Assembly (NCBI GenBank): GCA_043824495.1 | Contig: JBDRSV010000005.1 | Span: 1 to 64,000 of the forward strand | Direction: 5' to 3' | Source of the DNA: Candidatus Aenigmatarchaeota archaeon | GTDB lineage: Archaea > Aenigmatarchaeota > Aenigmatarchaeia > QMZP01 | DNA: 64,000 nucleotides | In this document: positions 1 through 64,000 of the stretch, in pieces | How the letters are laid out: each line of letters opens with the position of its first letter | Numbering within the stretch: position 1 is the first letter of the stretch | Made by a program: the position numbers and the translations under genes | The notes under the pieces: generated by a model | What the model was told of the DNA's origin: nothing | The model's database searches: none | What the model saw: only the letters and a program-made list of their open reading frames with translations

Positions 1-229
1 ATTTAAATTATTATTTTTCAATAGTTACATAGTCATGTTCCACACTTACCATCGCTGACAATCTTTAGACATCTGGGGCAAGTTACTTGTTCGAGGTAAA
101 GTCATCATCTGTAATTTAGGAATCAACACTCCACAACAACGAAAGACAAATGTATGTCTGTTGCGGTGTGTTTTGAGTTAATTCTAGGACGATAACTATA
201 AACGACGTAACGAACCAGAAGGAGGAATC

Positions 230-1228
230 GTGAGACTGCTCGTCACAAGAACTGGATTGGCAATCCTGTGTATCGGATTGTTAATGATCACCGCAGGATG
301 TGGTGAGAAAGAAGTGGATTACAGCTACAGTGCCTACTCTGTGAGCGGCAACTGGAACCGTGTTAAGGACTTCTACCAGAGAGAAGACGTCACATATCGC
401 TGCGACAAGCTCTTCGAGGCCGAAGAGGGGAACCCAGGAACACTTGACGCTCTTGGTGTAACAGTTGATGAACTTCTTACAATGCGTGACACGTTTCTAG
501 TCGCCGAGATCTGGAGACAGTTTGCAACTTCCGGCGACTCGTGTGACCATCGCGACGTCACATCAGAAGTCGAGAGAATACGTCATCTGGAGAAGCAACT
601 GAAAACCGAAGACTTCGCATCACTCGGCCTCACAGAGGATATGTTGGTGACATGCCAACTCACCGGCCAGATCTTCCCTACACGGGAGAGACTTCTCGTG
701 ATCCAGGCAAATGCCTACGATACTGACTACTCCAATGATATCGCAGGTATCATCAATCTCGCTGAACGGGCCCCATGGGGTCTGAATGATGTTCCGATCA
801 CACTTGACAGCCTCAAAGTTCTGGAAATCACGTGCAAACTGTCAAGTGGACGCAAGGCGGCGAAGAATGCAAGAGTCTACTCTAATACCGGTAATCTGGA
901 ACGTCTACAGGACCAGCTCAAATCGCTTGGCACATACGTAGACGACATTACTGAGAAGTATGCAGGATCTCATCCGGCGTGGGATGATGGCATCCAGGAA
1001 CTTCGAATCTTCTTGAGCGATCACTCGCGTACAAACCTCTTCGAGCGTGCACACCAATTCCAGGCCTACAAGTGGGCCAGATATATGAGGAGAATGACGC
1101 CTAGTCGCAATACGAACGCTAATCCAGTATATCACTTCAAAAATCACCAAGAGCAATCCGGACATACCTTGGGGTACTACGGAGTCACCCAAACGGAACT
1201 CGCGATGTGGACGCGTAAGTGGAGCTGA
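230..1228 (+). CDS. Hypothetical lipoprotein-like protein (E1 cargo)
   Basis: 332-aa ORF with SD AAGGAGG before GTG; basic N-terminus, hydrophobic stretch and lipobox-like TAGC; recurring (L/Y)G(V/L)TxxxL motif. Confidence 0.7.
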   Translation: MRLLVTRTGLAILCIGLLMITAGCGEKEVDYSYSAYSVSGNWNRVKDFYQREDVTYRCDKLFEAEEGNPGTLDALGVTVDELLTMRDTFLVAEIWRQFATSGDSCDHRDVTSEVERIRHLEKQLKTEDFASLGLTEDMLVTCQLTGQIFPTRERLLVIQANAYDTDYSNDIAGIINLAERAPWGLNDVPITLDSLKVLEITCKLSSGRKAAKNARVYSNTGNLERLQDQLKSLGTYVDDITEKYAGSHPAWDDGIQELRIFLSDHSRTNLFERAHQFQAYKWARYMRRMTPSRNTNANPVYHFKNHQEQSGHTLGYYGVTQTELAMWTRKWS

Positions 1229-1290
1229 TCTTCCTGTGACCAGCAGAGTAAACAATCGGGTATTGTGGGTAAAAATCCCGCCTCGATTGT

Positions 1291-1315
1291 TTTATATTGT
1301 CTAGTTAGAGGGATA
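1291..1315 (+). repeat. Right-end motif copy 1
   Basis: TTTATATTGTCTAGTTAGAGGGATA; near-identical copies at 9076-9100 (-), 22623-22647 and 49415-49439. Confidence 0.9.
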
Positions 1316-1422
1316 TATATGGTGGCCTTGCACCAAAACCAGTTACTTGAAAAATCTTGTTTATGTGAACAAAATATGTTCTAAAGCGTTTCACTTATCA
1401 ATATCAAGGATAAATACACTTT

Positions 1423-1947
1423 ATGGATGATGAAATAGTTGATGTAGTGGACGAACATAATAATGTGGTTGGTGAAGCAACAAAAAGAGAGTGTCACGAA
1501 AAAGGATTGTGGCATAGAGCAGCTGATATTCTGCTTTTCAATAAACAAGGTAAACTACTAATCCAGAAAAGATCTCCAGGAAAAGATTTAAATCCAAATC
1601 TCATGTGTTCCTCTGCTTCTGGTCATCTCCAAAAAGGAGATTCTTATGAAGAAGGAGCTAAAAGAGAATTGAAAGAAGAATTGGGAATAGAATGTGAATT
1701 AACTCCAATAATAAAATATATCATGGAAATTTTTTATAGTGATGGAAGAATTGATAAAGAGCATGTGATGCTTTTTCTATGTAATTATGACGGTGGGGAA
1801 TTTAAAATAGACAAAGAAGAGGTGGCTTCAATTCAGTTTCTTTCTATTGATGAAATAGAAGAAATGATAAAGAAAAATAAGAACCAATTCACAAATGGAT
1901 TTCTGCTAGATTTTCAACACTTTTTAGATTTCATTGGTCAGAACTAA
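1423..1947 (+). CDS. NUDIX hydrolase, IPP isomerase type 1-like
   Basis: Idi-like N-terminus (VVDEHNNVVGEATKRECHEKGLWHRA) and Nudix box GHLQKGDSYEEGAKRELKEELGI. Confidence 0.85.
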   Translation: MDDEIVDVVDEHNNVVGEATKRECHEKGLWHRAADILLFNKQGKLLIQKRSPGKDLNPNLMCSSASGHLQKGDSYEEGAKRELKEELGIECELTPIIKYIMEIFYSDGRIDKEHVMLFLCNYDGGEFKIDKEEVASIQFLSIDEIEEMIKKNKNQFTNGFLLDFQHFLDFIGQN

Positions 1948-1969
1948 TAGTTTCCTATACCCATTTAAC

Positions 1970-2248
1970 TTAGAAGAATCTTAATCCTTCTGGTGGTGGT
2001 GCATTCTCTGTTTCTTGTGTATGTTCTTGGCTCTGACCTTCTGTTTGTGGGTAGTAAGCTTGTGCTGCTTGAGCTTCTCTTTTTCTTGCTTCTAAATTGT
2101 CATATGTTAGTCTGCTGAATCTATCAGAACAAGCTCTGCACTGGAAAATAGATCTTACAACAATCTTAAGGGGATCTGTGTTTTCAAGTAGTTTGATGAA
2201 TTCTTCATCAACAAGATATGCTCCCCCGTTACACTTAGGACATTCCAT
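1970..2248 (-). CDS. Zinc-ribbon hypothetical protein
   Basis: CPKC and CRAC pairs; low-complexity Q/E tail. Confidence 0.7.
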   Translation of the reverse strand: MECPKCNGGAYLVDEEFIKLLENTDPLKIVVRSIFQCRACSDRFSRLTYDNLEARKREAQAAQAYYPQTEGQSQEHTQETENAPPPEGLRFF

Positions 2249-2271
2249 ACTATATTATTAGTTAAGGAAAT

Positions 2272-3768
2272 TTAAATAGAAACTGCTTGTTGCCAGCATC
2301 TCTTTGCTGCTTCAATTGTTCCTTCGTAGAGACCCTTGGTAACTGTATCATTTAGAAGTGGACCCAACCCCACAGCTACTATAGGAGCTCCTGTCAACTC
2401 AGCTTCCATTAAAAGATATGCTTTCATTCCATCTGGCATTACATCAAAACCTTGCTCAACAATTTTTTTGACTTCCTCAGGAGACAGTTTACCCCAGTGG
2501 TATGGTTCGCTCCAAATAACTTCAAATTCTCCCTCAAAACTCAAATGATCAACTACTTCACCATTGGGTAGCTTGTAACCAATTATAGCTCTCTGTGGTC
2601 CATATTTTTCCATAAATTCACCAAAAATATCAAGTTTTGTTATTCTTAACAATGTTGAAACAGGAGCAGTTGTGTCTATTTGATATCTGGTCTCAGCAAT
2701 GTTGTTTGCACCTGTTCTCCTTCTATTACCTGAAGTTACTCCAATTTCTCCTCCTATTTCAGCAAGAAATTCTGTTTTTTCTCCAGTGAATTCTCCAGGG
2801 AAGAAACCTGATCCAGCTCTGGTTACATAACCTTTCTTAATTAGATATATAGCATAGTTATCTGGATCTCTTGGAACTGCTGGAAGATAAGCTCCTTTTA
2901 ATATTTCATGAAGGGAAACACCATAAGAAACTGTTTTACCAACACTTCCAAAATCAAGATCAAGACAAGGAGCCTGTGTTCCATTGACAAAAAGATAAGC
3001 ATTTGGATTGTGTAAAGCCAGATCAACTAGTTTCTTGCTTCTTATGATAAACTTGGTTTCAGAATCTCTGTCCCATTTGCTGAATTCATCTGTCCATTTT
3101 CTAAGCCAGTTCATAGTTTCTTCAAACGATATTTCAGGCTCTCCAAATTCTCGTAATTGAGCATTACAAACTCTAACGCCCTTTTCTATTCTTGCTCTTA
3201 CTTCCTGAGAATCTAAATTTAACAGATCAGCAGCTCTAGGATCGGTTCTTGCAGTTCTCCTTGCGCTTGTTGGCCCACTTCCAGATCTTGTGCCTTTCAT
3301 TTCCTTATTCATTGCAAGATCTAATGCAATGTCTTGAGGAAGAGTGATGGTTGCATATTCATCTAAAAATAAATTTTTTCCAGGTACTATTTTACAGCCT
3401 TGTTGGTTAGCTTCTGTGATTTCTTTGTGGAGTCTTTCTAGACTTATTCTCTTCAAAGGTCCCAATATAGAAATGGCATAAGGGGTCCACACTATACCAG
3501 GCGGTAATAAATGTGTAGAAACTTTGTTGCCATTTGGCAAATAAATATTATTTCCTGCATTACCAGAACCATTTGGACCAATACTTAAAACAGCGGGCTT
3601 GTTAGCCAAAACATCAAGAGGATCTCTAAGAACTGCGTTTTCGTAATCAGGATTGTTTTGTAGACCCAAGTCTTCAATTAGCTCACGGATAATGAAACTG
3701 TTCTGTCCTCCCTTGCCTGTGTCTCCGTAATCTCCGCCAGTTGATATCCTGTGTTTAGGTCCATGCAT
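2272..3768 (-). CDS. purA: Adenylosuccinate synthetase-like protein (divergent)
   Basis: GDYGDTGKG P-loop, GNAG, GTQAPCLDLDFG, GVTSGNRRRTG and TKLD motifs are colinear with PurA; adjacent to guaB. Confidence 0.8.
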   Translation of the reverse strand: MHGPKHRISTGGDYGDTGKGGQNSFIIRELIEDLGLQNNPDYENAVLRDPLDVLANKPAVLSIGPNGSGNAGNNIYLPNGNKVSTHLLPPGIVWTPYAISILGPLKRISLERLHKEITEANQQGCKIVPGKNLFLDEYATITLPQDIALDLAMNKEMKGTRSGSGPTSARRTARTDPRAADLLNLDSQEVRARIEKGVRVCNAQLREFGEPEISFEETMNWLRKWTDEFSKWDRDSETKFIIRSKKLVDLALHNPNAYLFVNGTQAPCLDLDFGSVGKTVSYGVSLHEILKGAYLPAVPRDPDNYAIYLIKKGYVTRAGSGFFPGEFTGEKTEFLAEIGGEIGVTSGNRRRTGANNIAETRYQIDTTAPVSTLLRITKLDIFGEFMEKYGPQRAIIGYKLPNGEVVDHLSFEGEFEVIWSEPYHWGKLSPEEVKKIVEQGFDVMPDGMKAYLLMEAELTGAPIVAVGLGPLLNDTVTKGLYEGTIEAAKRCWQQAVSI

Positions 3769-3829
3769 AATCTATCCAAATATAATTGACAAGAAATTTT
3801 AAATTAGTTTCTGAATAAATAACTATAAT

Positions 3830-5365
3830 TTACTGTGATCTCATGTAGCTTACGAGATTATGTGGCTTTCCTTCTTCTTGTCCACCAAGTGGGTGAGGGA
3901 GTATTTCTGCATTTTGATATAACTCTTCAATGGAACCTGCGCCTGCTTTCTCCATTGCTTTCTTCAATCCTTCTATTAAGTAAGGAATCCAGTGGCCTAC
4001 AGGTCCTCTATCTTCTACATATCCTGTAACACCTTCTGGAACAGCTAGAGAACGTCCACCTCTTGCTAATCCACTATTGACATCCATAGATTCTCTTGAA
4101 CCCATTCCTCTATACTTCTTTACTCTTACACCAGAAGAACTGTAAACATATTCCCCAGGAGCTTCTTCTGTTCCTGCAAGTAAATTACCGGACATTATTG
4201 CATCTGCACCTAAAGCTAGTCCTTTCAATAAAGTACCAGGCCCCGTGAATCCACCGTCTCCAATTATAGGAACTTTTCCGAATTCTTCTTTCATACCATC
4301 TGCAACTAATCTTGCATTATATATAGCAGATAGTTGTGGTCTTCCTATACCAAGATCAGATCTTGTTATACAAATAGATCCAGGACCAATACCAATCTTG
4401 ATTGCATCTGCACCTAGTTCTATCAGTCTCTTAACAGCTTCGTTGTTTGTTGTGTTACCAACCATCACTTCTAATTCTGGGTAACTTTGTTTTACATGAC
4501 TAAGCATATCAAAAACAAATTTTTTGTAAGCATGAGAAGTTTCTATACAAATTCCATCAGCGCCTGCTGCTATCAAAGCATCTAATCTTTCATAGTCTGC
4601 TTTATGTGTTCCAATTGCTCCGAATACAACAAGTCTACCTTTCTTGTCTTTTACAGCATTGGGATAGTCAGTTGATTTTGCTAGATCTCTTCTAGAAACT
4701 ACATAACAAACTTTTCCATTCTCGTCAATTATAGGAGCCATTCCCCAATGACTTTCTAGAAGCTTTATGTAAGCATTTTTTAGTTGATCACCTTGTTCTA
4801 TTTCTCTCATTTGTATATGACGTGTTCTCTCAAAAGGAACCATCCTATCTCTTACTTTAAGACCCGCGTGCATTCCTCTGTCTCCTCCGAACACAGCTTG
4901 TAAGGAATAGCTGTTCTTTGTTAAAATTCCAACAAGTGTTCCGTGAGGATCTCCATTATCTGTAACTATGACGCTACCAACACAATGCTTCTTCATCATA
5001 TTGTCAGCTTCTTCTATTGGAGTGTCTGGTTTGGTTGTATAAGGATGTTCAATAAAACCGCTTCGCCATCTCTTGGTTATTTCTATTTCTTTTACTTGTT
5101 TTTCTATTCCGGTTGAATTATTATCTGATGGGAAATTATTATGTATTACTGGCAGACCGCCTTGATTAGCTAGAGCAATAGCTAGTCTAGATTCTGTGAC
5201 AGTGTCCATAGGTGCTGAAATTAACGGTATTTTTCCTCGGAGTTTTTTTGTGAATTGAGCATCTGTTTTTATTTCGTTTGTACCTAATTCTGAGAAACCT
5301 TCATTTACAATAACATCAGCAAAAGAGAATTCTTTTCCATTCAATTTGGGATGAAGTTTTACCAT
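3830..5365 (-). CDS. guaB: IMP dehydrogenase
   Basis: IPLISAPMDTVTE, CBS subdomain, catalytic GIGPGSICITR, IIGDGG and KYRGMGS motifs. Confidence 0.95.
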   Translation of the reverse strand: MVKLHPKLNGKEFSFADVIVNEGFSELGTNEIKTDAQFTKKLRGKIPLISAPMDTVTESRLAIALANQGGLPVIHNNFPSDNNSTGIEKQVKEIEITKRWRSGFIEHPYTTKPDTPIEEADNMMKKHCVGSVIVTDNGDPHGTLVGILTKNSYSLQAVFGGDRGMHAGLKVRDRMVPFERTRHIQMREIEQGDQLKNAYIKLLESHWGMAPIIDENGKVCYVVSRRDLAKSTDYPNAVKDKKGRLVVFGAIGTHKADYERLDALIAAGADGICIETSHAYKKFVFDMLSHVKQSYPELEVMVGNTTNNEAVKRLIELGADAIKIGIGPGSICITRSDLGIGRPQLSAIYNARLVADGMKEEFGKVPIIGDGGFTGPGTLLKGLALGADAIMSGNLLAGTEEAPGEYVYSSSGVRVKKYRGMGSRESMDVNSGLARGGRSLAVPEGVTGYVEDRGPVGHWIPYLIEGLKKAMEKAGAGSIEELYQNAEILPHPLGGQEEGKPHNLVSYMRSQ

Positions 5366-5407
5366 ATAATAATTTAGTAGGTAGATTTTTAATGTTTTGT
5401 GTATATT

Positions 5408-8400
5408 CTATACTTTTTGTATGAAACTTGGTCTAGGCTCGTATAACATACCCTCTCTCTTCAACTTATCTATAATTTCATCCACTTCTTCTATTCCTTC
5501 TTTCTTGGCCAATTCTTCAATTTCACCAATGGCTATTTCTTTTTTCTTCGTGGATAGTTCATTGATTATTTCAAGAATAGATCTTATCTTGGTTCTTTCA
5601 CTTGAAGAAACTCCACCTTCTGATCTATCTATATCTATTTGTCCTGTTTCTGGATCATAACCAAGTTGCTTCAAAGAATAAGTCATGAGTTTGATTGCTC
5701 TTTCTGCATCTTCTATTCTAACAACAGGACTAAGTTGAATCTTAGCAGAAGCTTCTGAAATTCTTATGAGAGCCTCGAATTGCCTCAAACTTAGAGGAAT
5801 TGCTCCACCGCCTTCTGTAGTTGCTCTCTTTCTAGAACTTACATAAAAGTTCTTGAGCATTTTACCTACTTCTGCGGTTAATTCAGGTTTACATTTATCC
5901 TTTGCGTATGCTATATATTTCCTTATATTGTCTCTGTCTATTGTAGGTGTATTGTCTGTTGCTTCTATGTCTCTTGATTTTAGTATGTGATCTACAACTT
6001 TCTTGTCCATTGTTGTGTCTGGTTTGTCCATTAAAGCGAACTTCAAATCAAACCTAGATAACAGTGTTGGTGAAATTGTAATCTGTTTGCTTATAGCCAT
6101 GTAAGGATCGAATCTTGAGAACTTAGGATTACCTCCTGCTAAAACGGATGTTTGTGCTGGTAATGTTGCAACTATAGAAGCTTTGGCGATTGATACTGAA
6201 TTGTGGCATATTATACCATTTCCTATAAAAATTCCAGTTGGATTCATTGCAACATCATAAACCCACTGTTTACCTCTCTTCAATGATATTGATTTTATCC
6301 TTATCCACTCCACAGGAGCTTCTAGAACAAACCTGAGATTTTCAATTATTCTTTTCTGAGAAAGCATCTTTTCTAGTATATTCTCAGTCACTGTTATAGA
6401 TTTTTTAAATAGTTTCTCGTCTTTCTTTACAGCTTTCCAATACCAAAGATTCTGCTCGCTTATTTTTAATTTCCTTGCAATTTCTGATCTACTTATTCTA
6501 AACTCCTCTCTCAATTTTCTGAATTCTGTGTAATGAATGGGGGACTTTAATTTTTCAAGTGTTTTCTCTATCTTAACTATCCTCGAATCAAAGCTTTTAA
6601 CAATTTTTCTAAGCATTTCTTTGGTAATATTGTTCTTCTTTCGTGTAAGAGTTAACTCATGGCCTACAATTTCATCATAAGAAAGATTCAGTTCTTTCCT
6701 TATTTGTTCCACTAAAGGCACAATATTAGGCACGTGGTTCCATACTGAGGAAACTGTTCTTTTCGTGACAAGTTTTTGAAGTTTATGTTTTCTTCTTCCT
6801 GTAAAGCCTATAAATTTATCAAAATTTTTTATGTTTTCTTTTCCAGAGAGTTGAAGCTTGTAAGCTACATGTTTTCTATTACCTTTCATGCTTTTATCTA
6901 AATATATACCAGAGAAAATTTCAAACCTGAGCAGTAGTTCTCTGATATGTTTTGCTAGATTTTCACTGGTAGTGGAAAATGTTATTGTTCCATAAGGATA
7001 ATTAACAGATCCTTCTGCATCAAAAAGTCCTCTAAGAAGATAAGATATTTCTTCATTTGATGATTTGTTAATCCAGTCAGGGAGGGATTTATTCCATGGT
7101 TCTACAAGAATCTGAGAACCAATAGAATGAATAAAACGATACAATGGTCTTGAAATTAACCTTATCATCTCTAATGAATCCTTCTCTCTTGTTTGAACGT
7201 ACGGGGAGATAGAAAATAATTTTTTAATTAAGTATTTATAGCGATTTAGAATGTCTTGATCATTGTTACTAAAACAGACCCCGTTTTTAATTTTTCTATT
7301 AACCTCAGCATTACCTTCTCCTATAATCAGACCAATCCATTCACATAATTCCTTGCTGCTTCTTGTGGGTAATTTTAGTTTTTTGTGTTTCTTATCTTCA
7401 GGAATTTTTTGTAGTGGAAGAGGCTGAGGTTTTCCATACAATGAAAGTCTTTTTGGAACTGGTATATGATCACCTTTTTTCAAGCCCCTTGCTTTTATAG
7501 GTGTTATGACACCGTTTCTTATTATAAAAACAGGATGATCTTTTGTTATTTTTATTTCTTGTCCTGTATTAAGATTAATTTTATAAATAGAATTCTCTGT
7601 GTGTTTGCCAACAGCTAGAATCTTTGAAGGTTTTATTTGTTTGAAGTCTGAAGATAGTATGTGTATGTTTTTGTCCGATATGATCTTGCTTATATTGTTT
7701 CCTTTCTCCCCCTGGGTTAATTGATCTACAAAATCTCCTATCTGTGTCTTGCTCCCGTCTTCAAAAATAAGTTCGGTGCTTCCGTCATAACATCCTTGTT
7801 CGAGTGCTTCGTGCATAGCTACTTGATCTTCTTGGCTCATCTTCTCGAACTCGTCTATTGCAAGCAACCCCTTGTTTGCTAAAACAATTGCACCAGCTTC
7901 TAAAACCCATCCACCCATGAACTGTTCATCTTTAGTAACTGTCGCCGTAAGTCCCGCAGTAGATGTCCCCTTACCTGATACATACTTACCTCTAGGAACA
8001 ATATCTGGAACTAGTTTAAGCAACTGAGATTTACCTGAAGCAGGATCACCAATAATTAGAAGATGTATATCACCTCTTATTCTTGTACGATCTCTTAGTT
8101 TTCTTGTAACTCCTCCAAAAAGCTGCATTATTATTGCCTCTTTTTCATATTCAAGACCGTACAAAGAAGGAGCTATTGATTGTACTAGTTTCTCATAAAT
8201 TTTAGGGTCTCTTGCAAAAGCTTTGATTTTTTCTTCGTCTTCCTTATTGATATCTAATTTTTCCCACCCTATTTCAGTTGCCTCGAAATTGTTTACATCT
8301 AAGAAAAAATCTAGTTTAACTCCTTGGGCATTTTGTTTTGGTATATCTTTCAAAATACCACAAAGCAGGAGCTTGTTACCAGGTTCTGTTAGTCTTCTAC

Positions 8401-9031
8401 CATCAGGAGATACTAAATCCTCTGTTACTACAACAGTTACTTGAGATGGTCTTTCACCTTCTGTTAATTCAAATGGTTCTTCAATAACCATCCATCTAGT
8501 ATCAATCATTTTCTTTCCAACTTCTTTGAAACCTATTCTATTTCTACATGGTTTTCCGCCTATGACACCTGTGCACAAGAAAGGCTTGGGCATGAAGTTG
8601 CCTCTCCTTTCTATTGTTAGCTTTTCTTCACATTCAGGGCACTCCCATTCAGTTTCCATTATTTCAGGTCTAATTTCAGATGCTTTTCTTACTATACCTT
8701 CAACTGCAAGGAATTTGTTAATATGTCTTGATCTAAGATCTCTGATGCTTGTGAGTTCTGTCAAGTTCTTTACTCTAACTCTAACTGGATTAGGTAAGTC
8801 TATCTGAGTAACAGCGTCTTCTGCTACTTGGAAGAATGTTTTAGGATCAAGCAGAAGCAGCTCAGAAAGTTCAGGACCATGCTTACCAAATTTCTGAATC
8901 CAATCAAAATCAACCTCTAGAGGAGTTCCTGAATTTGATGCTTCTTCAATATCTTTGCTATATCTGTCTCTCAGGAACTCATTGAATCGAAGCGTTAGCT
9001 CGTCCTTTTTCTCTTCAGAAATATAGGCCAT
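5408..9031 (-). CDS. mcm: MCM replicative helicase with intein
   Basis: Zn finger CPEC..C, Walker A GDPASGKSQ, Walker B IDEFEKM, arginine finger LLSRFD and C-terminal winged helix. Confidence 0.97.
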   Translation of the reverse strand: MAYISEEKKDELTLRFNEFLRDRYSKDIEEASNSGTPLEVDFDWIQKFGKHGPELSELLLLDPKTFFQVAEDAVTQIDLPNPVRVRVKNLTELTSIRDLRSRHINKFLAVEGIVRKASEIRPEIMETEWECPECEEKLTIERRGNFMPKPFLCTGVIGGKPCRNRIGFKEVGKKMIDTRWMVIEEPFELTEGERPSQVTVVVTEDLVSPDGRRLTEPGNKLLLCGILKDIPKQNAQGVKLDFFLDVNNFEATEIGWEKLDINKEDEEKIKAFARDPKIYEKLVQSIAPSLYGLEYEKEAIIMQLFGGVTRKLRDRTRIRGDIHLLIIGDPASGKSQLLKLVPDIVPRGKYVSGKGTSTAGLTATVTKDEQFMGGWVLEAGAIVLANKGLLAIDEFEKMSQEDQVAMHEALEQGCYDGSTELIFEDGSKTQIGDFVDQLTQGEKGNNISKIISDKNIHILSSDFKQIKPSKILAVGKHTENSIYKINLNTGQEIKITKDHPVFIIRNGVITPIKARGLKKGDHIPVPKRLSLYGKPQPLPLQKIPEDKKHKKLKLPTRSSKELCEWIGLIIGEGNAEVNRKIKNGVCFSNNDQDILNRYKYLIKKLFSISPYVQTREKDSLEMIRLISRPLYRFIHSIGSQILVEPWNKSLPDWINKSSNEEISYLLRGLFDAEGSVNYPYGTITFSTTSENLAKHIRELLLRFEIFSGIYLDKSMKGNRKHVAYKLQLSGKENIKNFDKFIGFTGRRKHKLQKLVTKRTVSSVWNHVPNIVPLVEQIRKELNLSYDEIVGHELTLTRKKNNITKEMLRKIVKSFDSRIVKIEKTLEKLKSPIHYTEFRKLREEFRISRSEIARKLKISEQNLWYWKAVKKDEKLFKKSITVTENILEKMLSQKRIIENLRFVLEAPVEWIRIKSISLKRGKQWVYDVAMNPTGIFIGNGIICHNSVSIAKASIVATLPAQTSVLAGGNPKFSRFDPYMAISKQITISPTLLSRFDLKFALMDKPDTTMDKKVVDHILKSRDIEATDNTPTIDRDNIRKYIAYAKDKCKPELTAEVGKMLKNFYVSSRKRATTEGGGAIPLSLRQFEALIRISEASAKIQLSPVVRIEDAERAIKLMTYSLKQLGYDPETGQIDIDRSEGGVSSSERTKIRSILEIINELSTKKKEIAIGEIEELAKKEGIEEVDEIIDKLKREGMLYEPRPSFIQKV
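6200..7792 (-). mobile_element. Intein (531 aa) with LAGLIDADG homing endonuclease, within mcm
   Basis: HEALEQG|CYDG...IICHN|SVSIAKA junctions (Cys1, terminal His-Asn, Ser+1); WIGLIIGEG and LLRGLFDAEG LAGLIDADG motifs; internal HTH-like segment ISRSEIARKLKIS. Confidence 0.93.
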
Positions 9032-9075
9032 AAGATTAATTGGATGTGAAATTTAAATAATTCTTTCTGCCTATA

Positions 9076-9100
9076 TATCCCTTTAAATTGACAATATAAA
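9076..9100 (-). repeat. Right-end motif copy 2
   Basis: Reverse complement reads TTTATATTGTCAATTTAAAGGGATA; lies upstream of mcm. Confidence 0.9.
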
Positions 9101-9217
9101 ACACCTAAGAGTCTTGGTTACCTCATGGCCCTAAAGATATTCGACGATTGGACCTTGAATCCTTGCACATCTACATGTGTGCGTTATTCGCCGAAAAGTT
9201 CTTTTTGAGTGCATGGT

Positions 9218-9481
9218 CTAGAGAATCAGTACGAGAAGTCCTGATAACGCGGCAATAATTTCGCACCAAAAGCCGACTATCAGGAATGAGATGGCGTCGC
9301 CTCTAATGACATACGCTGTAGAATAGTTCCTGATACAGACAGAACTCCGTGACTTTTTGTCTTCTCTTTTACCAAGAACCATGAAAACGAACCCGGCAAG
9401 CAAGAAGACTGCGATGCCGATCAATGCTACTATCTTCATTTCTTTCACCTCTCTTCGTTTCTCCCTTTCGTTCAAAACCAA
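9218..9481 (-). CDS. Small two-TM hypothetical protein (E2 cargo)
   Basis: 87 aa with two hydrophobic segments; the start codon is uncertain. Confidence 0.55.
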   Translation of the reverse strand: MVLNEREKRREVKEMKIVALIGIAVFLLAGFVFMVLGKREDKKSRSSVCIRNYSTAYVIRGDAISFLIVGFWCEIIAALSGLLVLIL

Positions 9482-9553
9482 AAGACGAGCGGATGTTTAT
9501 CAACATCATATGGCATGTTTCAAGTGCCTAGAAACTCGTCGTGTTCTTTTCTT

Positions 9554-10417
9554 CTAGCGTTTTAGGAAGACCCACTCCTTGTCGCCGACAATGATCTTGT
9601 CGTTGTGGCTTAAAATGACACTTCCATCACGATCCACAGGGATTCCGTTGACCGTGATACCCGAACTTCCATTCATATTCCTGAAAATCCATTCATCAGC
9701 ATCCCCATCCTTATTGACTCTCTTGAGGATTTGAGCATGGATTCCGCCGTCGTTGAGATCCCTGGTGTCACCAACTCCAATTTCCGAGCCCTTGATGTAG
9801 TAGTCGGTGCGGACGGTGAAGAAGTCATCGCCCTCCTGCATTAGCATCGGATTTATCATGAGGCCCTTGTCCACACGGTCTAGGAACAGCTTCAGATCCG
9901 TGACCAACAGATGACATTTGAGATGTTGTAACATGTCGTAGAGGTCCTCGATTTCTACCCGGCTCATTAAGAGTGTCACTACCCTGTAGATTTCGGAAAA
10001 TGTCACACTGTCCGATACCGCCATCTGAGAAACATCGTCGCGGCTGAGAGGTGTGGGTTCGGGCGTTATGAAAATTGTGTAGTCTCCGAATGAGAGGCAA
10101 GTCTCTTCGCCGCTCCGTACCCATATCCGATTCGAAATGATGTCGTGATTTCCGTTAATCCTCAGGTCAGGTATACAGTGGTCGATGGCTGCCAGACATG
10201 AGCCTGATGGGGTCACGAATATCTTGAACAACGGTGGTTCGATGGCGCTGTTATGATCGCCTCTGGCGGCTTCTTCATCGAGCTTGACATCTTGGTTATG
10301 GATCATTCCATTTCCGCAGCCAATCCAGAGGAACTGCCCCCGACAGAGAGTCCTTTTTTCAGGAACCACATTCTCTCTTTTAAATCCTTTTCGAAGTACT
10401 CCAATTGTAAATATCAT
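9554..10417 (-). CDS. FHA-like domain protein (probably two degenerate FHA-like domains)
   Basis: The C-terminal WIFRNMNGSSGITVNG...LSHNDKIIVGD pattern matches the FHA strand order; there is a similar N-terminal segment; SD GGGAGG. Confidence 0.6.
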   Translation of the reverse strand: MIFTIGVLRKGFKRENVVPEKRTLCRGQFLWIGCGNGMIHNQDVKLDEEAARGDHNSAIEPPLFKIFVTPSGSCLAAIDHCIPDLRINGNHDIISNRIWVRSGEETCLSFGDYTIFITPEPTPLSRDDVSQMAVSDSVTFSEIYRVVTLLMSRVEIEDLYDMLQHLKCHLLVTDLKLFLDRVDKGLMINPMLMQEGDDFFTVRTDYYIKGSEIGVGDTRDLNDGGIHAQILKRVNKDGDADEWIFRNMNGSSGITVNGIPVDRDGSVILSHNDKIIVGDKEWVFLKR

Positions 10418-10475
10418 CTTTACAATTCCTCCCTATGAGATCCCCGATCCGTCGCCGGGGATCTCTGCCATTTCG

Positions 10476-11438
10476 TTAATTTGTCGGGAAACACGTATTC
10501 ATTACTGTGTGAAGCCATCCTCCTCCATAGAGATAGTTTCCCACAAGAGTCAGGCCTCCGATGGCAGGCGGTGTAAGCTTTCTTCTCCACCTAGGATCAT
10601 CGGGGTCCAGAGAGTTCAAGTGGCTCTCTCTGATGGCGTTCATGAGAATTTCTGCGCGGCCAGGAATGAGAGCGAGCCTACTCACGTCGGGAAGATATCT
10701 CTTTCCCGGGCCCATATCGGAGAAAGGAATGTCGGTATCGGCGGAGACTACAAGGTCGTGTTTCCACAAGACCTTGTCGAAGACCACTCCGAGAATACGC
10801 ATGTTTCTGAGAGCATCTGTTATGTCAGTTTCGTCGTGGAGTTCGTGGAAGATATGATCCTGAACTGTTCCTTTAACTGTGTCCGAATCTACATTTCCAC
10901 CGATTCCCCAGCATGCACCAGGATACATTGGAGTTCCACTGCCCCGTCGAGTTAATACAAACCCGTCCGGGCATTTGAGCCATAGTACTGGTGCGAGAGG
11001 ACCTTGGGGTAAAGACATGTTCTCCCGGGTGAATAATTTGCGATACTCGGGTCGTTGCGTCGCCATGACCTCGGAGAACAACATCTTCTCGACATTGATG
11101 GTGGTCGAATTTAGTGGCCAGTTTGTCATCCGGTATTGGATACCGGGATACATAATCGGTGTCCAGGAATCGGTTGTGGTCTTTCTTCCCCAGAGTCCAT
11201 GATGGTGTTCTTCTTCAAAAGGACGGAAGTCCAGAAGAATTTCGCCCTCTGCAGTGAGCGCCTCAAACTTCGCCAGGACCATGCCGTTCCATATGCTGAT
11301 CTCGTAAGGCGTCGCCAATTTGGGATACCTTGTCACATGTTCCTGACTGCCGTCAAACTTCACTATTGATGCAAACGGGACACCTGGTGCCGGCACAGCC
11401 CACCATGTAGTTGTCTGTATTTTCTCGGGTAGTTTCAT
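10476..11438 (-). CDS. Divergent NUDIX-fold protein (E2 cargo)
   Basis: FVLTRRG..MYPG.CWGIGGNVD followed by the degenerate Nudix box HELHDETDI. Confidence 0.55.
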   Translation of the reverse strand: MKLPEKIQTTTWWAVPAPGVPFASIVKFDGSQEHVTRYPKLATPYEISIWNGMVLAKFEALTAEGEILLDFRPFEEEHHHGLWGRKTTTDSWTPIMYPGIQYRMTNWPLNSTTINVEKMLFSEVMATQRPEYRKLFTRENMSLPQGPLAPVLWLKCPDGFVLTRRGSGTPMYPGACWGIGGNVDSDTVKGTVQDHIFHELHDETDITDALRNMRILGVVFDKVLWKHDLVVSADTDIPFSDMGPGKRYLPDVSRLALIPGRAEILMNAIRESHLNSLDPDDPRWRRKLTPPAIGGLTLVGNYLYGGGWLHTVMNTCFPTN

Positions 11439-11461
11439 TCTCGATCTGCCTTTCTATGATT

Positions 11462-11731
11462 TCACTTCGCTGGCGTTTCGGATTGACTGCCACCGGGCTT
11501 AGGAGCGCCATTTGTTGCGATGCTCGCCGGCGATGGGAATGTTCCCTCATGTCCTCGTCTGAGAGCCGCGTCCAGAATTTCCAGGTGCTCTGACGATCTG
11601 TTTTTTGCGATCCATTCACGACATTGCGGGATCGCCGAAGCCTCGACCTGCGATAGAATGATGTTGATCAGTTCACTTGCAGGGAGAGCCCCCTTATCCA
11701 GGAACTCTTCGAATGTCAGTGTCTTCAGCAT
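11462..11731 (-). CDS. Small protein related to the C-terminal helical domain of the neighbouring FHA paralogs
   Basis: FEEFLDKG..L..I.SQV..C aligns by eye with FESLAKG..L..I.SQV..C of 12564..13133; same GGAGGGCAT(T/G)GCAATG start context. Confidence 0.6.
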   Translation of the reverse strand: MLKTLTFEEFLDKGALPASELINIILSQVEASAIPQCREWIAKNRSSEHLEILDAALRRGHEGTFPSPASIATNGAPKPGGSQSETPAK

Positions 11732-11766
11732 TGCAATGCCCTCCAGAAATGTGTGGGGTGGTCGGA

Positions 11767-12459
11767 CTAGTATTGGGCCGGAGTTTCTATTGTTAGAAGT
11801 GTGTTGTACATTTCATCTGGTAGCTTGACATACATCAGGTCCTGAACTCTTTCTCTTAGGAACCTGACCTTAGGAGTAAGGTCAGTTCCCTTGTCCGACC
11901 AGAAGTCGTCTGGATCGAGACAGTTTATTCCGTTATTGATGATGAATTTCATGGACCTGAAGAAAGCGTACCGGCTGTTATCTTCGATGAGATTTGCCAG
12001 GATGACTTCAGATTTCCAGTCATCTGCCGGAGACAGGACGGAAGTAGAATCCTGATTTTCGTATTGCCGGTTGAGTTTATAGCATGTTTCGCTGAGAGTC
12101 CAAATGCTTTTCTTGAACTTTTTGGCGGTTCCTCGAATAACCAGTTCCACAACCTTCAGTGTGGTCTTCGACCCTTCTGACATGCCTTGTGGCATGACGT
12201 CTTTGAATTCTTCTTCGAACTGGTTCTTGTAATATCCGAGGCATTTGCTGAGCTTCGTTCTTGAGCTGTCCGGAAGCAATTCCATCAGGTCGTCGAATGT
12301 TTCCAGTACCTCGTCGGTGCGAACATCAACGGTCTGGGCATATGCCTTTTCCGTACTCTGTTCCCATGCTGGATTCGGCTTGTCTCCGTCGCCACACGAG
12401 ATCATGGTCGCGAAGATGATCACGAACAAGACGACCGAGATAGTTCTCTTTGTTTTCAT
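11767..12459 (-). CDS. Hypothetical lipoprotein-like protein (E2 cargo)
   Basis: MKTKR, hydrophobic core and MISC lipobox-like Cys; SD GGAGG. Confidence 0.7.
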   Translation of the reverse strand: MKTKRTISVVLFVIIFATMISCGDGDKPNPAWEQSTEKAYAQTVDVRTDEVLETFDDLMELLPDSSRTKLSKCLGYYKNQFEEEFKDVMPQGMSEGSKTTLKVVELVIRGTAKKFKKSIWTLSETCYKLNRQYENQDSTSVLSPADDWKSEVILANLIEDNSRYAFFRSMKFIINNGINCLDPDDFWSDKGTDLTPKVRFLRERVQDLMYVKLPDEMYNTLLTIETPAQY

Positions 12460-12563
12460 GTTGCTAACCTCCGTAAACGTGATACAATTCAGTTAATTTC
12501 GGTTTCCGACTATCCGAGGTGCATCGGACTTGCACTCGGATTTCTGCATGGAACCGCCACGCG

Positions 12564-13133
12564 TCATTCAGGTCGGGATTTGGTGATCTCTTTCAGGATC
12601 AGTTCCGTCATTTTGACTTTCCTGGCATGGCTTCTGATTATGGCAACTCGCTCGTAGATCGGGATTATCTTCCGTGCAGTGTCAGGATGATACTTGCAGA
12701 GAAATCCGATGCAAGCAATAACATCATCCTGCAACACTTGTGAGAAAATCATGAGAGCGAGACGTTCTCCGGAAACTGATCCCTTTGCCAGAGATTCGAA
12801 CTCGTCCTTGTCGATGAGGGCACGGAACTCGAATTTCAGTTTCCCGGTTGTCACGACATCGCCGTTTAGTATTGTACAATCGGCCGAGCCGCATGGCTTG
12901 CCATTGATGAATGTCAAGTTTCCCGATGTTTCGTCGTGGATGCATAACTCGTCGTTGGTCAGTTTGATACTGAAATGTGTATCCTTGAGTCCGAATTTTC
13001 CACCTTCTGGTATCGACCATTCGGATTCTGTGGATGTCCCAAAACGTACCGATGTATCCGGAACTAGATGTAAAGTGGCCTTTCCTTCTTTCGCTCCGGA
13101 CCAGCGTACTTCTAGAAAGCTCCCCATTGCCAT
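12564..13133 (-). CDS. Degenerate FHA-domain protein (start revised to 13133)
   Basis: SD GGAGGGC precedes ATG GCA ATG at 13133, matching the paralog start MAMG; FHA pattern VRFG...THFSI...IHDE...TFING...GDVVTTG. Confidence 0.72.
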   Translation of the reverse strand: MAMGSFLEVRWSGAKEGKATLHLVPDTSVRFGTSTESEWSIPEGGKFGLKDTHFSIKLTNDELCIHDETSGNLTFINGKPCGSADCTILNGDVVTTGKLKFEFRALIDKDEFESLAKGSVSGERLALMIFSQVLQDDVIACIGFLCKYHPDTARKIIPIYERVAIIRSHARKVKMTELILKEITKSRPE

Positions 13134-13263
13134 GCCCTCCTTCGGTGGTATGTGTAGTGTTTCATTAACTTTTGTTTTAGTTTCCGGCGAACCCGTAACA
13201 TTGGAATTGCCCGGGTTTTCTACTGGAACCATCAGCGTCATTCAGGCCGGTTCATGTTACCGG

Positions 13264-13932
13264 TCAGTCAGATCCCAGAGTGGATAGATCGTCGTCACCT
13301 ATGTCTCTTGCTAACGCTCTCTCCGATTTAATTGGGGTCGGAGTACGATCCGCCGCTTTTTGGATAGCGAGATCTGTCTTATTGATAATGTCGGCACGCG
13401 TGATCGCGTTCCCTTCGTGTAAAATGGAGGATGCACGTTCTACGATTCGAATCATCCATTCCCGTGCAGCTTGTGGCCTCTTCTCACACAAGACATCAAG
13501 ACAACTGGGGAAGTCTTGTGTTCTCACTCTTGTGAGAAGTCTGAGAACCAGTTCTTCGTCACTGGCTCGGCTGGCTAACATGGCAGTGAATTCTTCCGTA
13601 TCGTAGAGAACATCGAACCAGATTCTGAGTTCTCCGATGCGAATCACGCTTATATTGTAGACGTACGTCCCACCGGACTGGACTTTTTCCTCATCCACGA
13701 AAGTGCCCGCGTTGGTTCCCAGATCATGGATCCTTAGACACTCGCCGTCATTGGCCATTGTGATCGAGAAGTGTCTGCCTTTGAAGTCTTCCTCATCAGC
13801 CGGAATCAGGAAATCGTCCCCTTCGGATTCCCCGAACACAAGTGTTTGATTCCGATCAATTGGAATCATGTTCTCGTCTGCTGATGATGTCCCCTCTGTC
13901 CATGTTACATTTAGATAACGTCCCATTGCCAT
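13264..13932 (-). CDS. Degenerate FHA-domain protein, paralog of 12564..13133
   Basis: LVFG...RHFSI...IHDLGTNAGTFVD...IRIG pattern; shares the MAMG start and the C-terminal helical domain. Confidence 0.78.
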   Translation of the reverse strand: MAMGRYLNVTWTEGTSSADENMIPIDRNQTLVFGESEGDDFLIPADEEDFKGRHFSITMANDGECLRIHDLGTNAGTFVDEEKVQSGGTYVYNISVIRIGELRIWFDVLYDTEEFTAMLASRASDEELVLRLLTRVRTQDFPSCLDVLCEKRPQAAREWMIRIVERASSILHEGNAITRADIINKTDLAIQKAADRTPTPIKSERALARDIGDDDLSTLGSD

Positions 13933-14007
13933 GTCCTCCTTCAGATAGATAGCTATATTTCAGTTGCCTTCGTTTCAGTGATTAGTTCTTCTATACTTTT
14001 CGAATGC

Positions 14008-14550
14008 CTAACCGAAAATTTTACGTGCCATTCCTCGAGCCTCGCGATTTGAGAGAATAGCTCCCAGTAAAGCAGTTGTCACACACGCCAAGAACGTTAA
14101 GACAATTGGATAATAGAGGCTCGTGTTCCATGCAAACATGGGATCACCTGAAGAACCTGATCCTACGAAGAGCCAGATGATCCAGAAAATCGCGATCCAT
14201 GTCAGCCAATTGATGTAGGCAATGTAGATACCCTCACCCAGAAGAAATCTGACATAGCCTTCTGGGATAGATGATTCCGACCAATCTCTTTTGAGCATAT
14301 GTCCTCTCAGTCTATAGAGACGGAATGTTGTGAGAGGTATCATCAGGCTGCAGAGTTCGATGTAAACTCGTGTCATTTGTAGTTGTCCTGATGTCTCTTG
14401 TTCTATCAAGAGATTGCCCAATAGTGCCGCGGGAATGACGATCACCCAGAAATGCCAGGTGAATCTATCTTTGTTCGAGCGATGTACTAATAGGAAAACC
14501 ATGGCCAGAACAAGAGAAAAGATTGAGATGAAGATTATGAAGTTGAACAT
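14008..14550 (-). CDS. Multi-pass membrane hypothetical protein (E2 cargo)
   Basis: About five hydrophobic segments in 180 aa. Confidence 0.7.
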   Translation of the reverse strand: MFNFIIFISIFSLVLAMVFLLVHRSNKDRFTWHFWVIVIPAALLGNLLIEQETSGQLQMTRVYIELCSLMIPLTTFRLYRLRGHMLKRDWSESSIPEGYVRFLLGEGIYIAYINWLTWIAIFWIIWLFVGSGSSGDPMFAWNTSLYYPIVLTFLACVTTALLGAILSNREARGMARKIFG

Positions 14551-14828
14551 TTTATATCTTCCTCGGATAGAGTTCTGTCGGTATACCTCAGACTATGTAA
14601 AACACCATACAGAAGTCATTTGATATGACTATTGTTCTGTGTGGTGTTGGTTCCTAGGTTACAATGCCAATATATCTGCAAGGAAATTTTCCTCAAAGAT
14701 GTCTAAAGTCAATTGGCGTGAAAGTGTGGAGCATGATATTTTGACTATTACTATTGGATAGTGAATATTTCATAGTAAACTTTATATTATTTAGCATTGA
14801 GAGTCGTAACAGTAAATATAGAAATTTA

Positions 14829-14884
14829 TAGAAATTACTTGATTTTCAATAGAATTTACTTGATTCTAAATAGAAATTACTTAG
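14829..14884. repeat. Imperfect 21-bp tandem repeat, about 2.6 copies
   Basis: TAGAAATTACTTGATTTTCAA, TAGAATTTACTTGATTCTAAA, TAGAAATTACTTAG. Confidence 0.75.
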
Positions 14885-14886
14885 AA

Positions 14887-15612
14887 TTATACAAATTCTT
14901 TCTGTGCCAGTTCATAGGCATCTGGCGTGCCTATATCAATCCACTTTCCATCTAGAATAAATCCGTATGTTGGTGTTTTCTGTCTTAACCAGTCTATAAA
15001 GAAACCCATTGTATCTTTATGGTTTCCTTCACTCAGATATTCTTCTATCAATTTTTTTGTGTTTTCAGGGAAGAAATAAACTGCAGCTGAAGCTAAAGTG
15101 CTTTTAGGATTTTCAGCTTTTTCAACAAAGTCTATTATTTTTTTATTGTCATCGAGTTGAACTGTTCCCATTTTCCTTGCTTCTACCATACTTACGTTGC
15201 TTAATCCAACAATTGGTGTTTGTTTCTCTTTGTAAAACATGAAAATTTCTTGGAGATTGTCTTGGAATATATTATCTCCACCAACAACCAAGAAATTACC
15301 ATCAACAGATTCTTGGTTCATAAAATACTTCAGAGCACCAATAGAACCTAATTTTTCTTCTTCTGTTGCAACTGGTTCTACAATAAGCTGGATATCCTTT
15401 GAATATTCAAACCCAGAGAGCCATTGTTCCATTATAGGACCAAATTTAGAGTTTGTAGAAACATATACTTTTTCTAGATCCAAATGCTCCAATTTCCTTA
15501 GAGTTCTCTCTAACAAAGTCTTATTGGCTACCTTGAGTAGTGGTTTGGGTGTATTTTCTGCTATTTTGCCCATTCTTTTTGCATGTCCACCAGCTAATAC
15601 CAAAGCTTTCAT
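14887..15612 (-). CDS. NDP-sugar pyrophosphorylase (nucleotidyltransferase)
   Basis: LAGGHAKRMG..TPKPLL signature, GGDN and WIDIGT. Confidence 0.9.
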   Translation of the reverse strand: MKALVLAGGHAKRMGKIAENTPKPLLKVANKTLLERTLRKLEHLDLEKVYVSTNSKFGPIMEQWLSGFEYSKDIQLIVEPVATEEEKLGSIGALKYFMNQESVDGNFLVVGGDNIFQDNLQEIFMFYKEKQTPIVGLSNVSMVEARKMGTVQLDDNKKIIDFVEKAENPKSTLASAAVYFFPENTKKLIEEYLSEGNHKDTMGFFIDWLRQKTPTYGFILDGKWIDIGTPDAYELAQKEFV

Positions 15613-15793
15613 ATTGGGTAATAATTGTATATGAACTAATTAATGTTTTGCGTAACTACCGCCAATCACGAGGGAGGGCAAACCTTTATATACCATAGAT
15701 TTAATTTATAAGATACCCATAAAACGATCGCAGTGAGACGGCTATATAATCTAGCATCTAGCTTGTTTAGTGATCATGTACGGAGGTAATCGT

Positions 15794-16027
15794 ATGGCAG
15801 ACGTAGATTTCAAAACTGTAAAAGCTGAAGAAATTAAATTCGGTAAGAACAACTTCCTTGAAGTTGCAAGGAAAAAGGCTGTTACCGAAGAGGGTGAGAC
15901 TGAATTCATTGCAATATCAAGAGGATTTTTCTCACCAGATGGATCCAAAAGATTCAAGAAGTCAATTGCACTTCCTGATGAAAAGGAAATCCGCGATTTC
16001 GTATCCAAAAAAATATTAGAACTGTAA
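15794..16027 (+). CDS. Small conserved archaeal protein, possibly a PC4-like nucleic-acid-binding fold
   Basis: SD GGAGGT before ATG at 15794; beta-rich pattern FLEVARK..FIAISRGFF..RFKKSIAL followed by a helix. The fold assignment is inference. Confidence 0.55.
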   Translation: MADVDFKTVKAEEIKFGKNNFLEVARKKAVTEEGETEFIAISRGFFSPDGSKRFKKSIALPDEKEIRDFVSKKILEL

Positions 16028-16166
16028 AAACAACAAAATTGGTTAATACAAGAGATGATGAAGAACACGCTGCGAAGCTGACTTAGTCTCTGTTTTTCTT
16101 ATTATTTTTCCTGTATCACATGTAGCTATTTATTGCAGTGTTCATAAGAATTAACATAGTGATTTT

Positions 16167-17816
16167 ATGAAGGATCTGATAATGAAATATGTATTGCAGA
16201 ATGCAATTTTTTATGAAGGTAAAGCTAATCCAAATGCTATTCTGGGTAAAATTCTAGGATCAGAACCTGCTCTACGAAAGAATCCAGATAAAGTGAGAAA
16301 AGAAATCGAAGAAGTTGCTAAAAAAGTAAATAGTATGGATTTAGCTAAACAAAAAGAAGAATTGAAAAAAATCGATCCCGAAATGCTTGTTAAAGAGGAG
16401 AAAGAGCAAGAAGAGCTGCCACCTCTGAAAGGAGCTGTGGAAGGTAAAGTTGTAACAAGATTTGCTCCTTCACCTACTGGTCCTTTGATGATTTATCATT
16501 TACTAAGAGCAGTTTATTTGAATTATTTGTATGCACAGAAGTATAACGGAAAATTTATTGTTAGAATTGAAGATACAGACCCTGGTAATATCAAAAGAGA
16601 ATTCTATGAGTGGATAAAAGAAGATTTGAAAAACTCTGGTGTTAAATGGGACGAATTGTTTCACCAATCCGATCACATGGATTTGTACTACAAAAATGCA
16701 GAGAAATTGATACAAAAGAATGATGTATATGCTTGCTTCTGTAATCCTGACCAATTCAAGAAACTCAAGAATAAAAAAATGAATTGTCCTTGTAGAGATG
16801 AAGGTAAAACAAAATTCCATTGGGATAAAGCTGTTAGAGGTGATTATGCAGAAGGAGAAATGATTTTTAGATTGAAAACTTCTATGCAAGATCCTAACCC
16901 AGCTATAAGAGATCCTGCATTATTCAGAATAAATAAAAAACATCATCCCTTTAAAACAATAAAATACAAACTATGGCCTCTGTACAATTTTGCTAATACA
17001 ATTGATGATCACGAGATGGGTGTTACTCATGTATTCAGAGGAAAAGAACATGAACATAACACGACAATACAGAAGATGATTTATGAGAAACTAGGCTGGA
17101 AAATGCCTTTTGTGATTAATTTTGGTATGATATATCTTCCAGGAGTCAAGTTGCATACTAGAGATATCAAGCAAATGATTGCAGAAGAAAAGTTCACCGG
17201 ATGGGATGATGTGAGATTACCAACAATCAGATCCATTATTAGACGAGGATTTCAACCAGAAGCTATTAGAGAGCTAGCGATTTCAAGCGGTTTAACAAAA
17301 ACAGATATAAACGTGAGCTGGGAGAAGTTCGAAACTCTTAATAGAAAAATAATAGATAAAAAAGCTAACAGATACATGGTTGTAAAATCTCCGGTTAGAT
17401 TAGTAATCAAAGATGCTCCTTCTATGAATCAGGTGAGAGAAAAGATACACCCAGAATCTGAGAAGACTAGGATCATTCCAGTTAATCTGAAAGAGATATA
17501 CATAGAGAAAGAAGATTACATAAGACTAAAGGATAGAGATTTCAGATTGAAAGGTTTGGGTAATATCAGAGTCACAGGTAAAACTGGACGGTATTTAGGT
17601 AACGAGATCTACAAAGACATGCATAAGATACAGTGGGTATCTAAACCTCATGCAGAGGTTATTATTCTAAAGGGTGACGATGTCATTCATGGTATTGGTG
17701 AACCTGGGTTAAAGAAACTACACCCAGGTCAAATAATCCAGATGGAGAGAATTGGTTTTGGTAAGGTAGATGCAAGAACAGATAATGAGATTGTCATCAT
17801 CTTTGCTCATAGGTAA
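16167..17816 (+). CDS. gltX: Glutamyl-tRNA synthetase (archaeal type, probably non-discriminating)
   Basis: VVTRFAPSPTGPL, RIEDTDP, DDHEMGVTHVFRGKEH, GWDDVRLPT and Q(M)ERIGF; gatD and gatE are present in the window. Confidence 0.95.
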   Translation: MKDLIMKYVLQNAIFYEGKANPNAILGKILGSEPALRKNPDKVRKEIEEVAKKVNSMDLAKQKEELKKIDPEMLVKEEKEQEELPPLKGAVEGKVVTRFAPSPTGPLMIYHLLRAVYLNYLYAQKYNGKFIVRIEDTDPGNIKREFYEWIKEDLKNSGVKWDELFHQSDHMDLYYKNAEKLIQKNDVYACFCNPDQFKKLKNKKMNCPCRDEGKTKFHWDKAVRGDYAEGEMIFRLKTSMQDPNPAIRDPALFRINKKHHPFKTIKYKLWPLYNFANTIDDHEMGVTHVFRGKEHEHNTTIQKMIYEKLGWKMPFVINFGMIYLPGVKLHTRDIKQMIAEEKFTGWDDVRLPTIRSIIRRGFQPEAIRELAISSGLTKTDINVSWEKFETLNRKIIDKKANRYMVVKSPVRLVIKDAPSMNQVREKIHPESEKTRIIPVNLKEIYIEKEDYIRLKDRDFRLKGLGNIRVTGKTGRYLGNEIYKDMHKIQWVSKPHAEVIILKGDDVIHGIGEPGLKKLHPGQIIQMERIGFGKVDARTDNEIVIIFAHR

Positions 17817-19011
17817 TTAAAGAACAAAAACACCGCTTTCTACTATTTCTTCTGCATAAGCTTCAGCAGCTCTAATTGATTCAGATAATGAAGCACCACC
17901 TTCAAGTCCTCTTTCAACCATTCTTCTAACTATATGAGGCAGGTTTCCATGAGCTTCATATGTTCGAGGTAAATGAGTTCGCCACTGGAAAAGCTCAAGG
18001 CCTATCTGATTAGCCTCATCTAATCTAGTATCAAGATTAAGCATGGTATTCAAGTTAATATCTCCTGGTCTATGATTATAATAACCATCTTTGATTCCTT
18101 CTAATACCCATTCTCTTGTATATCTCTTACCTACCCCGAACTCTCGACCACTCCATGGATGACGTTTATTCAAATTCCATCCATTACCACTTATGTCCCT
18201 CATGGTTAATATTTCTTCCATTACAGCTTTAACTTCTACATGTGTACCATCTGAATCAAATGATGCACAATCCAAATCCACCGGGACTACTCTTATTCTA
18301 TCATCATCTTGATATACCACAAAATTTCCAGGGTGTGCATTTTCTAATCCCCATTCAACACCAGAATCTTTCATTAATCTCATTGTGTATCCTGCATCAC
18401 GTCCAAGACTAACTAGAACATCTCTATACTCTGTAAACGGTGAAAGACCAACAAAAGAAACAAACATTTCTCTAAAATCTAAGTATTTGAGAAGTTCATC
18501 TAATCTTGTATCACCCTCTATTTCAAAAATTGTTGCTCTTGTTCCCTTAGATCCATTATAATCATAATAACCAAGTGGATTCATAACATACGTTATTCCA
18601 GCTTCTGTTTTTAACCTCTCAGCTAGTCGTTCTGCATGTTCGATCTCATTGTCAGCATTTGGTGTAAGCTGTCTTCCATATGGTTCGTCATCATTCCAAT
18701 TACTAGGAGTTTCCGCAAAAACACAACCTTTAATTCTGTATAAATTATCTAAAACTTCGGCTAATCCAGAGCGTTTGCCACTTTCTAACCCCACTAAATT
18801 ATATTCATCTCTATCTGAAATTATTGCTACTGGTCTAGAGAGTGATTCTGGAAGGCTCTTACCGGGTAATAAAGTTACAGAACCATCTACGTAACTTAAG
18901 CCCCTTTGTCCTCTGGGGGAAAACAATCTACTCATAAAACATAATGTTATCGTTAAATTTATAAATTGACATCACGATTTCAGAGAAGAGCGCTTTTGCT
19001 CATAGGTAATT
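17802..19011. mobile_element. Single-gene insertion flanked by a 17-bp direct repeat of the gltX 3' end
   Basis: TTTGCTCATAGGTAATT occurs at 17802-17818 (includes the gltX stop) and at 18995-19011. Confidence 0.6.
17817..18935 (-). CDS. Hypothetical protein with atypical kinase-like motifs
   Basis: IFEIEGD..LDELL hinge-like segment, ENAHPGNFVV and VVPVDLD resemble the catalytic and metal-binding loops of kinase-like folds. Confidence 0.5.
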   Translation of the reverse strand: MSRLFSPRGQRGLSYVDGSVTLLPGKSLPESLSRPVAIISDRDEYNLVGLESGKRSGLAEVLDNLYRIKGCVFAETPSNWNDDEPYGRQLTPNADNEIEHAERLAERLKTEAGITYVMNPLGYYDYNGSKGTRATIFEIEGDTRLDELLKYLDFREMFVSFVGLSPFTEYRDVLVSLGRDAGYTMRLMKDSGVEWGLENAHPGNFVVYQDDDRIRVVPVDLDCASFDSDGTHVEVKAVMEEILTMRDISGNGWNLNKRHPWSGREFGVGKRYTREWVLEGIKDGYYNHRPGDINLNTMLNLDTRLDEANQIGLELFQWRTHLPRTYEAHGNLPHIVRRMVERGLEGGASLSESIRAAEAYAEEIVESGVFVL

Positions 19012-19024
19012 CTTTGTAAATCAA

Positions 19025-21109
19025 TCACGAAGTAACTAAGAATTGAGACATTGCGTCTTCTATTAAGCCACCGAACATTGTGCTCACACCAAACATGACT
19101 AGGAAGTATAACACCAAACCAACTATTATCATTTTTCCTATATTGTTCCATTGAGCAACTGGGTTGTCTCCTTTTGATATCTTTGTTAAGAACATTCCGA
19201 GTATCATGATAACTTGGATCAAGTATATACCAATTATGAGTTGGAATAATGCTGGTGATGTGGAAGGTGCTCCAACAATCAGTAGAGAAATATCAATACC
19301 TAGAGAATCCTCGAATCCAGCATTTTGCATCAGCTGGCCCATTGTTACTAGTACTTGTATTATGATATCAGCCATTGCAACTATCATACCAGTGATTATG
19401 GGTGTCAAGAAATATGCCTGAAACTTCATTGATGATGTTGTTTCAGTGAGTAGCTCTCTTATGTATTCTTGTGTTTCTCTTATGTTTTTCAAATACCTAG
19501 ATATTCTAAGCATACTGTCTGCTGCATAAGTAACGCCTTTCTTAGATGTGTCTATTACAGCATACATGATATTGTTGATTATTTTTGATGGGTAGTATTG
19601 AAGAGCTCCCCATTTTTTATGGAATAGTGAGTCTTCGAATGTCATACCAAGAGTCTTAATATTAGCTAATGATCTTTTGAATAAACCAGCTATCTTCAAA
19701 TCTTTTACATCATCTATAGCTCTCTCAATAGCCACTTCTGTAGGAGTTCCTCCTGAAATCTTATTTCCTAATTTGAACAACGCTAATTCGAATTCGCTTT
19801 CTATACTCTCTATTTCTTCTTGTATTCTCTGTTTCTGGTAATTTGACAACAACAAGAAAGCTGATATAGCAAAACCTAACCCCATTATGAAAAATGATGA
19901 CATTAACATTGTAAATTGTGGATTTGTATCTAGAACAGGAATTGTTCCTGCTCCTGTTGGGGGGAATAATAATTCAGGTGTGGTCCCAAAATATATTATT
20001 GGAAGTATCCAGAAACCGATTATTATCAACAATGAAATTGGCCATGCTGGTATAGATCTACCTTTGATAGAGAAGCTGTGGTTCTTAGGTACATCTGGAT
20101 GTTTGGATATATCTATCTGCGATAGAGTTACAGGTCTCTTGTTTAATGTATTCAGAATAAACCACGTGATGATAATAGGTAATGCTATGTCATATCCTAT
20201 TATGAAATGTATTGGTGATACTAAATCTGACAAGAACACTGCGGCCATTGGAGCCATTATTGTTCCCATTATAGGTAACACAATACCCATCATGTGGATA
20301 ACCATGACAGGCATTAATAAATCCTGTGCATAGTGCTTCATTCTTGTCTTTGTTCCGGTTAAAATAACTTCTAGAGCTTGATCAAGTTCTTTTTTTGCTC
20401 TGTCTGGTGTCTGAGATTGAGAGTCTCTTATCAGTCTCAAAGCCTCTGCAAATTCCTCATTCTCAAATTTCCATCTTATTATATAGTCATCAAGAGCGTC
20501 GTTGGCTGAATAATATTTTCTCATCTCTATATCCCAGATAAGCTTTCTCAAATCCCATGCCAATGCTCCAGATACATTTGAAGCTGCGAATCTTAGAGCA
20601 CGCTCCATATTAGGAGAAACTCTCATGGACACAACCATGTATAGTATAGCAAGAACTACTTGAGAGCTTGCTTGAATACGTAGAGTTTTTACTCTACTCG
20701 ATGGGTATTTGTAGAAATAATATGCAACAAGGAAACCCATTGCTGCTATAACAAGACCTATCATTACAGAAACAATTCCTGTGATTATGAATGTTACACC
20801 TAGGAGAATGAAGAATATTATTGTTGTGGCCATCAGACCCATTATTTCCGCTGGTGTTATGTCCATCTCTGTAAAGAGGATAGCAGATTCTAGTTTTTCT
20901 TTAGATCCTCTATCTGGATCTATTTTAGCCATACTACCTACAGCTTTCACAAGAACTTCATACCAGCCAGGTTTCTCTTCGTCCCCTTTCTTGTATAATC
21001 TATACTCTCTTGTTGTGACTACTGGTTCTTCTTGATAATAAGATCTTTCGGCTGGACGATAAGAAGGTGGCCTTTGTATCTTCCTCTTTTTCTTCCCAAA
21101 CAAACCCAT
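19025..21109 (-). CDS. TadC/ArlJ-like type II secretion system F-domain membrane platform protein
   Basis: Two cytoplasmic domains separated by TM clusters; ALFKLGNKISGGTPTEVAIE and ERALRFAA patterns typical of archaeal pilus platform proteins. Confidence 0.75.
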   Translation of the reverse strand: MGLFGKKKRKIQRPPSYRPAERSYYQEEPVVTTREYRLYKKGDEEKPGWYEVLVKAVGSMAKIDPDRGSKEKLESAILFTEMDITPAEIMGLMATTIIFFILLGVTFIITGIVSVMIGLVIAAMGFLVAYYFYKYPSSRVKTLRIQASSQVVLAILYMVVSMRVSPNMERALRFAASNVSGALAWDLRKLIWDIEMRKYYSANDALDDYIIRWKFENEEFAEALRLIRDSQSQTPDRAKKELDQALEVILTGTKTRMKHYAQDLLMPVMVIHMMGIVLPIMGTIMAPMAAVFLSDLVSPIHFIIGYDIALPIIITWFILNTLNKRPVTLSQIDISKHPDVPKNHSFSIKGRSIPAWPISLLIIIGFWILPIIYFGTTPELLFPPTGAGTIPVLDTNPQFTMLMSSFFIMGLGFAISAFLLLSNYQKQRIQEEIESIESEFELALFKLGNKISGGTPTEVAIERAIDDVKDLKIAGLFKRSLANIKTLGMTFEDSLFHKKWGALQYYPSKIINNIMYAVIDTSKKGVTYAADSMLRISRYLKNIRETQEYIRELLTETTSSMKFQAYFLTPIITGMIVAMADIIIQVLVTMGQLMQNAGFEDSLGIDISLLIVGAPSTSPALFQLIIGIYLIQVIMILGMFLTKISKGDNPVAQWNNIGKMIIVGLVLYFLVMFGVSTMFGGLIEDAMSQFLVTS

Positions 21110-21476
21110 GATTAATAATTGGCTTGGCTCCTAATAAAAATCGGAGTTTTCTGGTGTTTTTGGGCATATCTTTAAAAATCTGTCAAGGAAAAGCTGATCA
21201 ACAGCATAAAGGTGACTATCATATTCCACTCTCAAAAAATCTACAATTTGTATCAGATAAACAAAGCGTTTAATCTGAAAATGTCTTCATGGACCCATAA
21301 ATCAACGCACACAAAACACGAAATAACACAAAGTGCATTGTTAGCTTAAGCTATGGAGAATGAGAAGCCTGAGAGTGATTTTTTCTGTCTTCTGTAAAGA
21401 AATTACCAGACTTTTGTCTTAGACGAGAGTCTTTCGCCAATAGAAAAAAATGATTCATTGATATGGGGGGTGAACA

Positions 21477-22307
21477 ATGATATCGTGTAAATCAAAACAG
21501 GTGGATTCAACACGGCTTGACGCTAGGCCGAAAAAGCGACGAATGCCAGTTCAGGTCTCGCGTGCCTGGGATGCGTATTTCAGCTCCGGCGACCCTGGTG
21601 TTCGTCAGAACCTTCTCAATCATTACCTGCCGCTCGTATGCAATGTGGCGGGTAGGATGGCTCTAGGCTTTCCCAAAGCTGTTGAGCTGAATGATTTGAT
21701 TTCCACAGGCACGATCGGCTTGTGCCAGTCCTTAAAGAACTTCGATCCTAAACGAGGCGTCAAGTTCGAAACCTTTGCGGTTCCCCGAATCCGTGGTGCA
21801 ATTCTCGACGAGATGCGCAGCTTGGATTGGGTGCCGCGTTCCACACGCTCGAAAGCACGTAAGATTGATCGAGTCACAACTCAGATCGAACAACAACAGG
21901 GACGTGTGTCAATGCATAATGAACTCGCTGTCCTTCTGAAGATCCCGCTGGACGATCTGCTAGTGGTGCTGACAGATATTTCGGCATCAAGGCTTATGTC
22001 CTTGGATGAATTGGTATATCGAGAGGAGGACAATAGGCAGGTTCCGAGAGTCGAGACACTCGAACTTCCTGTGAGAAGAGATGCCTTGAGAGAGGTCGAA
22101 CGCAGAGAGCTAAAGGTATTCCTCATTAACGCCATTTCTACTCTCAACGAGCAAGAGACACATGTCATTGGCTTATACTACTACGATGAGCTTACCATTC
22201 GTGAGATTGGCGAACTCATGAATCTCTCGGAATCCCGAATCTCGCAGGTTCACACTAGGTCTGTGGAAAAGTTGCGAAGAATGGTGCGCGATAGATTCGG
22301 ATACTGA
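21477..22307 (+). CDS. fliA: Bacterial RNA polymerase sigma-28 factor, FliA/WhiG family
   Basis: NDLISTGTIGL..FDPKRGVKFETFAVPRIRGAILDEMRSLDWVPRS (region 2) and LYYYDELTIREIGELMNLSESRISQVH (region 4). Confidence 0.95.
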   Translation: MISCKSKQVDSTRLDARPKKRRMPVQVSRAWDAYFSSGDPGVRQNLLNHYLPLVCNVAGRMALGFPKAVELNDLISTGTIGLCQSLKNFDPKRGVKFETFAVPRIRGAILDEMRSLDWVPRSTRSKARKIDRVTTQIEQQQGRVSMHNELAVLLKIPLDDLLVVLTDISASRLMSLDELVYREEDNRQVPRVETLELPVRRDALREVERRELKVFLINAISTLNEQETHVIGLYYYDELTIREIGELMNLSESRISQVHTRSVEKLRRMVRDRFGY

Positions 22308-22397
22308 ACAACCAACTGTAAATAACGACGCTCATGCCGGGTTTTGTCCGGGCGGAGAAAGAAAATACAAATGAGAACGAATGGATAAGGAGGGCAA

Positions 22398-22574
22398 ATG
22401 CTCCTATGTCAGGAGTGTCACCAAAAACGGGGATGTTATTGGGGTATTCACCCACACACTACCAATGGGTCTTGTGGTTGTTGTGGTACGCAAACAGCTT
22501 GCGTCGAATGTAATACCCTAGAAACATCTTCACGTCCGATCTCTATGGAAGCCACCGAGAATTTCATCGGCTAA
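22398..22574 (+). CDS. Cys-rich micro-protein, 58 aa (not in ORF track)
   Basis: SD AAGGAGG; MLLCQECHQKRGCYWGIHPHTTNGSCGCCGTQTACVECN... Confidence 0.65.
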   Translation: MLLCQECHQKRGCYWGIHPHTTNGSCGCCGTQTACVECNTLETSSRPISMEATENFIG

Positions 22575-22622
22575 GAAATACCAAGCTCGAGAATCATGTG
22601 TGTCCCATAACACACTTGGTTC

Positions 22623-22647
22623 TTTATATTGTCTAATTAGAGGGATA
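22623..22647 (+). repeat. Right-end motif copy 3
   Basis: TTTATATTGTCTAATTAGAGGGATA, ending 3 bp before the ATG at 22651. Confidence 0.9.
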
Positions 22648-22650
22648 TGA

Positions 22651-23403
22651 ATGAAAGAAATAAAAAACTTACTATCTAAGTATAAAAGATCTGATATGGC
22701 AACTGAAGGATATAAAAGAGTGGTTTTGGGTGCAGGAACTATTGAACCTCATCATCTTCTTGTTGTTTATTCTCTTTTCGAACCCGGCAGTGAAGTACAA
22801 GCAGTTGATCATAAAGGACGACTTTTAGTAAAGAGAGGCAAAAGATCTCATTATAAACTACTTACAACCGATTCTGGTCTCCTGGTTGCGACAAGTGAAG
22901 ATATACCACTACCAAATGAAGAGCCTTTAGCTTCGAGTTATACAGATGCACATGTAGGAAGTACAACACCTGATGCTATTGATAGGATCATGAGTGATTG
23001 GTTAAAATATTTAGCAGAAACATTTGGAAATCAATATCAAACAGCTCTTATAGCTGATAATCTTAGTATGTTTTCTTTAGGACGTTCTGTATACAAACCT
23101 GATGGAGATAATTCTATCGTTGTTAATACTTCTCAATATAGCAATAAGAAACCAGTCAGTACATTGAGATTGCATTCAGTTGATGGTATTCAAGATGATA
23201 TATTTGATACAGGCGGATGCAAAAATCCTCTTGATGTTATGAATAAACTATTTGAAGAGGAGCAATCCACCTTCGCTGCTGTTGCTGCTTTTGATGGATC
23301 TGTGGAACCTGGAGCAGAAATGAATAGAGGAGAACCGCGACATAGAATAATACCTCCTGGTAGCGGAGAATGGCAGTTACATATAAGAAATAGACACAAG
23401 TAA
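22651..23403 (+). CDS. Hypothetical protein
   Basis: 250-aa ORF with host-like composition; only a weak resemblance (LLVATSE) to Ntn-hydrolase folds. Confidence 0.65.
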   Translation: MKEIKNLLSKYKRSDMATEGYKRVVLGAGTIEPHHLLVVYSLFEPGSEVQAVDHKGRLLVKRGKRSHYKLLTTDSGLLVATSEDIPLPNEEPLASSYTDAHVGSTTPDAIDRIMSDWLKYLAETFGNQYQTALIADNLSMFSLGRSVYKPDGDNSIVVNTSQYSNKKPVSTLRLHSVDGIQDDIFDTGGCKNPLDVMNKLFEEEQSTFAAVAAFDGSVEPGAEMNRGEPRHRIIPPGSGEWQLHIRNRHK

Positions 23404-23439
23404 TTAGATAAATATAAGGATATTTTTTCAATCTTAATT

Positions 23440-24024
23440 ATGACATTACCAATGACACGAGAACAAGCAGTTGAATTCTTGAAGAGTATGGACCAAGAAG
23501 AATCAGATATGAATCATTACTTAGAAACAGAGGCTATAATGCGTGGTCTTGCAAGAAAATTTGAAGAAGATGTTGAGTATTGGGGAATTCTAGGCTTACT
23601 GCACGATGTTGATTGGGCATTAACAAAAAACAATGTGAAAGATCATTGTATTAAATCTGCAGAGCTCTTGAAAGAAAAAGGATTTGATGAGAAATTTATC
23701 CAAGCAATGCAATCTCATGCATATGGTCATGATGAAATACCAGCGTTGTTGGATAAAAAAAGAACAGAGAAAATAGAACATGCTCTAACTGCAGCTGAAA
23801 CATTAACAGGAATCATTTATGCTTACGCTTTGATGCGAGGTAAAAGGATTAGTGACATGGAAGTCAAAGGACTGAAAAAGAAGTTCAAAGATAGGAGCTT
23901 TGCTGCAAATTGTGATAGAAACCTAATCAGAGAAATAGAAATAACTGGATTATCTCTAGATGATTTTTTTGAACTGGCAATCAATTCTTTGAAGGAAATA
24001 AAAGAAGTAATTAGTTTGCAATAA
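23440..24024 (+). CDS. HD (HDIG) domain protein
   Basis: NHYLETEAIMR, GLLHDVD and SHAYG. Confidence 0.88.
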   Translation: MTLPMTREQAVEFLKSMDQEESDMNHYLETEAIMRGLARKFEEDVEYWGILGLLHDVDWALTKNNVKDHCIKSAELLKEKGFDEKFIQAMQSHAYGHDEIPALLDKKRTEKIEHALTAAETLTGIIYAYALMRGKRISDMEVKGLKKKFKDRSFAANCDRNLIREIEITGLSLDDFFELAINSLKEIKEVISLQ

Positions 24025-24063
24025 AGAAAAAGAAGGAAAAGAGGTTTATACTTTAGGTGGTAG

Positions 24064-25083
24064 CTAAAGAAGAATAACTCCCCTTTCCTGTAAATCCTTT
24101 TCTACTTCTTCTGGCCATGTGCTTACTTGAACTTCTCCTATATGGGTCTTGTGTAGTAGAAGCATACATAATCTAGATTGTCCGATACCACCACCAATAG
24201 TGAGAGGTAATTCGTCCATGAGAATTGCTTTGTGAAATTTTAATCCTTTTCTTTCAGATAATCCCATGAAATCTAGTTGCTTCATAAGAGAAGATTGATC
24301 AACTCTTATACCCATTGAAGATAGCTCCAAAGCTTTCTTTCTCATTTCGTCCCAGACAATGATGTCACCATTGAGACCCCTTTTTCCAGAAATGGTTTCT
24401 GTAGACCAGTCGTCATAATCTGCAGCCCGAAGGTCATGGGGTTTTCCTGATTTCAAAGGATATCCTATCCCTATCAAAAACACTGCTCCATATTTTTCTG
24501 CTATTTTATCTTCTCTCTTTTTAGGAGACAGTTGAGGATAGAGTTCTTCTAGTTCTTCTGTGTGTACAAATGTTATCTTTTTAGGTAACTTTGTTTTCAA
24601 TTCAGGGAATTCCTTTTCTACTTCTGTTTTTGTTTCTAGTATAGATTCGTATATACTTCTTACAGTTTCTTTTAGGAATTCTAGATCTCTTTCTTCCTTT
24701 GTGATCACTCTTTCCCAATCCCATTGATCTACGAACACGCTGTGTGTATCATCTATGTCCTCATCTTTTCTGATTGCATCCATATGTGTATACAAACCAG
24801 TTCCATGTTTGAATCCATGTCTACCTAGAGTATGTCTCTTCCATTTAGCTAGGCTGTGTACAATTTCTAGACGTGCATCTGCGAATTTGGTTTCAAATCC
24901 AACTGGAATTTGAGTTCCTGCGAGGTCGTCTTGTAGACCAGTTCCTGTTTTCAGGAATTTCGGTGCAGACACTTTTCTTAGTCTAAGCTTCTCTGCAAGT
25001 TTTTTTTCAAATGTGTCCTTTACTAATTGTATTCCTTTTTCTGTTTCGAAAAAGTCAATTTTTGACTTATATTTTTCTTTCAT
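24064..25083 (-). CDS. asnA: Aspartate--ammonia ligase, bacterial type
   Basis: EIVHSLAKWKR, HSVFVDQWDWE, GAVFLIGIG..HDLRAADYDDW and TIGGGIGQSR. Confidence 0.95.
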   Translation of the reverse strand: MKEKYKSKIDFFETEKGIQLVKDTFEKKLAEKLRLRKVSAPKFLKTGTGLQDDLAGTQIPVGFETKFADARLEIVHSLAKWKRHTLGRHGFKHGTGLYTHMDAIRKDEDIDDTHSVFVDQWDWERVITKEERDLEFLKETVRSIYESILETKTEVEKEFPELKTKLPKKITFVHTEELEELYPQLSPKKREDKIAEKYGAVFLIGIGYPLKSGKPHDLRAADYDDWSTETISGKRGLNGDIIVWDEMRKKALELSSMGIRVDQSSLMKQLDFMGLSERKGLKFHKAILMDELPLTIGGGIGQSRLCMLLLHKTHIGEVQVSTWPEEVEKDLQERGVILL

Positions 25084-25197
25084 ATGATCACCTTATTTTT
25101 CAATAAATCTAATACCTTAAATTAATATCCCAAAAAATGTGGTAAAAATGACAAAAAACAGTGGTATTTATATATTAAATGGAACATATGTTTCATT

Positions 25198-25647
25198 ATG
25201 GGTCAAATAGACGAGAAAGACATGAAGATTTTGAAAGTTCTAGAAGAACATGGAGACTATACAACTAGACAGATTTCTAAGAAGACGCTGTTACCTGCAA
25301 CTACAATACATAACAGGATTAAGAATTTGAAGAAAATTGGAGTGATTAAAAAATTCACTGTTGATCTTGATCATTCTAAAGTAGATAAAGGGTTGCTTGT
25401 TTATGTTCTAGTCTCTGTGAATTTACAATTGTTAAAACAAAGGAAGAAGAGTCAATATGATATTGCAAATGAAATAAGAAAATTCTATTTCACTGATAAA
25501 GTTGATATAGTATCTGGTGGAACAGATCTAATGGCTGTTGTGAGAGTTAAAGACGTGCAAGAATTCGATAAAGTTTTGCTAGAAAAGCTTCAGATGATTG
25601 AGGGTATAGAAAAAACACAATCATTGATCGTAATACATGAAGATTAG
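25198..25647 (+). CDS. Lrp/AsnC family transcriptional regulator
   Basis: IDEKDMKILKVL, HTH, RIKNLKKIGVIKKF and RAM domain; divergent from asnA. Confidence 0.92.
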   Translation: MGQIDEKDMKILKVLEEHGDYTTRQISKKTLLPATTIHNRIKNLKKIGVIKKFTVDLDHSKVDKGLLVYVLVSVNLQLLKQRKKSQYDIANEIRKFYFTDKVDIVSGGTDLMAVVRVKDVQEFDKVLLEKLQMIEGIEKTQSLIVIHED

Positions 25648-25683
25648 CTTGCATTTTAATATCAAACAAACAAATAATAAACC

Positions 25684-26526
25684 ATGCTAGAATGGATATT
25701 GCTTGCAGTTGGTGTTGTAGGTTTTGGAGCAGCTGGTTATCTTGATTTGAAGACAACAGAGTTTCCAGATTGGCTTCCTTATTCAATTATAATTGCAGCT
25801 TTGGTTATACGTGGTATTTTTGCATATACTACAGGCAATTTAGATTTGATAATCAATTCTATAACAATTGGAGTAGGGTTCTTACTATTCGGTCTAGCTT
25901 TATACTATCTCAGACAGTGGGGAGACGGTGATGCTTGGTTGTTAGGGGCTCTAGGTTTCTTATTCCCTGATGCAGCAGGATTTATTCCAGCTGCAACTCT
26001 AAACTTGCCTTTCTACTATATACAGATATTCAATTTCTTCTTAGTAGCTTTTGCTTACTTGATAATTTACTCTCTGGCTTTGGGAATGAAGAATCCAAAA
26101 ATATGGAAGAGTTACAAAAAGGATTTGATTAAAGACAAAAATGGATTGATTATTTTGATTGTTGCATTTGCTGCAATAGCTTTAGGTGTTGTATATTATC
26201 TAAACATATCTGCAGGAATTCCTTTGTATAGAATGTACAATATTTTGTTGTTGCCACCATTATTCATATTCTTAATATTATTCGTAAGATATGGAAGACA
26301 TATAGAGAAGGTGCTATTCAGAAAACAAATAGATGTAAAAGATTTGACAGCTGGAGATGTTCCGATGACTGACAAATGGAGAGTCTTAGATGACAAGGAA
26401 GTCAAGGAGCTAAAAAAGAAAGGTGGAAAGATCTGGATAAAAGAAGGAGTCAGATTGGCACCTGTATTTATAATCTCTATGTTGATAAGCATTTTCTTTG
26501 GCACTTTGCTAGTTTTGTTTATCTAA
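25684..26526 (+). CDS. Prepilin peptidase, A24 family (PibD/ArlK-like)
   Basis: YLDLKT first aspartate, WGDGDAWLL second aspartate, multiple TM segments and C-terminal GVRLAP. Confidence 0.85.
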   Translation: MLEWILLAVGVVGFGAAGYLDLKTTEFPDWLPYSIIIAALVIRGIFAYTTGNLDLIINSITIGVGFLLFGLALYYLRQWGDGDAWLLGALGFLFPDAAGFIPAATLNLPFYYIQIFNFFLVAFAYLIIYSLALGMKNPKIWKSYKKDLIKDKNGLIILIVAFAAIALGVVYYLNISAGIPLYRMYNILLLPPLFIFLILFVRYGRHIEKVLFRKQIDVKDLTAGDVPMTDKWRVLDDKEVKELKKKGGKIWIKEGVRLAPVFIISMLISIFFGTLLVLFI

Positions 26527-26561
26527 AATACTTTTATTTCTAAGGGGTAAATGAGTATTAT

Positions 26562-27281
26562 ATGAAGACGGTATTGGTGAGTGGTGGTACATGGGGCATA
26601 GGAAAAGGTGCAGTTATCCAACTACTTAAAGACGGGTTTAATGTTTCTGCGTTTTCTAGAGATCATAAAAAATGTGATACTTTCAAAAAAGAACTAGAAA
26701 GAGATTATGATAAAGAACGATTTCTTATAATGGATGGTGACGTAACAGATGAGGAAAATTTGCACACAATTATTAATGAAACATTGAAGAAATTTAAAAA
26801 AATAGATATTCTATTCAACAATGCAGGTTTTGGTTATTTTGAAGATTGTGATAAAGTAGACATTGATAGATTCCAAGAAATGGTTCAAACAAACATAATT
26901 GGTTTGTCTTTACTCACGAAGCTAATCGTACCTCATATGAAAAAACAGAAGTCTGGGTTGATAATAAACATGGCATCAATTTCAGGTAAGAGAGCTTTTG
27001 CTAACGGAGAATTCTATAGTGCAACAAAGTTTGCTGTTATGGGCTATTCTGAAGCTATTAGAAATGAACTCAAACCTTTTGGCATAAAAGTATTCACAAT
27101 ATGTCCAGGTATGGTTGAGACAGCATTTTTCACAGAAGAAGAGTTAGCAAGACGAAGAAAAACTTTAGGAATAAAAAATATAGTGAGACTTAGGGTAGAA
27201 GACATTAACAGAATAATTAGTTTAGTTTGTAATCAGTCAGAGCATTGTGACATCCAAGATCTAACAGTAATGCCGTTTTAG
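26562..27281 (+). CDS. SDR family oxidoreductase
   Basis: SGGTWGIG, NNAG, NMASISG and YSATK. Confidence 0.93.
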   Translation: MKTVLVSGGTWGIGKGAVIQLLKDGFNVSAFSRDHKKCDTFKKELERDYDKERFLIMDGDVTDEENLHTIINETLKKFKKIDILFNNAGFGYFEDCDKVDIDRFQEMVQTNIIGLSLLTKLIVPHMKKQKSGLIINMASISGKRAFANGEFYSATKFAVMGYSEAIRNELKPFGIKVFTICPGMVETAFFTEEELARRRKTLGIKNIVRLRVEDINRIISLVCNQSEHCDIQDLTVMPF

Positions 27282-27285
27282 AAAA

Positions 27286-27753
27286 CTAATTATGCCTGTA
27301 AGCCATAGGACGCACATTTTCGTCATAATCTGTATAATCATCTACTCTAATCAATGCTGTAGTCTCAAAAATTGTTGAAGTTACACTATATCTTGAGAGT
27401 CCTCTTCTCAGATAAAAAATAAGAGTATCTCCAAATTGGAAATCATCTCCTTCAGGTTTGAAATCATCTTCAGAATAATAAGCTGCTACATGATCCCCAA
27501 ACTCTCTTGAAGTTAGAGGGGTTCTTACACCGTTGAATTTAAGGTTTTCTATTGTTCTGGTTCCCATGCTTTTTGTGAAAGAGGTTGCCATTCTACCAAT
27601 TTCTATGAGAGAAGCTAATTCCGGAGAATCATCATAATCGCCTAATCTTTTTTCTATTCCACCTAGTATATCTTCTGTGGTGACTTCAGTACCTTCTCCG
27701 CCTATTCTCTCTTGTAAATAATCTTTCAGGGTTTGTCTTGACATGTAAATCAC
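27286..27753 (-). CDS. Hypothetical protein
   Basis: 155-aa ORF; no recognised motif. Confidence 0.6.
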   Translation of the reverse strand: MIYMSRQTLKDYLQERIGGEGTEVTTEDILGGIEKRLGDYDDSPELASLIEIGRMATSFTKSMGTRTIENLKFNGVRTPLTSREFGDHVAAYYSEDDFKPEGDDFQFGDTLIFYLRRGLSRYSVTSTIFETTALIRVDDYTDYDENVRPMAYRHN

Positions 27754-27874
27754 TTGGTTTAGAAATACGATAAGACTTTTTAAAGATTTGCCATGTCAGA
27801 ATCAAAAAATATATAAAAAAAATAAAAAAATGGGGATTGCTCCCCTTACAGTTTAAGCTGGTAACATTATGAGT

Positions 27875-28183
27875 TTATCTTCCTCTGATTGTTTTAATTC
27901 TTTCTACACCAACTTTTCTAACTGTTGGTTTCCATACGCTTGCTGGTAGCCAATCGACTCTGCTGTCTGCTGGGACTGTAACCTTTGCTCTAGAACCCTT
28001 GAAGATGTGAATTGTGTAAGTTCTGTCTTTGTTCCTTCGTCCTCGTTCTCTGAGTCTTATTTCTGTATATCCTCTTGTTGCGGCTTTCAAAGCTGCTTGT
28101 CTTGGCTGTCTACCAGTAAAGATAGAAACTCGACTTCCTTTCTTAAGAATGTAATATTTCTTTTTTGCTTTTCTTCTAGCCAT
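27875..28183 (-). CDS. Non-histone chromosomal protein MC1
   Basis: FTGRQPRQAALKAA.RG..IRLRERG..IHIFKG..WLP pattern of the MC1 family. Confidence 0.88.
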   Translation of the reverse strand: MARRKAKKKYYILKKGSRVSIFTGRQPRQAALKAATRGYTEIRLRERGRRNKDRTYTIHIFKGSRAKVTVPADSRVDWLPASVWKPTVRKVGVERIKTIRGR

Positions 28184-28414
28184 AGTTCACCTCAATTTGT
28201 TAAAACTTGTTATATATTTTATGTTCTTAGTATTTATAAACGTTTCCCTGTATGTCGGTTTTATTACACCGTAATTTGTAACCCACCAGTTGCAAATAAT
28301 CTTTGTTAAAATAGTCGCGGTGCATCGTTATAACGGTGTTATAAACACAAAAAATCTTAGAAAAACAGTAGAAAAACAGTTTAGCATTTAAATCTGGAAA
28401 AAATTTAATAAAGT

Positions 28415-28720
28415 ATGAATACCAATCCTCTTTATAACAATCTGAAAAGGTTAATGTGGTATTTATTTGCAGGAATGCGAGGCGGACCAACAAGAATAAA
28501 AATAATGGATTTCTTGCTTGACAGACCATATAACATGAATCAATTAAGCAAAGAATTGAAGATGGACTATAAGACTATTAGGCATCATATAAAAGTCCTA
28601 GAACAAAATAGATTAATAACATCAGAAGAAAAGAAATATGGGACCATATATTTCCCAACACAATTGTTTGAACAACACAAGGAAATATTTGATGAAATTA
28701 AAAGTAAGATAAAGGTGTAA
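28415..28720 (+). CDS. Winged-helix (ArsR-like) transcriptional regulator
   Basis: MWYLFAGMRGGPTRIKI..RPYNMNQLS..DYKTIRHH. Confidence 0.85.
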   Translation: MNTNPLYNNLKRLMWYLFAGMRGGPTRIKIMDFLLDRPYNMNQLSKELKMDYKTIRHHIKVLEQNRLITSEEKKYGTIYFPTQLFEQHKEIFDEIKSKIKV

Positions 28721-28721
28721 T

Positions 28722-29006
28722 ATGGCTTTAGAAGATACATTGACTTTGGGATTAATTTTTGTTAACATTGTTCTAGCAATAGCGTTGTTTGTAATATATG
28801 CAAGAAGTTTCAAAGCAATCAACTCAAAAACCACTCTGGGACTGCTATTCTTCTCTCTAGCGTTTGTCATAGAGAATATATTCAATTTTTACTTCTACAA
28901 CTCGTTGATAGTACAAGAATTACTCAGTTTAACAACATTTAATTTTGCAGTAAATTTACTAGAAATGATAGGATTAATTATCCTACTTTGGGTAACTTGG
29001 AAATAA
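28722..29006 (+). CDS. Three-TM small membrane protein paired with the wHTH regulator
   Basis: Hydrophobic; paralog of 35138..35425. Confidence 0.75.
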   Translation: MALEDTLTLGLIFVNIVLAIALFVIYARSFKAINSKTTLGLLFFSLAFVIENIFNFYFYNSLIVQELLSLTTFNFAVNLLEMIGLIILLWVTWK

Positions 29007-29210
29007 AATATATATTTTTAAACCGATATCAAGCAACATAATGTGGAAGTAAATTGGACCTTAGTTGGGAATAAGTTTATATACGGTTTTGAATAACGTT
29101 TTAGTATTAAGTAAATCATATTCCTCCAAAACTTTCGGGAATGATCTGATAAGCTGCTTGTGCTTGTAGTTGATTCGGATGACCCAAAAGCCCTCCTTCA
29201 TAATAAATTG

Positions 29211-29248
29211 CCAAGAAACGAGGTTTCGCAACCCGCCTTGTTTCTTGG
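29211..29248. other. Intergenic inverted repeat (13-bp stem)
   Basis: CCAAGAAACGAGG, 12-nt loop, CCTTGTTTCTTGG; lies between convergent genes. Confidence 0.7.
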
Positions 29249-29273
29249 TATTATGTTTTTCTAAAAATATAAA

Positions 29274-29831
29274 TTATTTTGAAACGAAAAGCTCTATAAT
29301 TTTTTTACAGGTTACTTCAGCTTCCTTTATACAATCATTTAGAGTTAGTAATTTCTTCTTATCATTCATTTTCTTTAGAACATACTTGACTGAATCTTCG
29401 TAACTAAATCCTCTAAGACCTAATTCATGTAGCCATATTAAGCTACCTTCAATTGTCACAAATTTGAAGCATTCTGCATTTTTGACTACTTCTGCAATCT
29501 TAGATTCTGTAGGAACTTTGTCATGATGTGCCTCAATAGAATTTAGAATTATTTTCTTTTCTTTCTCATCAACTTTCCATTCATCTAAATATTTCTTTGA
29601 AAAATCTGCACTTAGTTGAGGGTGATTTTCCCTCATACTGTTCCCCGTTTTGTTATCAAAGATTGTGTGAGAAAGATACAGAGAGACTAAAACAAGCTTT
29701 TCATCAACGTTATATTTCTTAGCTAATTCTTTCCCCTTTCTGATTGCAATTTCAGTTAAGAGCCAAGGAGGAGAATCATTCTTCTTACATTGTTCATATG
29801 CCAAATCCCTAGATAACTTGACTAGATCCAT
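29274..29831 (-). CDS. HD-domain-like hypothetical protein
   Basis: LYLSHT..HP..S..IEAHH..VVKNAEC follows HD-fold spacing, with degenerate metal ligands. Confidence 0.6.
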   Translation of the reverse strand: MDLVKLSRDLAYEQCKKNDSPPWLLTEIAIRKGKELAKKYNVDEKLVLVSLYLSHTIFDNKTGNSMRENHPQLSADFSKKYLDEWKVDEKEKKIILNSIEAHHDKVPTESKIAEVVKNAECFKFVTIEGSLIWLHELGLRGFSYEDSVKYVLKKMNDKKKLLTLNDCIKEAEVTCKKIIELFVSK

Positions 29832-29969
29832 GTTTTTATTTAAATTTAATGATTAAAAAGGAAATATGGATGATCTAGTTTATTATTCAGAAACAGTTGC
29901 TAGAGAAATTCATGATAAAATTCATGATAAAGGATGGAATGTTTATAGAGATTCTGGAAGACACATTCT

Positions 29970-30266
29970 TTGGATTTAATAGATAATTTTGTGGATGGGG
30001 ATTTAGAATTAGATACTATGTATGAATTATTACCAAAAATAGACGAACCTGAGGGTGTTGTTCAAATGGCATTCAAACTTGGAAATCCTGGGATCACAAG
30101 ACCTCTTATAAGGTATGGAGTAACTCGTGTACTAGTAGGATTCAAACTCCGTGATGGTTACACTGATATAGTTATTCGGAGAGGATCACAAGCACCTGAC
30201 ACTTCTAATCTTCCTTATAAATCATTTCTAAATGCTCTAGATACTTTAATAGATATCTCAGTATAG
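29970..30266 (+). CDS. Hypothetical protein
   Basis: 98-aa ORF; no recognised motif; start uncertain. Confidence 0.5.
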   Translation: MDLIDNFVDGDLELDTMYELLPKIDEPEGVVQMAFKLGNPGITRPLIRYGVTRVLVGFKLRDGYTDIVIRRGSQAPDTSNLPYKSFLNALDTLIDISV

Positions 30267-30267
30267 T

Positions 30268-31554
30268 CTACCTCTTCATTCTAGAATAAACAAAGTAAAT
30301 CACAGCTCCAATTATAATCACAACTATTTCTGCTAGTATTATTATAGGTTCGAACTGGAAGAGCATAAAGAATGTAGTTATAGCTCCTAGTGCAGCTAGT
30401 ACAGGGAACTTTCCAACGTTTATAGGAGATCTGAAAGGTCTCTTTTCATCTGGTTTCTTGAATCTAAGCCAAATAAGAGCCAAATTCACAAAGAAATATG
30501 CTATGAATACGCCTATATTTGTGAGAGTGGCTACTATGCTTATATCCCCTATCAAAGTCAATAGAGCTGCCACAGCAGCTACTAGGATTATAGCATAGTG
30601 TGGCGTTCTCCTGCCGCGATGTACGTGCCCTAAGAAGCTAGGTAATCCTCCTTCTCTAGCCATTCCATAGAGCATGCGCGAAGCTACTATGAGGAATATG
30701 AGTATGGTGTTGCCTGTGGCAAAAAGGGCTATTATAGAGTAGATCCAGAGCATCTGAGGACCTGCTGCAGCTACTGCAACATCTGTCAAAGGAGCATCAG
30801 AAGCCGCTAAAGCTGCTGATCCTACTATTGAAGTAGCCGAAATAGCGACTAGTATATACAAAATTGTGGAAAATGCAAGAGAAATCAACAACGCTTTCGG
30901 AATCACTTTAGTAGCATTTTTAGTCTCCTCGCTGATATTTGCCAGATCCTCGAATCCTATGAAAGCAAAAAATACCAGAGTTACTCCAGCAAATATTCCG
31001 GGAATTCCACTTGACATATCAAGAAGATTTACTTGGGTGTTACCCAAGAAACTCAATCCAAGAACTACAATCAGAATCAATCCTCCAGCTTCTATGAATG
31101 TAGATAAAATATTGAATTTGGCTGACTCTTTGATTCCAAATAGATTGATTAATGTGAATAAAATAATTGCACCAATTGCAACAGGAATTATTGGCGTGTT
31201 GAACAAACTTTGGAAATATCCAGAGAATCCAATTGCTACAGTAGTTCCTGCAACAATCAAACCAATAATAACAATCCAAGAGACTATGAAAGAGATAGAC
31301 TCTCGATTAAACGCTTTTTTTGTATAAACATATTCTGCAGCTGATTTAGGATACATGGAAGATAATTCAGCATAAGATAATCCAGTGAAAGCAGCTATGA
31401 TAGCTCCTATAACAAAGGACAACCAAAAAGAGTCTCCTGTTACACCAGCAGCTTTTCCTATGATTGCGTATATGCCTGCACCAAGAATTATGCCAATTCC
31501 ATACACTGTAGTTTCGAATAAACCTAGTTCTTTTTTGAGTGCATGTTCAGCCAT
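30268..31554 (-). CDS. APC family amino acid permease (start revised to MAEHALKK)
   Basis: LKKELGLFET..GIGIILGAGIY, YAELSSMYP and FAFIGFEDLANISEETKN. Confidence 0.92.
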   Translation of the reverse strand: MAEHALKKELGLFETTVYGIGIILGAGIYAIIGKAAGVTGDSFWLSFVIGAIIAAFTGLSYAELSSMYPKSAAEYVYTKKAFNRESISFIVSWIVIIGLIVAGTTVAIGFSGYFQSLFNTPIIPVAIGAIILFTLINLFGIKESAKFNILSTFIEAGGLILIVVLGLSFLGNTQVNLLDMSSGIPGIFAGVTLVFFAFIGFEDLANISEETKNATKVIPKALLISLAFSTILYILVAISATSIVGSAALAASDAPLTDVAVAAAGPQMLWIYSIIALFATGNTILIFLIVASRMLYGMAREGGLPSFLGHVHRGRRTPHYAIILVAAVAALLTLIGDISIVATLTNIGVFIAYFFVNLALIWLRFKKPDEKRPFRSPINVGKFPVLAALGAITTFFMLFQFEPIIILAEIVVIIIGAVIYFVYSRMKR

Positions 31555-31579
31555 GATAAGAATATAGTTGAGGAGGGAA

Positions 31580-33256
31580 TTAAGCTTTACTCCAGATCTC
31601 ATTTATCAGTTTCTTGATAAAGTCGTCTTTCTTGACACCGAATTCAACTTTCTCGTGTCCTCTTGTTCTAATAGCTAGAGTTCCAGCTTTCTCTTCTTTG
31701 TCACCGATTACAATTGTGTAAGGAATTTTGTGAACTTCGGCGTCTCTTACTTTATAATCAAGAGTATCATTTCTAATATCTAGCTCTATTCTAAATCCAA
31801 TCTTTTTTAGTTCTTCACCTAAAGCTTCTGCAGCTTTTATATTTCTCTCAGTGAATGAAAGAACTTTTACTTGAACAGGAGCTAACCAGATAGGGAAGTC
31901 ACCTTTATAATGTTCAACTAATATTCCTAAGAATCTTTCTATTGCACCGTATAATACTCTGTGGATAATCACAGGTCTATGCTCTTTGTTATCTTTACCA
32001 GTGTAAGAAATATCAAATCTCTGAGGCATTTGGAAATCTACTTGTATAGTTGCGCATTGCCAGCTTCTTCCCAAAGAATCTTTTATGTGGAAGTCAATTT
32101 TAGGTCCATAGAAAGCTCCATCACCTGGATTGAGTTTGTAATTCATTTTCAGCTTCTTTAGAGAATCTTCTAAAGCTTTCTCAGCTTTATCCCATATCTC
32201 TTTTGAACCCATTGCCTTTTCAGGTCTTGTAGATAATTCTATATCGAATTTGAAACCGAATTTTTTGTAAAAACTTGTAACCATTTCAGCAACATTTTCT
32301 ATTTCTTTTTCTAGTTGCTCTTCGGTCACGAAAATATGAGCATCGTCTTGAGTGAAAGCTCTTAATCTAAATAGTCCAGATAAAACACCACTCAATTCAT
32401 TTCTATGTACAAGTCCAAGTTCTGCTAGTTTTAGAGGTAAATCCCTGTAACTCTTTTTTCCATTCTTGTAAACTAAGATAGCTCCAGGGCAATTCATTGG
32501 TTTAACAGCAAAATCAACTTCGTCTATGTTAGTAAAAAACATGTTCTCTTTGTAGTGGTCCCAGTGACCACTTATTTCCCATATATTCTTGTTCATGATA
32601 AGAGGAGTGTTAATCTCTTTGTAATCATATTTTACGTGTTCTTGTCTCCAGAATTCAATCATGTTATTCAAAATAACTTTTCCTTTTGGATGGAAGAATA
32701 CCATACCAGGGGCAACTTCTTGGAAACTATACAAATCTAATTTCTGTCCAAGTATTCTGTGATCATTTTCACTTAGTTCTTCTCTGCTTAAGTGGGTTTT
32801 ACCTGTAATTGTTTTAACATCCTTTTTCTGCTCTTCTTTTGCACTGATTTGTTTACTTAGTTCAGATAATGGGTGTCCTTTACAAGATAAATTGAAAGCT
32901 TTGTACCAACCAAATGGAGCGCTTTTTATAGGAATTTTCTTCTTGGAAAGTTCCTGTTCTATTCTTTCAAGTACATGCATTGCGGTGTGAGGACTTGACA
33001 GATTCGGCGATAAATGAGCATAAGGATAAATTACAACATTTTTTGCTTTTACTTGTTCTAAAACTTTTATGATTTCTATTACAGTGTCACCTACAATCTT
33101 GTCTGGATTTTTTTCATCGTCCTTCTCAACTGCAGACATCACAACTAGAGCGTCTTCTACTCTTACCTTTCCTTTTTCTACATCATCTGCAGTTTTGATA
33201 GCCTTTTTCTTAGGTTCCCATTCCACAAAATCCGTGTGCAGTAAAAGTATCTTCAT
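31580..33256 (-). CDS. thrS: Threonyl-tRNA synthetase with archaeal-type N-terminal editing domain
   Basis: MKILLLHTD..PYAHLS..PFGWYKAF..CKGHPLSELS editing domain, DHRILG, KPMNCPG and GAFYGPKID. Confidence 0.96.
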   Translation of the reverse strand: MKILLLHTDFVEWEPKKKAIKTADDVEKGKVRVEDALVVMSAVEKDDEKNPDKIVGDTVIEIIKVLEQVKAKNVVIYPYAHLSPNLSSPHTAMHVLERIEQELSKKKIPIKSAPFGWYKAFNLSCKGHPLSELSKQISAKEEQKKDVKTITGKTHLSREELSENDHRILGQKLDLYSFQEVAPGMVFFHPKGKVILNNMIEFWRQEHVKYDYKEINTPLIMNKNIWEISGHWDHYKENMFFTNIDEVDFAVKPMNCPGAILVYKNGKKSYRDLPLKLAELGLVHRNELSGVLSGLFRLRAFTQDDAHIFVTEEQLEKEIENVAEMVTSFYKKFGFKFDIELSTRPEKAMGSKEIWDKAEKALEDSLKKLKMNYKLNPGDGAFYGPKIDFHIKDSLGRSWQCATIQVDFQMPQRFDISYTGKDNKEHRPVIIHRVLYGAIERFLGILVEHYKGDFPIWLAPVQVKVLSFTERNIKAAEALGEELKKIGFRIELDIRNDTLDYKVRDAEVHKIPYTIVIGDKEEKAGTLAIRTRGHEKVEFGVKKDDFIKKLINEIWSKA

Positions 33257-33320
33257 ATAACCACTATATAATTTATGTAATAGATGTTTTATAAATTAGA
33301 ATAACATAAATACACAATAT

Positions 33321-33393
33321 AGCCCTGTAGTCTAGTGGTCAAGGATGCGAGGTTCTGGTCCTCGTGACAGCGGTTCGAATCCGCTCGGGGCTA
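33321..33393 (+). tRNA. tRNA-Gln (anticodon CTG)
   Basis: Cloverleaf: AGCCCTG/CGGGGCT acceptor stem (A1-U72), CGAGG-TTCTGGT-CCTCG anticodon arm and GGTTCGAATCC T-arm. Confidence 0.95.
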
Positions 33394-34491
33394 TGTTCCT
33401 ATATTCTTTACGTTCTTCCATATACCCTTAAATGATGATAAAAGTATATCACTGATACCCCCGGGATCATATGCTTTGAGGATTGCAAACACATATTTCG
33501 ACTTGAAATTTGGTGGATAAAAGGCCATGTATTTTGGTTCCCAGAAAGTTGGGCCGAACTTTTGTTTATAATTAAAAAGAGGTTTGAATTTATAAAAGTA
33601 GTTAAGATTATTGTATGCAAAATCAAGAGCTTTGTATATGAATTCTTTTTTCTTCTCATCTTTTGTAACATCAGCTAACGGGGCCGAACCTAAAGTAACA
33701 AGTTTGTATCCTTGTTCTCTTAGTATTCGAAATGTATCGGTTATTAATAATTCTGTTGTTCCTTTTTCTGGATCTTCCTTTCTCCTAAGTATATCAAAAT
33801 AAACACCATTACGAGAAAATATAGGTACACACACAAGAAAAGCCTCTAGCTTATTTTCTTGATTAAAGACAAGAAAATATTTTCTATCACGGGGATCATC
33901 TAGAGACGCTGTACCAACTAGAAATGAGAATTCTCCTGTTTTCTTTGATTTTTGCCATAATTCAGAAAGAGCTGCCATATGGTATTCGTAATCTCTGTCC
34001 CGTTTTTCTAATGGTCTATACTCCTCCACTCTGAAACCGTCTTTTTTTGCATGGTTTATTTCATTGCGCAGGTCCATGAATCTGCCTCCTGCAGTGTTCC
34101 ATTCATCTAAGTCAAAAAACGGCTCTTCTCCTATCTTAATATAGTTGAATCCCATTATCTCTAGAATATCTTTAACCTTCTTGCTGATTGCCTGAAAACA
34201 ACAGTCTTTATTGTTTCTTCGGCAAAATAATCTAAACTCGTGGACAAAATTTATAATGTTCTGGTCATCACACACCGGATCACCGGCAACAAGAAAAATA
34301 TCCGCTATTTCAATATAAGCTATAACACCTTCTATTCCTTTCTCGCTGAAAAAATATTTCTTATTGCCAATTAGTATATTATAAGAAGTTGAGTTGTATC
34401 CGTATTTTCTAATCAAGTCTAATATTCTATATTCATTCTCACCAAAATCGACATCATTCATATAACGATTGGCATGACATGGTACAGCCAC
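33391..34491 (-). CDS. Stand-alone phosphatidylglycerol lysyltransferase-like GNAT domain (DUF2156 / MprF C-terminal)
   Basis: VAGDPVC, IKIGEEPFFDL, LRNEINHA, FDILRR, TLGSAPLA, FYKFKPLFNYKQKF and WEPKY. Confidence 0.85.
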   Translation of the reverse strand: MAVPCHANRYMNDVDFGENEYRILDLIRKYGYNSTSYNILIGNKKYFFSEKGIEGVIAYIEIADIFLVAGDPVCDDQNIINFVHEFRLFCRRNNKDCCFQAISKKVKDILEIMGFNYIKIGEEPFFDLDEWNTAGGRFMDLRNEINHAKKDGFRVEEYRPLEKRDRDYEYHMAALSELWQKSKKTGEFSFLVGTASLDDPRDRKYFLVFNQENKLEAFLVCVPIFSRNGVYFDILRRKEDPEKGTTELLITDTFRILREQGYKLVTLGSAPLADVTKDEKKKEFIYKALDFAYNNLNYFYKFKPLFNYKQKFGPTFWEPKYMAFYPPNFKSKYVFAILKAYDPGGISDILLSSFKGIWKNVKNIGT

Positions 34492-34767
34492 GAGTTTTTA
34501 AAAACTGATGATGACGTTGCGGGTCGCCACAAGGCTCATCCCCGATAAGCATATAACCACTTATGAGAGCTTAATGCTGCCATACCCATCCCCTCCATGG
34601 AATAATATTGGTGAAGTTAATAAATTCGTTCTCCAGAATGTCTTCATAATTTTCTCTTATTATTAATGCAATGCGAAAGAACAGTTAGAACATTTGTAGC
34701 TGTCGTGGGTTCAATTATGAAGAAAAACTGAATCAGTTATGATACTATATTGTAAGTTCCTTGGAAT

Positions 34768-34983
34768 ATGAATTTAATAAGGAATTCTACTTCTTATTTG
34801 GAGACCCCAAATGGAGGTGGTTATATGTGCCCTTTGCAGGCATTTCAGTTCCTAGAGCCCATAGAATTCAATATCTGTGATAAGTGTAGATCTTACAACA
34901 AACATCTAGAATCAACGGATATAGGATGGATATGTAGGTCATGTGTGAGGAGAGAATATATTGGAGGGGGAATGTTTATATGA
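34768..34983 (+). CDS. Small zinc-finger-like protein
   Basis: CDKC and CRSC pairs; the stop overlaps the next ATG. Confidence 0.55.
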   Translation: MNLIRNSTSYLETPNGGGYMCPLQAFQFLEPIEFNICDKCRSYNKHLESTDIGWICRSCVRREYIGGGMFI

Positions 34984-35126
34984 AAGAAGACGTTAAACTA
35001 GTCCCTGGAAAACAAGAGGAGGCGCCTGATATTCAATTAGTGCCATTCAGCAAACAATTGGTATCGCCCGCTGAACAAGAAGATGTATACCTTGACTTGT
35101 TTGACGTTGAATCTATCCTCGTTTAA
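34980..35126 (+). CDS. Small acidic hypothetical protein (48 aa)
   Basis: SD GGAGGGGG and ATGA overlap with the upstream stop. Confidence 0.45.
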   Translation: MKEDVKLVPGKQEEAPDIQLVPFSKQLVSPAEQEDVYLDLFDVESILV

Positions 35127-35137
35127 TTTTTATTTTT

Positions 35138-35425
35138 TTATTTTCTTGTTGTATATACAAGAGCAATAAGACCTCCTAGCTCTAATAAGTTCAATATTGA
35201 GTTGTGGAAGTTTACTCCATTTATATAGTCTATTCCAGAAAATAATCTAAAGTAAACAGAAGAAACATTGTTAAGGAACAATAGAACTACAAAGAAAAGG
35301 AGACCTCCTGTAAACCCGGATTTTATCTTTTTGTGAGTCTTTCCATAAAAAATCACAAGGTATAGTAATAGTAGGCTGTTTATTATGCGGACACCGATAG
35401 CGAAGTAAATGATATCGAAACTCAT
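35138..35425 (-). CDS. Three-TM small membrane protein paired with a wHTH regulator (second copy)
   Basis: Shares K...GLLFF...N...LLE..GLI with 28722..29006. Confidence 0.75.
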   Translation of the reverse strand: MSFDIIYFAIGVRIINSLLLLYLVIFYGKTHKKIKSGFTGGLLFFVVLLFLNNVSSVYFRLFSGIDYINGVNFHNSILNLLELGGLIALVYTTRK

Positions 35426-35461
35426 ATTTATTTACACCCTTAGCTTCTTTTTATTTCTTTC

Positions 35462-35785
35462 TCATAATCTCTTCTTAATTTCTTCAAGTGTGGCCTTTTC
35501 GCTTTCGAAAAGCTCGGTAAAAAAATATATTTCACCATACGTCTTGCCCTCAGAGTAAATAATATTGTTATCAACAAGAATTTTTATGTGATGTAGTATT
35601 GTTCTATAATCCACATCGAGTTGTTTGCTTAACTGGTGCATGTTATACGGTCTTTGTTTCAAAAGCTCGACAATTTTTAATCTGGTTGTTCCACCCTTTG
35701 TACCTACGAAAATGTACCACATGAGATTCCTAAATCTCTGAGGAGTTATCATGTTAATAATATGATTTTTATATTTAAATCCCAA
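35462..35785 (-). CDS. Winged-helix (ArsR-like) regulator (second copy)
   Basis: MWYIFVGTKGGTTRLKI..RPYNMHQLS..DYRTILHH. Confidence 0.85.
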   Translation of the reverse strand: MGFKYKNHIINMITPQRFRNLMWYIFVGTKGGTTRLKIVELLKQRPYNMHQLSKQLDVDYRTILHHIKILVDNNIIYSEGKTYGEIYFFTELFESEKATLEEIKKRL

Positions 35786-35832
35786 CCTGAAGCATAACAG
35801 TTACTTGTTCTCATATTCTACTCTGCGCGGGG

Positions 35833-36825
35833 CTATCTTTTTTCTGCAATGACTACATGCATCATTACATCTTCTCTTACTTCTCCATCGGGGATCTTTG
35901 GATCGTGTCCCCAATCAACAAGAGCACCATTTTCATAACTAAATCTATTATTTTGTCCTACATCAGATGGTACGCCCATGAGCATCATGGCTCTTTCACT
36001 TATTTCATTTTTAGTTGATCTAGCGTTCGCTCGGACTCTGCCTGCTTGTTCTAATCCGAATCCAGAATTTTCCAAAACTTGAGCCATATACGCTGTTAAA
36101 TAATCATTAACTCCGATGGGTCCATATTCAATAGAATCAAATGATCGAAGAAATACTCCCCTATCATAAAGACGATTATTTACAATGAAAAGTTTCTCTT
36201 CATACTCACATGGAATATCTGGACTGGCTCCCATCGCTAATCTTTTTGCAGATTCTCTCATAAGAAGAGCTGGTTCTCCTGGCTGTAAATCTTGAAAATG
36301 AACAAAATGTCCACCTGGTCTTAGGCATCTCTTCGTTTCTTCTGCAGCTATTTCCTGAAAAACAATTCCATCCCATGAACTAAGACCTGCAATTACATCT
36401 ACACTAGCGTCAGATAAGGGCATATCATACATGCTCCCAACATCTACTCTAGGAGTTCTACCAAGACTCTGACTAAATTCTCTATTGTGTTCTACCGCCT
36501 GTGGATTGATATCAAATTGTCGCCAGTCAAGACCTTCTGGAAGATAGAAATTTTGTAACCAACCACGAACACCAGAACCAAATTCTGCACCTTGGTTTAT
36601 TGACGAGAAATCGAATGCACTTCTTACTAGTTTTTTTGCAGCTTCCATTATTCTAAATCTTACAATTCTATAATGGTGCTGGTAATCAATAGAATCATTT
36701 GCTAGCCAACCAGTCTCATATGCTAACGCTTCATCTGTAAGAAATCCTTCGCCGGCTAATCTATAATCTCTCCTTACTTCATCACCTGTGACGATTCTAC
36801 TATAATTTCTATTATGTACTTCCAT
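35833..36825 (-). CDS. Class I SAM-dependent methyltransferase-like protein
   Basis: AEFGSG motif I, FDIN motif II and SMYDMPLSDASVDVI. Confidence 0.75.
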   Translation of the reverse strand: MEVHNRNYSRIVTGDEVRRDYRLAGEGFLTDEALAYETGWLANDSIDYQHHYRIVRFRIMEAAKKLVRSAFDFSSINQGAEFGSGVRGWLQNFYLPEGLDWRQFDINPQAVEHNREFSQSLGRTPRVDVGSMYDMPLSDASVDVIAGLSSWDGIVFQEIAAEETKRCLRPGGHFVHFQDLQPGEPALLMRESAKRLAMGASPDIPCEYEEKLFIVNNRLYDRGVFLRSFDSIEYGPIGVNDYLTAYMAQVLENSGFGLEQAGRVRANARSTKNEISERAMMLMGVPSDVGQNNRFSYENGALVDWGHDPKIPDGEVREDVMMHVVIAEKR

Positions 36826-36955
36826 GGTTTAGGAAGTGAGCTTAATTTTAAATAGATACGCCCAGAAGAGTGAATCCGAAGATGACCATAAATCTACCTT
36901 ATAAGAAGTAAAACACAATTATATATTATTAAAATACCAATATGGAGGTAAAATT

Positions 36956-37189
36956 ATGGCTACAGCCAAAAGAGAAGAACGAAGAGAAGAACGAAGAGAA
37001 GAACGAAGAGAAACACGAAGAGACGGAAGAGTGGATGTTGCAAGATTGGATGTACGAGTTGAAAGAGACATTTCCGATGTACGAAGAGAAGCAGCAGAAG
37101 CAAGAAGAGACGCATCAGAAGCACGAAGAGAAGCATCAGAAGCACGAAGAATGATTGAAGAAAGACTTTTAGAAGAAAGAAGAAGATAA
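36956..37189 (+). CDS. Arg/Glu-rich repetitive small protein
   Basis: SD GGAGGT 7 nt upstream selects this frame; REER repeats and RREASEA heptads. Confidence 0.6.
   Translation: MATAKREERREERREERRETRRDGRVDVARLDVRVERDISDVRREAAEARRDASEARREASEARRMIEERLLEERRR
36971..37150 (+). repeat. In-frame tandem repeats (12-bp x4 and 21-bp x3)
   Basis: AGAGAAGAACGA units at 36971-37018 (fourth imperfect); CGAAGAGAAGCATCAGAAGCA-like units at 37082-37144. Confidence 0.85.
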
Positions 37190-37281
37190 ATTTCATTTTT
37201 TTTGGAAGTCTTTTTTTATTATTTTTTTTATTATTTTATTGTATACAATCTTTTATTGTGTTCTCTATAATACTCAGAATC

Positions 37282-37500
37282 CTATTTCTCATACTTGATA
37301 ATTTTTACTTTGTATTGTGCTGCTAAACAAATAATCATTATTACAAGATAAAAATACCAAGGAAATTCCATGGCGTCGCTTCTAAATTGTGGCCATGCTG
37401 TGTATAGAAAAAGTATAAAGAACATTGTAGCTATTATAAGAAGAACTACGTGATATCTCTTCATTTCAAATGTATCATGAAATCTGTCACTTAACCACAT
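37282..37500 (-). CDS. Small two-TM membrane protein
   Basis: Two hydrophobic segments in 72 aa. Confidence 0.6.
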   Translation of the reverse strand: MWLSDRFHDTFEMKRYHVVLLIIATMFFILFLYTAWPQFRSDAMEFPWYFYLVIMIICLAAQYKVKIIKYEK

Positions 37501-37588
37501 AATTATCTGCTTCTAGTTTAAACTTCCCCATCAATACTTATAAAACTTGAACACAAGAATAAACATAAAAAATCAGAGAGGTGTAAAC

Positions 37589-37759
37589 ATGCCTGTAAAG
37601 ACAGGAGAATTTAAAGGACATAAAACATTGACCTTGATGAGGAATGAGGATGATAAATACCCATTCACTTTCGGTGTTGCAAAAGCAAAGTTAATAATGG
37701 AATACTTCGAAGACATCAAGAAATTTGTTGAAGAAAGCGACGCACAACCAGAGGAATAA
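37589..37759 (+). CDS. Small conserved hypothetical protein (56 aa)
   Basis: SD GAGGTG before ATG at 37589; GEFKGHKTLTL..DDKYPFTFGVAKAKLI. Confidence 0.6.
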   Translation: MPVKTGEFKGHKTLTLMRNEDDKYPFTFGVAKAKLIMEYFEDIKKFVEESDAQPEE

Positions 37760-37778
37760 ACACCTCTGGAGTGATGAT

Positions 37779-38243
37779 ATGAAAAAAGAGTTGGTTTTTG
37801 GTATTGTGGTTATAGCAGTGGTAGCCTATACAGCCTTTTTTTATCAAGACCCTTACACGAGTATCCAGGTCACTGGAGCTCAAACTGAAGATCAAGCAGT
37901 TGAACTTAAACAGCAAGTTCTAAATGTTATAGGAAGTAAACTGTCCTCTGTTACTGATGTGATTATACATGAGAAAGGAGAGGAAATAGAAACCGGAGAC
38001 AAAGTAAAGTTAGTGGAAATAGAGAGAGCAGACGGGAAAGTGGTTACATATCTAGGAAATCCAAAAGCTCAATTATCTCCCATAGTTCCTAAATTCATGA
38101 GTGTTTTCTGTACTTCTCAAGTAGTTGAGAAGCATTGTTATGCAAAACCTCTAGCAAATGGAGACTTTGTTCACTATTACTGTGACGCATCTACTTGTTC
38201 TTGTACCCATCCAACGGTGAATGACCCATGCTCAACAGAGTGA
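37779..38243 (+). CDS. Membrane-anchored or secreted hypothetical protein with a Cys-rich C-terminus
   Basis: SD GGAGTGA; MKKE followed by a hydrophobic segment; six C-terminal Cys. Confidence 0.65.
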   Translation: MKKELVFGIVVIAVVAYTAFFYQDPYTSIQVTGAQTEDQAVELKQQVLNVIGSKLSSVTDVIIHEKGEEIETGDKVKLVEIERADGKVVTYLGNPKAQLSPIVPKFMSVFCTSQVVEKHCYAKPLANGDFVHYYCDASTCSCTHPTVNDPCSTE

Positions 38244-38272
38244 TATATATAGTCTATAATTAGTGTATACTT

Positions 38273-38569
38273 ATGAGAAATATCATCAATTTTTTGCTTG
38301 TAGTTGCACTGACGGTATCAACACTATCTATTACAGCGTTAGCACAAACACCTGAAGCTTATGGCGATGTAGGAATTCTAGCTGGTATGGCAATTTTATG
38401 GACGGCTATTGCAGTCATAAATGTCATCATCTTCATACTGGTTTTGATTGACATCTTGAAAGCCAAAAATGCTGCATCTTGGAAAGTAACATGGTTGATA
38501 GTGGTTTTGATATTAGGCATAATTGGACTACTGTTATACTGGTTCATAGGAAGAAAGAAGAAAGTTTGA
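38273..38569 (+). CDS. PLDc_N-like small membrane protein
   Basis: VLIDILK..KVTWLIVVLILGIIGLLLYWFIGRKK. Confidence 0.75.
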   Translation: MRNIINFLLVVALTVSTLSITALAQTPEAYGDVGILAGMAILWTAIAVINVIIFILVLIDILKAKNAASWKVTWLIVVLILGIIGLLLYWFIGRKKKV

Positions 38570-38665
38570 TCTTCTTCCTGTAATCAAAGTAATTCCTCAA
38601 AAGTAGTGAAAACAATACCTTTATAAAGTTTTATGTTATGTTTTTAGCATAAAATTGGAGTTTAT

Positions 38666-40735
38666 ATGAAAATCGCTTTAATTACCCTCGTTTTGACTAT
38701 GATCTTAGTTTTAGGTTTATCTCAAACAGTTCTAGCACAAGTCAATGTAGGAGATTTACCTGCTAAAGGCAATTCTGATGCTCCTATTACAATAGTAGAG
38801 TTCTCAGATTTTCAATGTTCATTCTGTGCAAGATTTACATCACAAACTCTTCTAGAAATACAAACTAAATATATAGACACCGGTAAAGTCAAATTCTATT
38901 TCAGAGACTTTCCTTTAAGTTTCCATCAGCAAGCAAAGCCAGCTGCTTTAGCAGCAAGATGTGCAGATGATCAAGGTAAGTTCTGGGAATTTCATGACTT
39001 AATTTTCGAAAATCAACAAGACCTAAGTGAAGCAACATACAAACAATGGGCATCTGATCTCGAATTAAATACTGTAGAGTTCAATTCATGTTTCGATTCA
39101 AATAAATACAGCGCTGAAATTGACGCTGATTTTTCAGCAGGTCAAGCAGTGGGTGTAAGCGGTACACCATCATTCTTTATTAACGGGCACAAAGTTGTAG
39201 GAGCTCAACCATTTGCAGCATTTGAAAATGTAATAGAACAACTTTTAGATGGAACTTTAGAACCAGTTGATCCTACTGATATACCAGAACCTACTATTCC
39301 AGAAACGCAACCAGTACCACCATTACCTGAAATTGTTGATGTTGATGTTGGAAGCTTACCAGTAAAAGGTGCTTCAAATGCTCCAGTAACAATTATAGAA
39401 TTCTCTGATTTCGAATGTCCATTCTGTGGAAGATTCACATCACAAACTCTTTCAATGATTGAATCTGAATATGTAGACACAGGAAAGGTAAAATTCTACT
39501 ACAGAGATTTCCCATTGAGTTTTCATCAACAAGCAATGCCGGCAGCTATTGCTGCAAGATGTGCAAATGAGCAAGGAGAGTTCTGGGCATTTCATGATTT
39601 AAATTACGAAAACCAACAGAATCTTGGTGAATCAGTATACAAACAATGGGCATCTAATCTTGGTTTAAACATAGCTCAATTCAATTCATGCTTTGATTCA
39701 GAAAAATATGAAACAGCTGTTCAAGCAGACTTTGCAGCAGGTCAGGCAGCAGGTGTAAGTGGAACGCCATCATTCTTTATTGGAAACAGTCAGGACGGAT
39801 ACCAAAAATTGGTTGGAGCTCAATCATTTGCAGCATTCAAAACAGTTATAGATCAGCAACTTGGTGTAGAACCAGATCCTTATCCTGATACACCGGGAAC
39901 AGAAGATATGCAACCAGAACCAGTTAAAGGAAATCCAAACGCTCCAGTAACAATCGTAGAATTCTCTGATTTCGAATGTCCATTCTGTGCAAGATTCTTT
40001 ACAAGTACTCATGGACAAATTGTTTCAGAATATGTAGATGCTGGTCATGCAAAAATAACATTTAGTAATTTCCCTCTAAGTTTCCATCAGAATGCACAGT
40101 CAGCTGCAGAGGCTTCTGAGTGTGCTCATGAACAAGGTAAATTCTGGGAATTCCATGATCTTGTATTTGAAAATCAAAATTCTCTAGATGTAACACAATA
40201 TAAACAGTGGGCATCACAACTAGGGTTGAATACAGCAAGATTTAATTCTTGTGTAGATACACACAAATATGCACCTGAAGTGAGACATGATTTTGCTCAA
40301 GGACAAGCAAAAGGAGTTCGTGGAACACCATCATTCTTCATCAATGGTGAGAACCTTGTAGGTGCTCAACCATTCTCAGCATTCAAAGCTGTGATAGATA
40401 AATACTTGGATACAGATGAACCAGAAACACAGCCAGATGATATAGACACAGAGATCTTAGACATTGTATTCAAGCTTGAGAGCTTGGGAATCAAAGTAGA
40501 TAAGTTAGCAACACTATCAGGATCACTAGCTTCATATTACTCAAACACAGGTGATTTCGCAAGAGCAACTCACTGGCAAGAAGTCGCAAACATGTTCGAT
40601 AATGTAATGGATTTCATGGATGAGATAAAGAGCGAATTAAACAGAACAAGAGATCTATTTGATGCAAGAAACAGCATCTCTGAATTAACAAGCTTCATAG
40701 GAAGTATAATTAACAAGATATTAGGATTTGTATGA
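38666..40735 (+). CDS. Secreted protein with three tandem DsbA/thioredoxin-like domains
   Basis: Signal peptide; three EFSDF(Q/E)C(S/P)FC sites, each followed by GTPSFF cis-Pro motifs; helical C-terminal domain. Confidence 0.92.
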   Translation: MKIALITLVLTMILVLGLSQTVLAQVNVGDLPAKGNSDAPITIVEFSDFQCSFCARFTSQTLLEIQTKYIDTGKVKFYFRDFPLSFHQQAKPAALAARCADDQGKFWEFHDLIFENQQDLSEATYKQWASDLELNTVEFNSCFDSNKYSAEIDADFSAGQAVGVSGTPSFFINGHKVVGAQPFAAFENVIEQLLDGTLEPVDPTDIPEPTIPETQPVPPLPEIVDVDVGSLPVKGASNAPVTIIEFSDFECPFCGRFTSQTLSMIESEYVDTGKVKFYYRDFPLSFHQQAMPAAIAARCANEQGEFWAFHDLNYENQQNLGESVYKQWASNLGLNIAQFNSCFDSEKYETAVQADFAAGQAAGVSGTPSFFIGNSQDGYQKLVGAQSFAAFKTVIDQQLGVEPDPYPDTPGTEDMQPEPVKGNPNAPVTIVEFSDFECPFCARFFTSTHGQIVSEYVDAGHAKITFSNFPLSFHQNAQSAAEASECAHEQGKFWEFHDLVFENQNSLDVTQYKQWASQLGLNTARFNSCVDTHKYAPEVRHDFAQGQAKGVRGTPSFFINGENLVGAQPFSAFKAVIDKYLDTDEPETQPDDIDTEILDIVFKLESLGIKVDKLATLSGSLASYYSNTGDFARATHWQEVANMFDNVMDFMDEIKSELNRTRDLFDARNSISELTSFIGSIINKILGFV

Positions 40736-40965
40736 AGGGAATTCAAATAGCTTTGATAATTTTGGTAATATTGGTCTTAGTTAGCTTTGGTTACATTGCT
40801 AGCACAACATACACAGGTATGATAGTTGGAGACAATACGGACAATGATAACACAGTTACAATTTCTGATAATCCAGAACAAAACGAGATCAAAGATGTGC
40901 AGAAGCAATTGAGCGAAATACAAAAAGATCTCAAGGATCTACAAGACCAATTAGCTGACATTTAA
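40732..40965 (+). CDS. Small membrane-anchored coiled-coil protein
   Basis: N-terminal TM and heptad C-terminus; ATGA overlap with the dsbA-like gene. Confidence 0.65.
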   Translation: MKGIQIALIILVILVLVSFGYIASTTYTGMIVGDNTDNDNTVTISDNPEQNEIKDVQKQLSEIQKDLKDLQDQLADI

Positions 40966-42395
40966 AGTTTCTTCTTAAGAGCACTAGCTATTTGATCGCC
41001 TGACGCTTTACCCTTAAACTTACCCATGAGTATACCCATGTAAGCACCAAATGATAAGCCTGGTTTTTCTTTCATGAGCTTATCAATTTCTGTATCTAGA
41101 TCTATATCTCCACTCATCTGATATTTCCTGAAGTCTAGCTTCTTGCCATTAGCTACACCAGCTAGTATTTCCATCACAGCGTCCTTAGAAATCTTACCTG
41201 CGTCTAGCTCTTTGAACACAGATGTGAGGTGTTCACCTGAGATTTTATCAACATTAGCGCTTTTGTTCTTTTTGTGTATTTCAGATTTGTATGAAACAAT
41301 TGTTTCAGCAATGAAAGCAGGCTTTATTTTTTTGAAATTAGAAAGATCTGAGAATACTTCATAATACTCTTTATTGTTTCCAATTTTAGTTGCAAGATCA
41401 TGTCCTAATCCAGCAGCTTCTAATTTTTCAATCTTATCTTCTATTAGTTCAGTCTTAATCTTCTTCAAATCATCAAGTAAATACTTTGTAATTCTTATTG
41501 GGGGTATATCGGTTTCAGGATACAACCTAGCAGCTCCTGGAAGTGGTCTCATGAATTGTGTAGTTCCGTTAGCCATTGGTTTTCTTACATCACCTGAAAC
41601 TTTCTGTTTCTTCTTGATTAACTCCTGTTGTCTTAGAATTTCATTTTCAACATATTTCGGAATCATATTCAATTCCTGAACACCTTTGATTTCAACTCTG
41701 TGTCCACCAGCAATTGAAACATTTACATCCTGTCTAATTGTTCCTAAACCAGATTTTACTTTACCAGTTGATTTTAGAATCATTCCCAGTTTCTGAGAAA
41801 CTTCTTTGGCTTGTTCTGGTGTGTGTATATCAGGATCTGTTCCTATTTCAACCAAAGGGATACCCAATCTATCTAAACCGTATCTAGACTCTTTATCATC
41901 CTTACCTAGTATCTGGCAAGATTCTTCCTCAACAGCTACACTTGTTATTCCGACCTTACCAAAGCTGGTTTCAATCCAACCATCCATCCCAACTATAGCT
42001 GTCCTCTGGAATCCAGATGTGTTAGAGCCGTCTATCACAGTCTTTCTCATCACATGTATCTCGTCTGGTATGTCACAATTAAGCATCAAAGCTATTCTTA
42101 AGCTAAGTTCTAAAGCTTCTTTATTCAGTTCGTGTGGAGGTTCATCATCGGCTTCAACCAAACAGCTTTCAGCAGGATAAACACTGTAAACAAAGTCCTT
42201 GTTCTTGAAGAACTCGTGTAAAGCAGCTGTGTCTAGCTCTCCTAATTCCCCTGATACAGCTCTAAGCTTCCTTTTGAAAGTCATGTAAGCTTTGTCAGCT
42301 AATCTAGAATCACAACTACAGAAAAGTTTGTGCTGCATATCTAATTGTCTATGAATCTCAATTCCACTTTTCAAGCCGATTTTTTTGTAGTCCAT
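40962..42395 (-). CDS. gatE: Glu-tRNA(Gln) amidotransferase subunit E (compact, lacks the AspRS-like insert)
   Basis: GLKSGIEIHRQL..KLFC, MRKTVIDGSNTSGFQRT, LDRLGIPLVEIGT and RPLPGAARLYPETD. Confidence 0.95.
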   Translation of the reverse strand: MDYKKIGLKSGIEIHRQLDMQHKLFCSCDSRLADKAYMTFKRKLRAVSGELGELDTAALHEFFKNKDFVYSVYPAESCLVEADDEPPHELNKEALELSLRIALMLNCDIPDEIHVMRKTVIDGSNTSGFQRTAIVGMDGWIETSFGKVGITSVAVEEESCQILGKDDKESRYGLDRLGIPLVEIGTDPDIHTPEQAKEVSQKLGMILKSTGKVKSGLGTIRQDVNVSIAGGHRVEIKGVQELNMIPKYVENEILRQQELIKKKQKVSGDVRKPMANGTTQFMRPLPGAARLYPETDIPPIRITKYLLDDLKKIKTELIEDKIEKLEAAGLGHDLATKIGNNKEYYEVFSDLSNFKKIKPAFIAETIVSYKSEIHKKNKSANVDKISGEHLTSVFKELDAGKISKDAVMEILAGVANGKKLDFRKYQMSGDIDLDTEIDKLMKEKPGLSFGAYMGILMGKFKGKASGDQIASALKKKL

Positions 42396-42403
42396 TATTT
42401 CAC

Positions 42404-43765
42404 CTAATATAAGAATGTTTCAGGTAAGCTTCTTTTAGTTATCTCGCCTGCATAATTTGTTAGCATCATTTCTCTTACTTTTCCAGGAACTTTTGTGTGA
42501 CCTAGAACCCAACCCAACTTTACATAAGCAGTCTCAGTGAGCATATCATCTGCTGGTATTGCTCCAGTTTCGTGGAATAAAATTCTCAAGTTCGTATAAA
42601 CATTTGCATTTACACGACCGTAGATGGATTGAGATGTGACAACTACAGCAATTCCTTTTTTAGTCAGTTTCTTGACTGTTTCAATCCAAGGCTTTCTTGC
42701 AAATGTTGGAACATGACCAAAAGCAGTTCCTTCGATTACTATTCCTTTGTAACCTTTGTCTGCATAGAAATCTAATACTTTGGGATCAGCGCCTGGATAA
42801 GCTTTGACTATCGCGACTTTAGGCTCAAACTTGGAATCAACTTCAACTTTCCCTTTTCTTCTAGGAATACTGTCACCAATCTTTAGAATCTTTCCATCTG
42901 ACCAAACCTTTGCAATGGGTAAATCATTGATTGGTCTAAAGGCATCTCTTCTAGATGTGTGCATTTTCTTGACCTTAGTTCCTCTCATAAACATACAATA
43001 ATCATCTGACATGTGTCCATGCATGCAAATTCCCACACCAGATAATTCACTCTTAGCTATATGAGCAGAGCATATCAAGTTCATTCCAGCATCTGAACTG
43101 CCACGATCACTTGATCTCTGTGAACCCATCAAAACAACTGGTTTAGTCAAGCCTCGTAAGAAGAATGAAAGAGCAGCTGAAGTATATTGTAAAGTATCAG
43201 TTCCATGTATGACAATCACACCTTCTGCACTAGAATTAAGTTCTTTTGCAACAACTGTAGCTATTTCTTGCCAATCTAGATAGTCCATGTCCTCACTCAT
43301 TTTTGTAAAAGGACAAACAACTCTCTTCAGATTGGCTATTTTAGATAATTCAGGAACATTATGTAAGAACTCCTTGGGATCCATCATTCCTGTAACTCCA
43401 CCAGTTTTATAATCCACTCTAGAAGCTACAGTTCCTCCTGTAGCAATCAAAGAAACAGCTGGTTTACTAGCATCATACTTAATCCTTACTAAATCCTTAT
43501 TGATCTTGCCTAGCTCGAAAGCTCTCTCTTCTTTGATGTTTTTAGGAGTCTTATGTTTACTATGAGAAATATCAAAATTACCTTTACATTCTATACCAAA
43601 ATTATAACCTGTATTTAGCTTCAGAACAACGCATGTAGGATCTCCAACTTCTGTCTTAGGCATAAGAAGTCCTTCATATTCTTTGCCACCAGTTTTAACA
43701 AGAATTCTATCACTTGGTTTGATTCTCTTTTTCTTAAGAAGCAGTTCAATCTTCTTCGAATACAT
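42404..43765 (-). CDS. gatD: Glu-tRNA(Gln) amidotransferase subunit D
   Basis: KLNTGYNFGI N-domain, TGGTVASRVDYKTG, HGTDT and GSQRSSDRGSSD. Confidence 0.96.
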   Translation of the reverse strand: MYSKKIELLLKKKRIKPSDRILVKTGGKEYEGLLMPKTEVGDPTCVVLKLNTGYNFGIECKGNFDISHSKHKTPKNIKEERAFELGKINKDLVRIKYDASKPAVSLIATGGTVASRVDYKTGGVTGMMDPKEFLHNVPELSKIANLKRVVCPFTKMSEDMDYLDWQEIATVVAKELNSSAEGVIVIHGTDTLQYTSAALSFFLRGLTKPVVLMGSQRSSDRGSSDAGMNLICSAHIAKSELSGVGICMHGHMSDDYCMFMRGTKVKKMHTSRRDAFRPINDLPIAKVWSDGKILKIGDSIPRRKGKVEVDSKFEPKVAIVKAYPGADPKVLDFYADKGYKGIVIEGTAFGHVPTFARKPWIETVKKLTKKGIAVVVTSQSIYGRVNANVYTNLRILFHETGAIPADDMLTETAYVKLGWVLGHTKVPGKVREMMLTNYAGEITKRSLPETFLY

Positions 43766-43790
43766 GAATATAATTTATTTTAGAGTCTTA

Positions 43791-44492
43791 TTAATCTGTA
43801 AACTCTTTTTTAGCTAAATGCCAGTATAACCCAGCTACATGTACCATATAATCAACCATCTCATCTATTCCTAGTTTACTATCCCCTTCTGCTCTATCCT
43901 TGAAAACATAGGAGATTTCTTTAGCTTTCTCATATTTCCCTTTAACTAGAATTTCTAAACCAATTTTATATCCTCTAGGATTAAGTTTGACACCTTTAAT
44001 TACACTCTTCCTCAGAAAGAAAAACCCAGACATTGGATCCTTTATGTTTGTTACAGGAGCTGCAAGTAAAGTAGCGCCCTTAGAGACTATTTTCCTTTTC
44101 AGAGGCCAGTTCTTGATTCCACCACCAGGAACATATCTACTCCCTATAACAATATCATTTGTCTTTAATGCTTTGATCATATAAGGTATCTTGTTTACAG
44201 GATGAGAGAAATCAGCATCCATTACACCTAAAATATCACCCTTAGCTTCTTTGAATCCTCTCAAAACAGCAGAACTTAATCCTAGTTTACCTCTCCTCTT
44301 TACAACATGAACCTGAAATCTCTTTTCCATTTTCTTAACAACTTCAGCTGTTCCATCAGGTGAATTATCATCAACTATTATCACTTCGCCTCGAATATTA
44401 TTTTTAGAGAAAGTACTGAATATTTCAGGGAGTAGCCTTTTCACATTATCCTTTTCATTGTATGTGGGTATAATCACAGATACTTCGATCAT
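43791..44492 (-). CDS. Polyprenol-phosphate mannose synthase-like GT2 glycosyltransferase
   Basis: IIPTYNE, VDDNSPDGT, MDADFSHP and DPMSGFF. Confidence 0.92.
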   Translation of the reverse strand: MIEVSVIIPTYNEKDNVKRLLPEIFSTFSKNNIRGEVIIVDDNSPDGTAEVVKKMEKRFQVHVVKRRGKLGLSSAVLRGFKEAKGDILGVMDADFSHPVNKIPYMIKALKTNDIVIGSRYVPGGGIKNWPLKRKIVSKGATLLAAPVTNIKDPMSGFFFLRKSVIKGVKLNPRGYKIGLEILVKGKYEKAKEISYVFKDRAEGDSKLGIDEMVDYMVHVAGLYWHLAKKEFTD

Positions 44493-44528
44493 ATATAAAA
44501 TTTAGAAATAATCTATATATAGAGAGTT

Positions 44529-46646
44529 ATGGACGAAGAGAAACCAGTGGAAAAAGAGCAAGAAAAGGAACAAGAAAAGGAAGAGAGAACAAAAAATGAG
44601 ATTACTTCTCTAGATCTCAGATTCATAATGAAAGAGCTAAAAGAATTACTCGTCGGTGGGCTCTTCAGGAAAATATACCAATACGGAGATGCCAAATCAA
44701 AAAGACTCTTCTTTGAAGTCTACATGCCAGAAAAAGGAAATAAATGGCTATTCATAGATTCTAACAAACTATTCATAACAGATACAAGAAAACCATCTCC
44801 ACAAGAACCTCCTAGTTTTTGTATGTTTTTGAGAAAACATTTGATGAACAAGAAAATAATAGATGTCAAGCAACACGATTTTGATAGAATAATAGAAATA
44901 TACACAGAAGATAATATCTTAATATTAGAGTTATTCTCAAAGGGAAATGTAATTCTAACAGATACAAAAAAGAAAATAATAATGCCATTGGAGATGCAGA
45001 AATGGAAGGACAGAGAAATAAGACCCAAAGTTCCTTATGAATACCCACCAAGAAAAATAAATCCATTTGGTATAAGCTTTGATGTAATAATGACCCTCCT
45101 AAAGAAAGGAGAGAAAAAGCTTATTTCCATGCTTGCATCTGATCTCGGTTTCGGAGCTATCTATGCATCTGAAATATGCATAAGAGCTGAACTAAATGAA
45201 GATACACCAACAGGGGAAATCTCCATACACAAAGTGGTCAACCTGCATAGAGTGATAGAAGATCTGGATAAAATAGAAATAGAACCTTGTATATACAAAA
45301 ACACAGTATCACCATTTCCCTTAAGAACATATAATTTTGAATTACCTGAGAAAACTGATACATTCTCAGAAGCTTTAGATCGCTTTTTCACATCTCAAAT
45401 GACTGAAGAAGAAAGGAAAGAAGAACAAGCAATTACAAATGAAGTGAAAGATGAACAAGAAAGAATATTAGAACAACAACAAGATGCTAAAGATAAGTGG
45501 AGTGAAACAGACAAGGAATCAAAAGAGATTGCAAATGCTATTTACAACAATTACAGTACAGTAGAATCTATTCTAACAGGACTGAAAAAAGCAAGAGATT
45601 CTGGGATAGATTGGAAAGATCTAAAAGAAAAAATAAAATCAGAACAAACACCAGAAGCAGAAGCCATAAAAGAGATTAGAGAAGGTGATGCAGCTGTAGT
45701 AGTAAGCTTAGATGGGAAGGATATAGAGCTAGATATAAGAAAAACAGTTGAAGAGAACGCTGCTAGTTATTATGAAGAGTCTAAACATGCAAGAGGAAAA
45801 GCAACTAGAACAGAAAGTGCTATAGGTAAAACAGAATCGGCCATAGAACAACTAGAAAGAGAAGACAAGGAAAGAGCAGAGCAACTAGCAAGACAAGCAG
45901 AACATCCAACTAGTCCAGCGGTTCAACAAGAACAAGAAGCACAAGACCAAGATCAAATAGATCAGACACAAGAAGATGAAGAACAATCACCAGAAAAGAA
46001 GACCAGAAAGAAATGGTATGAGAAGTTCAGATGGTTCTTCTCATCTGATGGATTCCTAGTAATAGCAGGAAGAAGTGCAGATCAAAATGAAATGATTCTT
46101 AAGAAACACACAGATTCAACAGATATAGTGTTCCATGCAGATATCCCAGGAGCAGCTTTCGTGGTAATTAAGGGTCAGGGTATGGAACCTCCTCATGAAA
46201 CAATTAAAGAAGCTGCAGAGTTCTCAGCAGCTAACTCAAAGGCATGGTCCAAGGGCCTAGGAACTGTTGACGTATTCTGCGTTCCAAGAGCGCAGGTAAG
46301 CAAGAGTCCACCTTCAGGTCAGCACCTTCCTAAGGGATCTTTCATGGTCACAGGAGAGAGAATATGGTTTAGAGACATGGAGCTCAAGGTCTCTGTGGGA
46401 GTAAAAATAGAAGATGGTGTTCCTAAAGCTATTGCAGGTCCTGTGATGGCCATGAGAAAGAATAGTAAATACTTTGTAACAATCAGACCAGGCTTCAAGA
46501 AGAGCTTAGATCTATCCAAAGCAATCAAAAACAAACTCCTCATAAAAGCAAATCCAGAGGACAAGAACATAATCAATCAAGTAAATCCAGATGAATTCCA
46601 AGTCCTAGTCCCATCAGGAACAGGTGAGATTGTAGAAGTTGTTTAA
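44529..46646 (+). CDS. rqc2: Ribosome quality-control protein Rqc2/NEMF (NFACT family)
   Basis: SFCMFLRKHL..QHDFDRII, ELFSKGNVIL, coiled coils, KWYEKFRWFFSSDGFLVIAGR and FHADIPGA. Confidence 0.93.
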   Translation: MDEEKPVEKEQEKEQEKEERTKNEITSLDLRFIMKELKELLVGGLFRKIYQYGDAKSKRLFFEVYMPEKGNKWLFIDSNKLFITDTRKPSPQEPPSFCMFLRKHLMNKKIIDVKQHDFDRIIEIYTEDNILILELFSKGNVILTDTKKKIIMPLEMQKWKDREIRPKVPYEYPPRKINPFGISFDVIMTLLKKGEKKLISMLASDLGFGAIYASEICIRAELNEDTPTGEISIHKVVNLHRVIEDLDKIEIEPCIYKNTVSPFPLRTYNFELPEKTDTFSEALDRFFTSQMTEEERKEEQAITNEVKDEQERILEQQQDAKDKWSETDKESKEIANAIYNNYSTVESILTGLKKARDSGIDWKDLKEKIKSEQTPEAEAIKEIREGDAAVVVSLDGKDIELDIRKTVEENAASYYEESKHARGKATRTESAIGKTESAIEQLEREDKERAEQLARQAEHPTSPAVQQEQEAQDQDQIDQTQEDEEQSPEKKTRKKWYEKFRWFFSSDGFLVIAGRSADQNEMILKKHTDSTDIVFHADIPGAAFVVIKGQGMEPPHETIKEAAEFSAANSKAWSKGLGTVDVFCVPRAQVSKSPPSGQHLPKGSFMVTGERIWFRDMELKVSVGVKIEDGVPKAIAGPVMAMRKNSKYFVTIRPGFKKSLDLSKAIKNKLLIKANPEDKNIINQVNPDEFQVLVPSGTGEIVEVV

Positions 46647-46850
46647 GCCTTATTATAAGAAATCTAAATCGCTACCAGGACTTTTGTATCTTTTCTGATA
46701 TCCCTGAATTTTTTGGTGATAGTCCCCAATATAAAAAACATCATATCCGCCTTTACCAAGAGGGTGACGGTCATCCAATCCTGTTTTATATCGCTTTAAA
46801 TCTCCCATAATAAGACTTTCCATTCAAGAGTTTAAATAAGAAAAATCAGG

Positions 46851-46946
46851 CTAATCAATGTCGATTATACAATCTAGGCATATAAAATAAGCTATCATAA
46901 GCTGGCCATCTTCATGTTGTTCATTACACTCTGTACAGATCTTCAT
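46851..46946 (-). CDS. Putative 31-aa zinc-knuckle micro-protein (not in ORF track)
   Basis: MKICTECNEQHEDGQLMIAYFICLDCIIDID, with two CxxC pairs. Confidence 0.45.
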   Translation of the reverse strand: MKICTECNEQHEDGQLMIAYFICLDCIIDID

Positions 46947-47038
46947 GTTATTCACTTAACAAAACCTATGATACTCATGTTTTTAAGTGTTTCCCTCTAT
47001 TAGAGTCTATTTAAATTAAAATCATCTTATTATATTAC

Positions 47039-47203
47039 ATGGAACAATCAACAGTATGCAGTCAGTGTGGAGAGCTCGCAAGACCTCCAAAGAGCTGCAA
47101 TATGTGTGGTGCCATTGTGTGTGGCAAGTGTATAGATCATAATATCGGCCTTTGTAAATTTTGTAGAGCAAAGGCAAAACACCCAAGACCACCTAAGTTT
47201 TAG
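47039..47203 (+). CDS. 54-aa protein with four CxxC pairs (not in ORF track)
   Basis: MEQSTVCSQC..CNMC..CGKC..CKFC; TTTAAA box about 30 bp upstream. Confidence 0.7.
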   Translation: MEQSTVCSQCGELARPPKSCNMCGAIVCGKCIDHNIGLCKFCRAKAKHPRPPKF

Positions 47204-47441
47204 TAAATTCTACAAACATAGTGCATGACTACGAAAACCTAGATTGAAATGCCTATTTAAATTTTACCTTTAAGTTCTATTCATCATGCTCCACAATTCA
47301 CGCCATTTAAGTCTTTTGACTGATTATTACCAAAATATCTGGTAATAGTTTGGCTTTTGTATTTTAGGTAAAACAACGGAAGACTACTAAAGTCTTCACA
47401 TCATAGAGAAACGCTTAGTTTTGAGAATATGGGGGTGTGAA

Positions 47442-47786
47442 ATGCGTACAGAAACATTATGGACAGGCATGATCTCCGAAGAATATGGTTTCAGATGTGG
47501 TCCAGTTCCAGAGATCTATGAATTCAAAGTGACAAGAGAAGGAGGAATCTGCTTCGTCCAACAGAACAAGGGACCAACTGGACTCGTGACACTAAACGTA
47601 GAACCTATTACAGGGAAAGTCAAACTCAAGACAGGGGATGTTATTGAGACTCCGGACAAATGGGTAAGGTACGTCTTACAGGAACATCAATCGGCAGTGG
47701 GAATCGAGATCCCTGTCCGTCAGGACCTCGAAGAAATAGACCCTGAAGACGATCTTCGTACCTTACCAACACCAGGCTGGTTCTGA
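47442..47786 (+). CDS. Hypothetical protein (start revised to 47442)
   Basis: GGGGGTG SD-like motif before ATG at 47442, similar to the start context of the sigma gene. Confidence 0.6.
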   Translation: MRTETLWTGMISEEYGFRCGPVPEIYEFKVTREGGICFVQQNKGPTGLVTLNVEPITGKVKLKTGDVIETPDKWVRYVLQEHQSAVGIEIPVRQDLEEIDPEDDLRTLPTPGWF

Positions 47787-47858
47787 GTTTGGTGTAAACT
47801 GGGAGAGCAGAGGGAAAGCAAATTATAGATGAATTTGAACCAGTAAAGGAGTACAACC

Positions 47859-48443
47859 ATGCCGTTCAAGATTATCCTAGTTGATGGAGACGGTGCCGGA
47901 GTGAGCGGTGTCGATATCCAACTCAATTTCCATGGTGTAAAGCCGGATGAAAGATTCACAGTAGGCACAACTGACGCAAACGGTGAGTTGGAACTGGCAG
48001 TCACCACCGTTGACGATGTAGAACTGAAGAGCGCAATCTTTGATATCTCGTTGGACGGTGAGAATTTCATGGAATGCGCGACCTTCACCTACGTTCCTGG
48101 TGAATCTCTGAAACTGAGTAAAATTCCAGTTTCAATGGCCACTTCGCCAGACAGTTTCCAAGTTCTGATCTTACAGGAAAACGACAATACACCAGTAGAA
48201 GGTGCAAGTGTCGCGATGCTCAAGGGAGGCAAGGTCGTTTGGAGCACACTGACAAGTGAGCATGGCCTCGCAACCATAGACAACGCGCAAACCGAAAAAT
48301 GTGAGTTGTGGGTCCAAGGTTCTCTCGTTAAGATCCGTGATGAACTCCATGATGACAGAGGAACCATTCGCATTGTTCATGTGGGCGAGCCCGATGGAAC
48401 TACATGGGCACTTGTCACAGGGATCGATGCCGACGAAGAATAA
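47859..48443 (+). CDS. Tandem prealbumin/carboxypeptidase-regulatory-like beta-sandwich protein
   Basis: VDGDGAGVSGVDIQL..TTDANG and NTPVEGASV..TSEHG repeats; SD AAGGAG. Confidence 0.7.
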   Translation: MPFKIILVDGDGAGVSGVDIQLNFHGVKPDERFTVGTTDANGELELAVTTVDDVELKSAIFDISLDGENFMECATFTYVPGESLKLSKIPVSMATSPDSFQVLILQENDNTPVEGASVAMLKGGKVVWSTLTSEHGLATIDNAQTEKCELWVQGSLVKIRDELHDDRGTIRIVHVGEPDGTTWALVTGIDADEE

Positions 48444-48517
48444 TCATATGTCCTACGACAAAGAATTCATTGAATGGGAGTTATAATCACACCCCACTAA
48501 CCAGAAGGAGTACACCC

Positions 48518-49150
48518 ATGTACAGAGTTTCGTTAGGGAGGGATGGAGTTAAAGTTGAGCTCGATTGCTCCAAAACAACACCGGACACCGGAACCGCTGA
48601 AGCCGTCACGACTGCGAATGGCGGCGTCGCCGAGTTTCAGGTCACCGTGAATGGAACCGAAATTGACGGCGAATTAATCACATTGAAGCTGAACGGCGCC
48701 GAATTTGCGGACGGAGCGCAGTTCACTTACACACCCGGTGAAATCCTGGAACTTCATGAGGTTCCTGCTGTCACAGTGACATCACCCGCAGAATTCCGTG
48801 TCCGGGTTCTGAGGGTAGCGACAGATGCCGAAACGGTTCCAGTACCTGTGCAGGACGTATCTGTTCTGATCACCGAGTCAGATAGCAGCAAAATTCTCCT
48901 GAACACACGGACGGACGCCAGGGGATTTGCTATTATGGTAGAACCAACCGGTGAAGAGATCAGGATCTTTGTCGACGGTGTGGATCTTGATATCGATCCT
49001 CCCTACGGTGACGCAGGAACCGTTCACGTCGTGTTCGTGGACGATGTCGACGAGGGGACCAACTGGGTTCTCACAACCCCGCTTGGTGTCAAGGTCGAGG
49101 ATGCCGGCGACTTAGCCGACAAAACCAAAGAAGTGTCGCAGCAGTCGTAA
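48518..49150 (+). CDS. Paralog of 47859..48443 (start revised to 48518)
   Basis: Same AAGGAGTACA(A/C)CCATG context; shares A.FTY.PGE.L.L and a W.L C-terminal motif. Confidence 0.72.
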   Translation: MYRVSLGRDGVKVELDCSKTTPDTGTAEAVTTANGGVAEFQVTVNGTEIDGELITLKLNGAEFADGAQFTYTPGEILELHEVPAVTVTSPAEFRVRVLRVATDAETVPVPVQDVSVLITESDSSKILLNTRTDARGFAIMVEPTGEEIRIFVDGVDLDIDPPYGDAGTVHVVFVDDVDEGTNWVLTTPLGVKVEDAGDLADKTKEVSQQS

Positions 49151-49166
49151 TTCACGGCGACACCAC

Positions 49167-49196
49167 ACAAACTCGTGCCGGGGATGGGTTCATGCC
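49167..49196 (+). other. GC-rich hairpin between cargo genes
   Basis: GCCGGGGATGGG-TTCATG-CCTGTCCTCGGC forms 12 pairs including G-U. Confidence 0.5.
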
Positions 49197-49223
49197 TGTC
49201 CTCGGCTCCTGAAGGAGATGAAC

Positions 49224-49388
49224 ATGGGATTCTGGTTAAGATCTGCTGATGATGGTTCAGAAGGTCTTTCGGTTCTCGAGATAGTGGGAGTTGCTATCAT
49301 CGCTGGAATCGTGTTGGTGGCAGCTATTAGTGTGCCTATTATCATTTTTTCCCCTAAGATCAATAATCAGAGAAACAAAACCATATGA
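49224..49388 (+). CDS. 54-aa type IV pilin-like peptide (not in ORF track)
   Basis: SD GAAGGAG; G|LSVLEIVGVAIIAGIVLVAAISVP matches a class III signal with Glu at +5 and the pilin N-terminal helix. Confidence 0.6.
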   Translation: MGFWLRSADDGSEGLSVLEIVGVAIIAGIVLVAAISVPIIIFSPKINNQRNKTI

Positions 49389-49414
49389 GAAGATGTGAAT
49401 TTTGCTCTGATTGT

Positions 49415-49439
49415 TTTATATTGTCTACTTAAAGGGATA
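49415..49439 (+). repeat. Right-end motif copy 4
   Basis: TTTATATTGTCTACTTAAAGGGATA, 50 bp upstream of tRNA-Ser. Confidence 0.9.
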
Positions 49440-49489
49440 AAATAGAATGAAAAATAACTTAAATACGGCAGTGTATATTCTTCTTATAT

Positions 49490-49571
49490 GCCGGGATGGC
49501 AGAATGGTTAATGCGCACGACTGGAAATCGTGTGCCCTTTGGGCTTGGGGGTTCGAATCCCTCTCCCGGCG
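49490..49571 (+). tRNA. tRNA-Ser (anticodon GGA)
   Basis: GCCGGGA/TCCCGGC acceptor stem, CACGA-CTGGAAA-TCGTG anticodon arm, long variable arm GCCC-TTT-GGGC, T-arm and G73. Confidence 0.95.
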
Positions 49572-49713
49572 TTTCTTTATTTAATAAGGTCACAGAAATA
49601 AACAAAAGATCTAAATAATGTATTTTAATGTGCCCTTACAGAAAATGTATGCATGGGCACCAAATTAAACAAAAATAGATAATTTTATATATTATTGTGC
49701 CCATATATAAAAT

Positions 49714-50652
49714 ATGGTTTATTTAGAGAAGATTCAGAGAAGAGACAAAACTTATTACTACGTCACAAAAAACTTTAGGATCAACGATAAGAAATGGAAA
49801 AAAATAAGAAAATATGTAGGTAACACTCCTCCTTCAAAAGAAGACACAAAAAAAGCAATAAAGGAGATTGAGAGAGAAGCAATAGAAAGAAACCTGAAGA
49901 AGTCCTCTTCTAAGTATAATTACCTGAGCAATGAAGAAGCGGAAAAGTTGCAGGACTTGAAAGAGATTTTTAACAAATGGTACGGAAAGCTGACTGGTAT
50001 TGCGAAAAAAAAATATGAAGAGGATTTTGTTGTAAGATTCACATATAATTCGAATGCTATTGAAGGCAATCGTTTAAGTCTTCGTGAAACAAGTATGATT
50101 TTAACAGAAAATATAATACCTTCGGGTGCTATACCTAATGATTACAATGAAACTATCAACTCAAAAGACTGCTATGAATTCATGAAAGAGTATAAAGGAG
50201 AATTCAATCAGAAATTTCTACTCAAGATCCAGGAGCTTCTCACAAAGAATACTAATTGTAGGATTACAGGAAGATACAGGGATCATGAAGTTAGGATTTC
50301 TGGTTCTGAATGGATTCCTCCTCCACATAAAAAAGTCAAAGAGGAAATGAGAAAGGTTTTTCAATGGTACTATTCTGCTAGTAAGAAGTTACATCCTGTG
50401 GAGCTCGGAGCAATTCTGCATAATAAATTAATAAGAATTCATCCATTCTCTGACGGAAACGGGAGAACATCAAGGGTTGTAATGAATTGGATATTAATGA
50501 GGAGTGATTTCCCTATGGTTTACATAGAATTAAAAGATAAGGCGGCGTATTATGATGCTATTGAACAGGGAGACAAAGGAAAAGATGATGCAATAGTACA
50601 TTACATTACCTCTACTCTTATGAAACAGCACACGTTTAAACCGGAAAATTAG
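49714..50652 (+). CDS. Fic family protein
   Basis: Canonical Fic motif HPFSDGNGRTSR; TYNSNAIEGN. Confidence 0.93.
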   Translation: MVYLEKIQRRDKTYYYVTKNFRINDKKWKKIRKYVGNTPPSKEDTKKAIKEIEREAIERNLKKSSSKYNYLSNEEAEKLQDLKEIFNKWYGKLTGIAKKKYEEDFVVRFTYNSNAIEGNRLSLRETSMILTENIIPSGAIPNDYNETINSKDCYEFMKEYKGEFNQKFLLKIQELLTKNTNCRITGRYRDHEVRISGSEWIPPPHKKVKEEMRKVFQWYYSASKKLHPVELGAILHNKLIRIHPFSDGNGRTSRVVMNWILMRSDFPMVYIELKDKAAYYDAIEQGDKGKDDAIVHYITSTLMKQHTFKPEN

Positions 50653-50763
50653 TCATTAAATTTCAAGAATCCCAGTCCCGGTGTCTTAAAAAGCAATCCT
50701 AGTTTAATAATAATGGAACTTGTATAAGGGTTTCATGACTAAGGAAGACATAAAAACAAAAAT

Positions 50764-52128
50764 CTAAACTCTCCGATACAGGTTAATAGTAAATGAATCT
50801 CCAAAATGAAGTTTTGAATTGAAAGTCTTGTTAAGGTAGTATTTTCCTGGAAGTATATCCTCTATGTCTCTTGAGAGATCAGGAGTAAAGAACCCATCTA
50901 AAACAATGATATCAAAGAATCTATTATCAACCGCTTCTTTAAAATCATTAAATGTCGATAGAGTGTCCCCATCATAATCTAAGTAGAATGTTGCATGAGT
51001 TTGCTTATTTGGTTCTCTCATAAAATAATATATATATGAATTTGATTCTCCAAGAATAATATTAGCATCGGGCATGCTTCTTATATAATCCACTGGTTCA
51101 GATATATTTGGATACGAACGGTCTAAATAATACACAAAAAATCCAGATGATATTACAAAGGCAATCAAAACAATACCCCCAATTTTTACTCGTAGTCTTA
51201 CAATTCCAGCAGCCATGAGAGGAGAGAGAAAAATAAATGGATATGCCATGTGCTTAAACATTGTATACTCAAAATTGAAAGTGAATACATGAAAAATAAA
51301 CATTAAGAGAGATCCGAATAACAAATATTTCCATTCCTTGATCCTATTCTTTGCCAATAATGCCAAAGAGAAGGGAATGACAAAGTAGAAAAGAATACTA
51401 ATAAATCTCGTAATATCGATTTGAGCTAATGAATTTAGATGCTTATCAGAGAAAAATGATAATAATGATATCAAAGAAGAAAAGAACAATATAGCATAAA
51501 TAGAAAGAAATAATAAAAATACAATCAAGAAGTATAGGCCCTTCTTTTTATTTTTAGAATAAATGAATGGGAATAAGACTACTGTATATATTATTGCAAT
51601 ATATTTTGATATTACTGAGAAGAAAAATGATATCGGTGATAGATAAAATCCTTTATTTTTTGATCCAGCAATTGCAAAGTAAAAACCAGCAGATAGGAAA
51701 AAGATGGAGAATATTTCAAACGATACCATTCTACTGACAAATATGAATGGCGCATTTAAAACAAATATGGAAAGAGATACAAGAGCTAGCTTTCTATCTA
51801 ATAGTTCTCTAGATGTAAGATAGACAAAAAATGAAGTCCCAGTAGCTAAAATTACACTGAGCAAGCGTGCTGCAAAAAGTCCTCCGATTAAATCCATTAT
51901 TCCATAAATTAATGGGAAAAGAGTACTACCAAATATATATCTTGGAGGATCGCCACCAAAATCATAAATATCCCGTAACTCATTCCCTATGATAAGATAC
52001 TGTGACTCATCAGTGAAAATAGTATTGAAATTCAGATTAGCAGCCTCGAAAAGGAAGAACAGAACAAGTATGATAACAAGGATGTATTTGGCATCAGTTC
52101 TTTGTATCCATTCAGGCACCGAATTCAT
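50764..52128 (-). CDS. GT-C (ArnT/PMT-like) membrane glycosyltransferase
   Basis: FTDESQY first-loop acidic motif, about 11 TM segments and an external C-terminal domain. Confidence 0.75.
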   Translation of the reverse strand: MNSVPEWIQRTDAKYILVIILVLFFLFEAANLNFNTIFTDESQYLIIGNELRDIYDFGGDPPRYIFGSTLFPLIYGIMDLIGGLFAARLLSVILATGTSFFVYLTSRELLDRKLALVSLSIFVLNAPFIFVSRMVSFEIFSIFFLSAGFYFAIAGSKNKGFYLSPISFFFSVISKYIAIIYTVVLFPFIYSKNKKKGLYFLIVFLLFLSIYAILFFSSLISLLSFFSDKHLNSLAQIDITRFISILFYFVIPFSLALLAKNRIKEWKYLLFGSLLMFIFHVFTFNFEYTMFKHMAYPFIFLSPLMAAGIVRLRVKIGGIVLIAFVISSGFFVYYLDRSYPNISEPVDYIRSMPDANIILGESNSYIYYFMREPNKQTHATFYLDYDGDTLSTFNDFKEAVDNRFFDIIVLDGFFTPDLSRDIEDILPGKYYLNKTFNSKLHFGDSFTINLYRRV

Positions 52129-52256
52129 AAAACATTATTTCTTTAGAATCATAAATATCTAATGTTCCATTTGGGCTTGGGGGTTCAAATCCCTCCTCCG
52201 GCGTCTTTTCTATATCAGACCTAGTTATATAAAATTTACTATGTTTAATCTTTTAC

Positions 52257-52622
52257 ATGAACTTCGACGATATGTTCAAACCATATTCTCCTAAAATTAG
52301 AGGAGATCTGAAAATATACTTAAGAGAACATGATGGAATGAGAGCAGATAGTCTATTTCATGGTTCTGAGTACTTTTTTGTTATCAGAGATAAAGGGTGG
52401 ATGATTCCAGGTTATACATATATAAGAGTGAATCAAAGTCCTATTCCAGATATTGGTTATTTTGTAAATGATGATTTTTTGTTAGAAAGTATGGGAACTG
52501 GAGACCCTAATATGAGTCTTATGGGTGCAAAAAAAGGTATTTATGATCCAAGTGATGCATTAAAAGACCGAACGTGGTCAATTTCAGGTTTGGAGCTTGA
52601 ACCCGACATCTTCGAAGTTTAA
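52257..52622 (+). CDS. Hypothetical protein
   Basis: 121-aa ORF; no recognised motif. Confidence 0.6.
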   Translation: MNFDDMFKPYSPKIRGDLKIYLREHDGMRADSLFHGSEYFFVIRDKGWMIPGYTYIRVNQSPIPDIGYFVNDDFLLESMGTGDPNMSLMGAKKGIYDPSDALKDRTWSISGLELEPDIFEV

Positions 52623-53701
52623 TAAACAACAACATCAGCGTTTTCTTTCAGACTTTTTACGTAGCTAGTTAAGATTGTGTTCTGTTTATCAGTTAGGAGT
52701 TCTCCTGAAAGTTGTTCTTTTACGTCAGAGAAAGAAAGCATTTTAGCGTTTTTCTTTCCTGTTAGCATGATAACATGATAACCGAATTCTGTCTGTACAG
52801 GAGTTTCTGTGTATTCTCCAACTGCTTTTAAAGAGAATGCTGCAGTCTCGAACTCTGGAACCATTGCTCCTACGCCAAAGTATCCCAAGTCACCACCTAC
52901 TGTGGCACTAGGTCCTATTGAGTTTTCTTTTGCTAAAGTGGCGAAATTCTCTCCTAGACCAAGCTTTTTGATTAGATCTTCTGCTTCTTCTTTTGTGTTA
53001 ACTAAAATGTGACTTGCACTGATTTGTTCCTCTGTGATGAAAGCATCAGAATTCTGATCATAAAAGTCCTTGAGTTCTTGTTCAGTGACAATAACATTAC
53101 TGGTTATTGAATCGGTAATGAAAGAGTTGATTGTAATCTGTCTCTGGACATAATCAATGAATGAGTCATAATTGATATTGTTGGCATTCAGTGATTCTAA
53201 GAATTGTTCCATGTCAAATGAAGGGTTCTGTGAAAGAATAGTCTCGGCTTCACTTGAGTTTGTTGAATATCCTTGTTTTTGAGCTTCTTGTAATAATAAT
53301 TTCTCAGTTACTGTGTTATCTATAAGCTGCTCTTCTGGTATTTGATCCCTGTAGCTAGCTGGAACTCCCTGAAGGAATAAGTATATTGAGACGTCATCAT
53401 TGAAGCTGTTAGTGTAAATATTTTCACCATTCACTTGTGCAGTAATGTCTTGATCTTGACTCATGAGGATTTGTCCATCACTTATCATTGCTCCAGTAGT
53501 ATCTGAGTTTGCATAAAAACCGCCATATAGAACGGCCAATGCACCAACTATAATAATAACGATAATGGCTAGAATAGCATAAGACTTTCTAGAAGAAGAT
53601 GTCTTCTTCTCAGTAACTTTCTTGTTCTCAGTGTTCTTAATCTCTTCTTTCTTTGTCTCAGGTTGAGAATTCACTTTATCAGCTTTTGAGTCCTTTTCCA
53701 T
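52619..53701 (-). CDS. SurA/PrsA-like foldase with parvulin (PpiC) PPIase domain
   Basis: TM anchor, AQVNGENI SurA-N region, ASHILV, GGDLGYF and MVPEFETAAF..FGYHVI. Confidence 0.9.
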   Translation of the reverse strand: MEKDSKADKVNSQPETKKEEIKNTENKKVTEKKTSSSRKSYAILAIIVIIIVGALAVLYGGFYANSDTTGAMISDGQILMSQDQDITAQVNGENIYTNSFNDDVSIYLFLQGVPASYRDQIPEEQLIDNTVTEKLLLQEAQKQGYSTNSSEAETILSQNPSFDMEQFLESLNANNINYDSFIDYVQRQITINSFITDSITSNVIVTEQELKDFYDQNSDAFITEEQISASHILVNTKEEAEDLIKKLGLGENFATLAKENSIGPSATVGGDLGYFGVGAMVPEFETAAFSLKAVGEYTETPVQTEFGYHVIMLTGKKNAKMLSFSDVKEQLSGELLTDKQNTILTSYVKSLKENADVVVY

Positions 53702-53925
53702 TAAATCGCCTTCTATTTCTTATGTACTTAGCAATATTAGATCATTATGTTTTTTAAGTGTTATGGATCTAAGGTCCACATTCAGGATAATATGGTGGAT
53801 ATTGTGCACTCGAATTCAGGAATTCTATCCATCTCGGGATTCTCAACCTCCAATTAAAGAAGTTTTTTCAAATTAAACATGTTCTTATAATACCTGAATA
53901 TAACCATCGAGAAAGGAGAGATTAT

Positions 53926-54195
53926 ATGACATATGTAATTATTAGACATGAAGTTAAAGACTACAGAACATGGAAAAAGGCCTTTGATGATCATGGATCA
54001 ATGCGAAAAGAAAATGGAGAGCAAAGTATACAAATCTTCAGAGAAGCAGACCATGAAAACGTGATCATAGCTATGGCAAAATGGGACACACTTGAAAGAG
54101 CAAAACAATTCTTTGAATCCGACGATCTGAAAAAAGGAATGGAAGAAGCTGGTGTTGTAGGAAAGCCTCATATGCATTTCTTGAATGAAATCTGA
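53926..54195 (+). CDS. Small ABM/cyclase-like dimeric alpha-beta barrel protein
   Basis: IRHEVKDYRTWKKAFD..F.SDDLKKGMEEAGV. Confidence 0.7.
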   Translation: MTYVIIRHEVKDYRTWKKAFDDHGSMRKENGEQSIQIFREADHENVIIAMAKWDTLERAKQFFESDDLKKGMEEAGVVGKPHMHFLNEI

Positions 54196-54327
54196 ATTAA
54201 TTGTGTATAATAAAAACCAGGTCGGACATATACAATATGTAGTGGAGTACTGAGCTATTTATGTAAATCCCTCTTGGGATTCCAATTCTTATTGGTATCG
54301 GTTTTGGCGTAAACTTGGGACTTTAAA

Positions 54328-56817
54328 CTAAATCTGAATATTTATTCCAGCGTCATCTAGGATTTGCTGAGCTTGTTGTTTTTCTGATTGTGTTGGATTT
54401 GGAGTAGGAACTCCACTCATATCAACATTCCCACAGTCATTCGGATTCTCTGCTCCTGCAAATAAAATGTCTATAAGCCACCCTAAATCTAAAGCGTCAA
54501 TCTGTCCATCACCATTAATATCCCCAGATTCAACAGGAATTGGTTCTGCCCCTCCTGCAAAAAGATAATCAATTAAATAACCGAGATCTAAGGCATCTAT
54601 AAAGCCAGATGCGTCTACATCACCGCATCCACAATCCACATTGTATAATTCACAGACATTGACTTCATTCCCAATTGAAGAGATATATGGCAAAAACGGA
54701 CACCAACCACCTCCCCAAACATCAATCCAATAGTCTAGATTTTCCTCTATATCTATTGGCCTCCCATCACATGTTTCCCCTGGCATCACATCACAAAAAT
54801 CACTAATATCATCTTTAATAATAATCGAACTAGGTTTTACATGCCAACTCCAGGGGGAATTAAAGTTAGCATTGTTTCTAAAGACTCTTCCCCCACCCTC
54901 TCCACCACATAACCCATAATCCCCAACCCAAGCAATTGCATTGTTTATAGACTCCTCATCTGTTACAAGAATTGTGGCAGTGCGTTCGGGAGTTTCAATT
55001 ACAGAACCATTTGTGAGCCCCACAGTTAAATTAAAAAATCTACCTTTTCCGAACCTTTCTATGCAATACCCGTACTCTTCTACACAAACTTTCTCTTTAG
55101 GACAACCGCAAGTGTTGCATTGATCAGACACAAATCCAATATTCCCATTATAGTCATAACCACATAAAGAATAATCCTCGTAGCGATCATCAGAAAAACA
55201 CTCTCCAAATTGAACTTCTGTGTCTGTACCTGGGTCATAACAAACACTACGGGGTATAATTAGAGATATGGCTACTAAAGCCCAATTATCATTTGTTTGT
55301 AAGACTCTTATCTCCATATTATTAAATTCATCAATATACGTCTGACCTTCTTCAAGATATACATACCCATAATCATAACAACCTTGAGAACAATCTCCAA
55401 GAGTAGAGTTTCCTGGATGCAAATTTAAAAGTACTGAATTCCCCAACCAATATCCTACGTTTGTCCCATTTTCATCATGAAGATAATTGTCACCCTTGCC
55501 TAACTTTATTAGGACGCCATTTTCTTGAGTTTTGATAGAGTCAAAACCAGTATTTGTTTTATACTCTAAAAAGTAATAATTCATTCCAAAAACATCAAAA
55601 AGATTTACTTCTGGAGAACCCTCCCCAGCCTTGAATGTAATATTGTTTTCGCTCCAATTAATCGGAATCTTTAATCCTTTTATTTCATTACCTGTGGCCA
55701 GAGTATTTATGGGGCTTATAAAATAAGTTCCTTCAGTCACTTCAGGAACATTCGCGTCAGCAATCCATCCCAAATTAACAAGTCTAAACCCTAGACCAAA
55801 AGTTTTAAACGGATTTGCCTCCCCCATAACATCATAAAAATCGCCGTACTCCCGGTACGTGCATTTGTGACCTAGAGTTGATTCATTTTCTAGTTCTCCA
55901 CCAAACAATTGTTGAGTTTCACTCCCCCCACATATAAGAACAGAAGCATGACCTAATCCAAAATTATGTCCCATTTCATGAGCGAGAATTCCAAAATGGG
56001 GGTTCTCGTGAAAAAAAGTATTGAACCAAATTTGATATAGTTTAACATTGCCTTCATCAGTAAAAGCGTCTAATTTCCCTAAGGAAGCAAGCCCTGGATA
56101 CCAACTACACGAAGTGTTCGGATGAAATACAATTAATCCATCATATTCTGTAAAATTGATAAAAGGATCTATTTTTCTAATTGCATCCGTATAAATATCT
56201 CCTTCAAAACACAAAGATTCATTAAAACTAAAATTTCCAACATAACCAGAACTAACACCGGCTTTCCCGTAGGAAGATTCATTAATAAAAGCATTTGTTA
56301 GATTAAACGTGTAATTCGTATAAGTCATAAAATCAAACTGAGTTTCATTTTCTCTAAAGAAAAAAACAACAGCGTATTTTTGTTCTCCAAGCGTTGGAGG
56401 CCAGGGTTCCAAATCACCGGCATTTTTATCTCCAGTCGTTTCAATAGAATCTACAATAAATTTATCTCCTTCTATAATTCCCAAAACACTAACTTCCCCT
56501 ACATAAACCCTAAGAAAATTATCTTCAAACTCCAACTCATATCTTTTTCCATCATCAGTCCTCATATAATAAGTATATTCTGCTCTATTATTCTCAAAAT
56601 CATCCACAATAATTGTTTCAATGGTCCCTGTAAACTCAATAATATTTGTTTCAGTCTCCAAAGGTACACTTACCTCAGCAGGTTCTGTCATCAAAGGAGC
56701 AACTAAAGGAACCCTAAATTGCCCAGCAGGACTCTCATACACAGAAGAAATAGCAAACACTCCTACTATTACTATGCAAGCAAAAATAATTGAATATGAT
56801 AATGGAGTTAAACCCAT
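54328..56817 (-). CDS. Secreted zinc metalloprotease (M6/M11-like) with C-terminal dockerin-like domain
   Basis: HEMGHNFGLGH metzincin motif, EYGDFYDVMG Met-turn and duplicated GDxDxxGxxDALDL..LID.LFAG. Confidence 0.82.
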   Translation of the reverse strand: MGLTPLSYSIIFACIVIVGVFAISSVYESPAGQFRVPLVAPLMTEPAEVSVPLETETNIIEFTGTIETIIVDDFENNRAEYTYYMRTDDGKRYELEFEDNFLRVYVGEVSVLGIIEGDKFIVDSIETTGDKNAGDLEPWPPTLGEQKYAVVFFFRENETQFDFMTYTNYTFNLTNAFINESSYGKAGVSSGYVGNFSFNESLCFEGDIYTDAIRKIDPFINFTEYDGLIVFHPNTSCSWYPGLASLGKLDAFTDEGNVKLYQIWFNTFFHENPHFGILAHEMGHNFGLGHASVLICGGSETQQLFGGELENESTLGHKCTYREYGDFYDVMGEANPFKTFGLGFRLVNLGWIADANVPEVTEGTYFISPINTLATGNEIKGLKIPINWSENNITFKAGEGSPEVNLFDVFGMNYYFLEYKTNTGFDSIKTQENGVLIKLGKGDNYLHDENGTNVGYWLGNSVLLNLHPGNSTLGDCSQGCYDYGYVYLEEGQTYIDEFNNMEIRVLQTNDNWALVAISLIIPRSVCYDPGTDTEVQFGECFSDDRYEDYSLCGYDYNGNIGFVSDQCNTCGCPKEKVCVEEYGYCIERFGKGRFFNLTVGLTNGSVIETPERTATILVTDEESINNAIAWVGDYGLCGGEGGGRVFRNNANFNSPWSWHVKPSSIIIKDDISDFCDVMPGETCDGRPIDIEENLDYWIDVWGGGWCPFLPYISSIGNEVNVCELYNVDCGCGDVDASGFIDALDLGYLIDYLFAGGAEPIPVESGDINGDGQIDALDLGWLIDILFAGAENPNDCGNVDMSGVPTPNPTQSEKQQAQQILDDAGINIQI

Positions 56818-56920
56818 AATATAGTATTGTGTAATAACATATAATAATCATATACAAGAGCTTGAACTATTGTCTTAATCCTTCTCGGGGCTTTATTACA
56901 CTAGAGACCAATGTATCAAT

Positions 56921-57334
56921 ATGCTTGTCAAGAACGTGATGAAGAAGGATGTCACTACAGCTTCAGAGGAGACGACAATCCAGGAAGCGTCAAGAATAAT
57001 GGCGGACAATCATATAGGATGTCTAGTTATTACTAAAAACAATACAGTCACAGGCATAGTCACAGAGTATGATATTTTGAGGTCTGTTGCTGAAGGTAAG
57101 GATGCAGAAAAGAAAACAGTTGCACATATAATGACACCATATATTCATGCTGTCACACCTGACCAGAAACTTGAAGCAGCGATTAAAATCTTGAAAAAGG
57201 AAAGAATAAAAAAACTTCTGGTGATGGACGGAAGAAAGCTGATAGGAATTCTCACAGCTACTGATATTATAATCAGCCAACCACAAATGATATCTGAACT
57301 GAAGTCTGTATTAAAAAAGAAGAGATCAGGTTGA
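56921..57334 (+). CDS. CBS domain protein
   Basis: VKNVMKKDV..HIGCLVI..GIVTEYD and GILTATD. Confidence 0.9.
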   Translation: MLVKNVMKKDVTTASEETTIQEASRIMADNHIGCLVITKNNTVTGIVTEYDILRSVAEGKDAEKKTVAHIMTPYIHAVTPDQKLEAAIKILKKERIKKLLVMDGRKLIGILTATDIIISQPQMISELKSVLKKKRSG

Positions 57335-57444
57335 ATGTCTAGATCGGTGGTGAAAAATGGGAGCCTGAAGAAAAACCTTGTCCTCGGTATACTCCTGACG
57401 GTCAAATGATATGGTAAACGAGTCCGATATACATTGAAAATAAC

Positions 57445-57849
57445 CTAAGTTTTGATCTTCATTGGCTCTAGTTTAAGCGAAGGCATTTTAACTTTTTTCC
57501 CTTCCATTTTAGCTAGTTTGATCTCTACAAAAAGACTAGTTACCATGTCATCAACTGTTTTGAGCACTTTAACCATTGGGCTCTCAACATTCAATACAAA
57601 CATCTTAGCTCTTCCGACTGTTCTTCTTTGTTTTATGATACCAAGATCGATAAATTGTTTGTATATTGAACTCATGGTTGCCCAGGAGATCCCCGATTTT
57701 TTAGCGATCTCAGTAAGACTATAATCGAAGTTTCCGTCAGTATTCAGCAAGAAATCCATGACTTTTATGAATGGAGAATCGCCAAAGACTTTTTTAAAAC
57801 TAGAGTCTCCCATCCGACTTCTATTATTGTTATTGTCCATCCAAGTCAC
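57445..57849 (-). CDS. HTH-domain hypothetical regulator
   Basis: FGDSPFIKVMDFLL..DYSLTEIAKKSGISW..RTVGRAKMF. Confidence 0.7.
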   Translation of the reverse strand: MTWMDNNNNRSRMGDSSFKKVFGDSPFIKVMDFLLNTDGNFDYSLTEIAKKSGISWATMSSIYKQFIDLGIIKQRRTVGRAKMFVLNVESPMVKVLKTVDDMVTSLFVEIKLAKMEGKKVKMPSLKLEPMKIKT

Positions 57850-58015
57850 CTCTATTAATGTAAATATTGTATTATAACGCTATGTTTTGTAGCGTTACAC
57901 TTTGTTATATAACTAATTATGGACTATAATCTTTATAAAGGTATGTATTTTGTATATATTTAAACTCATTAATTGAGTTAAGTATTTAAGTACAGAATGT
58001 AAAATATTTCAATGT

Positions 58016-58288
58016 ATGGAAGATTTAGAGAAAATCATACTGAGAACTCTATTGAGGCACAACAAAATTGGAGAGAATTACACAAAAATACAACACGCCA
58101 CTTCAAAAGTGCCTAACAGTACCAAAAGTGCGGACATTAAAAAAGCCATCAAGAATCTTCGTAATGCGGGCTGGATAGAACTGCATAAAAAGAATACCTG
58201 TATTTCTCTAACAGGGAACCGAGGGCGCATAGAAGAGATTAAGAAGCTTATAGGATTTACGAGATCACTTTTTTCTCTGTTATTTTAA
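58016..58288 (+). CDS. Small basic hypothetical protein
   Basis: IKKAIKNLRNAGWI..CISL winged-helix-like pattern; divergent from the HTH gene. Confidence 0.6.
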   Translation: MEDLEKIILRTLLRHNKIGENYTKIQHATSKVPNSTKSADIKKAIKNLRNAGWIELHKKNTCISLTGNRGRIEEIKKLIGFTRSLFSLLF

Positions 58289-58447
58289 TCTACTTCTCCT
58301 AATCAACTCAATACCAACAATAAGAACTATCACACCACAAATACCAGCAATAACAATAAGTCCCTGAGTTAAGGTATCCGTGACATAAGTATTCTTATAT
58401 ATGGGGAATAATCGATGTCCCCATTTATTTTTCTTTTATTTATTATA

Positions 58448-59914
58448 TCATTTCAAAGCCGGTCCCTGTAATCCAGGCACAAAATCACAATTACATCCTT
58501 CCCAGCACATGTATTTCTTGTTGAACACCTTACAGAAGTTGTTTACAGATACATGTATAGGTTCTTCGTCCCAAAAGACTCCATCTGTTACGTTTACTGT
58601 GAAATCATATTCTCCGCTGGAGGATGGTCCAGTTTTCCATTGGAAATATGAGCCTGACCAGGTAAATACTGGGTTATCTATGTGGTATGTTAAATCATCT
58701 CCGTTTCTATCCAATGCTTCTGGATAAATTCTTACTAATCCCATTTCATTAACTGTTATATTTTGGAATGGTTCTAGGACAGGTGCTACCGCTTCACTGA
58801 CGTTAATTTGATAGCTTTGTTCATCGAATAAGAAGCCATCGGAGACTCTTAGTGTTACTGTATAATTCCCTGATTGATTATAATTAGGCGACCATGTTAC
58901 CAATCCATTTAGACTGTCTATTATCATTTCTGGTGGGTATTGGATTAAGAAATAATTCAATATGAAACTTCCAGGATAATAAACTTCAACATCATATGAA
59001 TAAAATTCACCTCCCACTACTTCTGTTATGGGGGTTGATGTTATTTCTGGTACAAAGCTTCCGCCAAGTGGTTTGTGATCTATTCCATCAAAAGGACCCG
59101 GAACGATGTAAGTGTATGGGTATCCAGGGTTTGTTTCAAAATCTCCCCAATAGTTTCCCATCACCGAGTTATTCCAATAGTTGTTTTCAGCTTGAACTTC
59201 TTCAAAAGCGTTTATCGAATTATTGTACATAGAATTATTCCAGAATATGTTATTATGCGCTTTATGAACTCTTAGTCCGTATATATTATTCTCGTATAGT
59301 ACGTTTTCAAATAATTGTGCATAATCTGTTTCACCGACAAGAATTCCGTAGTTGTTATTGTGCGCAATGTTTTTTGATAACACACTTCTGTGTGCAAAAT
59401 TCTGATTTGCAATCCCCTGGTTATTCAAAAAAATATGATTTCTAGATATTATGGTGTTTTGACTGCCAATGATTAATAATCCGGCATCAAAGTTATCATG
59501 GACTGTATTATTTTCTAGAGTGTTATTGTTGGCCGCCGAATATATTTTTATTCCGTGAAGAAAATCGGTAACTTCGCAATTTTTGATAATTACATTGTCA
59601 TATCCTTCATTTGAAATGCCTTCATAGAGCATGCTATTAATACCATCTAGTAAATGGCCATTGCAATCTAGTGTTACATTGTTGGCAGCTATTCTAATTG
59701 GTATTCCACTACAGCTTGTGATGTCATACCACATTGTGTGATTAGAAGATAAATAATCACCACATTGACATGCAACGAGATCACCGCATATACCTTCAGG
59801 GCTGTTTATTTCATTGACTTCCAAATTCTCAGCTGATAGTTTCTGTCCATAAACAAAACTAACACTGATAGAAGCAACAATTACACATACTAGTAGTACG
59901 AGAGCAACCCTCAT
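58448..59914 (-). CDS. Secreted parallel beta-helix (NosD/CASH-like) protein with two Ig/cadherin-like domains
   Basis: Signal peptide, repeated GI...NN...N units, GNYW motif, and WSP...G.Y and WKT...G.Y Ig repeats. Confidence 0.82.
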   Translation of the reverse strand: MRVALVLLVCVIVASISVSFVYGQKLSAENLEVNEINSPEGICGDLVACQCGDYLSSNHTMWYDITSCSGIPIRIAANNVTLDCNGHLLDGINSMLYEGISNEGYDNVIIKNCEVTDFLHGIKIYSAANNNTLENNTVHDNFDAGLLIIGSQNTIISRNHIFLNNQGIANQNFAHRSVLSKNIAHNNNYGILVGETDYAQLFENVLYENNIYGLRVHKAHNNIFWNNSMYNNSINAFEEVQAENNYWNNSVMGNYWGDFETNPGYPYTYIVPGPFDGIDHKPLGGSFVPEITSTPITEVVGGEFYSYDVEVYYPGSFILNYFLIQYPPEMIIDSLNGLVTWSPNYNQSGNYTVTLRVSDGFLFDEQSYQINVSEAVAPVLEPFQNITVNEMGLVRIYPEALDRNGDDLTYHIDNPVFTWSGSYFQWKTGPSSSGEYDFTVNVTDGVFWDEEPIHVSVNNFCKVFNKKYMCWEGCNCDFVPGLQGPALK

Positions 59915-59972
59915 AATTAGAATAGATAGAAAGATTTAAAATACTTTTTAATCCTCCCTCTAAGATTTTGTT

Positions 59973-60110
59973 ATGAGCAAATCATTCAAGTGTAGTTTAG
60001 GAATCCACAAATACCAGAAGTTCATGGGATATCAGAATGTGGGTGGAGGAAAGTTCAGACAGCAATACAAATGTATCCACTGTGACCATATCATGGAGAA
60101 AATTGCATGA
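59973..60110 (+). CDS. 45-aa zinc-binding micro-protein (not in ORF track)
   Basis: MSKSFKCSLGIHKY...YKCIHC; the stop overlaps the next start (ATGA). Confidence 0.6.
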   Translation: MSKSFKCSLGIHKYQKFMGYQNVGGGKFRQQYKCIHCDHIMEKIA

Positions 60111-60553
60111 AACTACCAACTAGAAGAAAAGAAGATACTAGTAAGAAAAGACTATTCAAATTACCAACCTTTATTATGGTCCTTTATCCTGGTTGGCAAC
60201 TATATAGAGATATTACGGATCCGATATCATTTTTTAATAATAAAAAAGGAATAATCCAGGTTTTAACATTCACAAGAGATAAAGAAATAGAATTGGGTGC
60301 CACAAAACCAGAAGAAGTTTTGAAAAAATATATAGAGAAAGAGACAAAGTCTGAAGTGAAAATGAAACGCTTTGAAAAGAATGATTCTACTTACGTTTTA
60401 TCTGACTATTACAAAACAAAGGATAAAACTATGAGAGCAATGTTCATTGAGAATAAGAAGAAAGCCGCATTTGTCACATTTGCTCATGAAACAATCCCCA
60501 AAGATGATGAAGACATAGAAAAAATGCTCATATCCTTTGAGTTAGGGAATTGA
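60107..60553 (+). CDS. Hypothetical protein
   Basis: 148-aa ORF with an alpha/beta pattern (YPGW..SF ending). Confidence 0.6.
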   Translation: MKLPTRRKEDTSKKRLFKLPTFIMVLYPGWQLYRDITDPISFFNNKKGIIQVLTFTRDKEIELGATKPEEVLKKYIEKETKSEVKMKRFEKNDSTYVLSDYYKTKDKTMRAMFIENKKKAAFVTFAHETIPKDDEDIEKMLISFELGN

Positions 60554-60866
60554 TAGAAAGATTTAAAAAGACTTTTATGGTCTTGTACGAAGGTCTTGTA
60601 CGAAGATTTAGTAATGAAGAGTTGGGTTCTCTCCCAACGTGTTAATTTCTACTAAAATAAACAATTATTAGACCTAGAACACCTATGAATATTCCTATTA
60701 CTGTTTGGATTGTTGGATCGAAAATTGACCAGTCCACAATAATATTGTCTGCGACTCCTAGAAATAGTAATGAAACAAATATCAGTATTAGTCCAAATAA
60801 TAACATACCTGAGGGTTTCATGAAGATCTTTTAGCAGATGGTATTAAAACGTTTAAGTTGAAGTAT

Positions 60867-61772
60867 TTACCTGCTTGCCCTCAAAACGCCTGTAGGCACT
60901 TTAGTTACGTCAACAGAGTTTCCAAGAGTTTCGAGATATTTTCTTACAAAGCTTCCATTTCTCATGAAGTATAAACTAGATGAATCGTACCTATCATGCC
61001 AATTAATAAGAAAATCTGGGAAGTCTGAATCGGATATAAACTTTTCTGATAATCTCAAATCATTGAGGCTTCTACTTCTTGTGTTGTCTAGACAATCTCC
61101 ATCAGAATAACCTTGTTGATTCCAGAACATTTTTTCAAGTCTGTAAGCAGTACCTTCAGATAAACCATAAAGAACTTTTAAAACATCTCCAAATTCCTCG
61201 TCTCTTTCTATGACTCGCTTCATTATATCTATCATGTTCCCATCAACTCCATGAACAGATTTCATATAGTCCATTGTGAGTATTAGTGCGTTTATTACAG
61301 GAATATCTTGAATAGAGTAGCATGCGAACTTACTTAGAACGTGTATGAATGAGTCTGCATATTTAGGAAGTTTGGGTCTCCTCTCTGTGCTAACACCTAA
61401 ATTTTCTTCCCCAACAACAAAAACAGGTGCAGTTTTTAGTTTAATCTGAACTGGTGCTGGTTTTATTTCGATGGCAGATGGTGAAATTGTAATATCAGCT
61501 TCTTCGTCAGTATGAAATCCTTTGAAATGATCATAACCAAATCTTCTTGGTTCAATATCATGTTCTATCCCAAATCCTGAAGCTCGAACGCCTGTCATTG
61601 TTTCAGGTCCTATAGGATTGAAACTTTCTTCATCTACAGACGCCAAGCCCATTCCTATTCTAACTAAATCCGAGCCAAGAAGACCCCTATAAAAATCCTT
61701 GAGACGATCTTCATACTCGGAAACAAGTTCAGCCATTCCAGGCTCCATGTTTCTTGTAAATTCTTCTAGCAT
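60867..61772 (-). CDS. Hypothetical protein
   Basis: 301-aa ORF; no recognised motif. Confidence 0.65.
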   Translation of the reverse strand: MLEEFTRNMEPGMAELVSEYEDRLKDFYRGLLGSDLVRIGMGLASVDEESFNPIGPETMTGVRASGFGIEHDIEPRRFGYDHFKGFHTDEEADITISPSAIEIKPAPVQIKLKTAPVFVVGEENLGVSTERRPKLPKYADSFIHVLSKFACYSIQDIPVINALILTMDYMKSVHGVDGNMIDIMKRVIERDEEFGDVLKVLYGLSEGTAYRLEKMFWNQQGYSDGDCLDNTRSRSLNDLRLSEKFISDSDFPDFLINWHDRYDSSSLYFMRNGSFVRKYLETLGNSVDVTKVPTGVLRASR

Positions 61773-61888
61773 ATATTTGAGTCTTGAATGTAAAATTTAA
61801 ATTCGTTTAATGTACTACAAGAACTTAAATTCTATCAAAACCAATTATATATACATATTATAATATTTAGAATCGATAGGATGATCAT

Positions 61889-61990
61889 ATGATTACACCA
61901 AATAGCTTAATGCCACTCCCAATAAGAATACTGATTGCAATCATTATACTTTTGATAATATTTTTCGTTTATGGTTGGCCTTTTGTTTAA
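61889..61990 (+). CDS. Putative 33-aa single-TM micropeptide (not in ORF track)
   Basis: MITPNSLMPLPIRILIAIIILLIIFFVYGWPFV. Confidence 0.35.
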   Translation: MITPNSLMPLPIRILIAIIILLIIFFVYGWPFV

Positions 61991-62018
61991 TTGAATAAGT
62001 TTTTAAGAGCGTTTATTG

Positions 62019-62531
62019 CTAATCATCGAATATTTCTCTGGGCCAGTGGTGTGTGAGTGCGAAGTATGCTCCTGCATCTACGTCTTCTTTCTCTTGCCGA
62101 CTTAGACGGGAGAATTTTATTGGATTTCTTTTGTTGTAAACTTTCTCTGGGAAGCTTTCTGGGAGACCTTCTTCTGGGAGGAAAGTATATGGATCGCAGT
62201 CTCTATCGCATCCAAACCAGAGGTTATGATTTCTATATAGTCTTATGCCGAGTTGAGCTGGACTAAAATCCACGTCTAATATTTTGAGTCTTCCATAGCC
62301 GGAATAACGGCCTTTATGTTTACCTCTTTTCCTGGGTTTTACTGTGCTTGGTATTGGTCTTATCTCGAATCCGCAGTAGAAAGCATCTCTATAATAATAC
62401 TTTGCTTTGAGTGTGAAGTATATTGTTTCAAATCCTTTCTTGCTTACATAACCTCGGTGTTCATAGCTAAGTCGCATCCCAGACATTTCTTCTTCTAAGA
62501 ATTCTCTAATAAAATCTGGAACTTCATTCAT
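62019..62531 (-). CDS. Hypothetical protein
   Basis: 170-aa ORF; no recognised motif. Confidence 0.6.
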   Translation of the reverse strand: MNEVPDFIREFLEEEMSGMRLSYEHRGYVSKKGFETIYFTLKAKYYYRDAFYCGFEIRPIPSTVKPRKRGKHKGRYSGYGRLKILDVDFSPAQLGIRLYRNHNLWFGCDRDCDPYTFLPEEGLPESFPEKVYNKRNPIKFSRLSRQEKEDVDAGAYFALTHHWPREIFDD

Positions 62532-62641
62532 TACTATCTTTAATATGTAGTGTTGTATTTTTGATAATCATTTATGTGAGAAAATGTGTGTACTGTTGTT
62601 ATATTGGATATACTTTTAACTCCTTTTACTAAGTCTTCTAT

Positions 62642-62905
62642 ATGCATTGTGATAAATGTAAGAAAACAGTAACTCAGGCAGTATTTAATTATTCTGTAGC
62701 GAAATATGAAAAAACTCTATGTATGAGTTGTCAAAGAGTGTATACAACTGTAACACGTAAGGTCGTTGGGGATAAGAGTAAAGAAGTTGGAGAAGATCTA
62801 CATTGCGATAAATGTAAGAAAAATGTGAGTCAAGCAGTGTATGATTATTCTAAAAAGAGACATGAAAGAGCTCTATGCATGAACTGTCAAAAAAGGGTTA
62901 AGTAA
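62642..62905 (+). CDS. Tandem zinc-ribbon protein
   Basis: Two copies of HCDKCKK.V.QAV..YS...(Y/H)E..LCM.CQ. Confidence 0.75.
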   Translation: MHCDKCKKTVTQAVFNYSVAKYEKTLCMSCQRVYTTVTRKVVGDKSKEVGEDLHCDKCKKNVSQAVYDYSKKRHERALCMNCQKRVK

Positions 62906-62938
62906 AAATAGAAAGAATTGAAAGTCTTTTTAGTGTTA

Positions 62939-64000
62939 CTATCTCCTACAAGTTGGGGCTGGATCGCCTGCGAATAAGTGATCAATCATTATAGCCAAAT
63001 CCAATGCAGTTGGAAAACCATCCCCATCTAAGTCAGCAAGCCATGGAGGATCAGGCAGAGGTTCTCCTGCGAACAGTATGTCAATAAGTTTTGCAAGATC
63101 TAACGCTGTGAGGAAGCCGTCATAGTCTAAGTCTCCGCATACAATATTGTTGACAGTTATAGTAACTTCCTGTTCATCATAAAGTTCAGTAGTGTCTGTA
63201 ACTCTGAATGTAACATTATATACTCCAGAATCATTAAATGTTGGAGTCCAGTTGAATAATCCAGTTTGTGGATCAAATGAGTATGGGCTTGGTAGGCCTT
63301 CATCTATTTCGAAGGATAAATCATCTTCATTAGCATCTGTAGCATTTAATTGAATAACTACTGAATATGTTTCATAAACTTCTTGATTGGCAATAGTATC
63401 AAGAACGGGTGGTGTTGGACCAATTATTGCAGTTATCAATTGTGAGTCATTGTTGTTTGAATTATTCATTTCTATTTTTACTAGATCCTCATCAACTCTA
63501 GCTTCTATTAGATGATCACCTATACCAGAAACTATGTGAAGTAGTACAAACTGTTTAAGGTTGTATTTGTTGATATTTTGGAAATCTTCAACAAGAAGTT
63601 CATCATTATCATATATTTTGGTTGAGATGTTTTTCATATTAACTCCTCCAATATTGTTAATAGTAACAGTGATTGTAATTTCTTCGCCATCAATTGGATT
63701 TTCATTGGAAATGTTAATTGTTGGAATTAGATCACCAAACCAGTCAAAGTCGCTGTATGGCATAGTAGGAGTTTGATTACTGTTTGATATATTTCTTGCA
63801 CCAAAACCATGACCATCTACTCCACCACCAGAGTAATAATTCCACATTGGATCAGTTTGTGTCAAATAGTCTGTGTGTCCCATTGCTCTACCAAAAATAT
63901 TAATCACAAAAGCGTCAGTGTAATAGATGTATGGTGGACCCAAGCTGAATGTTCTATCAAGTGTATCTTTGTTGTCATTTAATATTTTGTAGAATCGTTC
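62939..64000 (-). CDS. 5'-truncated secreted protein with CARDB, Ig-like and dockerin-like domains
   Basis: The frame is open to the window edge; GDLIPT..GEEITITVTINNIG..E.NNSNN CARDB pattern, WTPTFNDSG.Y Ig domain and duplicated DxDxDG..TALDL. Confidence 0.8.
   Translation of the reverse strand, partial: ERFYKILNDNKDTLDRTFSLGPPYIYYTDAFVINIFGRAMGHTDYLTQTDPMWNYYSGGGVDGHGFGARNISNSNQTPTMPYSDFDWFGDLIPTINISNENPIDGEEITITVTINNIGGVNMKNISTKIYDNDELLVEDFQNINKYNLKQFVLLHIVSGIGDHLIEARVDEDLVKIEMNNSNNNDSQLITAIIGPTPPVLDTIANQEVYETYSVVIQLNATDANEDDLSFEIDEGLPSPYSFDPQTGLFNWTPTFNDSGVYNVTFRVTDTTELYDEQEVTITVNNIVCGDLDYDGFLTALDLAKLIDILFAGEPLPDPPWLADLDGDGFPTALDLAIMIDHLFAGDPAPTCRR

Follow-up and report, generated by a model that had tools for sequence, protein, structure and literature searches.

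Bacterial-type gene cassettes ending in a solo IS6-like repeat in the genome of a Candidatus Aenigmatarchaeota archaeon

Introduction

In integrons, attC sites are 57-141 nt long and contain R''/L''...L'/R' boxes (RYYYAAC ... GTTRRRY) with crossover between G and TT. IS1 InsA and IS911 OrfA are DNA-binding regulators derived from transposase N-termini, each recognizing the inverted repeats of its own element. In one-ended transposition and in target-primed insertion, one joint is precise and sequence-defined and the other is variable. The IS6/IS26 family includes insertion sequences, pseudo-compound transposons, and translocatable units (Varani et al., 2021, PMC7986276; Harmer, Moran and Hall, 2014, cited therein). 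The published pattern of IS6 terminal repeats is G at the tip, TGT, and then caa (PMC7986276). Integrons have also been described in archaea (Ghaly et al., 2022, PMC9668308).

The current study concerns the first 64,000 nt of a Candidatus Aenigmatarchaeota contig (GCA_043824495.1, JBDRSV010000005.1; "the window"). A first-pass annotation had described four GC-richer blocks in this window as cassettes with conserved ends that match no known consensus, mobilised in trans.

Results and Discussion

GC content is 0.44-0.51 at 1-1400, 9000-14700, 21200-22650, and 47300-49450, and about 0.32-0.38 elsewhere in the window, in agreement with the four blocks and AT-rich backbone first described. The blocks have 47-50% GC compared with about 35% for the backbone. 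Each block is opened by one of the only four exact TCATRYTCCAC matches in the window (33, 14726 on the minus strand, 21219, and 47284; 0.18 expected by shuffling, with four reached in 0 of 100 shuffles). Each is closed by one of the only four copies of the 25-nt right motif (1291, 9076 on the minus strand, 22623, and 49415; 0 expected). The annotation was correct that both ends are conserved, but it understated their extent: conservation covers about 27 nt rather than 25 at the right end (R) and about 200 nt rather than 11 at the left end (L). Features are listed in Table 1.

Table 1. Cassette features in the window and the associated Zn-ribbon/HTH gene.
Feature	Position	Strand	Description
Cassette A left end L	1-229	+	TATA-like ATTTAAATT 1-9; TCATGTTCCAC box 33-43; leader 33-229; hairpin ~71-97
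Cassette A cargo	230-1228	+	332-aa lipoprotein-like orphan, GGAGG upstream
Cassette A 3' hairpin	1250-1293	+	AAACAATCGGG...CCCGCCTCGATTGTTT; folding energy -19.0 kcal/mol
Cassette A right end R	1291-1317	+	Solo IS6-type inverted repeat; GGCCTTGCACCAAAAC motif downstream, 1324-1339
Cassette B right end R	9074-9100	-	43 nt upstream of host MCM start (9031)
Cassette B 3' hairpin	9101-9145	-	Weak; folding energy -9.2 kcal/mol
Cassette B cargo	9218-14550	-	Eight co-oriented ORFs: three FHA-domain proteins, lipoprotein, membrane proteins, orphans
Cassette B left end L	14551-14800	-	TCATGCTCCAC box 14726-14736; leader 14551-14736; promoter region upstream
Cassette C left end L	21170-21476	+	TCATATTCCAC box 21219-21229; diverged leader, GACTTT/GTCTTTCG motifs
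Cassette C cargo	21477-22307	+	FliA/WhiG flagellar sigma-70-family factor; Pfam Sigma70 r2, r3, r4
Cassette C 3' hairpin	22590-22623	+	Folding energy -16.6 kcal/mol
Cassette C right end R	22623-22649	+	Host ORF start 4 nt beyond, 22651
Cassette D left end L	47250-47441	+	TATTTAAAT TATA; TCATGCTCCAC box 47284-47294; leader
Cassette D cargo	47421-49388	+	Four co-oriented ORFs; two encode paralogous Ig-like/macroglobulin-like proteins
Cassette D 3' hairpin	49363-49414	+	AATCAGAG...CTCTGATT
Cassette D right end R	49415-49441	+	48 nt upstream of host tRNA-Ser (49489-49572)
Zn-ribbon/HTH gene	contig C24 108305-108691		Single DDE-less gene, flanked by R' and R

When the genome was scanned with both ends, the right motif had 18 copies (reversed control pattern, 0), 17 of them at one edge of a GC-rich block; the 18th, R', lies beside a gene encoding a Zn-ribbon/HTH protein. 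Extended L (promoter plus leader) is likewise confined to cassettes. The 11-mer TCATRYTCCAC alone is a weak marker, because 7 of its 13 exact genomic copies are in ordinary host coding DNA and its specificity is lost with one mismatch (9 matches in the window compared with 4.7 expected). A position-weight matrix of R gave no score above shuffles in any left region on either strand; L has no R-like sequence, as the first-pass annotation had noted, and with no second, inverted R in these regions there is one repeat per solitary cassette.

The genome has about 17 cassettes, restricted to contigs C5, C24, and C11. The blocks belong to a genome-wide, non-autonomous family with two different ends, as first proposed. 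Major ORFs in all 17 are oriented from L to R, the longest cassettes being 9-12 kb with 11-12 genes, and some cassettes form same-orientation arrays (K-K2 and G-R-R'-F). A Shine-Dalgarno motif precedes 8 of 14 cargo genes compared with 3 of 12 host genes. Co-orientation, frequent Shine-Dalgarno motifs, and carriage of unrelated bacterial-type genes by a DPANN archaeon had all been proposed previously, and all three are upheld. FliA from cassette C has 68-71% identity to Zixibacteria FliA, and homology to the Zixibacteria locus is limited to the fliA ORF and excludes its operon neighbours; the cargo is bacterial, of probable Zixibacteria-like (FCB group) origin. The 332-aa orphan of cassette A had no Pfam match and matched only itself in a search of 5.8 billion proteins. 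IS6/IS26 elements produce target-site duplications of 8 bp; no duplication was seen by eye at the flanks of cassettes B, C, and D, where the left boundary is not base-precise.

Short repeats can join bacterial reads to archaeal contigs during assembly or binning. The genome is a MAG (80% complete, 29 contigs), the cassettes are on only three contigs, and contig breaks fall within L, the contig carrying the window beginning within the left-end repeat of cassette A. However, R copies are non-identical, each block has host genes on both flanks in the same contig, and hairpin-plus-R arrangements occur in independent MAGs from other studies and at orthologous sites in three species. A Logan contig of SRR26275509, a separate public assembly, matches window positions 97-3680 at 99.97% and covers the cassette A cargo, hairpin, R, and host NUDIX gene, so one junction (the right junction of A) is independently supported. 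An artefact of this type is scarcely credible.

Left ends have the organization of an archaeal-type promoter followed by a leader. A TATA box lies about 25-30 nt upstream of TCATRYTCCAC, and the leader of about 170 nt has a conserved hairpin and GCTGAC/GWCTTT motifs. The left end of cassette A has 81-88% identity over 120-183 nt with the left ends of two C24 cassettes, and its leader hairpin differs from that of cassette B by four compensatory pairs. At the opposite end, every R is preceded by a variable hairpin (clear in 15 of 17 cassettes) with its 3' arm against a T-run, which leads directly into R at its outer edge. Mean folding energy of these hairpins is -15.2 kcal/mol compared with -9.0 kcal/mol in controls (Mann-Whitney p = 3e-7). 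In 10 of the 17, the 3' arm contains a common YTSRTTG and the 5' arm is complementary to it. The two joints differ in character: the R joint is precise, and the L joint is variable. Similarity between A and E stops at position 183 of A, and that between A and F stops at position 153; nucleotides 169-224 of A recur 565 nt further on, ahead of the second gene of F. Cassettes A and F have the same L type and the same TTAGAGGG R variant with different cargo.

A 3' boundary exactly at a terminator T-run, a fuzzy 5' joint within L, strict co-orientation of cargo, and donor homology ending with fliA are compatible with RNA-mediated capture. In this model, reverse transcription of terminated bacterial transcripts would start from a nick where R meets the T-run, with the A-rich bottom strand of R pairing with the 3' U-tract, and the cDNA would be joined at a variable point in L, in the style of target-primed reverse transcription. 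The genome encodes one reverse transcriptase. We consider this route quite unlikely: reverse transcriptase does not co-vary with R (4 of 13 R-bearing and 5 of 18 R-lacking genomes; odds ratio 1.2), the longest cassettes are long for cDNA, and uptake of a bacterial transcript by the archaeon would be required.

By sequence comparison, R is an archaeal IS6-family terminal inverted repeat that occurs as a solo copy and lacks its two tip bases. In a Methanoperedens MAG, nine contigs consist of a variable flank, GA followed directly by TATTGTCAATTTAAAGGGATA, and then an identical interior to the contig end, which is the signature of a multicopy IS end. A locus from another archaeon (L070) has a complete element of 982 bp in which inverted motif copies (14 of 16 bases) accompany a DDE_Tnp_IS240/rve_3 ORF. 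In intact IS copies, GATATTGTCAAnTTAAAGGG fits the IS6 consensus of a 15-20 bp repeat with tip G, TGT, and caa (PMC7986276). The claim that the ends match no known consensus is therefore incorrect for the right end, which links the system to a known type of mobile element. Cassette R copies retain only positions 3-25 of the intact repeat, with the GA tip replaced by a T-run plus A/G, indicating that simple strand transfer by a transposase does not account for the joint. A DDE transposase gene (DDE_Tnp_IS240) carried by the element between its two repeats, as in L070, was found in none of the cassettes. PF13610 had no match in this genome (80% complete) or in 11 other R-bearing family genomes that were profile-searched, and mobilisation in trans is not supported; the profile matched 2 of 40 family genomes, both without R.

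Two further observations count against the IS6-based reading. Intact IS copies in other archaea are not beside hairpins, and one relative has R directly after a tRNA-Met gene rather than foreign DNA. Such a position would be expected if R, or its short element, inserted alone 3' of a stem plus T-run and the foreign DNA came by an unrelated route, but this is unlikely: in 17 of 17 cases R is placed exactly where the composition changes and has foreign DNA on a single side, which independent insertion does not predict, and conserved L ends and reuse of sites are left unexplained. In this same model, foreign operons would supply most such targets in an AT-rich genome, and R would have been kept as a Zn-ribbon/HTH operator, promoter, or insulator. 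The 5' portion of R (TTTATATT) comes close to the archaeal TATA-box consensus. In 11 of 17 cases, a host gene of the same orientation or another cassette begins no more than about 115 nt away (4 nt in cassette C), and R' covers the regulator gene start in several genera, like an autoregulatory operator. However, a convergent gene faces R in 5 of 17 cases, so promoter function is not general.

The Zn-ribbon/HTH protein has 35-40% identity to the N-termini of 280-315-aa DDE_Tnp_IS240 transposases, and the proteins closest to it all stand alone, with lengths of 92-110 aa. By homology, it is the DNA-binding N-terminal domain of such a transposase, encoded on its own. In 31 family genomes, R and this gene were both present in 11, R alone in 2, the gene alone in 6, and neither in 12 (odds ratio 11, Fisher p = 0.009, with genomes counted without phylogenetic correction). 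The gene adjoins an R in at least seven genera, and R' overlaps its start in this genome (G000), G131, and G190. R is probably the binding site of this protein. The first-pass annotation had suggested looking for an enzyme that co-varies with the ends; neither reverse transcriptase nor the Y1 HUH transposase does so clearly, and only this DDE-less relic does. The single Y1_Tnp gene is on contig C23, away from cassettes, and its presence tracks that of R weakly (5 of 13 R-bearing and 2 of 18 R-lacking genomes). A Y2_Tnp search had no match in the genome and none in its controls either.

Upstream of MCM (the cassette B site), this genome, relative G292, and metagenome locus L126 each have an R-like sequence at the orthologous position with different cargo. 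This genome and L126 also share the NTP-transferase gene, promoter, and TCAT box at this slot, and their promoter regions can be aligned; the G292 contig ends within cargo, and the left side is outside the contig. At the cassette C slot, G292 has purine-synthesis genes plus a hairpin and R. An R-ended trehalose-phosphatase insertion in G292 corresponds to an empty, R-less site in G000. Empty-site and occupied alleles were thus found, together with orthologous slots that differ in cargo. The presence of different genes at the same chromosomal sites in related species suggests a reusable platform for cross-domain gene capture.

The four blocks are part of this family of about 17 cassettes, and we give roughly even chances to their being an IS6-derived cassette platform for foreign genes. 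Each cassette has the anatomy of an expression unit with archaeal-type promoter, leader, co-oriented bacterial genes, terminator-like hairpin, and solo IS6 repeat. Cassettes occupy recurrent intergenic slots in which the promoter/TCAT box and R boundaries are kept from species to species and the cargo between them is swapped. The most likely mechanism would be IS6/IS26-like, with foreign DNA joined beside a resident IS end, precisely at R and variably within L, in the way that an IS26 translocatable unit inserts beside an existing IS26. It counts against this mechanism that an IS26-type product would be flanked by two IS ends and solitary cassettes have one. We infer that the Zn-ribbon/HTH protein binds R and that R is the recombination joint; any choice of catalysing enzyme is also inferential. 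More tentatively, the platform may capture genes from another domain of life with its parent transposase absent, using fixed slots and a domesticated Zn-ribbon/HTH fragment on the repeat, and swapping whole terminator-ended bacterial transcription units by an undescribed DNA- or RNA-templated mechanism. If true, Aenigmatarchaeota maintain fixed chromosomal slots for installing and exchanging bacterial transcription units.

Comparison with Known Systems

Several families of mobile elements were rejected. IS200/IS605 and IS91/ISCR/Helitron (HUH, single-strand) elements have an HUH transposase and conserved subterminal hairpins at both of their dissimilar ends; membership in these groups does not agree with the distant Y1_Tnp gene or the varying 3' hairpin sequences. 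The IS110 family (DEDD transposase) was rejected with no PF01548 match in this genome, and pdif modules (XerC/XerD 11-6-11 sites that flank each module in alternating orientation) were rejected given that L and R show no relationship to each other and R comes from IS6.

Like integrons, the cassettes combine a platform promoter with captured foreign genes that are unrelated, co-oriented, and mostly promoterless; they end in a hairpin-forming site, and cargo turns over at a fixed location. A tyrosine recombinase could exchange cassettes through the hairpin plus R (as an attC analogue with a variable centre) and the L box (in the role of attI, with promoter), and the YTSRTTG arms and the existence of archaeal integrons (PMC9668308) fit such exchange. 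As first noted, there is no recombinase within the window, IntI included; one of seven Phage_integrase matches in the genome, a 420-aa protein, adjoins the inner side of the cassette E R. Unlike integrons, no IntI is beside the cassettes, their conserved 3' element is demonstrably an IS6 repeat, and they are scattered as single units in slots ahead of host genes instead of forming one array at an integrase. Furthermore, their hairpins are 20-48 nt, attC boxes (GTTRRRY) were not seen in them by eye, and the left joint has no fixed position. An integron-like origin is very unlikely.

The precise R joint and variable L joint resemble one-ended transposition or target-primed insertion; however, the orientation of R puts cargo outside the IS end, and reverse transcriptase is not associated with R. 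As with InsA and OrfA, a stand-alone N-terminal Zn-ribbon/HTH protein without catalytic domain is encoded with a repeat copy over its own gene start, but here it is single-copy and conserved in many genera without the parent transposase, and its presumed sites mark cassettes.

Among the closest systems is IS6/IS26. The cassettes differ from it in having a solo 27-bp end with the GA tip gone, one end rather than two when solitary, no DDE transposase found among those R-bearing genomes that were searched, a second boundary formed by an unrelated promoter and leader, a joint always at a hairpin T-run, and cargo from another domain of life. They resemble it in that R is the family terminal inverted repeat with cargo abutting its outer tip, same-orientation arrays occur among the cassettes, new cargo appears beside a resident end without obvious target duplication, and the protein associated with R is the family's DNA-binding N-terminal domain.

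Cassettes and Cargo

Recent bacterial-type genes in this Aenigmatarchaeota genome are carried in cassettes, which consist of a left end (L; a TATA box, a TCAT-type box, and a leader), co-oriented cargo, and a right end (R). The four GC-rich blocks described in the window by the first-pass annotation (cassettes A to D) were recovered by sliding-window composition, with a GC fraction of 0.44-0.51 compared to 0.30-0.39 in the backbone. TCATRYTCCAC has four perfect matches in the window, each at the left edge of a block (0.18 expected; at least four in 0 of 100 shuffles), and one copy of the 25-nt right motif stands at each right edge, four in all (0 expected). As proposed, all sizeable ORFs in the blocks run from box to motif. 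The claim that most cargo genes have Shine-Dalgarno motifs stood for a bare majority: motif-like sequences precede 8 of 14 cargo genes, compared to 3 of 12 host genes. Among the proteins encoded by the window cassettes are three with FHA domains and a FliA/WhiG sigma factor. Zixibacteria proteins (68-71% identity) are the best donors found for FliA, and similarity to the Zixibacteria flagellar locus stops at the limits of the fliA ORF. Two further cargo proteins besides FliA are orphans.

The surrounding backbone is archaeal; an MCM gene with an intein begins 43 nt beyond the motif of cassette B, and a tRNA-Ser gene begins 48 nt beyond that of cassette D. The intein (approximately 530 aa) has a LAGLIDADG-like homing-endonuclease region and is absent from the MCM orthologues (675-676 aa) of a same-genus relative (G292) and of a third species represented by a metagenome contig (L126). 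The 3' half of the tRNA-Ser gene recurs as a 47-nt partial copy (85% identical) 2.6 kb downstream, beyond a Fic/DOC gene and a glycosyltransferase-like gene. The arrangement resembles the duplicated att site of a small integrated element, although it has no integrase. The window also has a unit in three tandem diverged copies (67-77% identical), encoding paralogous proteins with a common GTPSFFI motif. Coordinates of individual features are collected in the table.

Positions of features in the window, on other contigs of the same genome (C11, C24), and in a Methanobacteriota MAG (L082)
Feature	Sequence	Positions	Size
GGCNTTGCACMAWAAC motif	window	1324-1339	16 nt
Host MCM gene	window	5408-9031 (-)	1207 aa
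Short intergenic region, empty site	window	16068-16167	
Tandem diverged copies	window	38745-40400	~600 nt per unit
tRNA-Ser and partial copy	window	49489-52209	
GGCNTTGCACMAWAAC motif	C11	7182-7197	16 nt
Tyrosine-recombinase gene	C24	46596-47087	~420 aa
Zn-ribbon/HTH gene	C24	108305-108691	129 aa
GGCNTTGCACMAWAAC motif	C24	127372-127387	16 nt
GGCNTTGCACMAWAAC motif	C24	136506-136521	16 nt
Back-to-back IS6 repeats	L082	~4129-4168	38 bp

More copies had been anticipated genome-wide, and the assembly (1.01 Mb, 29 contigs) has 18 copies of R and none of the reversed control pattern. The edge of a GC-rich block adjoins R in 17 of these; the remaining one (R') is next to a small Zn-ribbon/HTH gene. 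Contigs C5 (positions 1-64000 of which are the window), C24, and C11 hold all blocks. The 17 cassettes are confined to 339 kb, and sizeable contigs, among them C10 (106 kb) and C15 (97 kb), have none; this clustering may reflect a plastic region of the chromosome or an effect of sampling. Cargo outside the window includes thiolase, enoyl-CoA hydratase, acyl-CoA dehydrogenase, 3-hydroxyacyl-CoA dehydrogenase, M20 and M32 peptidases, an EamA transporter, and one protein with a type IX secretion sorting domain. None of the 17 cassettes encodes a recombinase. In two arrays (K-K2 and R'-F), the next TCAT box follows 48-53 nt beyond an R.

Right End

The inverted repeats of IS6-family insertion sequences follow a pattern described by Varani et al. 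(PMC7986276), which was used for comparison with R. R, which includes the stretch TTTATATT, fits this pattern and is an IS6-family inverted repeat; the first-pass annotation had compared the ends with those of integron cassettes, pdif modules, IS200/605 and IS91/ISCR-like elements and seen no match. When prokaryotic species were scanned, with one genome for each, the R core was found mostly in MAGs of Aenigmatarchaeota and other DPANN archaea, and also in nine contigs of a single Methanoperedens MAG. Upstream, the flanks of these nine contigs vary, but from GA/TATTGTCAATTTAAAGGGATA to the point where each contig stops they are identical, the pattern that one end of a multicopy insertion sequence should give. 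In other archaea, a Zn-ribbon/HTH ORF lies approximately 65 nt after the R motif. At one locus (L070) this ORF is followed by a DDE_Tnp_IS240/rve_3 ORF in a complete 982-bp element, and the opposite end carries the inverted motif. Locus L082 has two IS6 repeats back to back (GATATTGTCAATTTAAAGGGATATAATTAGACAATATC), forming an ends-only element.

Compared to the intact IS end, cassette R has a T-run plus A or G in place of the GA tip. A hairpin stands directly upstream with its 3' arm touching the T-run, and it is clear in 15 of 17 cassettes. Mean hairpin energy is -15.2 kcal/mol vs. -9.0 kcal/mol for random cargo segments (p = 3e-7). Hairpin sequences are variable, as for independent terminators, and a YTSRTTG 3' arm is common to ten; no hairpins were seen next to intact IS copies in other archaea. 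R immediately follows a tRNA-Met gene in another relative, indicating that R abuts a stem plus T-run and not foreign DNA as such. R had no matches in a scan of viral contigs. No R occurs at contig ends of the genome, so IS copies hidden at contig breaks are not indicated. In cassettes A, M, and O, the distance from R to the downstream motif GGCNTTGCACMAWAAC is 6-10 nt; the genome has one further copy of this motif, and in a relative (L085) it again follows an R.

Left End

Left ends of cassettes A, B, E, and F (the latter two on C24) form a strong family over 150-280 nt. Those of A, E, and F are mutually 81-88% identical, with a weak match in two more cassettes and a marginal one in D. By eye, a TATA-like element is present approximately 25-30 nt upstream of the TCATG-type box in most of the 17 cassettes. 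Leader words are over-represented: GTCTTT in 10 of 17 (1.5 expected), GCTGAC in 8 (0.4 expected), and GACTTT in 8 (1.0 expected). A hairpin in the leader, approximately 40-65 nt after the box, is supported by four compensatory pairs when B is compared with the A/E/F type. No Rfam family matches L, and a scan of viral contigs for L gave no matches. By BLAST, the L leader was found in this genome only, with marginal matches in genomes of the same family. An origin of L as a remnant of an IS interior is not supported; its likeness to the transposase promoter of intact copies is limited to the TATA-to-TCATG spacing. An R position-weight matrix found nothing R-like at any left end on either strand; the two cassette ends are thus truly different, as first noted.

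The joint between leader and cargo is variable. Similarity between A and E stops at position 183 of A, and between A and F at position 153. Positions 169-224 of A recur in F 565 nt further on, before its second gene; judging from the alignment, it looks as if a gene was inserted inside the leader.

Slots in Related Species

Chromosomal slots that hold cassettes can be compared between species. G292 is approximately 70% identical to the present genome at the nucleotide level and has R at the orthologous position upstream of MCM, with a hairpin before R. Its cargo in this slot bears no relation to cassette B and comprises genes for a response regulator and a pilin-like protein as well as a small ORF. 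L126 (MCM 67% identical) has an NTP-transferase orthologue, TATA, a TCATGCTTCA box, three unrelated ORFs, an R-like motif, and MCM, and its promoter region can be aligned with that of cassette B. In G292, the slot of cassette C is occupied by IMP-cyclohydrolase-like and AICARFT-like genes, with a hairpin and R after them. An empty site, which the first-pass annotation had called for, was found in this pair: G292 has an R-ended trehalose-phosphatase insertion where the window has a short intergenic region and no R. R was therefore gained or lost together with cargo at some sites and kept during cargo change at others.

Candidate Enzymes

The genome has one Zn-ribbon/HTH gene. It has R' directly at its start, and 26 nt beyond its stop is a full R, the one that closes cassette G. 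In an exhaustive search, the nearest relatives of the protein (50-60% identity) all stand alone (92-110 aa); at 35-40% identity, the protein aligns with the N-terminal ~95 residues of IS240-type transposases (280-315 aa). By these matches, the sole protein corresponding to R is a transposase fragment. The gene is present in 21 of 40 family genomes, usually in single copy and often beside R. The first-pass annotation had proposed looking for an enzyme that co-varies with the ends; what co-varies with R is this fragment, which lacks DDE: gene and R co-occur (odds ratio 11, p = 0.009; 31 genomes, uncorrected for relatedness).

No IS6 DDE domain (DDE_Tnp_IS240) and no IS110-type enzyme were found in the genome. 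The DDE domain occurs in 2 of 40 family genomes, both without R. Full-length DDE proteins of G194 and G197 were rejected as partners, having no flanking R-type repeats, and reverse transcriptase has no association with R (odds ratio 1.2). A Y1 HUH transposase co-varies weakly with R. The Y2 transposase search gave no matches, but neither did its controls. A tyrosine-recombinase gene ends approximately 55 nt from the inner side of R in cassette E and is convergent on the cassette.

Discussion

DPANN archaea carry many bacterial genes (e.g., PMC8407114), and little is understood about the integration and expression of these genes. Each recent bacterial block here has an archaeal promoter and leader in front, a terminator hairpin as stop, and a relic transposon end as seal. 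By its anatomy, each is an expression cassette closed on the 3' side by this relic, and such cassettes were not described in the literature searched. The DNA-binding domain matching the transposon end is conserved as a host gene, and the same slots are used again in related species with other genes in them. Should the system prove functional, it would offer a concrete, testable route of gene flow from bacteria to archaea, and an example of a domesticated transposase fragment with its putative binding site.

An assembly or binning artefact is very unlikely, because the same architecture recurs in independent MAGs and orthologous slots, and an independent public assembly spans the right junction of cassette A (99.97% identity). 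An IS6-derived platform is the best-supported reading, with roughly even chances of being correct. Against it, the catalytic domain was not found in R-bearing genomes searched, tip bases are absent from cassette R, solitary cassettes have one end only, and the joint is always at the hairpin. These points keep three other explanations open. A solo repeat may have sought terminators and later served as operator or promoter, which we consider unlikely. Capture of terminated transcripts through cDNA seems rather improbable, and integron-like recombination of folded hairpins slightly less probable again.

Under the IS6-derived platform, an IS end already in place would receive foreign DNA at its outer tip, and the domesticated DNA-binding domain is predicted to recognise this end. 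Translocatable units of IS26 insert beside an existing IS26, and the joining proposed here at a resident IS end may be likened to that process.

Follow-up and report, generated by a model that had tools for sequence, protein, structure and literature searches.

A three-helix RNA module, probably a new cis-acting leader, at the promoter end of bacterial-type gene cassettes in one family of tiny archaea

Although DPANN archaea rely on other cells and have very small genomes, the DPANN genome described here contains ~18 blocks of genes recently imported from bacteria. Hardly any regulatory RNAs are, to our knowledge, known in this lineage, and we know of no leader family described in DPANN archaea that would be comparable to the element at the left end of these blocks. 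Elsewhere, cis-acting leaders that bind a factor include riboswitches, ribosomal-protein leaders and processive-antitermination RNAs (e.g., put and EAR). With those leaders the present element shares a position between promoter and first gene, covarying helices that frame invariant unpaired nucleotides, and a terminal hairpin followed by U residues, but it differs from them in that the downstream genes have no common function and that it sits in a mobile cassette instead of a fixed operon.

Archaeal integrons, including attC sites in Aenigmatarchaeota, have been described by Ghaly et al. 2022 (PMC9668308), and resemble the present cassettes in bringing foreign, often bacterial, genes into archaeal chromosomes, in the possibility of tandem cassettes, and in having a folded element at one cassette end whose structure is kept more than its sequence. 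However, attC lies 3′ of a promoterless ORF, contains RYYYAAC/GTTRRRY cores and acts as bottom-strand DNA together with IntI, whereas the module reported here lies 5′, behind its own promoter, lacks such cores, favours pairing on the sense strand, and belongs to cassettes whose 3′ end is an IS6 terminal repeat. The PeSLs of T4-type phages (PMC2839356, PMC4122927) are likewise repeated, portable combinations of a promoter and a stem-loop that border, and travel with, variable accessory genes. Those are bacterial promoter/terminator composites of ~50–100 bp that are kept in sequence and thought to provide homology for recombination, whereas the present unit combines an archaeal promoter with a 140-nt three-helix leader showing compensatory changes, and has an IS6-derived box at the other end. 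These integrons and PeSLs were the nearest described systems, and no earlier description of the leader itself was found in the literature.

The cassettes and their layout

The window analysed here covers the initial 64 kb of a contig of 153 kb from an assembly labelled G000 (29 contigs, among them C5, C11, C23 and C24; 1.01 Mb, 80% complete, GC ~35%). Its archaeal host genes include MCM (with an intein and an archaeal winged helix), IMPDH, GluRS and NFACT. The MCM intein (gene at 5408–9031 of the window) contains a LAGLIDADG endonuclease domain, and the orthologue in G001, a genome of the same genus, is apparently intein-free (query positions 6190–7794 found no match). Elsewhere in the window (38745–40401), three tandem paralogous units of ~600 nt with 67–82% identity probably represent a triplicated thioredoxin/DsbA-like gene.

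The assembly contains 17–18 islands of elevated GC content (46–51%), each opening with a TATA-like box plus a motif termed box A, and closing with a motif termed box R. Their cargo is of bacterial type and has no common functional theme, comprising a sigma-70-family protein, FHA proteins, thiolase, enoyl-CoA hydratase, an EamA transporter, acyl-CoA and 3-hydroxyacyl-CoA dehydrogenases, M20 and M32 peptidases, and a protein bearing a type IX secretion tail; no recombinase was found among the 30 larger cargo proteins scanned. The cargo has the form of a single transcript, i.e., a Shine-Dalgarno leader, genes and an own terminator hairpin, the U run of which merges into R. The first ORF starts at +158 to +457 from box A, and nearly all first ORFs are preceded by a GGAGG-like site.

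Box A occurs three times in exact form (TCATGYTCCACA) in the window, at 33–44 (+), 14725–14736 (–) and 47284–47295 (+), each time at the low-GC edge of a GC-rich island. On rereading, the motifs named box B and box C in the initial annotation were indeed present at the offsets it had given for cassettes E1, E2 and E4 (+30, +28 and +29 for box B; +77, +73 and +74 for box C), its hairpins at 144–159 (AGACA/TGTCT), 14601–14648 and 47379–47397 could be read as claimed, and ATTTAAAT was confirmed ~30 nt upstream of box A in both E1 (1–8) and E4 (47255–47262). Its description of E3 as more degenerate was borne out by a box A with two mismatches (TCATATTCCACT, at 21219) and a divergent leader, in which the covariance model described below found no canonical set of the helices P1, P2 and P3. 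The features of the four cassettes are as follows:

1..8 (+), E1 TATA-like box ATTTAAAT, ~30 nt upstream of box A, with the left flank cut by the contig start
33..44 (+), E1 box A TCATGTTCCACA, at or just past the predicted transcription start, and the sole left-end feature common to all cassettes
54..106 (+), E1 P1–P2 domain (RNAalifold on a MAFFT alignment, single-sequence folds and pair counts)
54–59 with 101–106 (+), E1 P1, GCTGAC with GTCATC
63–70 (+), E1 box B CTTTAGAC, in an internal loop
71–82 with 86–97 (+), E1 P2
110..124 (+), E1 box C TGTAATTTAGGAATC, unpaired linker from P1 to P3
125..172 (+), E1 P3, the hairpin of the initial annotation, with AACAC/GTGTT around CAACA/TGTTG around GACA/TGTC, then TTTTGAG
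221–225 (+), E1 Shine-Dalgarno GGAGG, before the single cargo ORF
230–1228 (+), E1 cargo ORF, the only one (332 aa, without Pfam match)
1292..1315 (+), E1 R, with a hairpin before it
14595..14736 (–), E2 left module, with box A 14725–14736, P1 14712–14717 with 14666–14671, box B 14701–14708, P2 14674–14700 and P3 14601–14648
between 9076..9099 and 14595..14736 (–), E2 cargo, FHA-domain and membrane proteins
9076..9099 (–), E2 R
21219..21476 (+), E3 divergent leader, with box A-like TCATATTCCACT
21477–22307 (+), E3 cargo, sigma-70-family gene
22624–22647 (+), E3 R
47255..47416 (+), E4 TATA box and left module, with TATA 47255–47262, box A 47284–47295, P1 47302–47305 with 47351–47354, P2 ~47322–47349, box C 47355–47368 and P3 47379–47397
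49416..49439 (+), E4 R, 50 nt before a tRNA-Ser gene

The tRNA-Ser gene adjoining cassette E4 (49489–49572) has its 3′ part (49531–49577) repeated 2.6 kb downstream at 52163–52209 with 85% identity, and the two repeats enclose two ORFs (49714–50652 on the + strand and 50764–52128 on the – strand), so that the pair looks like a small element integrated into a tRNA gene.

Taken alone, the box A 12-mer did not occur beyond chance (17 matches with two mismatches allowed vs. 11.6 expected). The colinear module was far beyond chance, with nhmmer E-values of 1e-30 to 1e-50 for five copies, and E-values of 1e-14 to 1e-30 for eight G000 copies with a covariance model built from those eight. In G000, this first model returned only its eight input copies. 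A second model added a few more copies to those of the other genomes described below. The TATA-like box of the other copies was mostly 28–33 nt, and in some 21–46 nt, upstream of box A.

Fold and covariation of the left module

RNAalifold on a plain MAFFT alignment of the eight copies yielded a long-range helix (P1) with compensatory changes in five of its six pairs, joining the stretch just 5′ of box B to the stretch just 5′ of box C. Folds of the single copies revealed a common plan, in which P1 (5–7 bp) closes a domain holding box B and a second helix, P2 (10–12 bp); box B is unpaired within this domain or, in some copies, forms a small third hairpin (GACUUUNGUC), and is absent from the G001 copies. 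Box C (YUAGGAAYC) is an invariant unpaired linker between the P1 domain and the hairpin P3, which consists of an outer stem AACACC(AUG)/(CAU)GGUGUU and an inner stem AAGACA/UGUCUU, and is followed by 2–6 U and a short conserved YAGU. P1 around P2 was the lowest-energy fold in 14 of 17 copies, with z mostly between –2 and –5.4.

Pair counts were in line with this fold. Across 17 copies, standard pairs filled 77% of the cells (vs. 36–43% when the 3′ partners were slid by 1–3 columns), 22 of the 33 pairs had changed on both sides and the covariation score was 0.30 (slid 0.05–0.09), while across 24 copies from ~10 genomes the corresponding values were 80% (slid 35–42%), 32 of 33 and 0.41 (slid at most 0.10); both alignments were fitted to the model and lean towards structure, with independent support coming from the unfitted P1 and the single-sequence folds. 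None of 500 shuffles scored as high as observed for either set. P1 variants included GCUGAC/GUCAGC, GCCAAU/AUUGGC, CCAGC/GCUGG, UGACA/UGUCA and ACAGCC/GGCUGU. Most of the compensatory change resided in P1 and P2, i.e., in helices that the initial annotation had not described, whereas the stem-loop that it had presented as covarying (P3; AACACC/GGTGTT and AAGACA/TGTCTT) was largely conserved in sequence with few compensatory changes. It is in P1 and P2 that covariation is strong.

Since the compensatory changes extend across genera, they indicate selection on the pairing itself. Moreover, G-U outnumbered A-C pairs by 62 to 33, which suggests that it is the sense strand that folds, although G-T wobble in top-strand DNA is also possible. 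As judged from sequence, the location behind an archaeal promoter, the sense-strand bias and the selection on pairing across genera support the left end being a structured RNA. The covariance model and Rfam search that the initial annotation had suggested were both carried through, and cmscan against Rfam 15 (E ≤ 1) gave no match on the module for 18 loci from six genomes. Phage and plasmid records gave no match to the module either.

Two further pairings, and a peptide, were tried and rejected. Pairing of box A with the Shine-Dalgarno of the first gene averaged –8.0 vs. –6.8 kcal/mol for shuffled box A (p = 0.03), a weak difference that is mostly due to composition, and a pseudoknot between box A and box C (UUCC/GGAA) is contradicted by G001 copies that lack UCC yet keep GGAA. 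A leader-peptide attenuator, or a peptide started at the ATG of box A, does not fit the change of this ATG to ATA or ATT in five of 17 G000 copies, nor the ORFs opened by box A, which range from four to more than 24 codons and share no sequence past box A.

Distribution and boundaries

Copies were also found in other genomes of the same family, i.e., four in G001 and others in G008, G016, G021 and G064. Each of these has a TATA box upstream, and R lies 0.4–1.4 kb downstream where the locus extends that far. In G008, all three R boxes have a same-strand module 0.4–0.9 kb upstream, which makes the weak model matches credible. One of the G008 loci (L073:1823–1921; G008:C27) is a minimal 0.4-kb cassette consisting of the left module, a 53-aa membrane ORF and a tRNA-Met(CAT), with the 3′ end of the tRNA directly abutting the R box and replacing the usual terminator hairpin.

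In G000, the canonical fold is present in eight of the 18 cassettes, and the other ten keep the TATA box and box A with other, longer leaders that have short words such as GCTGAC, GACTTT and GTCTTT in common. The left module proved too variable for exact patterns of at least 14 bases, so that public collections were scanned for R before the model was applied. Among 52 metagenomic contigs with an exact R core, only one or two had a weak match to the module, and box A also occurs at left ends in distant lineages (metagenomic contigs L113 and L144). The general left feature of the cassettes is therefore the TATA box with box A, and the folded module is one lineage-restricted type of leader and not an obligatory end; cassettes lacking it are evidently functional. 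A box A-like site at C5:85154, without fold and without R, was set aside as probably due to chance.

These observations bear on the proposal of the initial annotation that the hairpin is single-stranded DNA recognised by a mobilising enzyme, i.e., a recombination or transposition signal resembling attC or an IS200/IS605 end. As at attC, structure is kept while sequence changes at the end of a mobile-looking cassette, and archaeal integrons with attC have been reported in Aenigmatarchaeota (PMC9668308). Tyrosine recombinase domains occur at 6–7 G000 sites, one of them beside cassette I11 and none in the window, and the assembly contains one Y1 (IS200-type) TnpA transposase (C23:4162–4518, within an element at C23:4087–4554 on the – strand). 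However, the RYYYAAC/GTTRRRY cores are absent, the P1 strands (e.g., GCTGAC/GTCAGC, GCCAAT/ATTGGC and CCAGC/GCTGG) having no AAC/GTT in common; the module lies 5′ of the first ORF, ~30 nt behind the TATA box, instead of after an ORF, and begins at least 20 nt inside the unit; the surplus of G-U pairs points to the sense strand; and the hairpins of the Y1 element (CACCGTTT-N4-AAACGGTG and CCACCGAC-N4-GTCGGTGG) are unlike P1, P2, P3 and the hairpins before R. Together with the lack of a recombinase among the scanned cargo proteins, and with the absence of the module from ten of the 18 cassettes here and from almost every metagenomic cassette that ends in the same R, this makes a DNA signal unlikely, and we accord it little probability. 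In full, the hairpins flanking the Y1 element read CACCGTTTtcaaAACGGTGG upstream and CCACCGACttcaGTCGGTGG downstream.

The boundaries of the homologous region were apparent from the close paralogues E1, I11 and I13, which are 72–94% identical from box A to ~+128, 56–69% identical in the 32 nt upstream of box A (AT-rich and containing the TATA box), and 22% identical farther upstream. Paralogue homology thus spans from ~–30 to ~+150 and is lost beyond both ends. A single comparison of an occupied with an empty site was available, in which a cassette separates a small gene from gltX in G001 but is missing in G000. By this comparison the insert extends at most ~20 nt past R on the right, and on the left it begins ~39 nt before a box A-like TCATGATC, so that the promoter probably travels with the unit. 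The site corresponds to window positions 16027–16167 vs. L146:1625–2790 (G001:C42), the small gene is a conserved one, and the 1-kb cassette carries an HAD-phosphatase-like ORF with R at 1754–1777 (–). Three tandem junctions (I8 to I9, an R-like box before I13, and metagenomic contig L144) all displayed the same spacing, i.e., R, ~12 nt, TATA, ~30 nt and box A. Target-site duplications were considered and rejected; the E2 flanks showed a weak promoter-like similarity, but nothing comparable was seen at E3 and E4.

At the site after a T2SS-F-like gene, G000 and G001 carry different cassettes, which would be expected if the left end were a portable stretch of homology for cassette swapping by homologous recombination, as in the promoter-plus-hairpin units that flank variable genes in T4-type phages (PMC2839356, PMC4122927), with the RNA fold being incidental. 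Nevertheless, copies within one genome are only 50–90% identical and would make a poor substrate for homologous recombination, and the compensatory changes across genera argue that pairing itself is selected, so that we regard this explanation as rather improbable. Capture at the RNA level would be another route, in which a reverse transcriptase would switch templates between the leader RNA and a bacterial transcript, and the resulting joint copy would enter the genome at an R box, downstream of a host promoter. If true, it would explain why the cassettes resemble one bacterial transcript with an archaeal 5′ end; the cargo is indeed transcript-shaped, the homology between copies starts near the predicted transcription start, and a reverse transcriptase is encoded in G000. 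On the other hand, the occupied and empty site suggests that ~39 nt upstream of box A arrived with the insert, and there is no poly-A or target-site signature, leaving this route conjectural and, in our estimation, very improbable.

Position and putative function of the leader

Position and strand suggest that transcription of each cassette would begin at its left end, with an archaeal TATA box ~30 bp upstream. Box A would be at or beside the transcription start (as predicted from the TATA spacing), and the next ~140 nt would form a folded 5′ leader, followed 30–60 nt after P3 by the Shine-Dalgarno and genes of the cargo itself. Of the readings offered by the initial annotation, that of a structured leader is the one supported, the element being on the sense strand, with an archaeal TATA box before it and the first Shine-Dalgarno-led gene after it, and having three helices with compensatory changes. 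Its other RNA reading, a guide-like ncRNA, found no support, since the unpaired boxes are conserved instead of variable, show no complementarity to R or targets, and come without an IS110-type enzyme (no match to the DEDD recombinase domain PF01548 in the 80% complete G000 assembly). In IS110 bridge RNAs and IS1111 seekRNAs, moreover, the loops vary with target and donor, whereas here the unpaired boxes are conserved and the helices vary, and the cargo consists of metabolic and surface proteins.

We therefore favour, with moderate confidence, a portable cis-acting 5′ leader RNA that controls imported bacterial genes, which would probably make the module a new cis-acting RNA in one family of tiny archaea. 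It would supply bacterial operons with an archaeal promoter and a common 5′ end, and most probably serves as a binding platform in cis, on which the covarying helices position the conserved unpaired boxes for one trans-acting factor, either a protein or, possibly, a small ligand. RNAs that bind something usually show this combination of covarying helices and invariant unpaired boxes. The factor would control read-through into the imported genes, the stability of their transcripts or their translation, and would thereby bring unrelated cassettes under one control. The architecture is compatible with that of a riboswitch, but the cargo is heterogeneous (sigma factor, FHA, beta-oxidation enzymes, peptidases, hisI and tRNA) and offers no shared theme pointing to a ligand.

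The 3′ end of the module could also be taken to mean that it is a stand-alone sRNA gene, driven by the TATA box, ending at P3 and its U run and acting in trans, with the cargo merely downstream or reached by read-through. Archaeal polymerases stop at oligo-U, and P3 is a stable terminal hairpin that is followed by 4–6 U in eight of ~15 copies; the size of ~140 nt and the own promoter would suit an sRNA gene, and the conserved unpaired boxes might act as seeds or bind proteins. However, all copies are followed on the same strand by Shine-Dalgarno-led ORFs without a second TATA box in between, none stands alone, many have only 2–3 U after P3, and an sRNA acting in trans would not normally be expected as eight diverged paralogues within a genome of 1 Mb. 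We thus grant this reading a small chance. For the cis-acting leader, too, a function of P3 and its U run as an attenuator is not established, as the run reaches at least 4 U in only about half of the copies.

If correct, a promoter and folded leader placed on unrelated bacterial operons would constitute a concrete cross-domain expression adaptor, offering a handle for study, and would predict that many foreign cassettes are switched jointly by one trans-acting factor. The module also adds an uncatalogued structured RNA family supported by covariation.

Box R and its relation to IS6 elements

The box that ends each island (R, TTRTATTGTCWANTTAAAGGGATATA) is preceded by a hairpin and was found in 17 copies in G000 vs. 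none in a reversed control. R proved to be the terminal inverted repeat of a complete IS in a metagenomic contig (L105:3826–4834), which is flanked by an 8-bp target duplication (CCGCAAAC) and encodes a transposase with an IS6-type DDE domain (DDE_Tnp_IS240). In seven other contigs the same R is followed by one identical interior, marking a multicopy IS, and the only one of these that was checked (L095) has an IS6-type DDE domain. The right-end box of the cassettes is thus shared with IS6/IS26-type elements as the terminal repeat of an IS6-family member. The left module, by contrast, shows no detectable resemblance to the IS; it contains no R-like box, nor does one lie upstream of it, and the covariance model gave no match to the left module in the IS-bearing contigs. 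This connection came from the metagenomic contigs and not from the transposase genes of the family genomes, as no R-like box was found within six mismatches and ~1.5 kb of the IS6 transposase genes of four family genomes.

G000 itself has no IS6-type DDE domain. It does encode a 134-aa protein without DDE domain, the sequence of which matches the Zn-ribbon/HTH N-terminus of the IS6-family transposase in L105 at 47% identity. The gene (C24:108290–108694 on the + strand, i.e., L060:2491–2895) is situated between the R box of cassette I14 and an R-like box (ATATATTGTCAATTAAGAGGTATA), the latter lying 45 nt upstream of box A of cassette I13, and it is divergent from the I13 left module.

Possible traces of R in the left end were examined and rejected. 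An R matrix applied to the 45 nt upstream of box A scored no better than on 503 host promoters (p = 0.30), so that the promoter does not appear to be a worn R. On the module itself, R scored no better than on shuffles. An R-like character of box C and complementarity of box B to R were no better than in shuffles and inconsistent in position, and the variants of box B and R do not co-vary within cassettes.

Downstream of R, a second motif (GGCYTTGCACMAWAAC) directly follows in several cassettes (window 1319–1345, C11:7172–7200, C24:127362–127390 and metagenomic contig L096), and in E1 it follows an ATG set 4 nt after R. An ATG is found 4–5 nt past the end of R in four of 17 copies (window 1319 and 22651, C24:106293 on the – strand, and C24:169581), the one at 22651 opening a 250-aa host ORF. 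These ATGs fit a leaderless downstream transcript driven by the TATA-like start of R.

Follow-up and report, generated by a model that had tools for sequence, protein, structure and literature searches.

A FliA/WhiG sigma factor gene of Zixibacteria ancestry on a small cassette in the chromosome of an Aenigmatarchaeota archaeon

The chromosome of a Candidatus Aenigmatarchaeota archaeon, one of the small, symbiont-type DPANN archaea, contains an intact bacterial sigma-28 (FliA/WhiG) gene of Zixibacteria ancestry, carried as the sole recognisable cargo of a cassette of ~1.4 kb (21219-22647). Archaeal transcription initiation relies on TBP and TFB, and the archaeal RNA polymerase does not use sigma factors. 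Complete sigma factors in Archaea were reportedly described by Rinke and colleagues in 2013. Whether the gene is a recently captured passenger, and not an initiation factor, we regard as close to an even call. An earlier note on this DNA had considered recent neutral capture, repurposing as a regulator, and an effector acting on a bacterial partner. Neutral capture is ranked first here, the gene being young in its host by GC3 and accompanied neither by functional partners nor by an excess of sigma-28 sites. Nothing in our results speaks directly for the other two ideas, and an indirect hint in their favour comes from two host-adapted sigma-family genes on the same contig.

Results and discussion

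The host genome and the flanks of the sigma gene

The window, that is, the whole stretch of DNA analysed here, makes up the initial 64 kb of a contig of 153 kb (GCA_043824495.1, JBDRSV010000005.1). The source genome is a metagenome-assembled bin of 1.01 Mb in 29 contigs, 80% complete and with a contamination of 0.2%, and at this completeness absences from it are provisional. Among archaeal backbone genes, the window has that of MCM, whose product contains an intein as well as an archaeal winged helix, and that of a GluRS of archaeal type; the contig also carries EF-1alpha and the split RNA polymerase subunits A'/A''. The coordinates of the features discussed below are collected in Table 1.

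The earlier note had placed the sigma gene between a pilus-platform-like gene and a host-like ORF, and both flanks were found as claimed. The left one has a host-like composition and orthologues in all five family relatives compared (49-67% identity), and in two family relatives an A24 prepilin peptidase adjoins the orthologue; its product is a candidate archaeal pilus platform. The right-flank ORF found no match in five family relatives when used as a query. The host genome contains two TBP genes. Neither the Pfam model nor a tblastn search with the TFB of a same-genus relative detected TFB (TFIIB cyclin domain) in it, although 14 of 15 relatives possess the gene; the missing gene is most likely an assembly gap at 80% completeness. 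Its absence is worth noting given the three sigma-family genes in the same genome.

Two further observations concern other parts of the window. The 3' half of a tRNA-Ser(GGA) gene (49531-49577) is repeated with 85% identity 2.6 kb downstream (52163-52209), a pattern typically left behind when an element integrates into a tRNA gene, and the GC content of the DNA enclosed by the repeats is host-like or lower. An ORF of 689 aa on the plus strand (38666-40735) consists of three tandem copies of ~200 aa, with a DNA period of 561-600 nt and 67-77% identity.

Table 1. Features of the cassette and its surroundings (positions in the window, except for the last row, which is given in positions of the whole contig)
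Feature	Position	Strand	Basis or remark
MCM helicase gene with LAGLIDADG homing-endonuclease intein, 1207 aa in total	5408-9031	-	
T2SSF/PilC-like membrane protein, 694 aa, left flank of the sigma gene	19025-21109	-	Weak PF00482 match, E 9e-4
Left-end box TCATATTCCAC	21219-21229	+	Shared by some cassettes only
AT-rich left arm between box and GC-rich cargo, GC 0.34-0.36	21230-21400	+	
Shine-Dalgarno-like GGGGGGTG, 4 nt 5' of the ATG	21465-21472	+	Sequence
FliA/WhiG-family sigma factor gene, intact, 276 aa, GC 0.50, GC3 0.54	21477-22307	+	Pfam, NCBIfam and PDB matches
Cys-rich mini-ORF, 58 aa, with ribosome-binding site AAGGAGGG	22398-22574	+	ORF call, sequence
Terminator-like hairpin, cargo-specific, abutting the junction motif	22598-22615	+	Terminator scan
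Junction motif TTTATATTGTCTAATTAGAGGGATA, 25 nt, right cassette end or docking site	22623-22647	+	Repeated motif
Right-flank ORF, 250 aa, host-like composition, without family	22651-23403	+	ORF call, Pfam/NCBIfam search
Two adjacent intact ECF-like sigma genes, 231 and 211 aa (Sigma70_r2 and r4_2)	G000:C5:105033-106458	-	~41 kb past the window end

Identity of the sigma gene

The description of the gene in the earlier note, as an intact full-length bacterial sigma-28 gene in an archaeal chromosome, is upheld by the family models and by the archaeal markers on the contig. The frame has no internal stop. Region 1.1 and a non-conserved insert are absent and the other regions are complete, with Pfam Sigma70_r2 (E 1.3e-16, residues 46-118), r3 (residues 126-178) and r4 (E 1.3e-15, residues 219-267) all above their gathering scores. 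The NCBIfam model TIGR02479 (FliA_WhiG) gives 233.9 bits against a cut-off of 189.6 and the FliA model PRK06986 gives 217.2 against 201, while the WhiG equivalog model, at 267.8, stays under its cut-off of 343. The best relatives among solved structures are WhiG (6PFV/6PFJ, E 1e-62), with an alignment to 6PFV that runs end to end over residues 23-272, followed by E. coli FliA (6PMI) and Aquifex sigma-28 (1RP3).

In a comparison with 119 close homologues, 107 of the 121 near-invariant residues (conserved in at least 95% of them) are kept identical in the archaeal protein. The other 14 are altered, mostly conservatively, and eight of these lie in region 4, among the 34 conserved columns of its helix-turn-helix; in bacterial members 0-5 near-invariant residues are altered.

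Zixibacteria ancestry and the donor

The best 120 homologues of the protein among 5.8 billion proteins are 56-72% identical to it, and every named one is from the Zixibacteria. The closest named relatives, for example MBI5867637.1 and GAB4317134.1, stand at ~70% identity; no closer archaeal copy of FliA was found among these 5.8 billion proteins, and the DNA of the archaeal gene is at most 68% identical to that of any known bacterium. In an ingroup-only maximum-likelihood tree (LG+C20) the gene falls in a Zixibacteria tip clade with an ultrafast bootstrap of 98-100, at the end of a branch of 1.11 changes per site, ~10 times as long as those of its neighbours (median 0.10). An AU test gave p = 0.09 for a position outside the tip clade, and the precise position of the gene in the tree is not secure. 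The ingroup-only tree replaced a tree with distant outgroups, FliA genes of 30-38% identity from Chlamydiota, Bacillota and Actinomycetota that came from a search of genome contigs, because long-branch attraction to these outgroups was suspected. The gene lay in the tip clade in that first tree as well, and a constrained tree in which it stood outside all Zixibacteria was 14.9 log units better, a preference that we attribute to long-branch attraction to the distant outgroups. The earlier note had called for a FliA phylogeny and had expected the gene to identify its donor. With all named close homologues from the Zixibacteria and the ingroup tree placing the gene inside their FliA clade, this is borne out for the ultimate donor lineage.

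The context of the gene in the donor lineage was examined in eight loci with five of the closest homologues (69-70% identical). In these loci fliA follows flhG in flagellar export operons, and where the locus extends far enough the order is fliR-flhB-flhA-flhF-flhG-fliA. On the 3' side there is a gene of 105-111 aa in seven of the eight loci and an ORF cut by the contig end in the eighth, and the GC content is 0.61-0.62 in the five loci measured. The archaeal island holds no remnant of flhG or of the gene downstream of the Zixibacteria fliA. The archaeal protein thus resembles Zixibacteria FliA in its regions 2-4, in its ~70% identity and in its length, which includes the N-terminal extension of the 280-aa forms; it differs in its archaeal host, in its position outside a flagellar operon, in its GC content (0.50 as against 0.61), in its ~10 times longer branch, and in a host genome without core polymerase, anti-sigma factor or regulon. 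We suggest that a FliA/WhiG gene of Zixibacterial ancestry was cut out of a flagellar operon. It might have reached the host directly from another archaeon, because the composition of the island equals that of related archaea.

Architecture of the cassette and its junction motif

The earlier note had also assigned the gene to a cassette, E3, which agrees with a GC-rich block at ~21400-22620 (GC 0.46-0.54, compared with 0.35 in the host), closed off by a hairpin and a repeated 25-nt motif. The left end is less uniform among the cassettes. The consensus TCAT[GA][CT]TCCAC occurs 12 times in the genome. Six of these copies share the orientation of an island and lie beyond its GC-rich edge, at a distance of 68-236 nt. 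The sigma cassette has only the 11-nt box, and four other cassettes share an extended similarity of ~45 nt. A universal left-end motif was rejected as a candidate, the TCATRYTCCAC box being common to only six islands. Upstream of the sigma gene we were unable to assign a promoter of the bacterial type; there is one weak sigma-70-like match in this region, fewer than in shuffled sequences. Between the sigma gene and the right end lies the Cys-rich ORF of 58 aa, for which we found neither a Pfam family nor, in a search of 5.8 billion proteins, any homologue.

At the right end the 45 nt before the motif fold with -16.6 kcal/mol (z = -5.0). At least 13 of 18 motif copies have a hairpin of similar strength in front of them, and these hairpins are unrelated in sequence. 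Within the motif there is a TATA-like TTTATATT, and 3 nt separate the motif from the start codon of the next gene; it may double as the promoter of this host gene. With up to five mismatches there are 19 copies of the motif in the genome, on four contigs, and 18 of them have a GC-rich 5' side (0.43-0.56) and a host-like 3' side. Another copy in the window (9076-9100) lies 45 nt upstream of the MCM start codon. The island ORFs of at least 150 aa all point toward the motif, except for one shadow ORF in a larger gene on the plus strand. A 21-nt core of the motif was found in 20 of 41 family genomes, and a control with the reversed pattern gave one match in total. In the same-genus genome a copy of the motif, likewise preceded by a hairpin, occupies the syntenic position, with the T2SSF-like gene on one side and AsnA-Lrp-A24 on the other, and the cargo at this site consists of PurO-like and AICARFT-like genes, not of a sigma gene. 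The syntenic site is one docking site with variable cargo.

The motif and hairpin at the syntenic site of an independent assembly are a strong argument against mis-assembly. A bacterial fragment might have been misjoined into the archaeal contig during assembly or binning, since the genome is metagenome-assembled in 29 contigs, the composition of the block is sharply unlike that of its flanks, and no independent contig with the sigma gene was found (JGI metagenome contigs contained no exact match to a 47-nt query). We consider such an artefact extremely improbable, because the block of 1.2 kb is flanked on both sides by archaeal DNA within a 153-kb contig that encodes MCM, EF-1alpha and RNA polymerase, and because it ends in the same hairpin-plus-motif junction as ~17 other islands, a junction that recurs at the syntenic site of a relative from a separate assembly, and 20 of 41 family genomes have it. 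The 68% DNA identity of the gene to the nearest known bacterium, the loss of the operon neighbours and the contamination estimate of 0.2% argue in the same direction.

Our reading is that the sigma gene travelled as the only recognisable cargo of its ~1.4-kb cassette, one of a family of ~18 insertions in the host, in which co-directional genes and a terminator-like hairpin of their own are fused to a conserved archaeal motif of 25 nt. The hairpin-plus-motif pattern points to site-specific docking and not to random integration.

Archaeal integrons are platforms for cross-domain gene capture (Ghaly et al. 2022, PMC9668308), and the cassettes described here are like integron cassettes in several ways. 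The cargo is co-directional and looks promoterless, a 3' hairpin is joined to a conserved site, an orthologous site can hold different cargo, and genes move between domains. Unlike integron cassettes, they stand one per site at dispersed places in the chromosome and form no array behind a single attI; their hairpins have no visible attC-like consensus, the conserved part being the adjacent 25-nt motif, and this motif resembles the archaeal promoter of the next host gene. No integron integrase was identified among the seven tyrosine-recombinase matches in the host genome, and the combination of IntI, attI and array was not found.

One of these seven matches adjoins a motif copy. It is a gene of the Phage_integrase type on another contig (G000:C24:46410-47342, plus strand) that ends 58 nt from the motif copy at C24:47400-47424 (minus strand), and it converges on this copy with the genes of that cassette. 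We take this tyrosine recombinase as a lead to the enzyme that docks the cassettes.

Cargo of other cassettes

The earlier note had read the sigma gene as a sign that the cassettes import bacterial DNA. This stands for the sigma cargo, with its Zixibacteria ancestry, and not for the cassettes in general, because the other cargo tested gave no clear bacterial signal and composition is not proof. The lipoprotein of cassette E1 has five distant relatives only, the nearest named one from a 'Candidatus Nanoarchaeia archaeon', and the junction motif is absent from the contig of this relative. A 320-aa protein of cassette E2 found only matches of 26-27%, in two family relatives. As to composition, the orthologues of the T2SSF-like gene in family relatives have a GC3 of 0.53-0.84, the same range as the islands; composition alone is therefore no proof of bacterial origin. 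Because the native genes of relatives have such values and the host has a GC3 of 0.27, the host species has undergone a strong AT shift.

Two other islands may be mentioned. In the 5.4-kb cassette E2 (9554-13932, minus strand) three FHA-domain cargo proteins stand beside lipoprotein-like and other proteins, and all of them point toward the motif at 9076-9100. A GC-rich island of 6.2 kb on another contig (G000:C24:108717-114850) has hardly any long ORFs and contains, besides one gene of 624 aa, only fragments of 77-124 aa, which suggests that some of the captured cargo is decaying.

Selection, composition and age

Compared with the closest bacterial genes the sigma gene has a pS of 0.76-0.82 and a dN of 0.27-0.30. 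A dN/dS ratio against these homologues was attempted and found incomputable, synonymous sites being saturated. Among themselves the bacterial sister genes have a dN of 0.03-0.05 and a dS of 0.8-0.9. The changes in the archaeal protein affect 12% of the columns conserved at 95% or more, 27% of intermediate columns and 51% of variable ones. In substitution-only neutral simulations from a sister gene, the frame was still open in 0.3% of runs at the observed protein divergence. Because conserved columns were spared and neutral runs rarely keep the frame open, the divergence must have accrued under purifying selection.

The GC3 of the sigma gene, 0.54, is close to that of the islands (0.55 +/- 0.07) and is five standard deviations from the host mean (0.27 +/- 0.05). 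Such an unadapted GC3 implies a residence in the host that was brief relative to the divergence. The proposal of a recent capture thus stands in part: the gene is recent in the host genome, but its saturated synonymous sites and ~10 times longer branch show that it is not a recent copy from any sampled bacterium. A search of 300 phylum genomes, of which 34 belong to the family and one to the same genus, found no orthologue. It seems likely that the sigma cassette entered after the host species split from the sampled same-genus relative, and that most of the divergence of the gene from known Zixibacteria had by then accrued under purifying selection, the codon composition staying unadapted. Weak sigma-family matches (24-30% identity to FliA) were found in five of the 300 phylum genomes, all five of the same class. 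One of them (G003:C1:122718-123347) lies inside an ORF of 842 aa, in a genome that is 96% complete in seven contigs.

Functional partners in the host

Sigma factors of the FliA/WhiG family work with a bacterial core RNA polymerase, and none was found in the host genome. The search of the 80% complete assembly yielded no bacterial alpha-CTD, bacterial-type beta', FlgM, flagellin or FlhA, and the matches to the rpoC model are the split archaeal A'/A'', below the cut-off. Nor does the host provide the gene with a flagellar or chemotaxis context, a regulon or an anti-sigma factor, whereas the Zixibacteria relatives do sit in flagellar operons. The earlier note had proposed a genome scan for TAAA-N15-GCCGATAA. 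When sites of the form TAAA-N14-16-GCCGATAA were counted, there were 22 with at most one mismatch, compared with 18-35 in shuffled sequence, and 287 with at most two mismatches, compared with 387-445, so the scan gave no enrichment over shuffles. Nothing supports initiation of the sigma-28 type in the host cell. From the lack of bacterial core RNA polymerase, anti-sigma factor, flagellar genes and sigma-28 promoters we infer a passenger without a role in initiation. The protein, if made, would not initiate transcription, and the gene is perhaps best seen as a passenger that arrived recently, is probably neutral and has so far escaped decay.

Two ECF-like sigma genes on the same contig

The contig carries two further genes of the sigma family (Table 1), downstream of EF-1alpha and of an Ocnus-family gene. 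With a GC3 of 0.23-0.25 they are host-like. The gene of 211 aa, the one of the two that was used as a query, has its best matches in Zixibacteria, at no more than 49% identity; save for one weak match, it was not found in 40 family relatives. Full compositional adaptation together with open frames implies that selection has kept both ECF-like genes, and sigma-family genes can therefore persist in this lineage. Such persistence makes domestication of the FliA gene a real rival to neutral capture.

According to this alternative, the gene, or its cassette, has long been in archaea and was selected there as a DNA-binding or polymerase-associated regulator that is no longer a bacterial initiation factor. 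The long branch and the 14 altered near-invariant residues could then reflect a long and partly relaxed residence in archaea and not an unsampled bacterial donor. It is in keeping with domestication that an open frame and 107 of 121 conserved columns have survived on a branch ~10 times as long as its neighbours', and that the excess changes cluster in the helix-turn-helix of region 4 (8 of 34 conserved columns); these conserved-position changes are, on the other hand, mostly conservative, which is what ordinary sigma function maintained in a bacterium would lead one to expect. Similarly, there are the two ECF-like genes of host composition beside EF-1alpha, one with its best matches in Zixibacteria, the weak sigma-family matches in five other genomes of the class, and the wide distribution of sigma-70-family genes, without anti-sigma factors, in DPANN archaea (PMC8204110). 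Against this are set the lack of an orthologue in 300 phylum genomes, the same-genus genome included, the lack of a closer archaeal copy among 5.8 billion proteins, and the sigma-28 site scan, in which no target motif is enriched. Above all, a GC3 of 0.54, five standard deviations off the host mean, excludes a long residence in the host genome itself. We think domestication unlikely on balance, if still the most serious competitor of a recently captured passenger.

The affinity to Zixibacteria also bears on the effector idea of the earlier note. The archaeon would live on or with a Zixibacterium, and the captured sigma factor would interfere with the RNA polymerase or the motility programme of this partner. 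Of the three sigma-family genes, two were used as queries, FliA and the ECF-like one of 211 aa, and both have their closest named relatives in Zixibacteria; that one is of unadapted and the other of host-like composition suggests repeated contact with this group. The regions for binding core enzyme and promoter are retained and would still suit a bacterial polymerase. Nevertheless, the N-terminus of the sigma protein has no hydrophobic stretch for a signal peptide, no delivery system is linked to the gene, one sigma gene among ~70 cargo genes is not clearly above chance, and the idea is based on taxonomic affinity only. We therefore judge it very improbable.

A broader interpretation may be offered from one fresh FliA gene and two old, host-adapted ECF-like genes: the lineage would repeatedly take sigma factors from Zixibacteria by way of hairpin-and-motif docking and would keep them because they are used. 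We regard this as a long shot, and prefer to see the FliA gene as a recently captured passenger.

Conclusions

The finding has a precedent, although the earlier note implied that it had none. Sigma-70-family genes of DPANN archaea (fam00359), prevalent in Woesearchaeota, have been published with mis-binning excluded; they come without anti-sigma factors, and no mechanism was given for them (Castelle et al. 2021, PMC8204110). The gene described here resembles them in lying on a contig with archaeal markers (MCM, GluRS, EF-1alpha, A'/A''), without an anti-sigma factor and beside TBP. It is set apart from them, as they are described, by its FliA/WhiG type, its traceable Zixibacteria ancestry, its presence in one genome among those searched and its position on a defined cassette.

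Sigma factors in DPANN archaea are thus a known and unsolved oddity, to which our analysis adds a case of the sigma-28 type with a bacterial source phylum that can be named. The act of capture is itself open to study here, in a cassette with one gene, a junction motif conserved in the family and an orthologous site with other cargo. With a new, unadapted sigma gene and two host-like ones on a single contig, the question of whether such genes are retained because they function becomes directly testable. The repeated affinity to Zixibacteria also provides a concrete candidate for an organism in physical contact with the archaeon. If sigma factors have indeed been captured repeatedly and kept for their use, they could serve either as regulators that act alongside the archaeal polymerase or as a means of interfering with that of a bacterial partner, and if the latter is true, a DPANN archaeon would depend on a bacterium.
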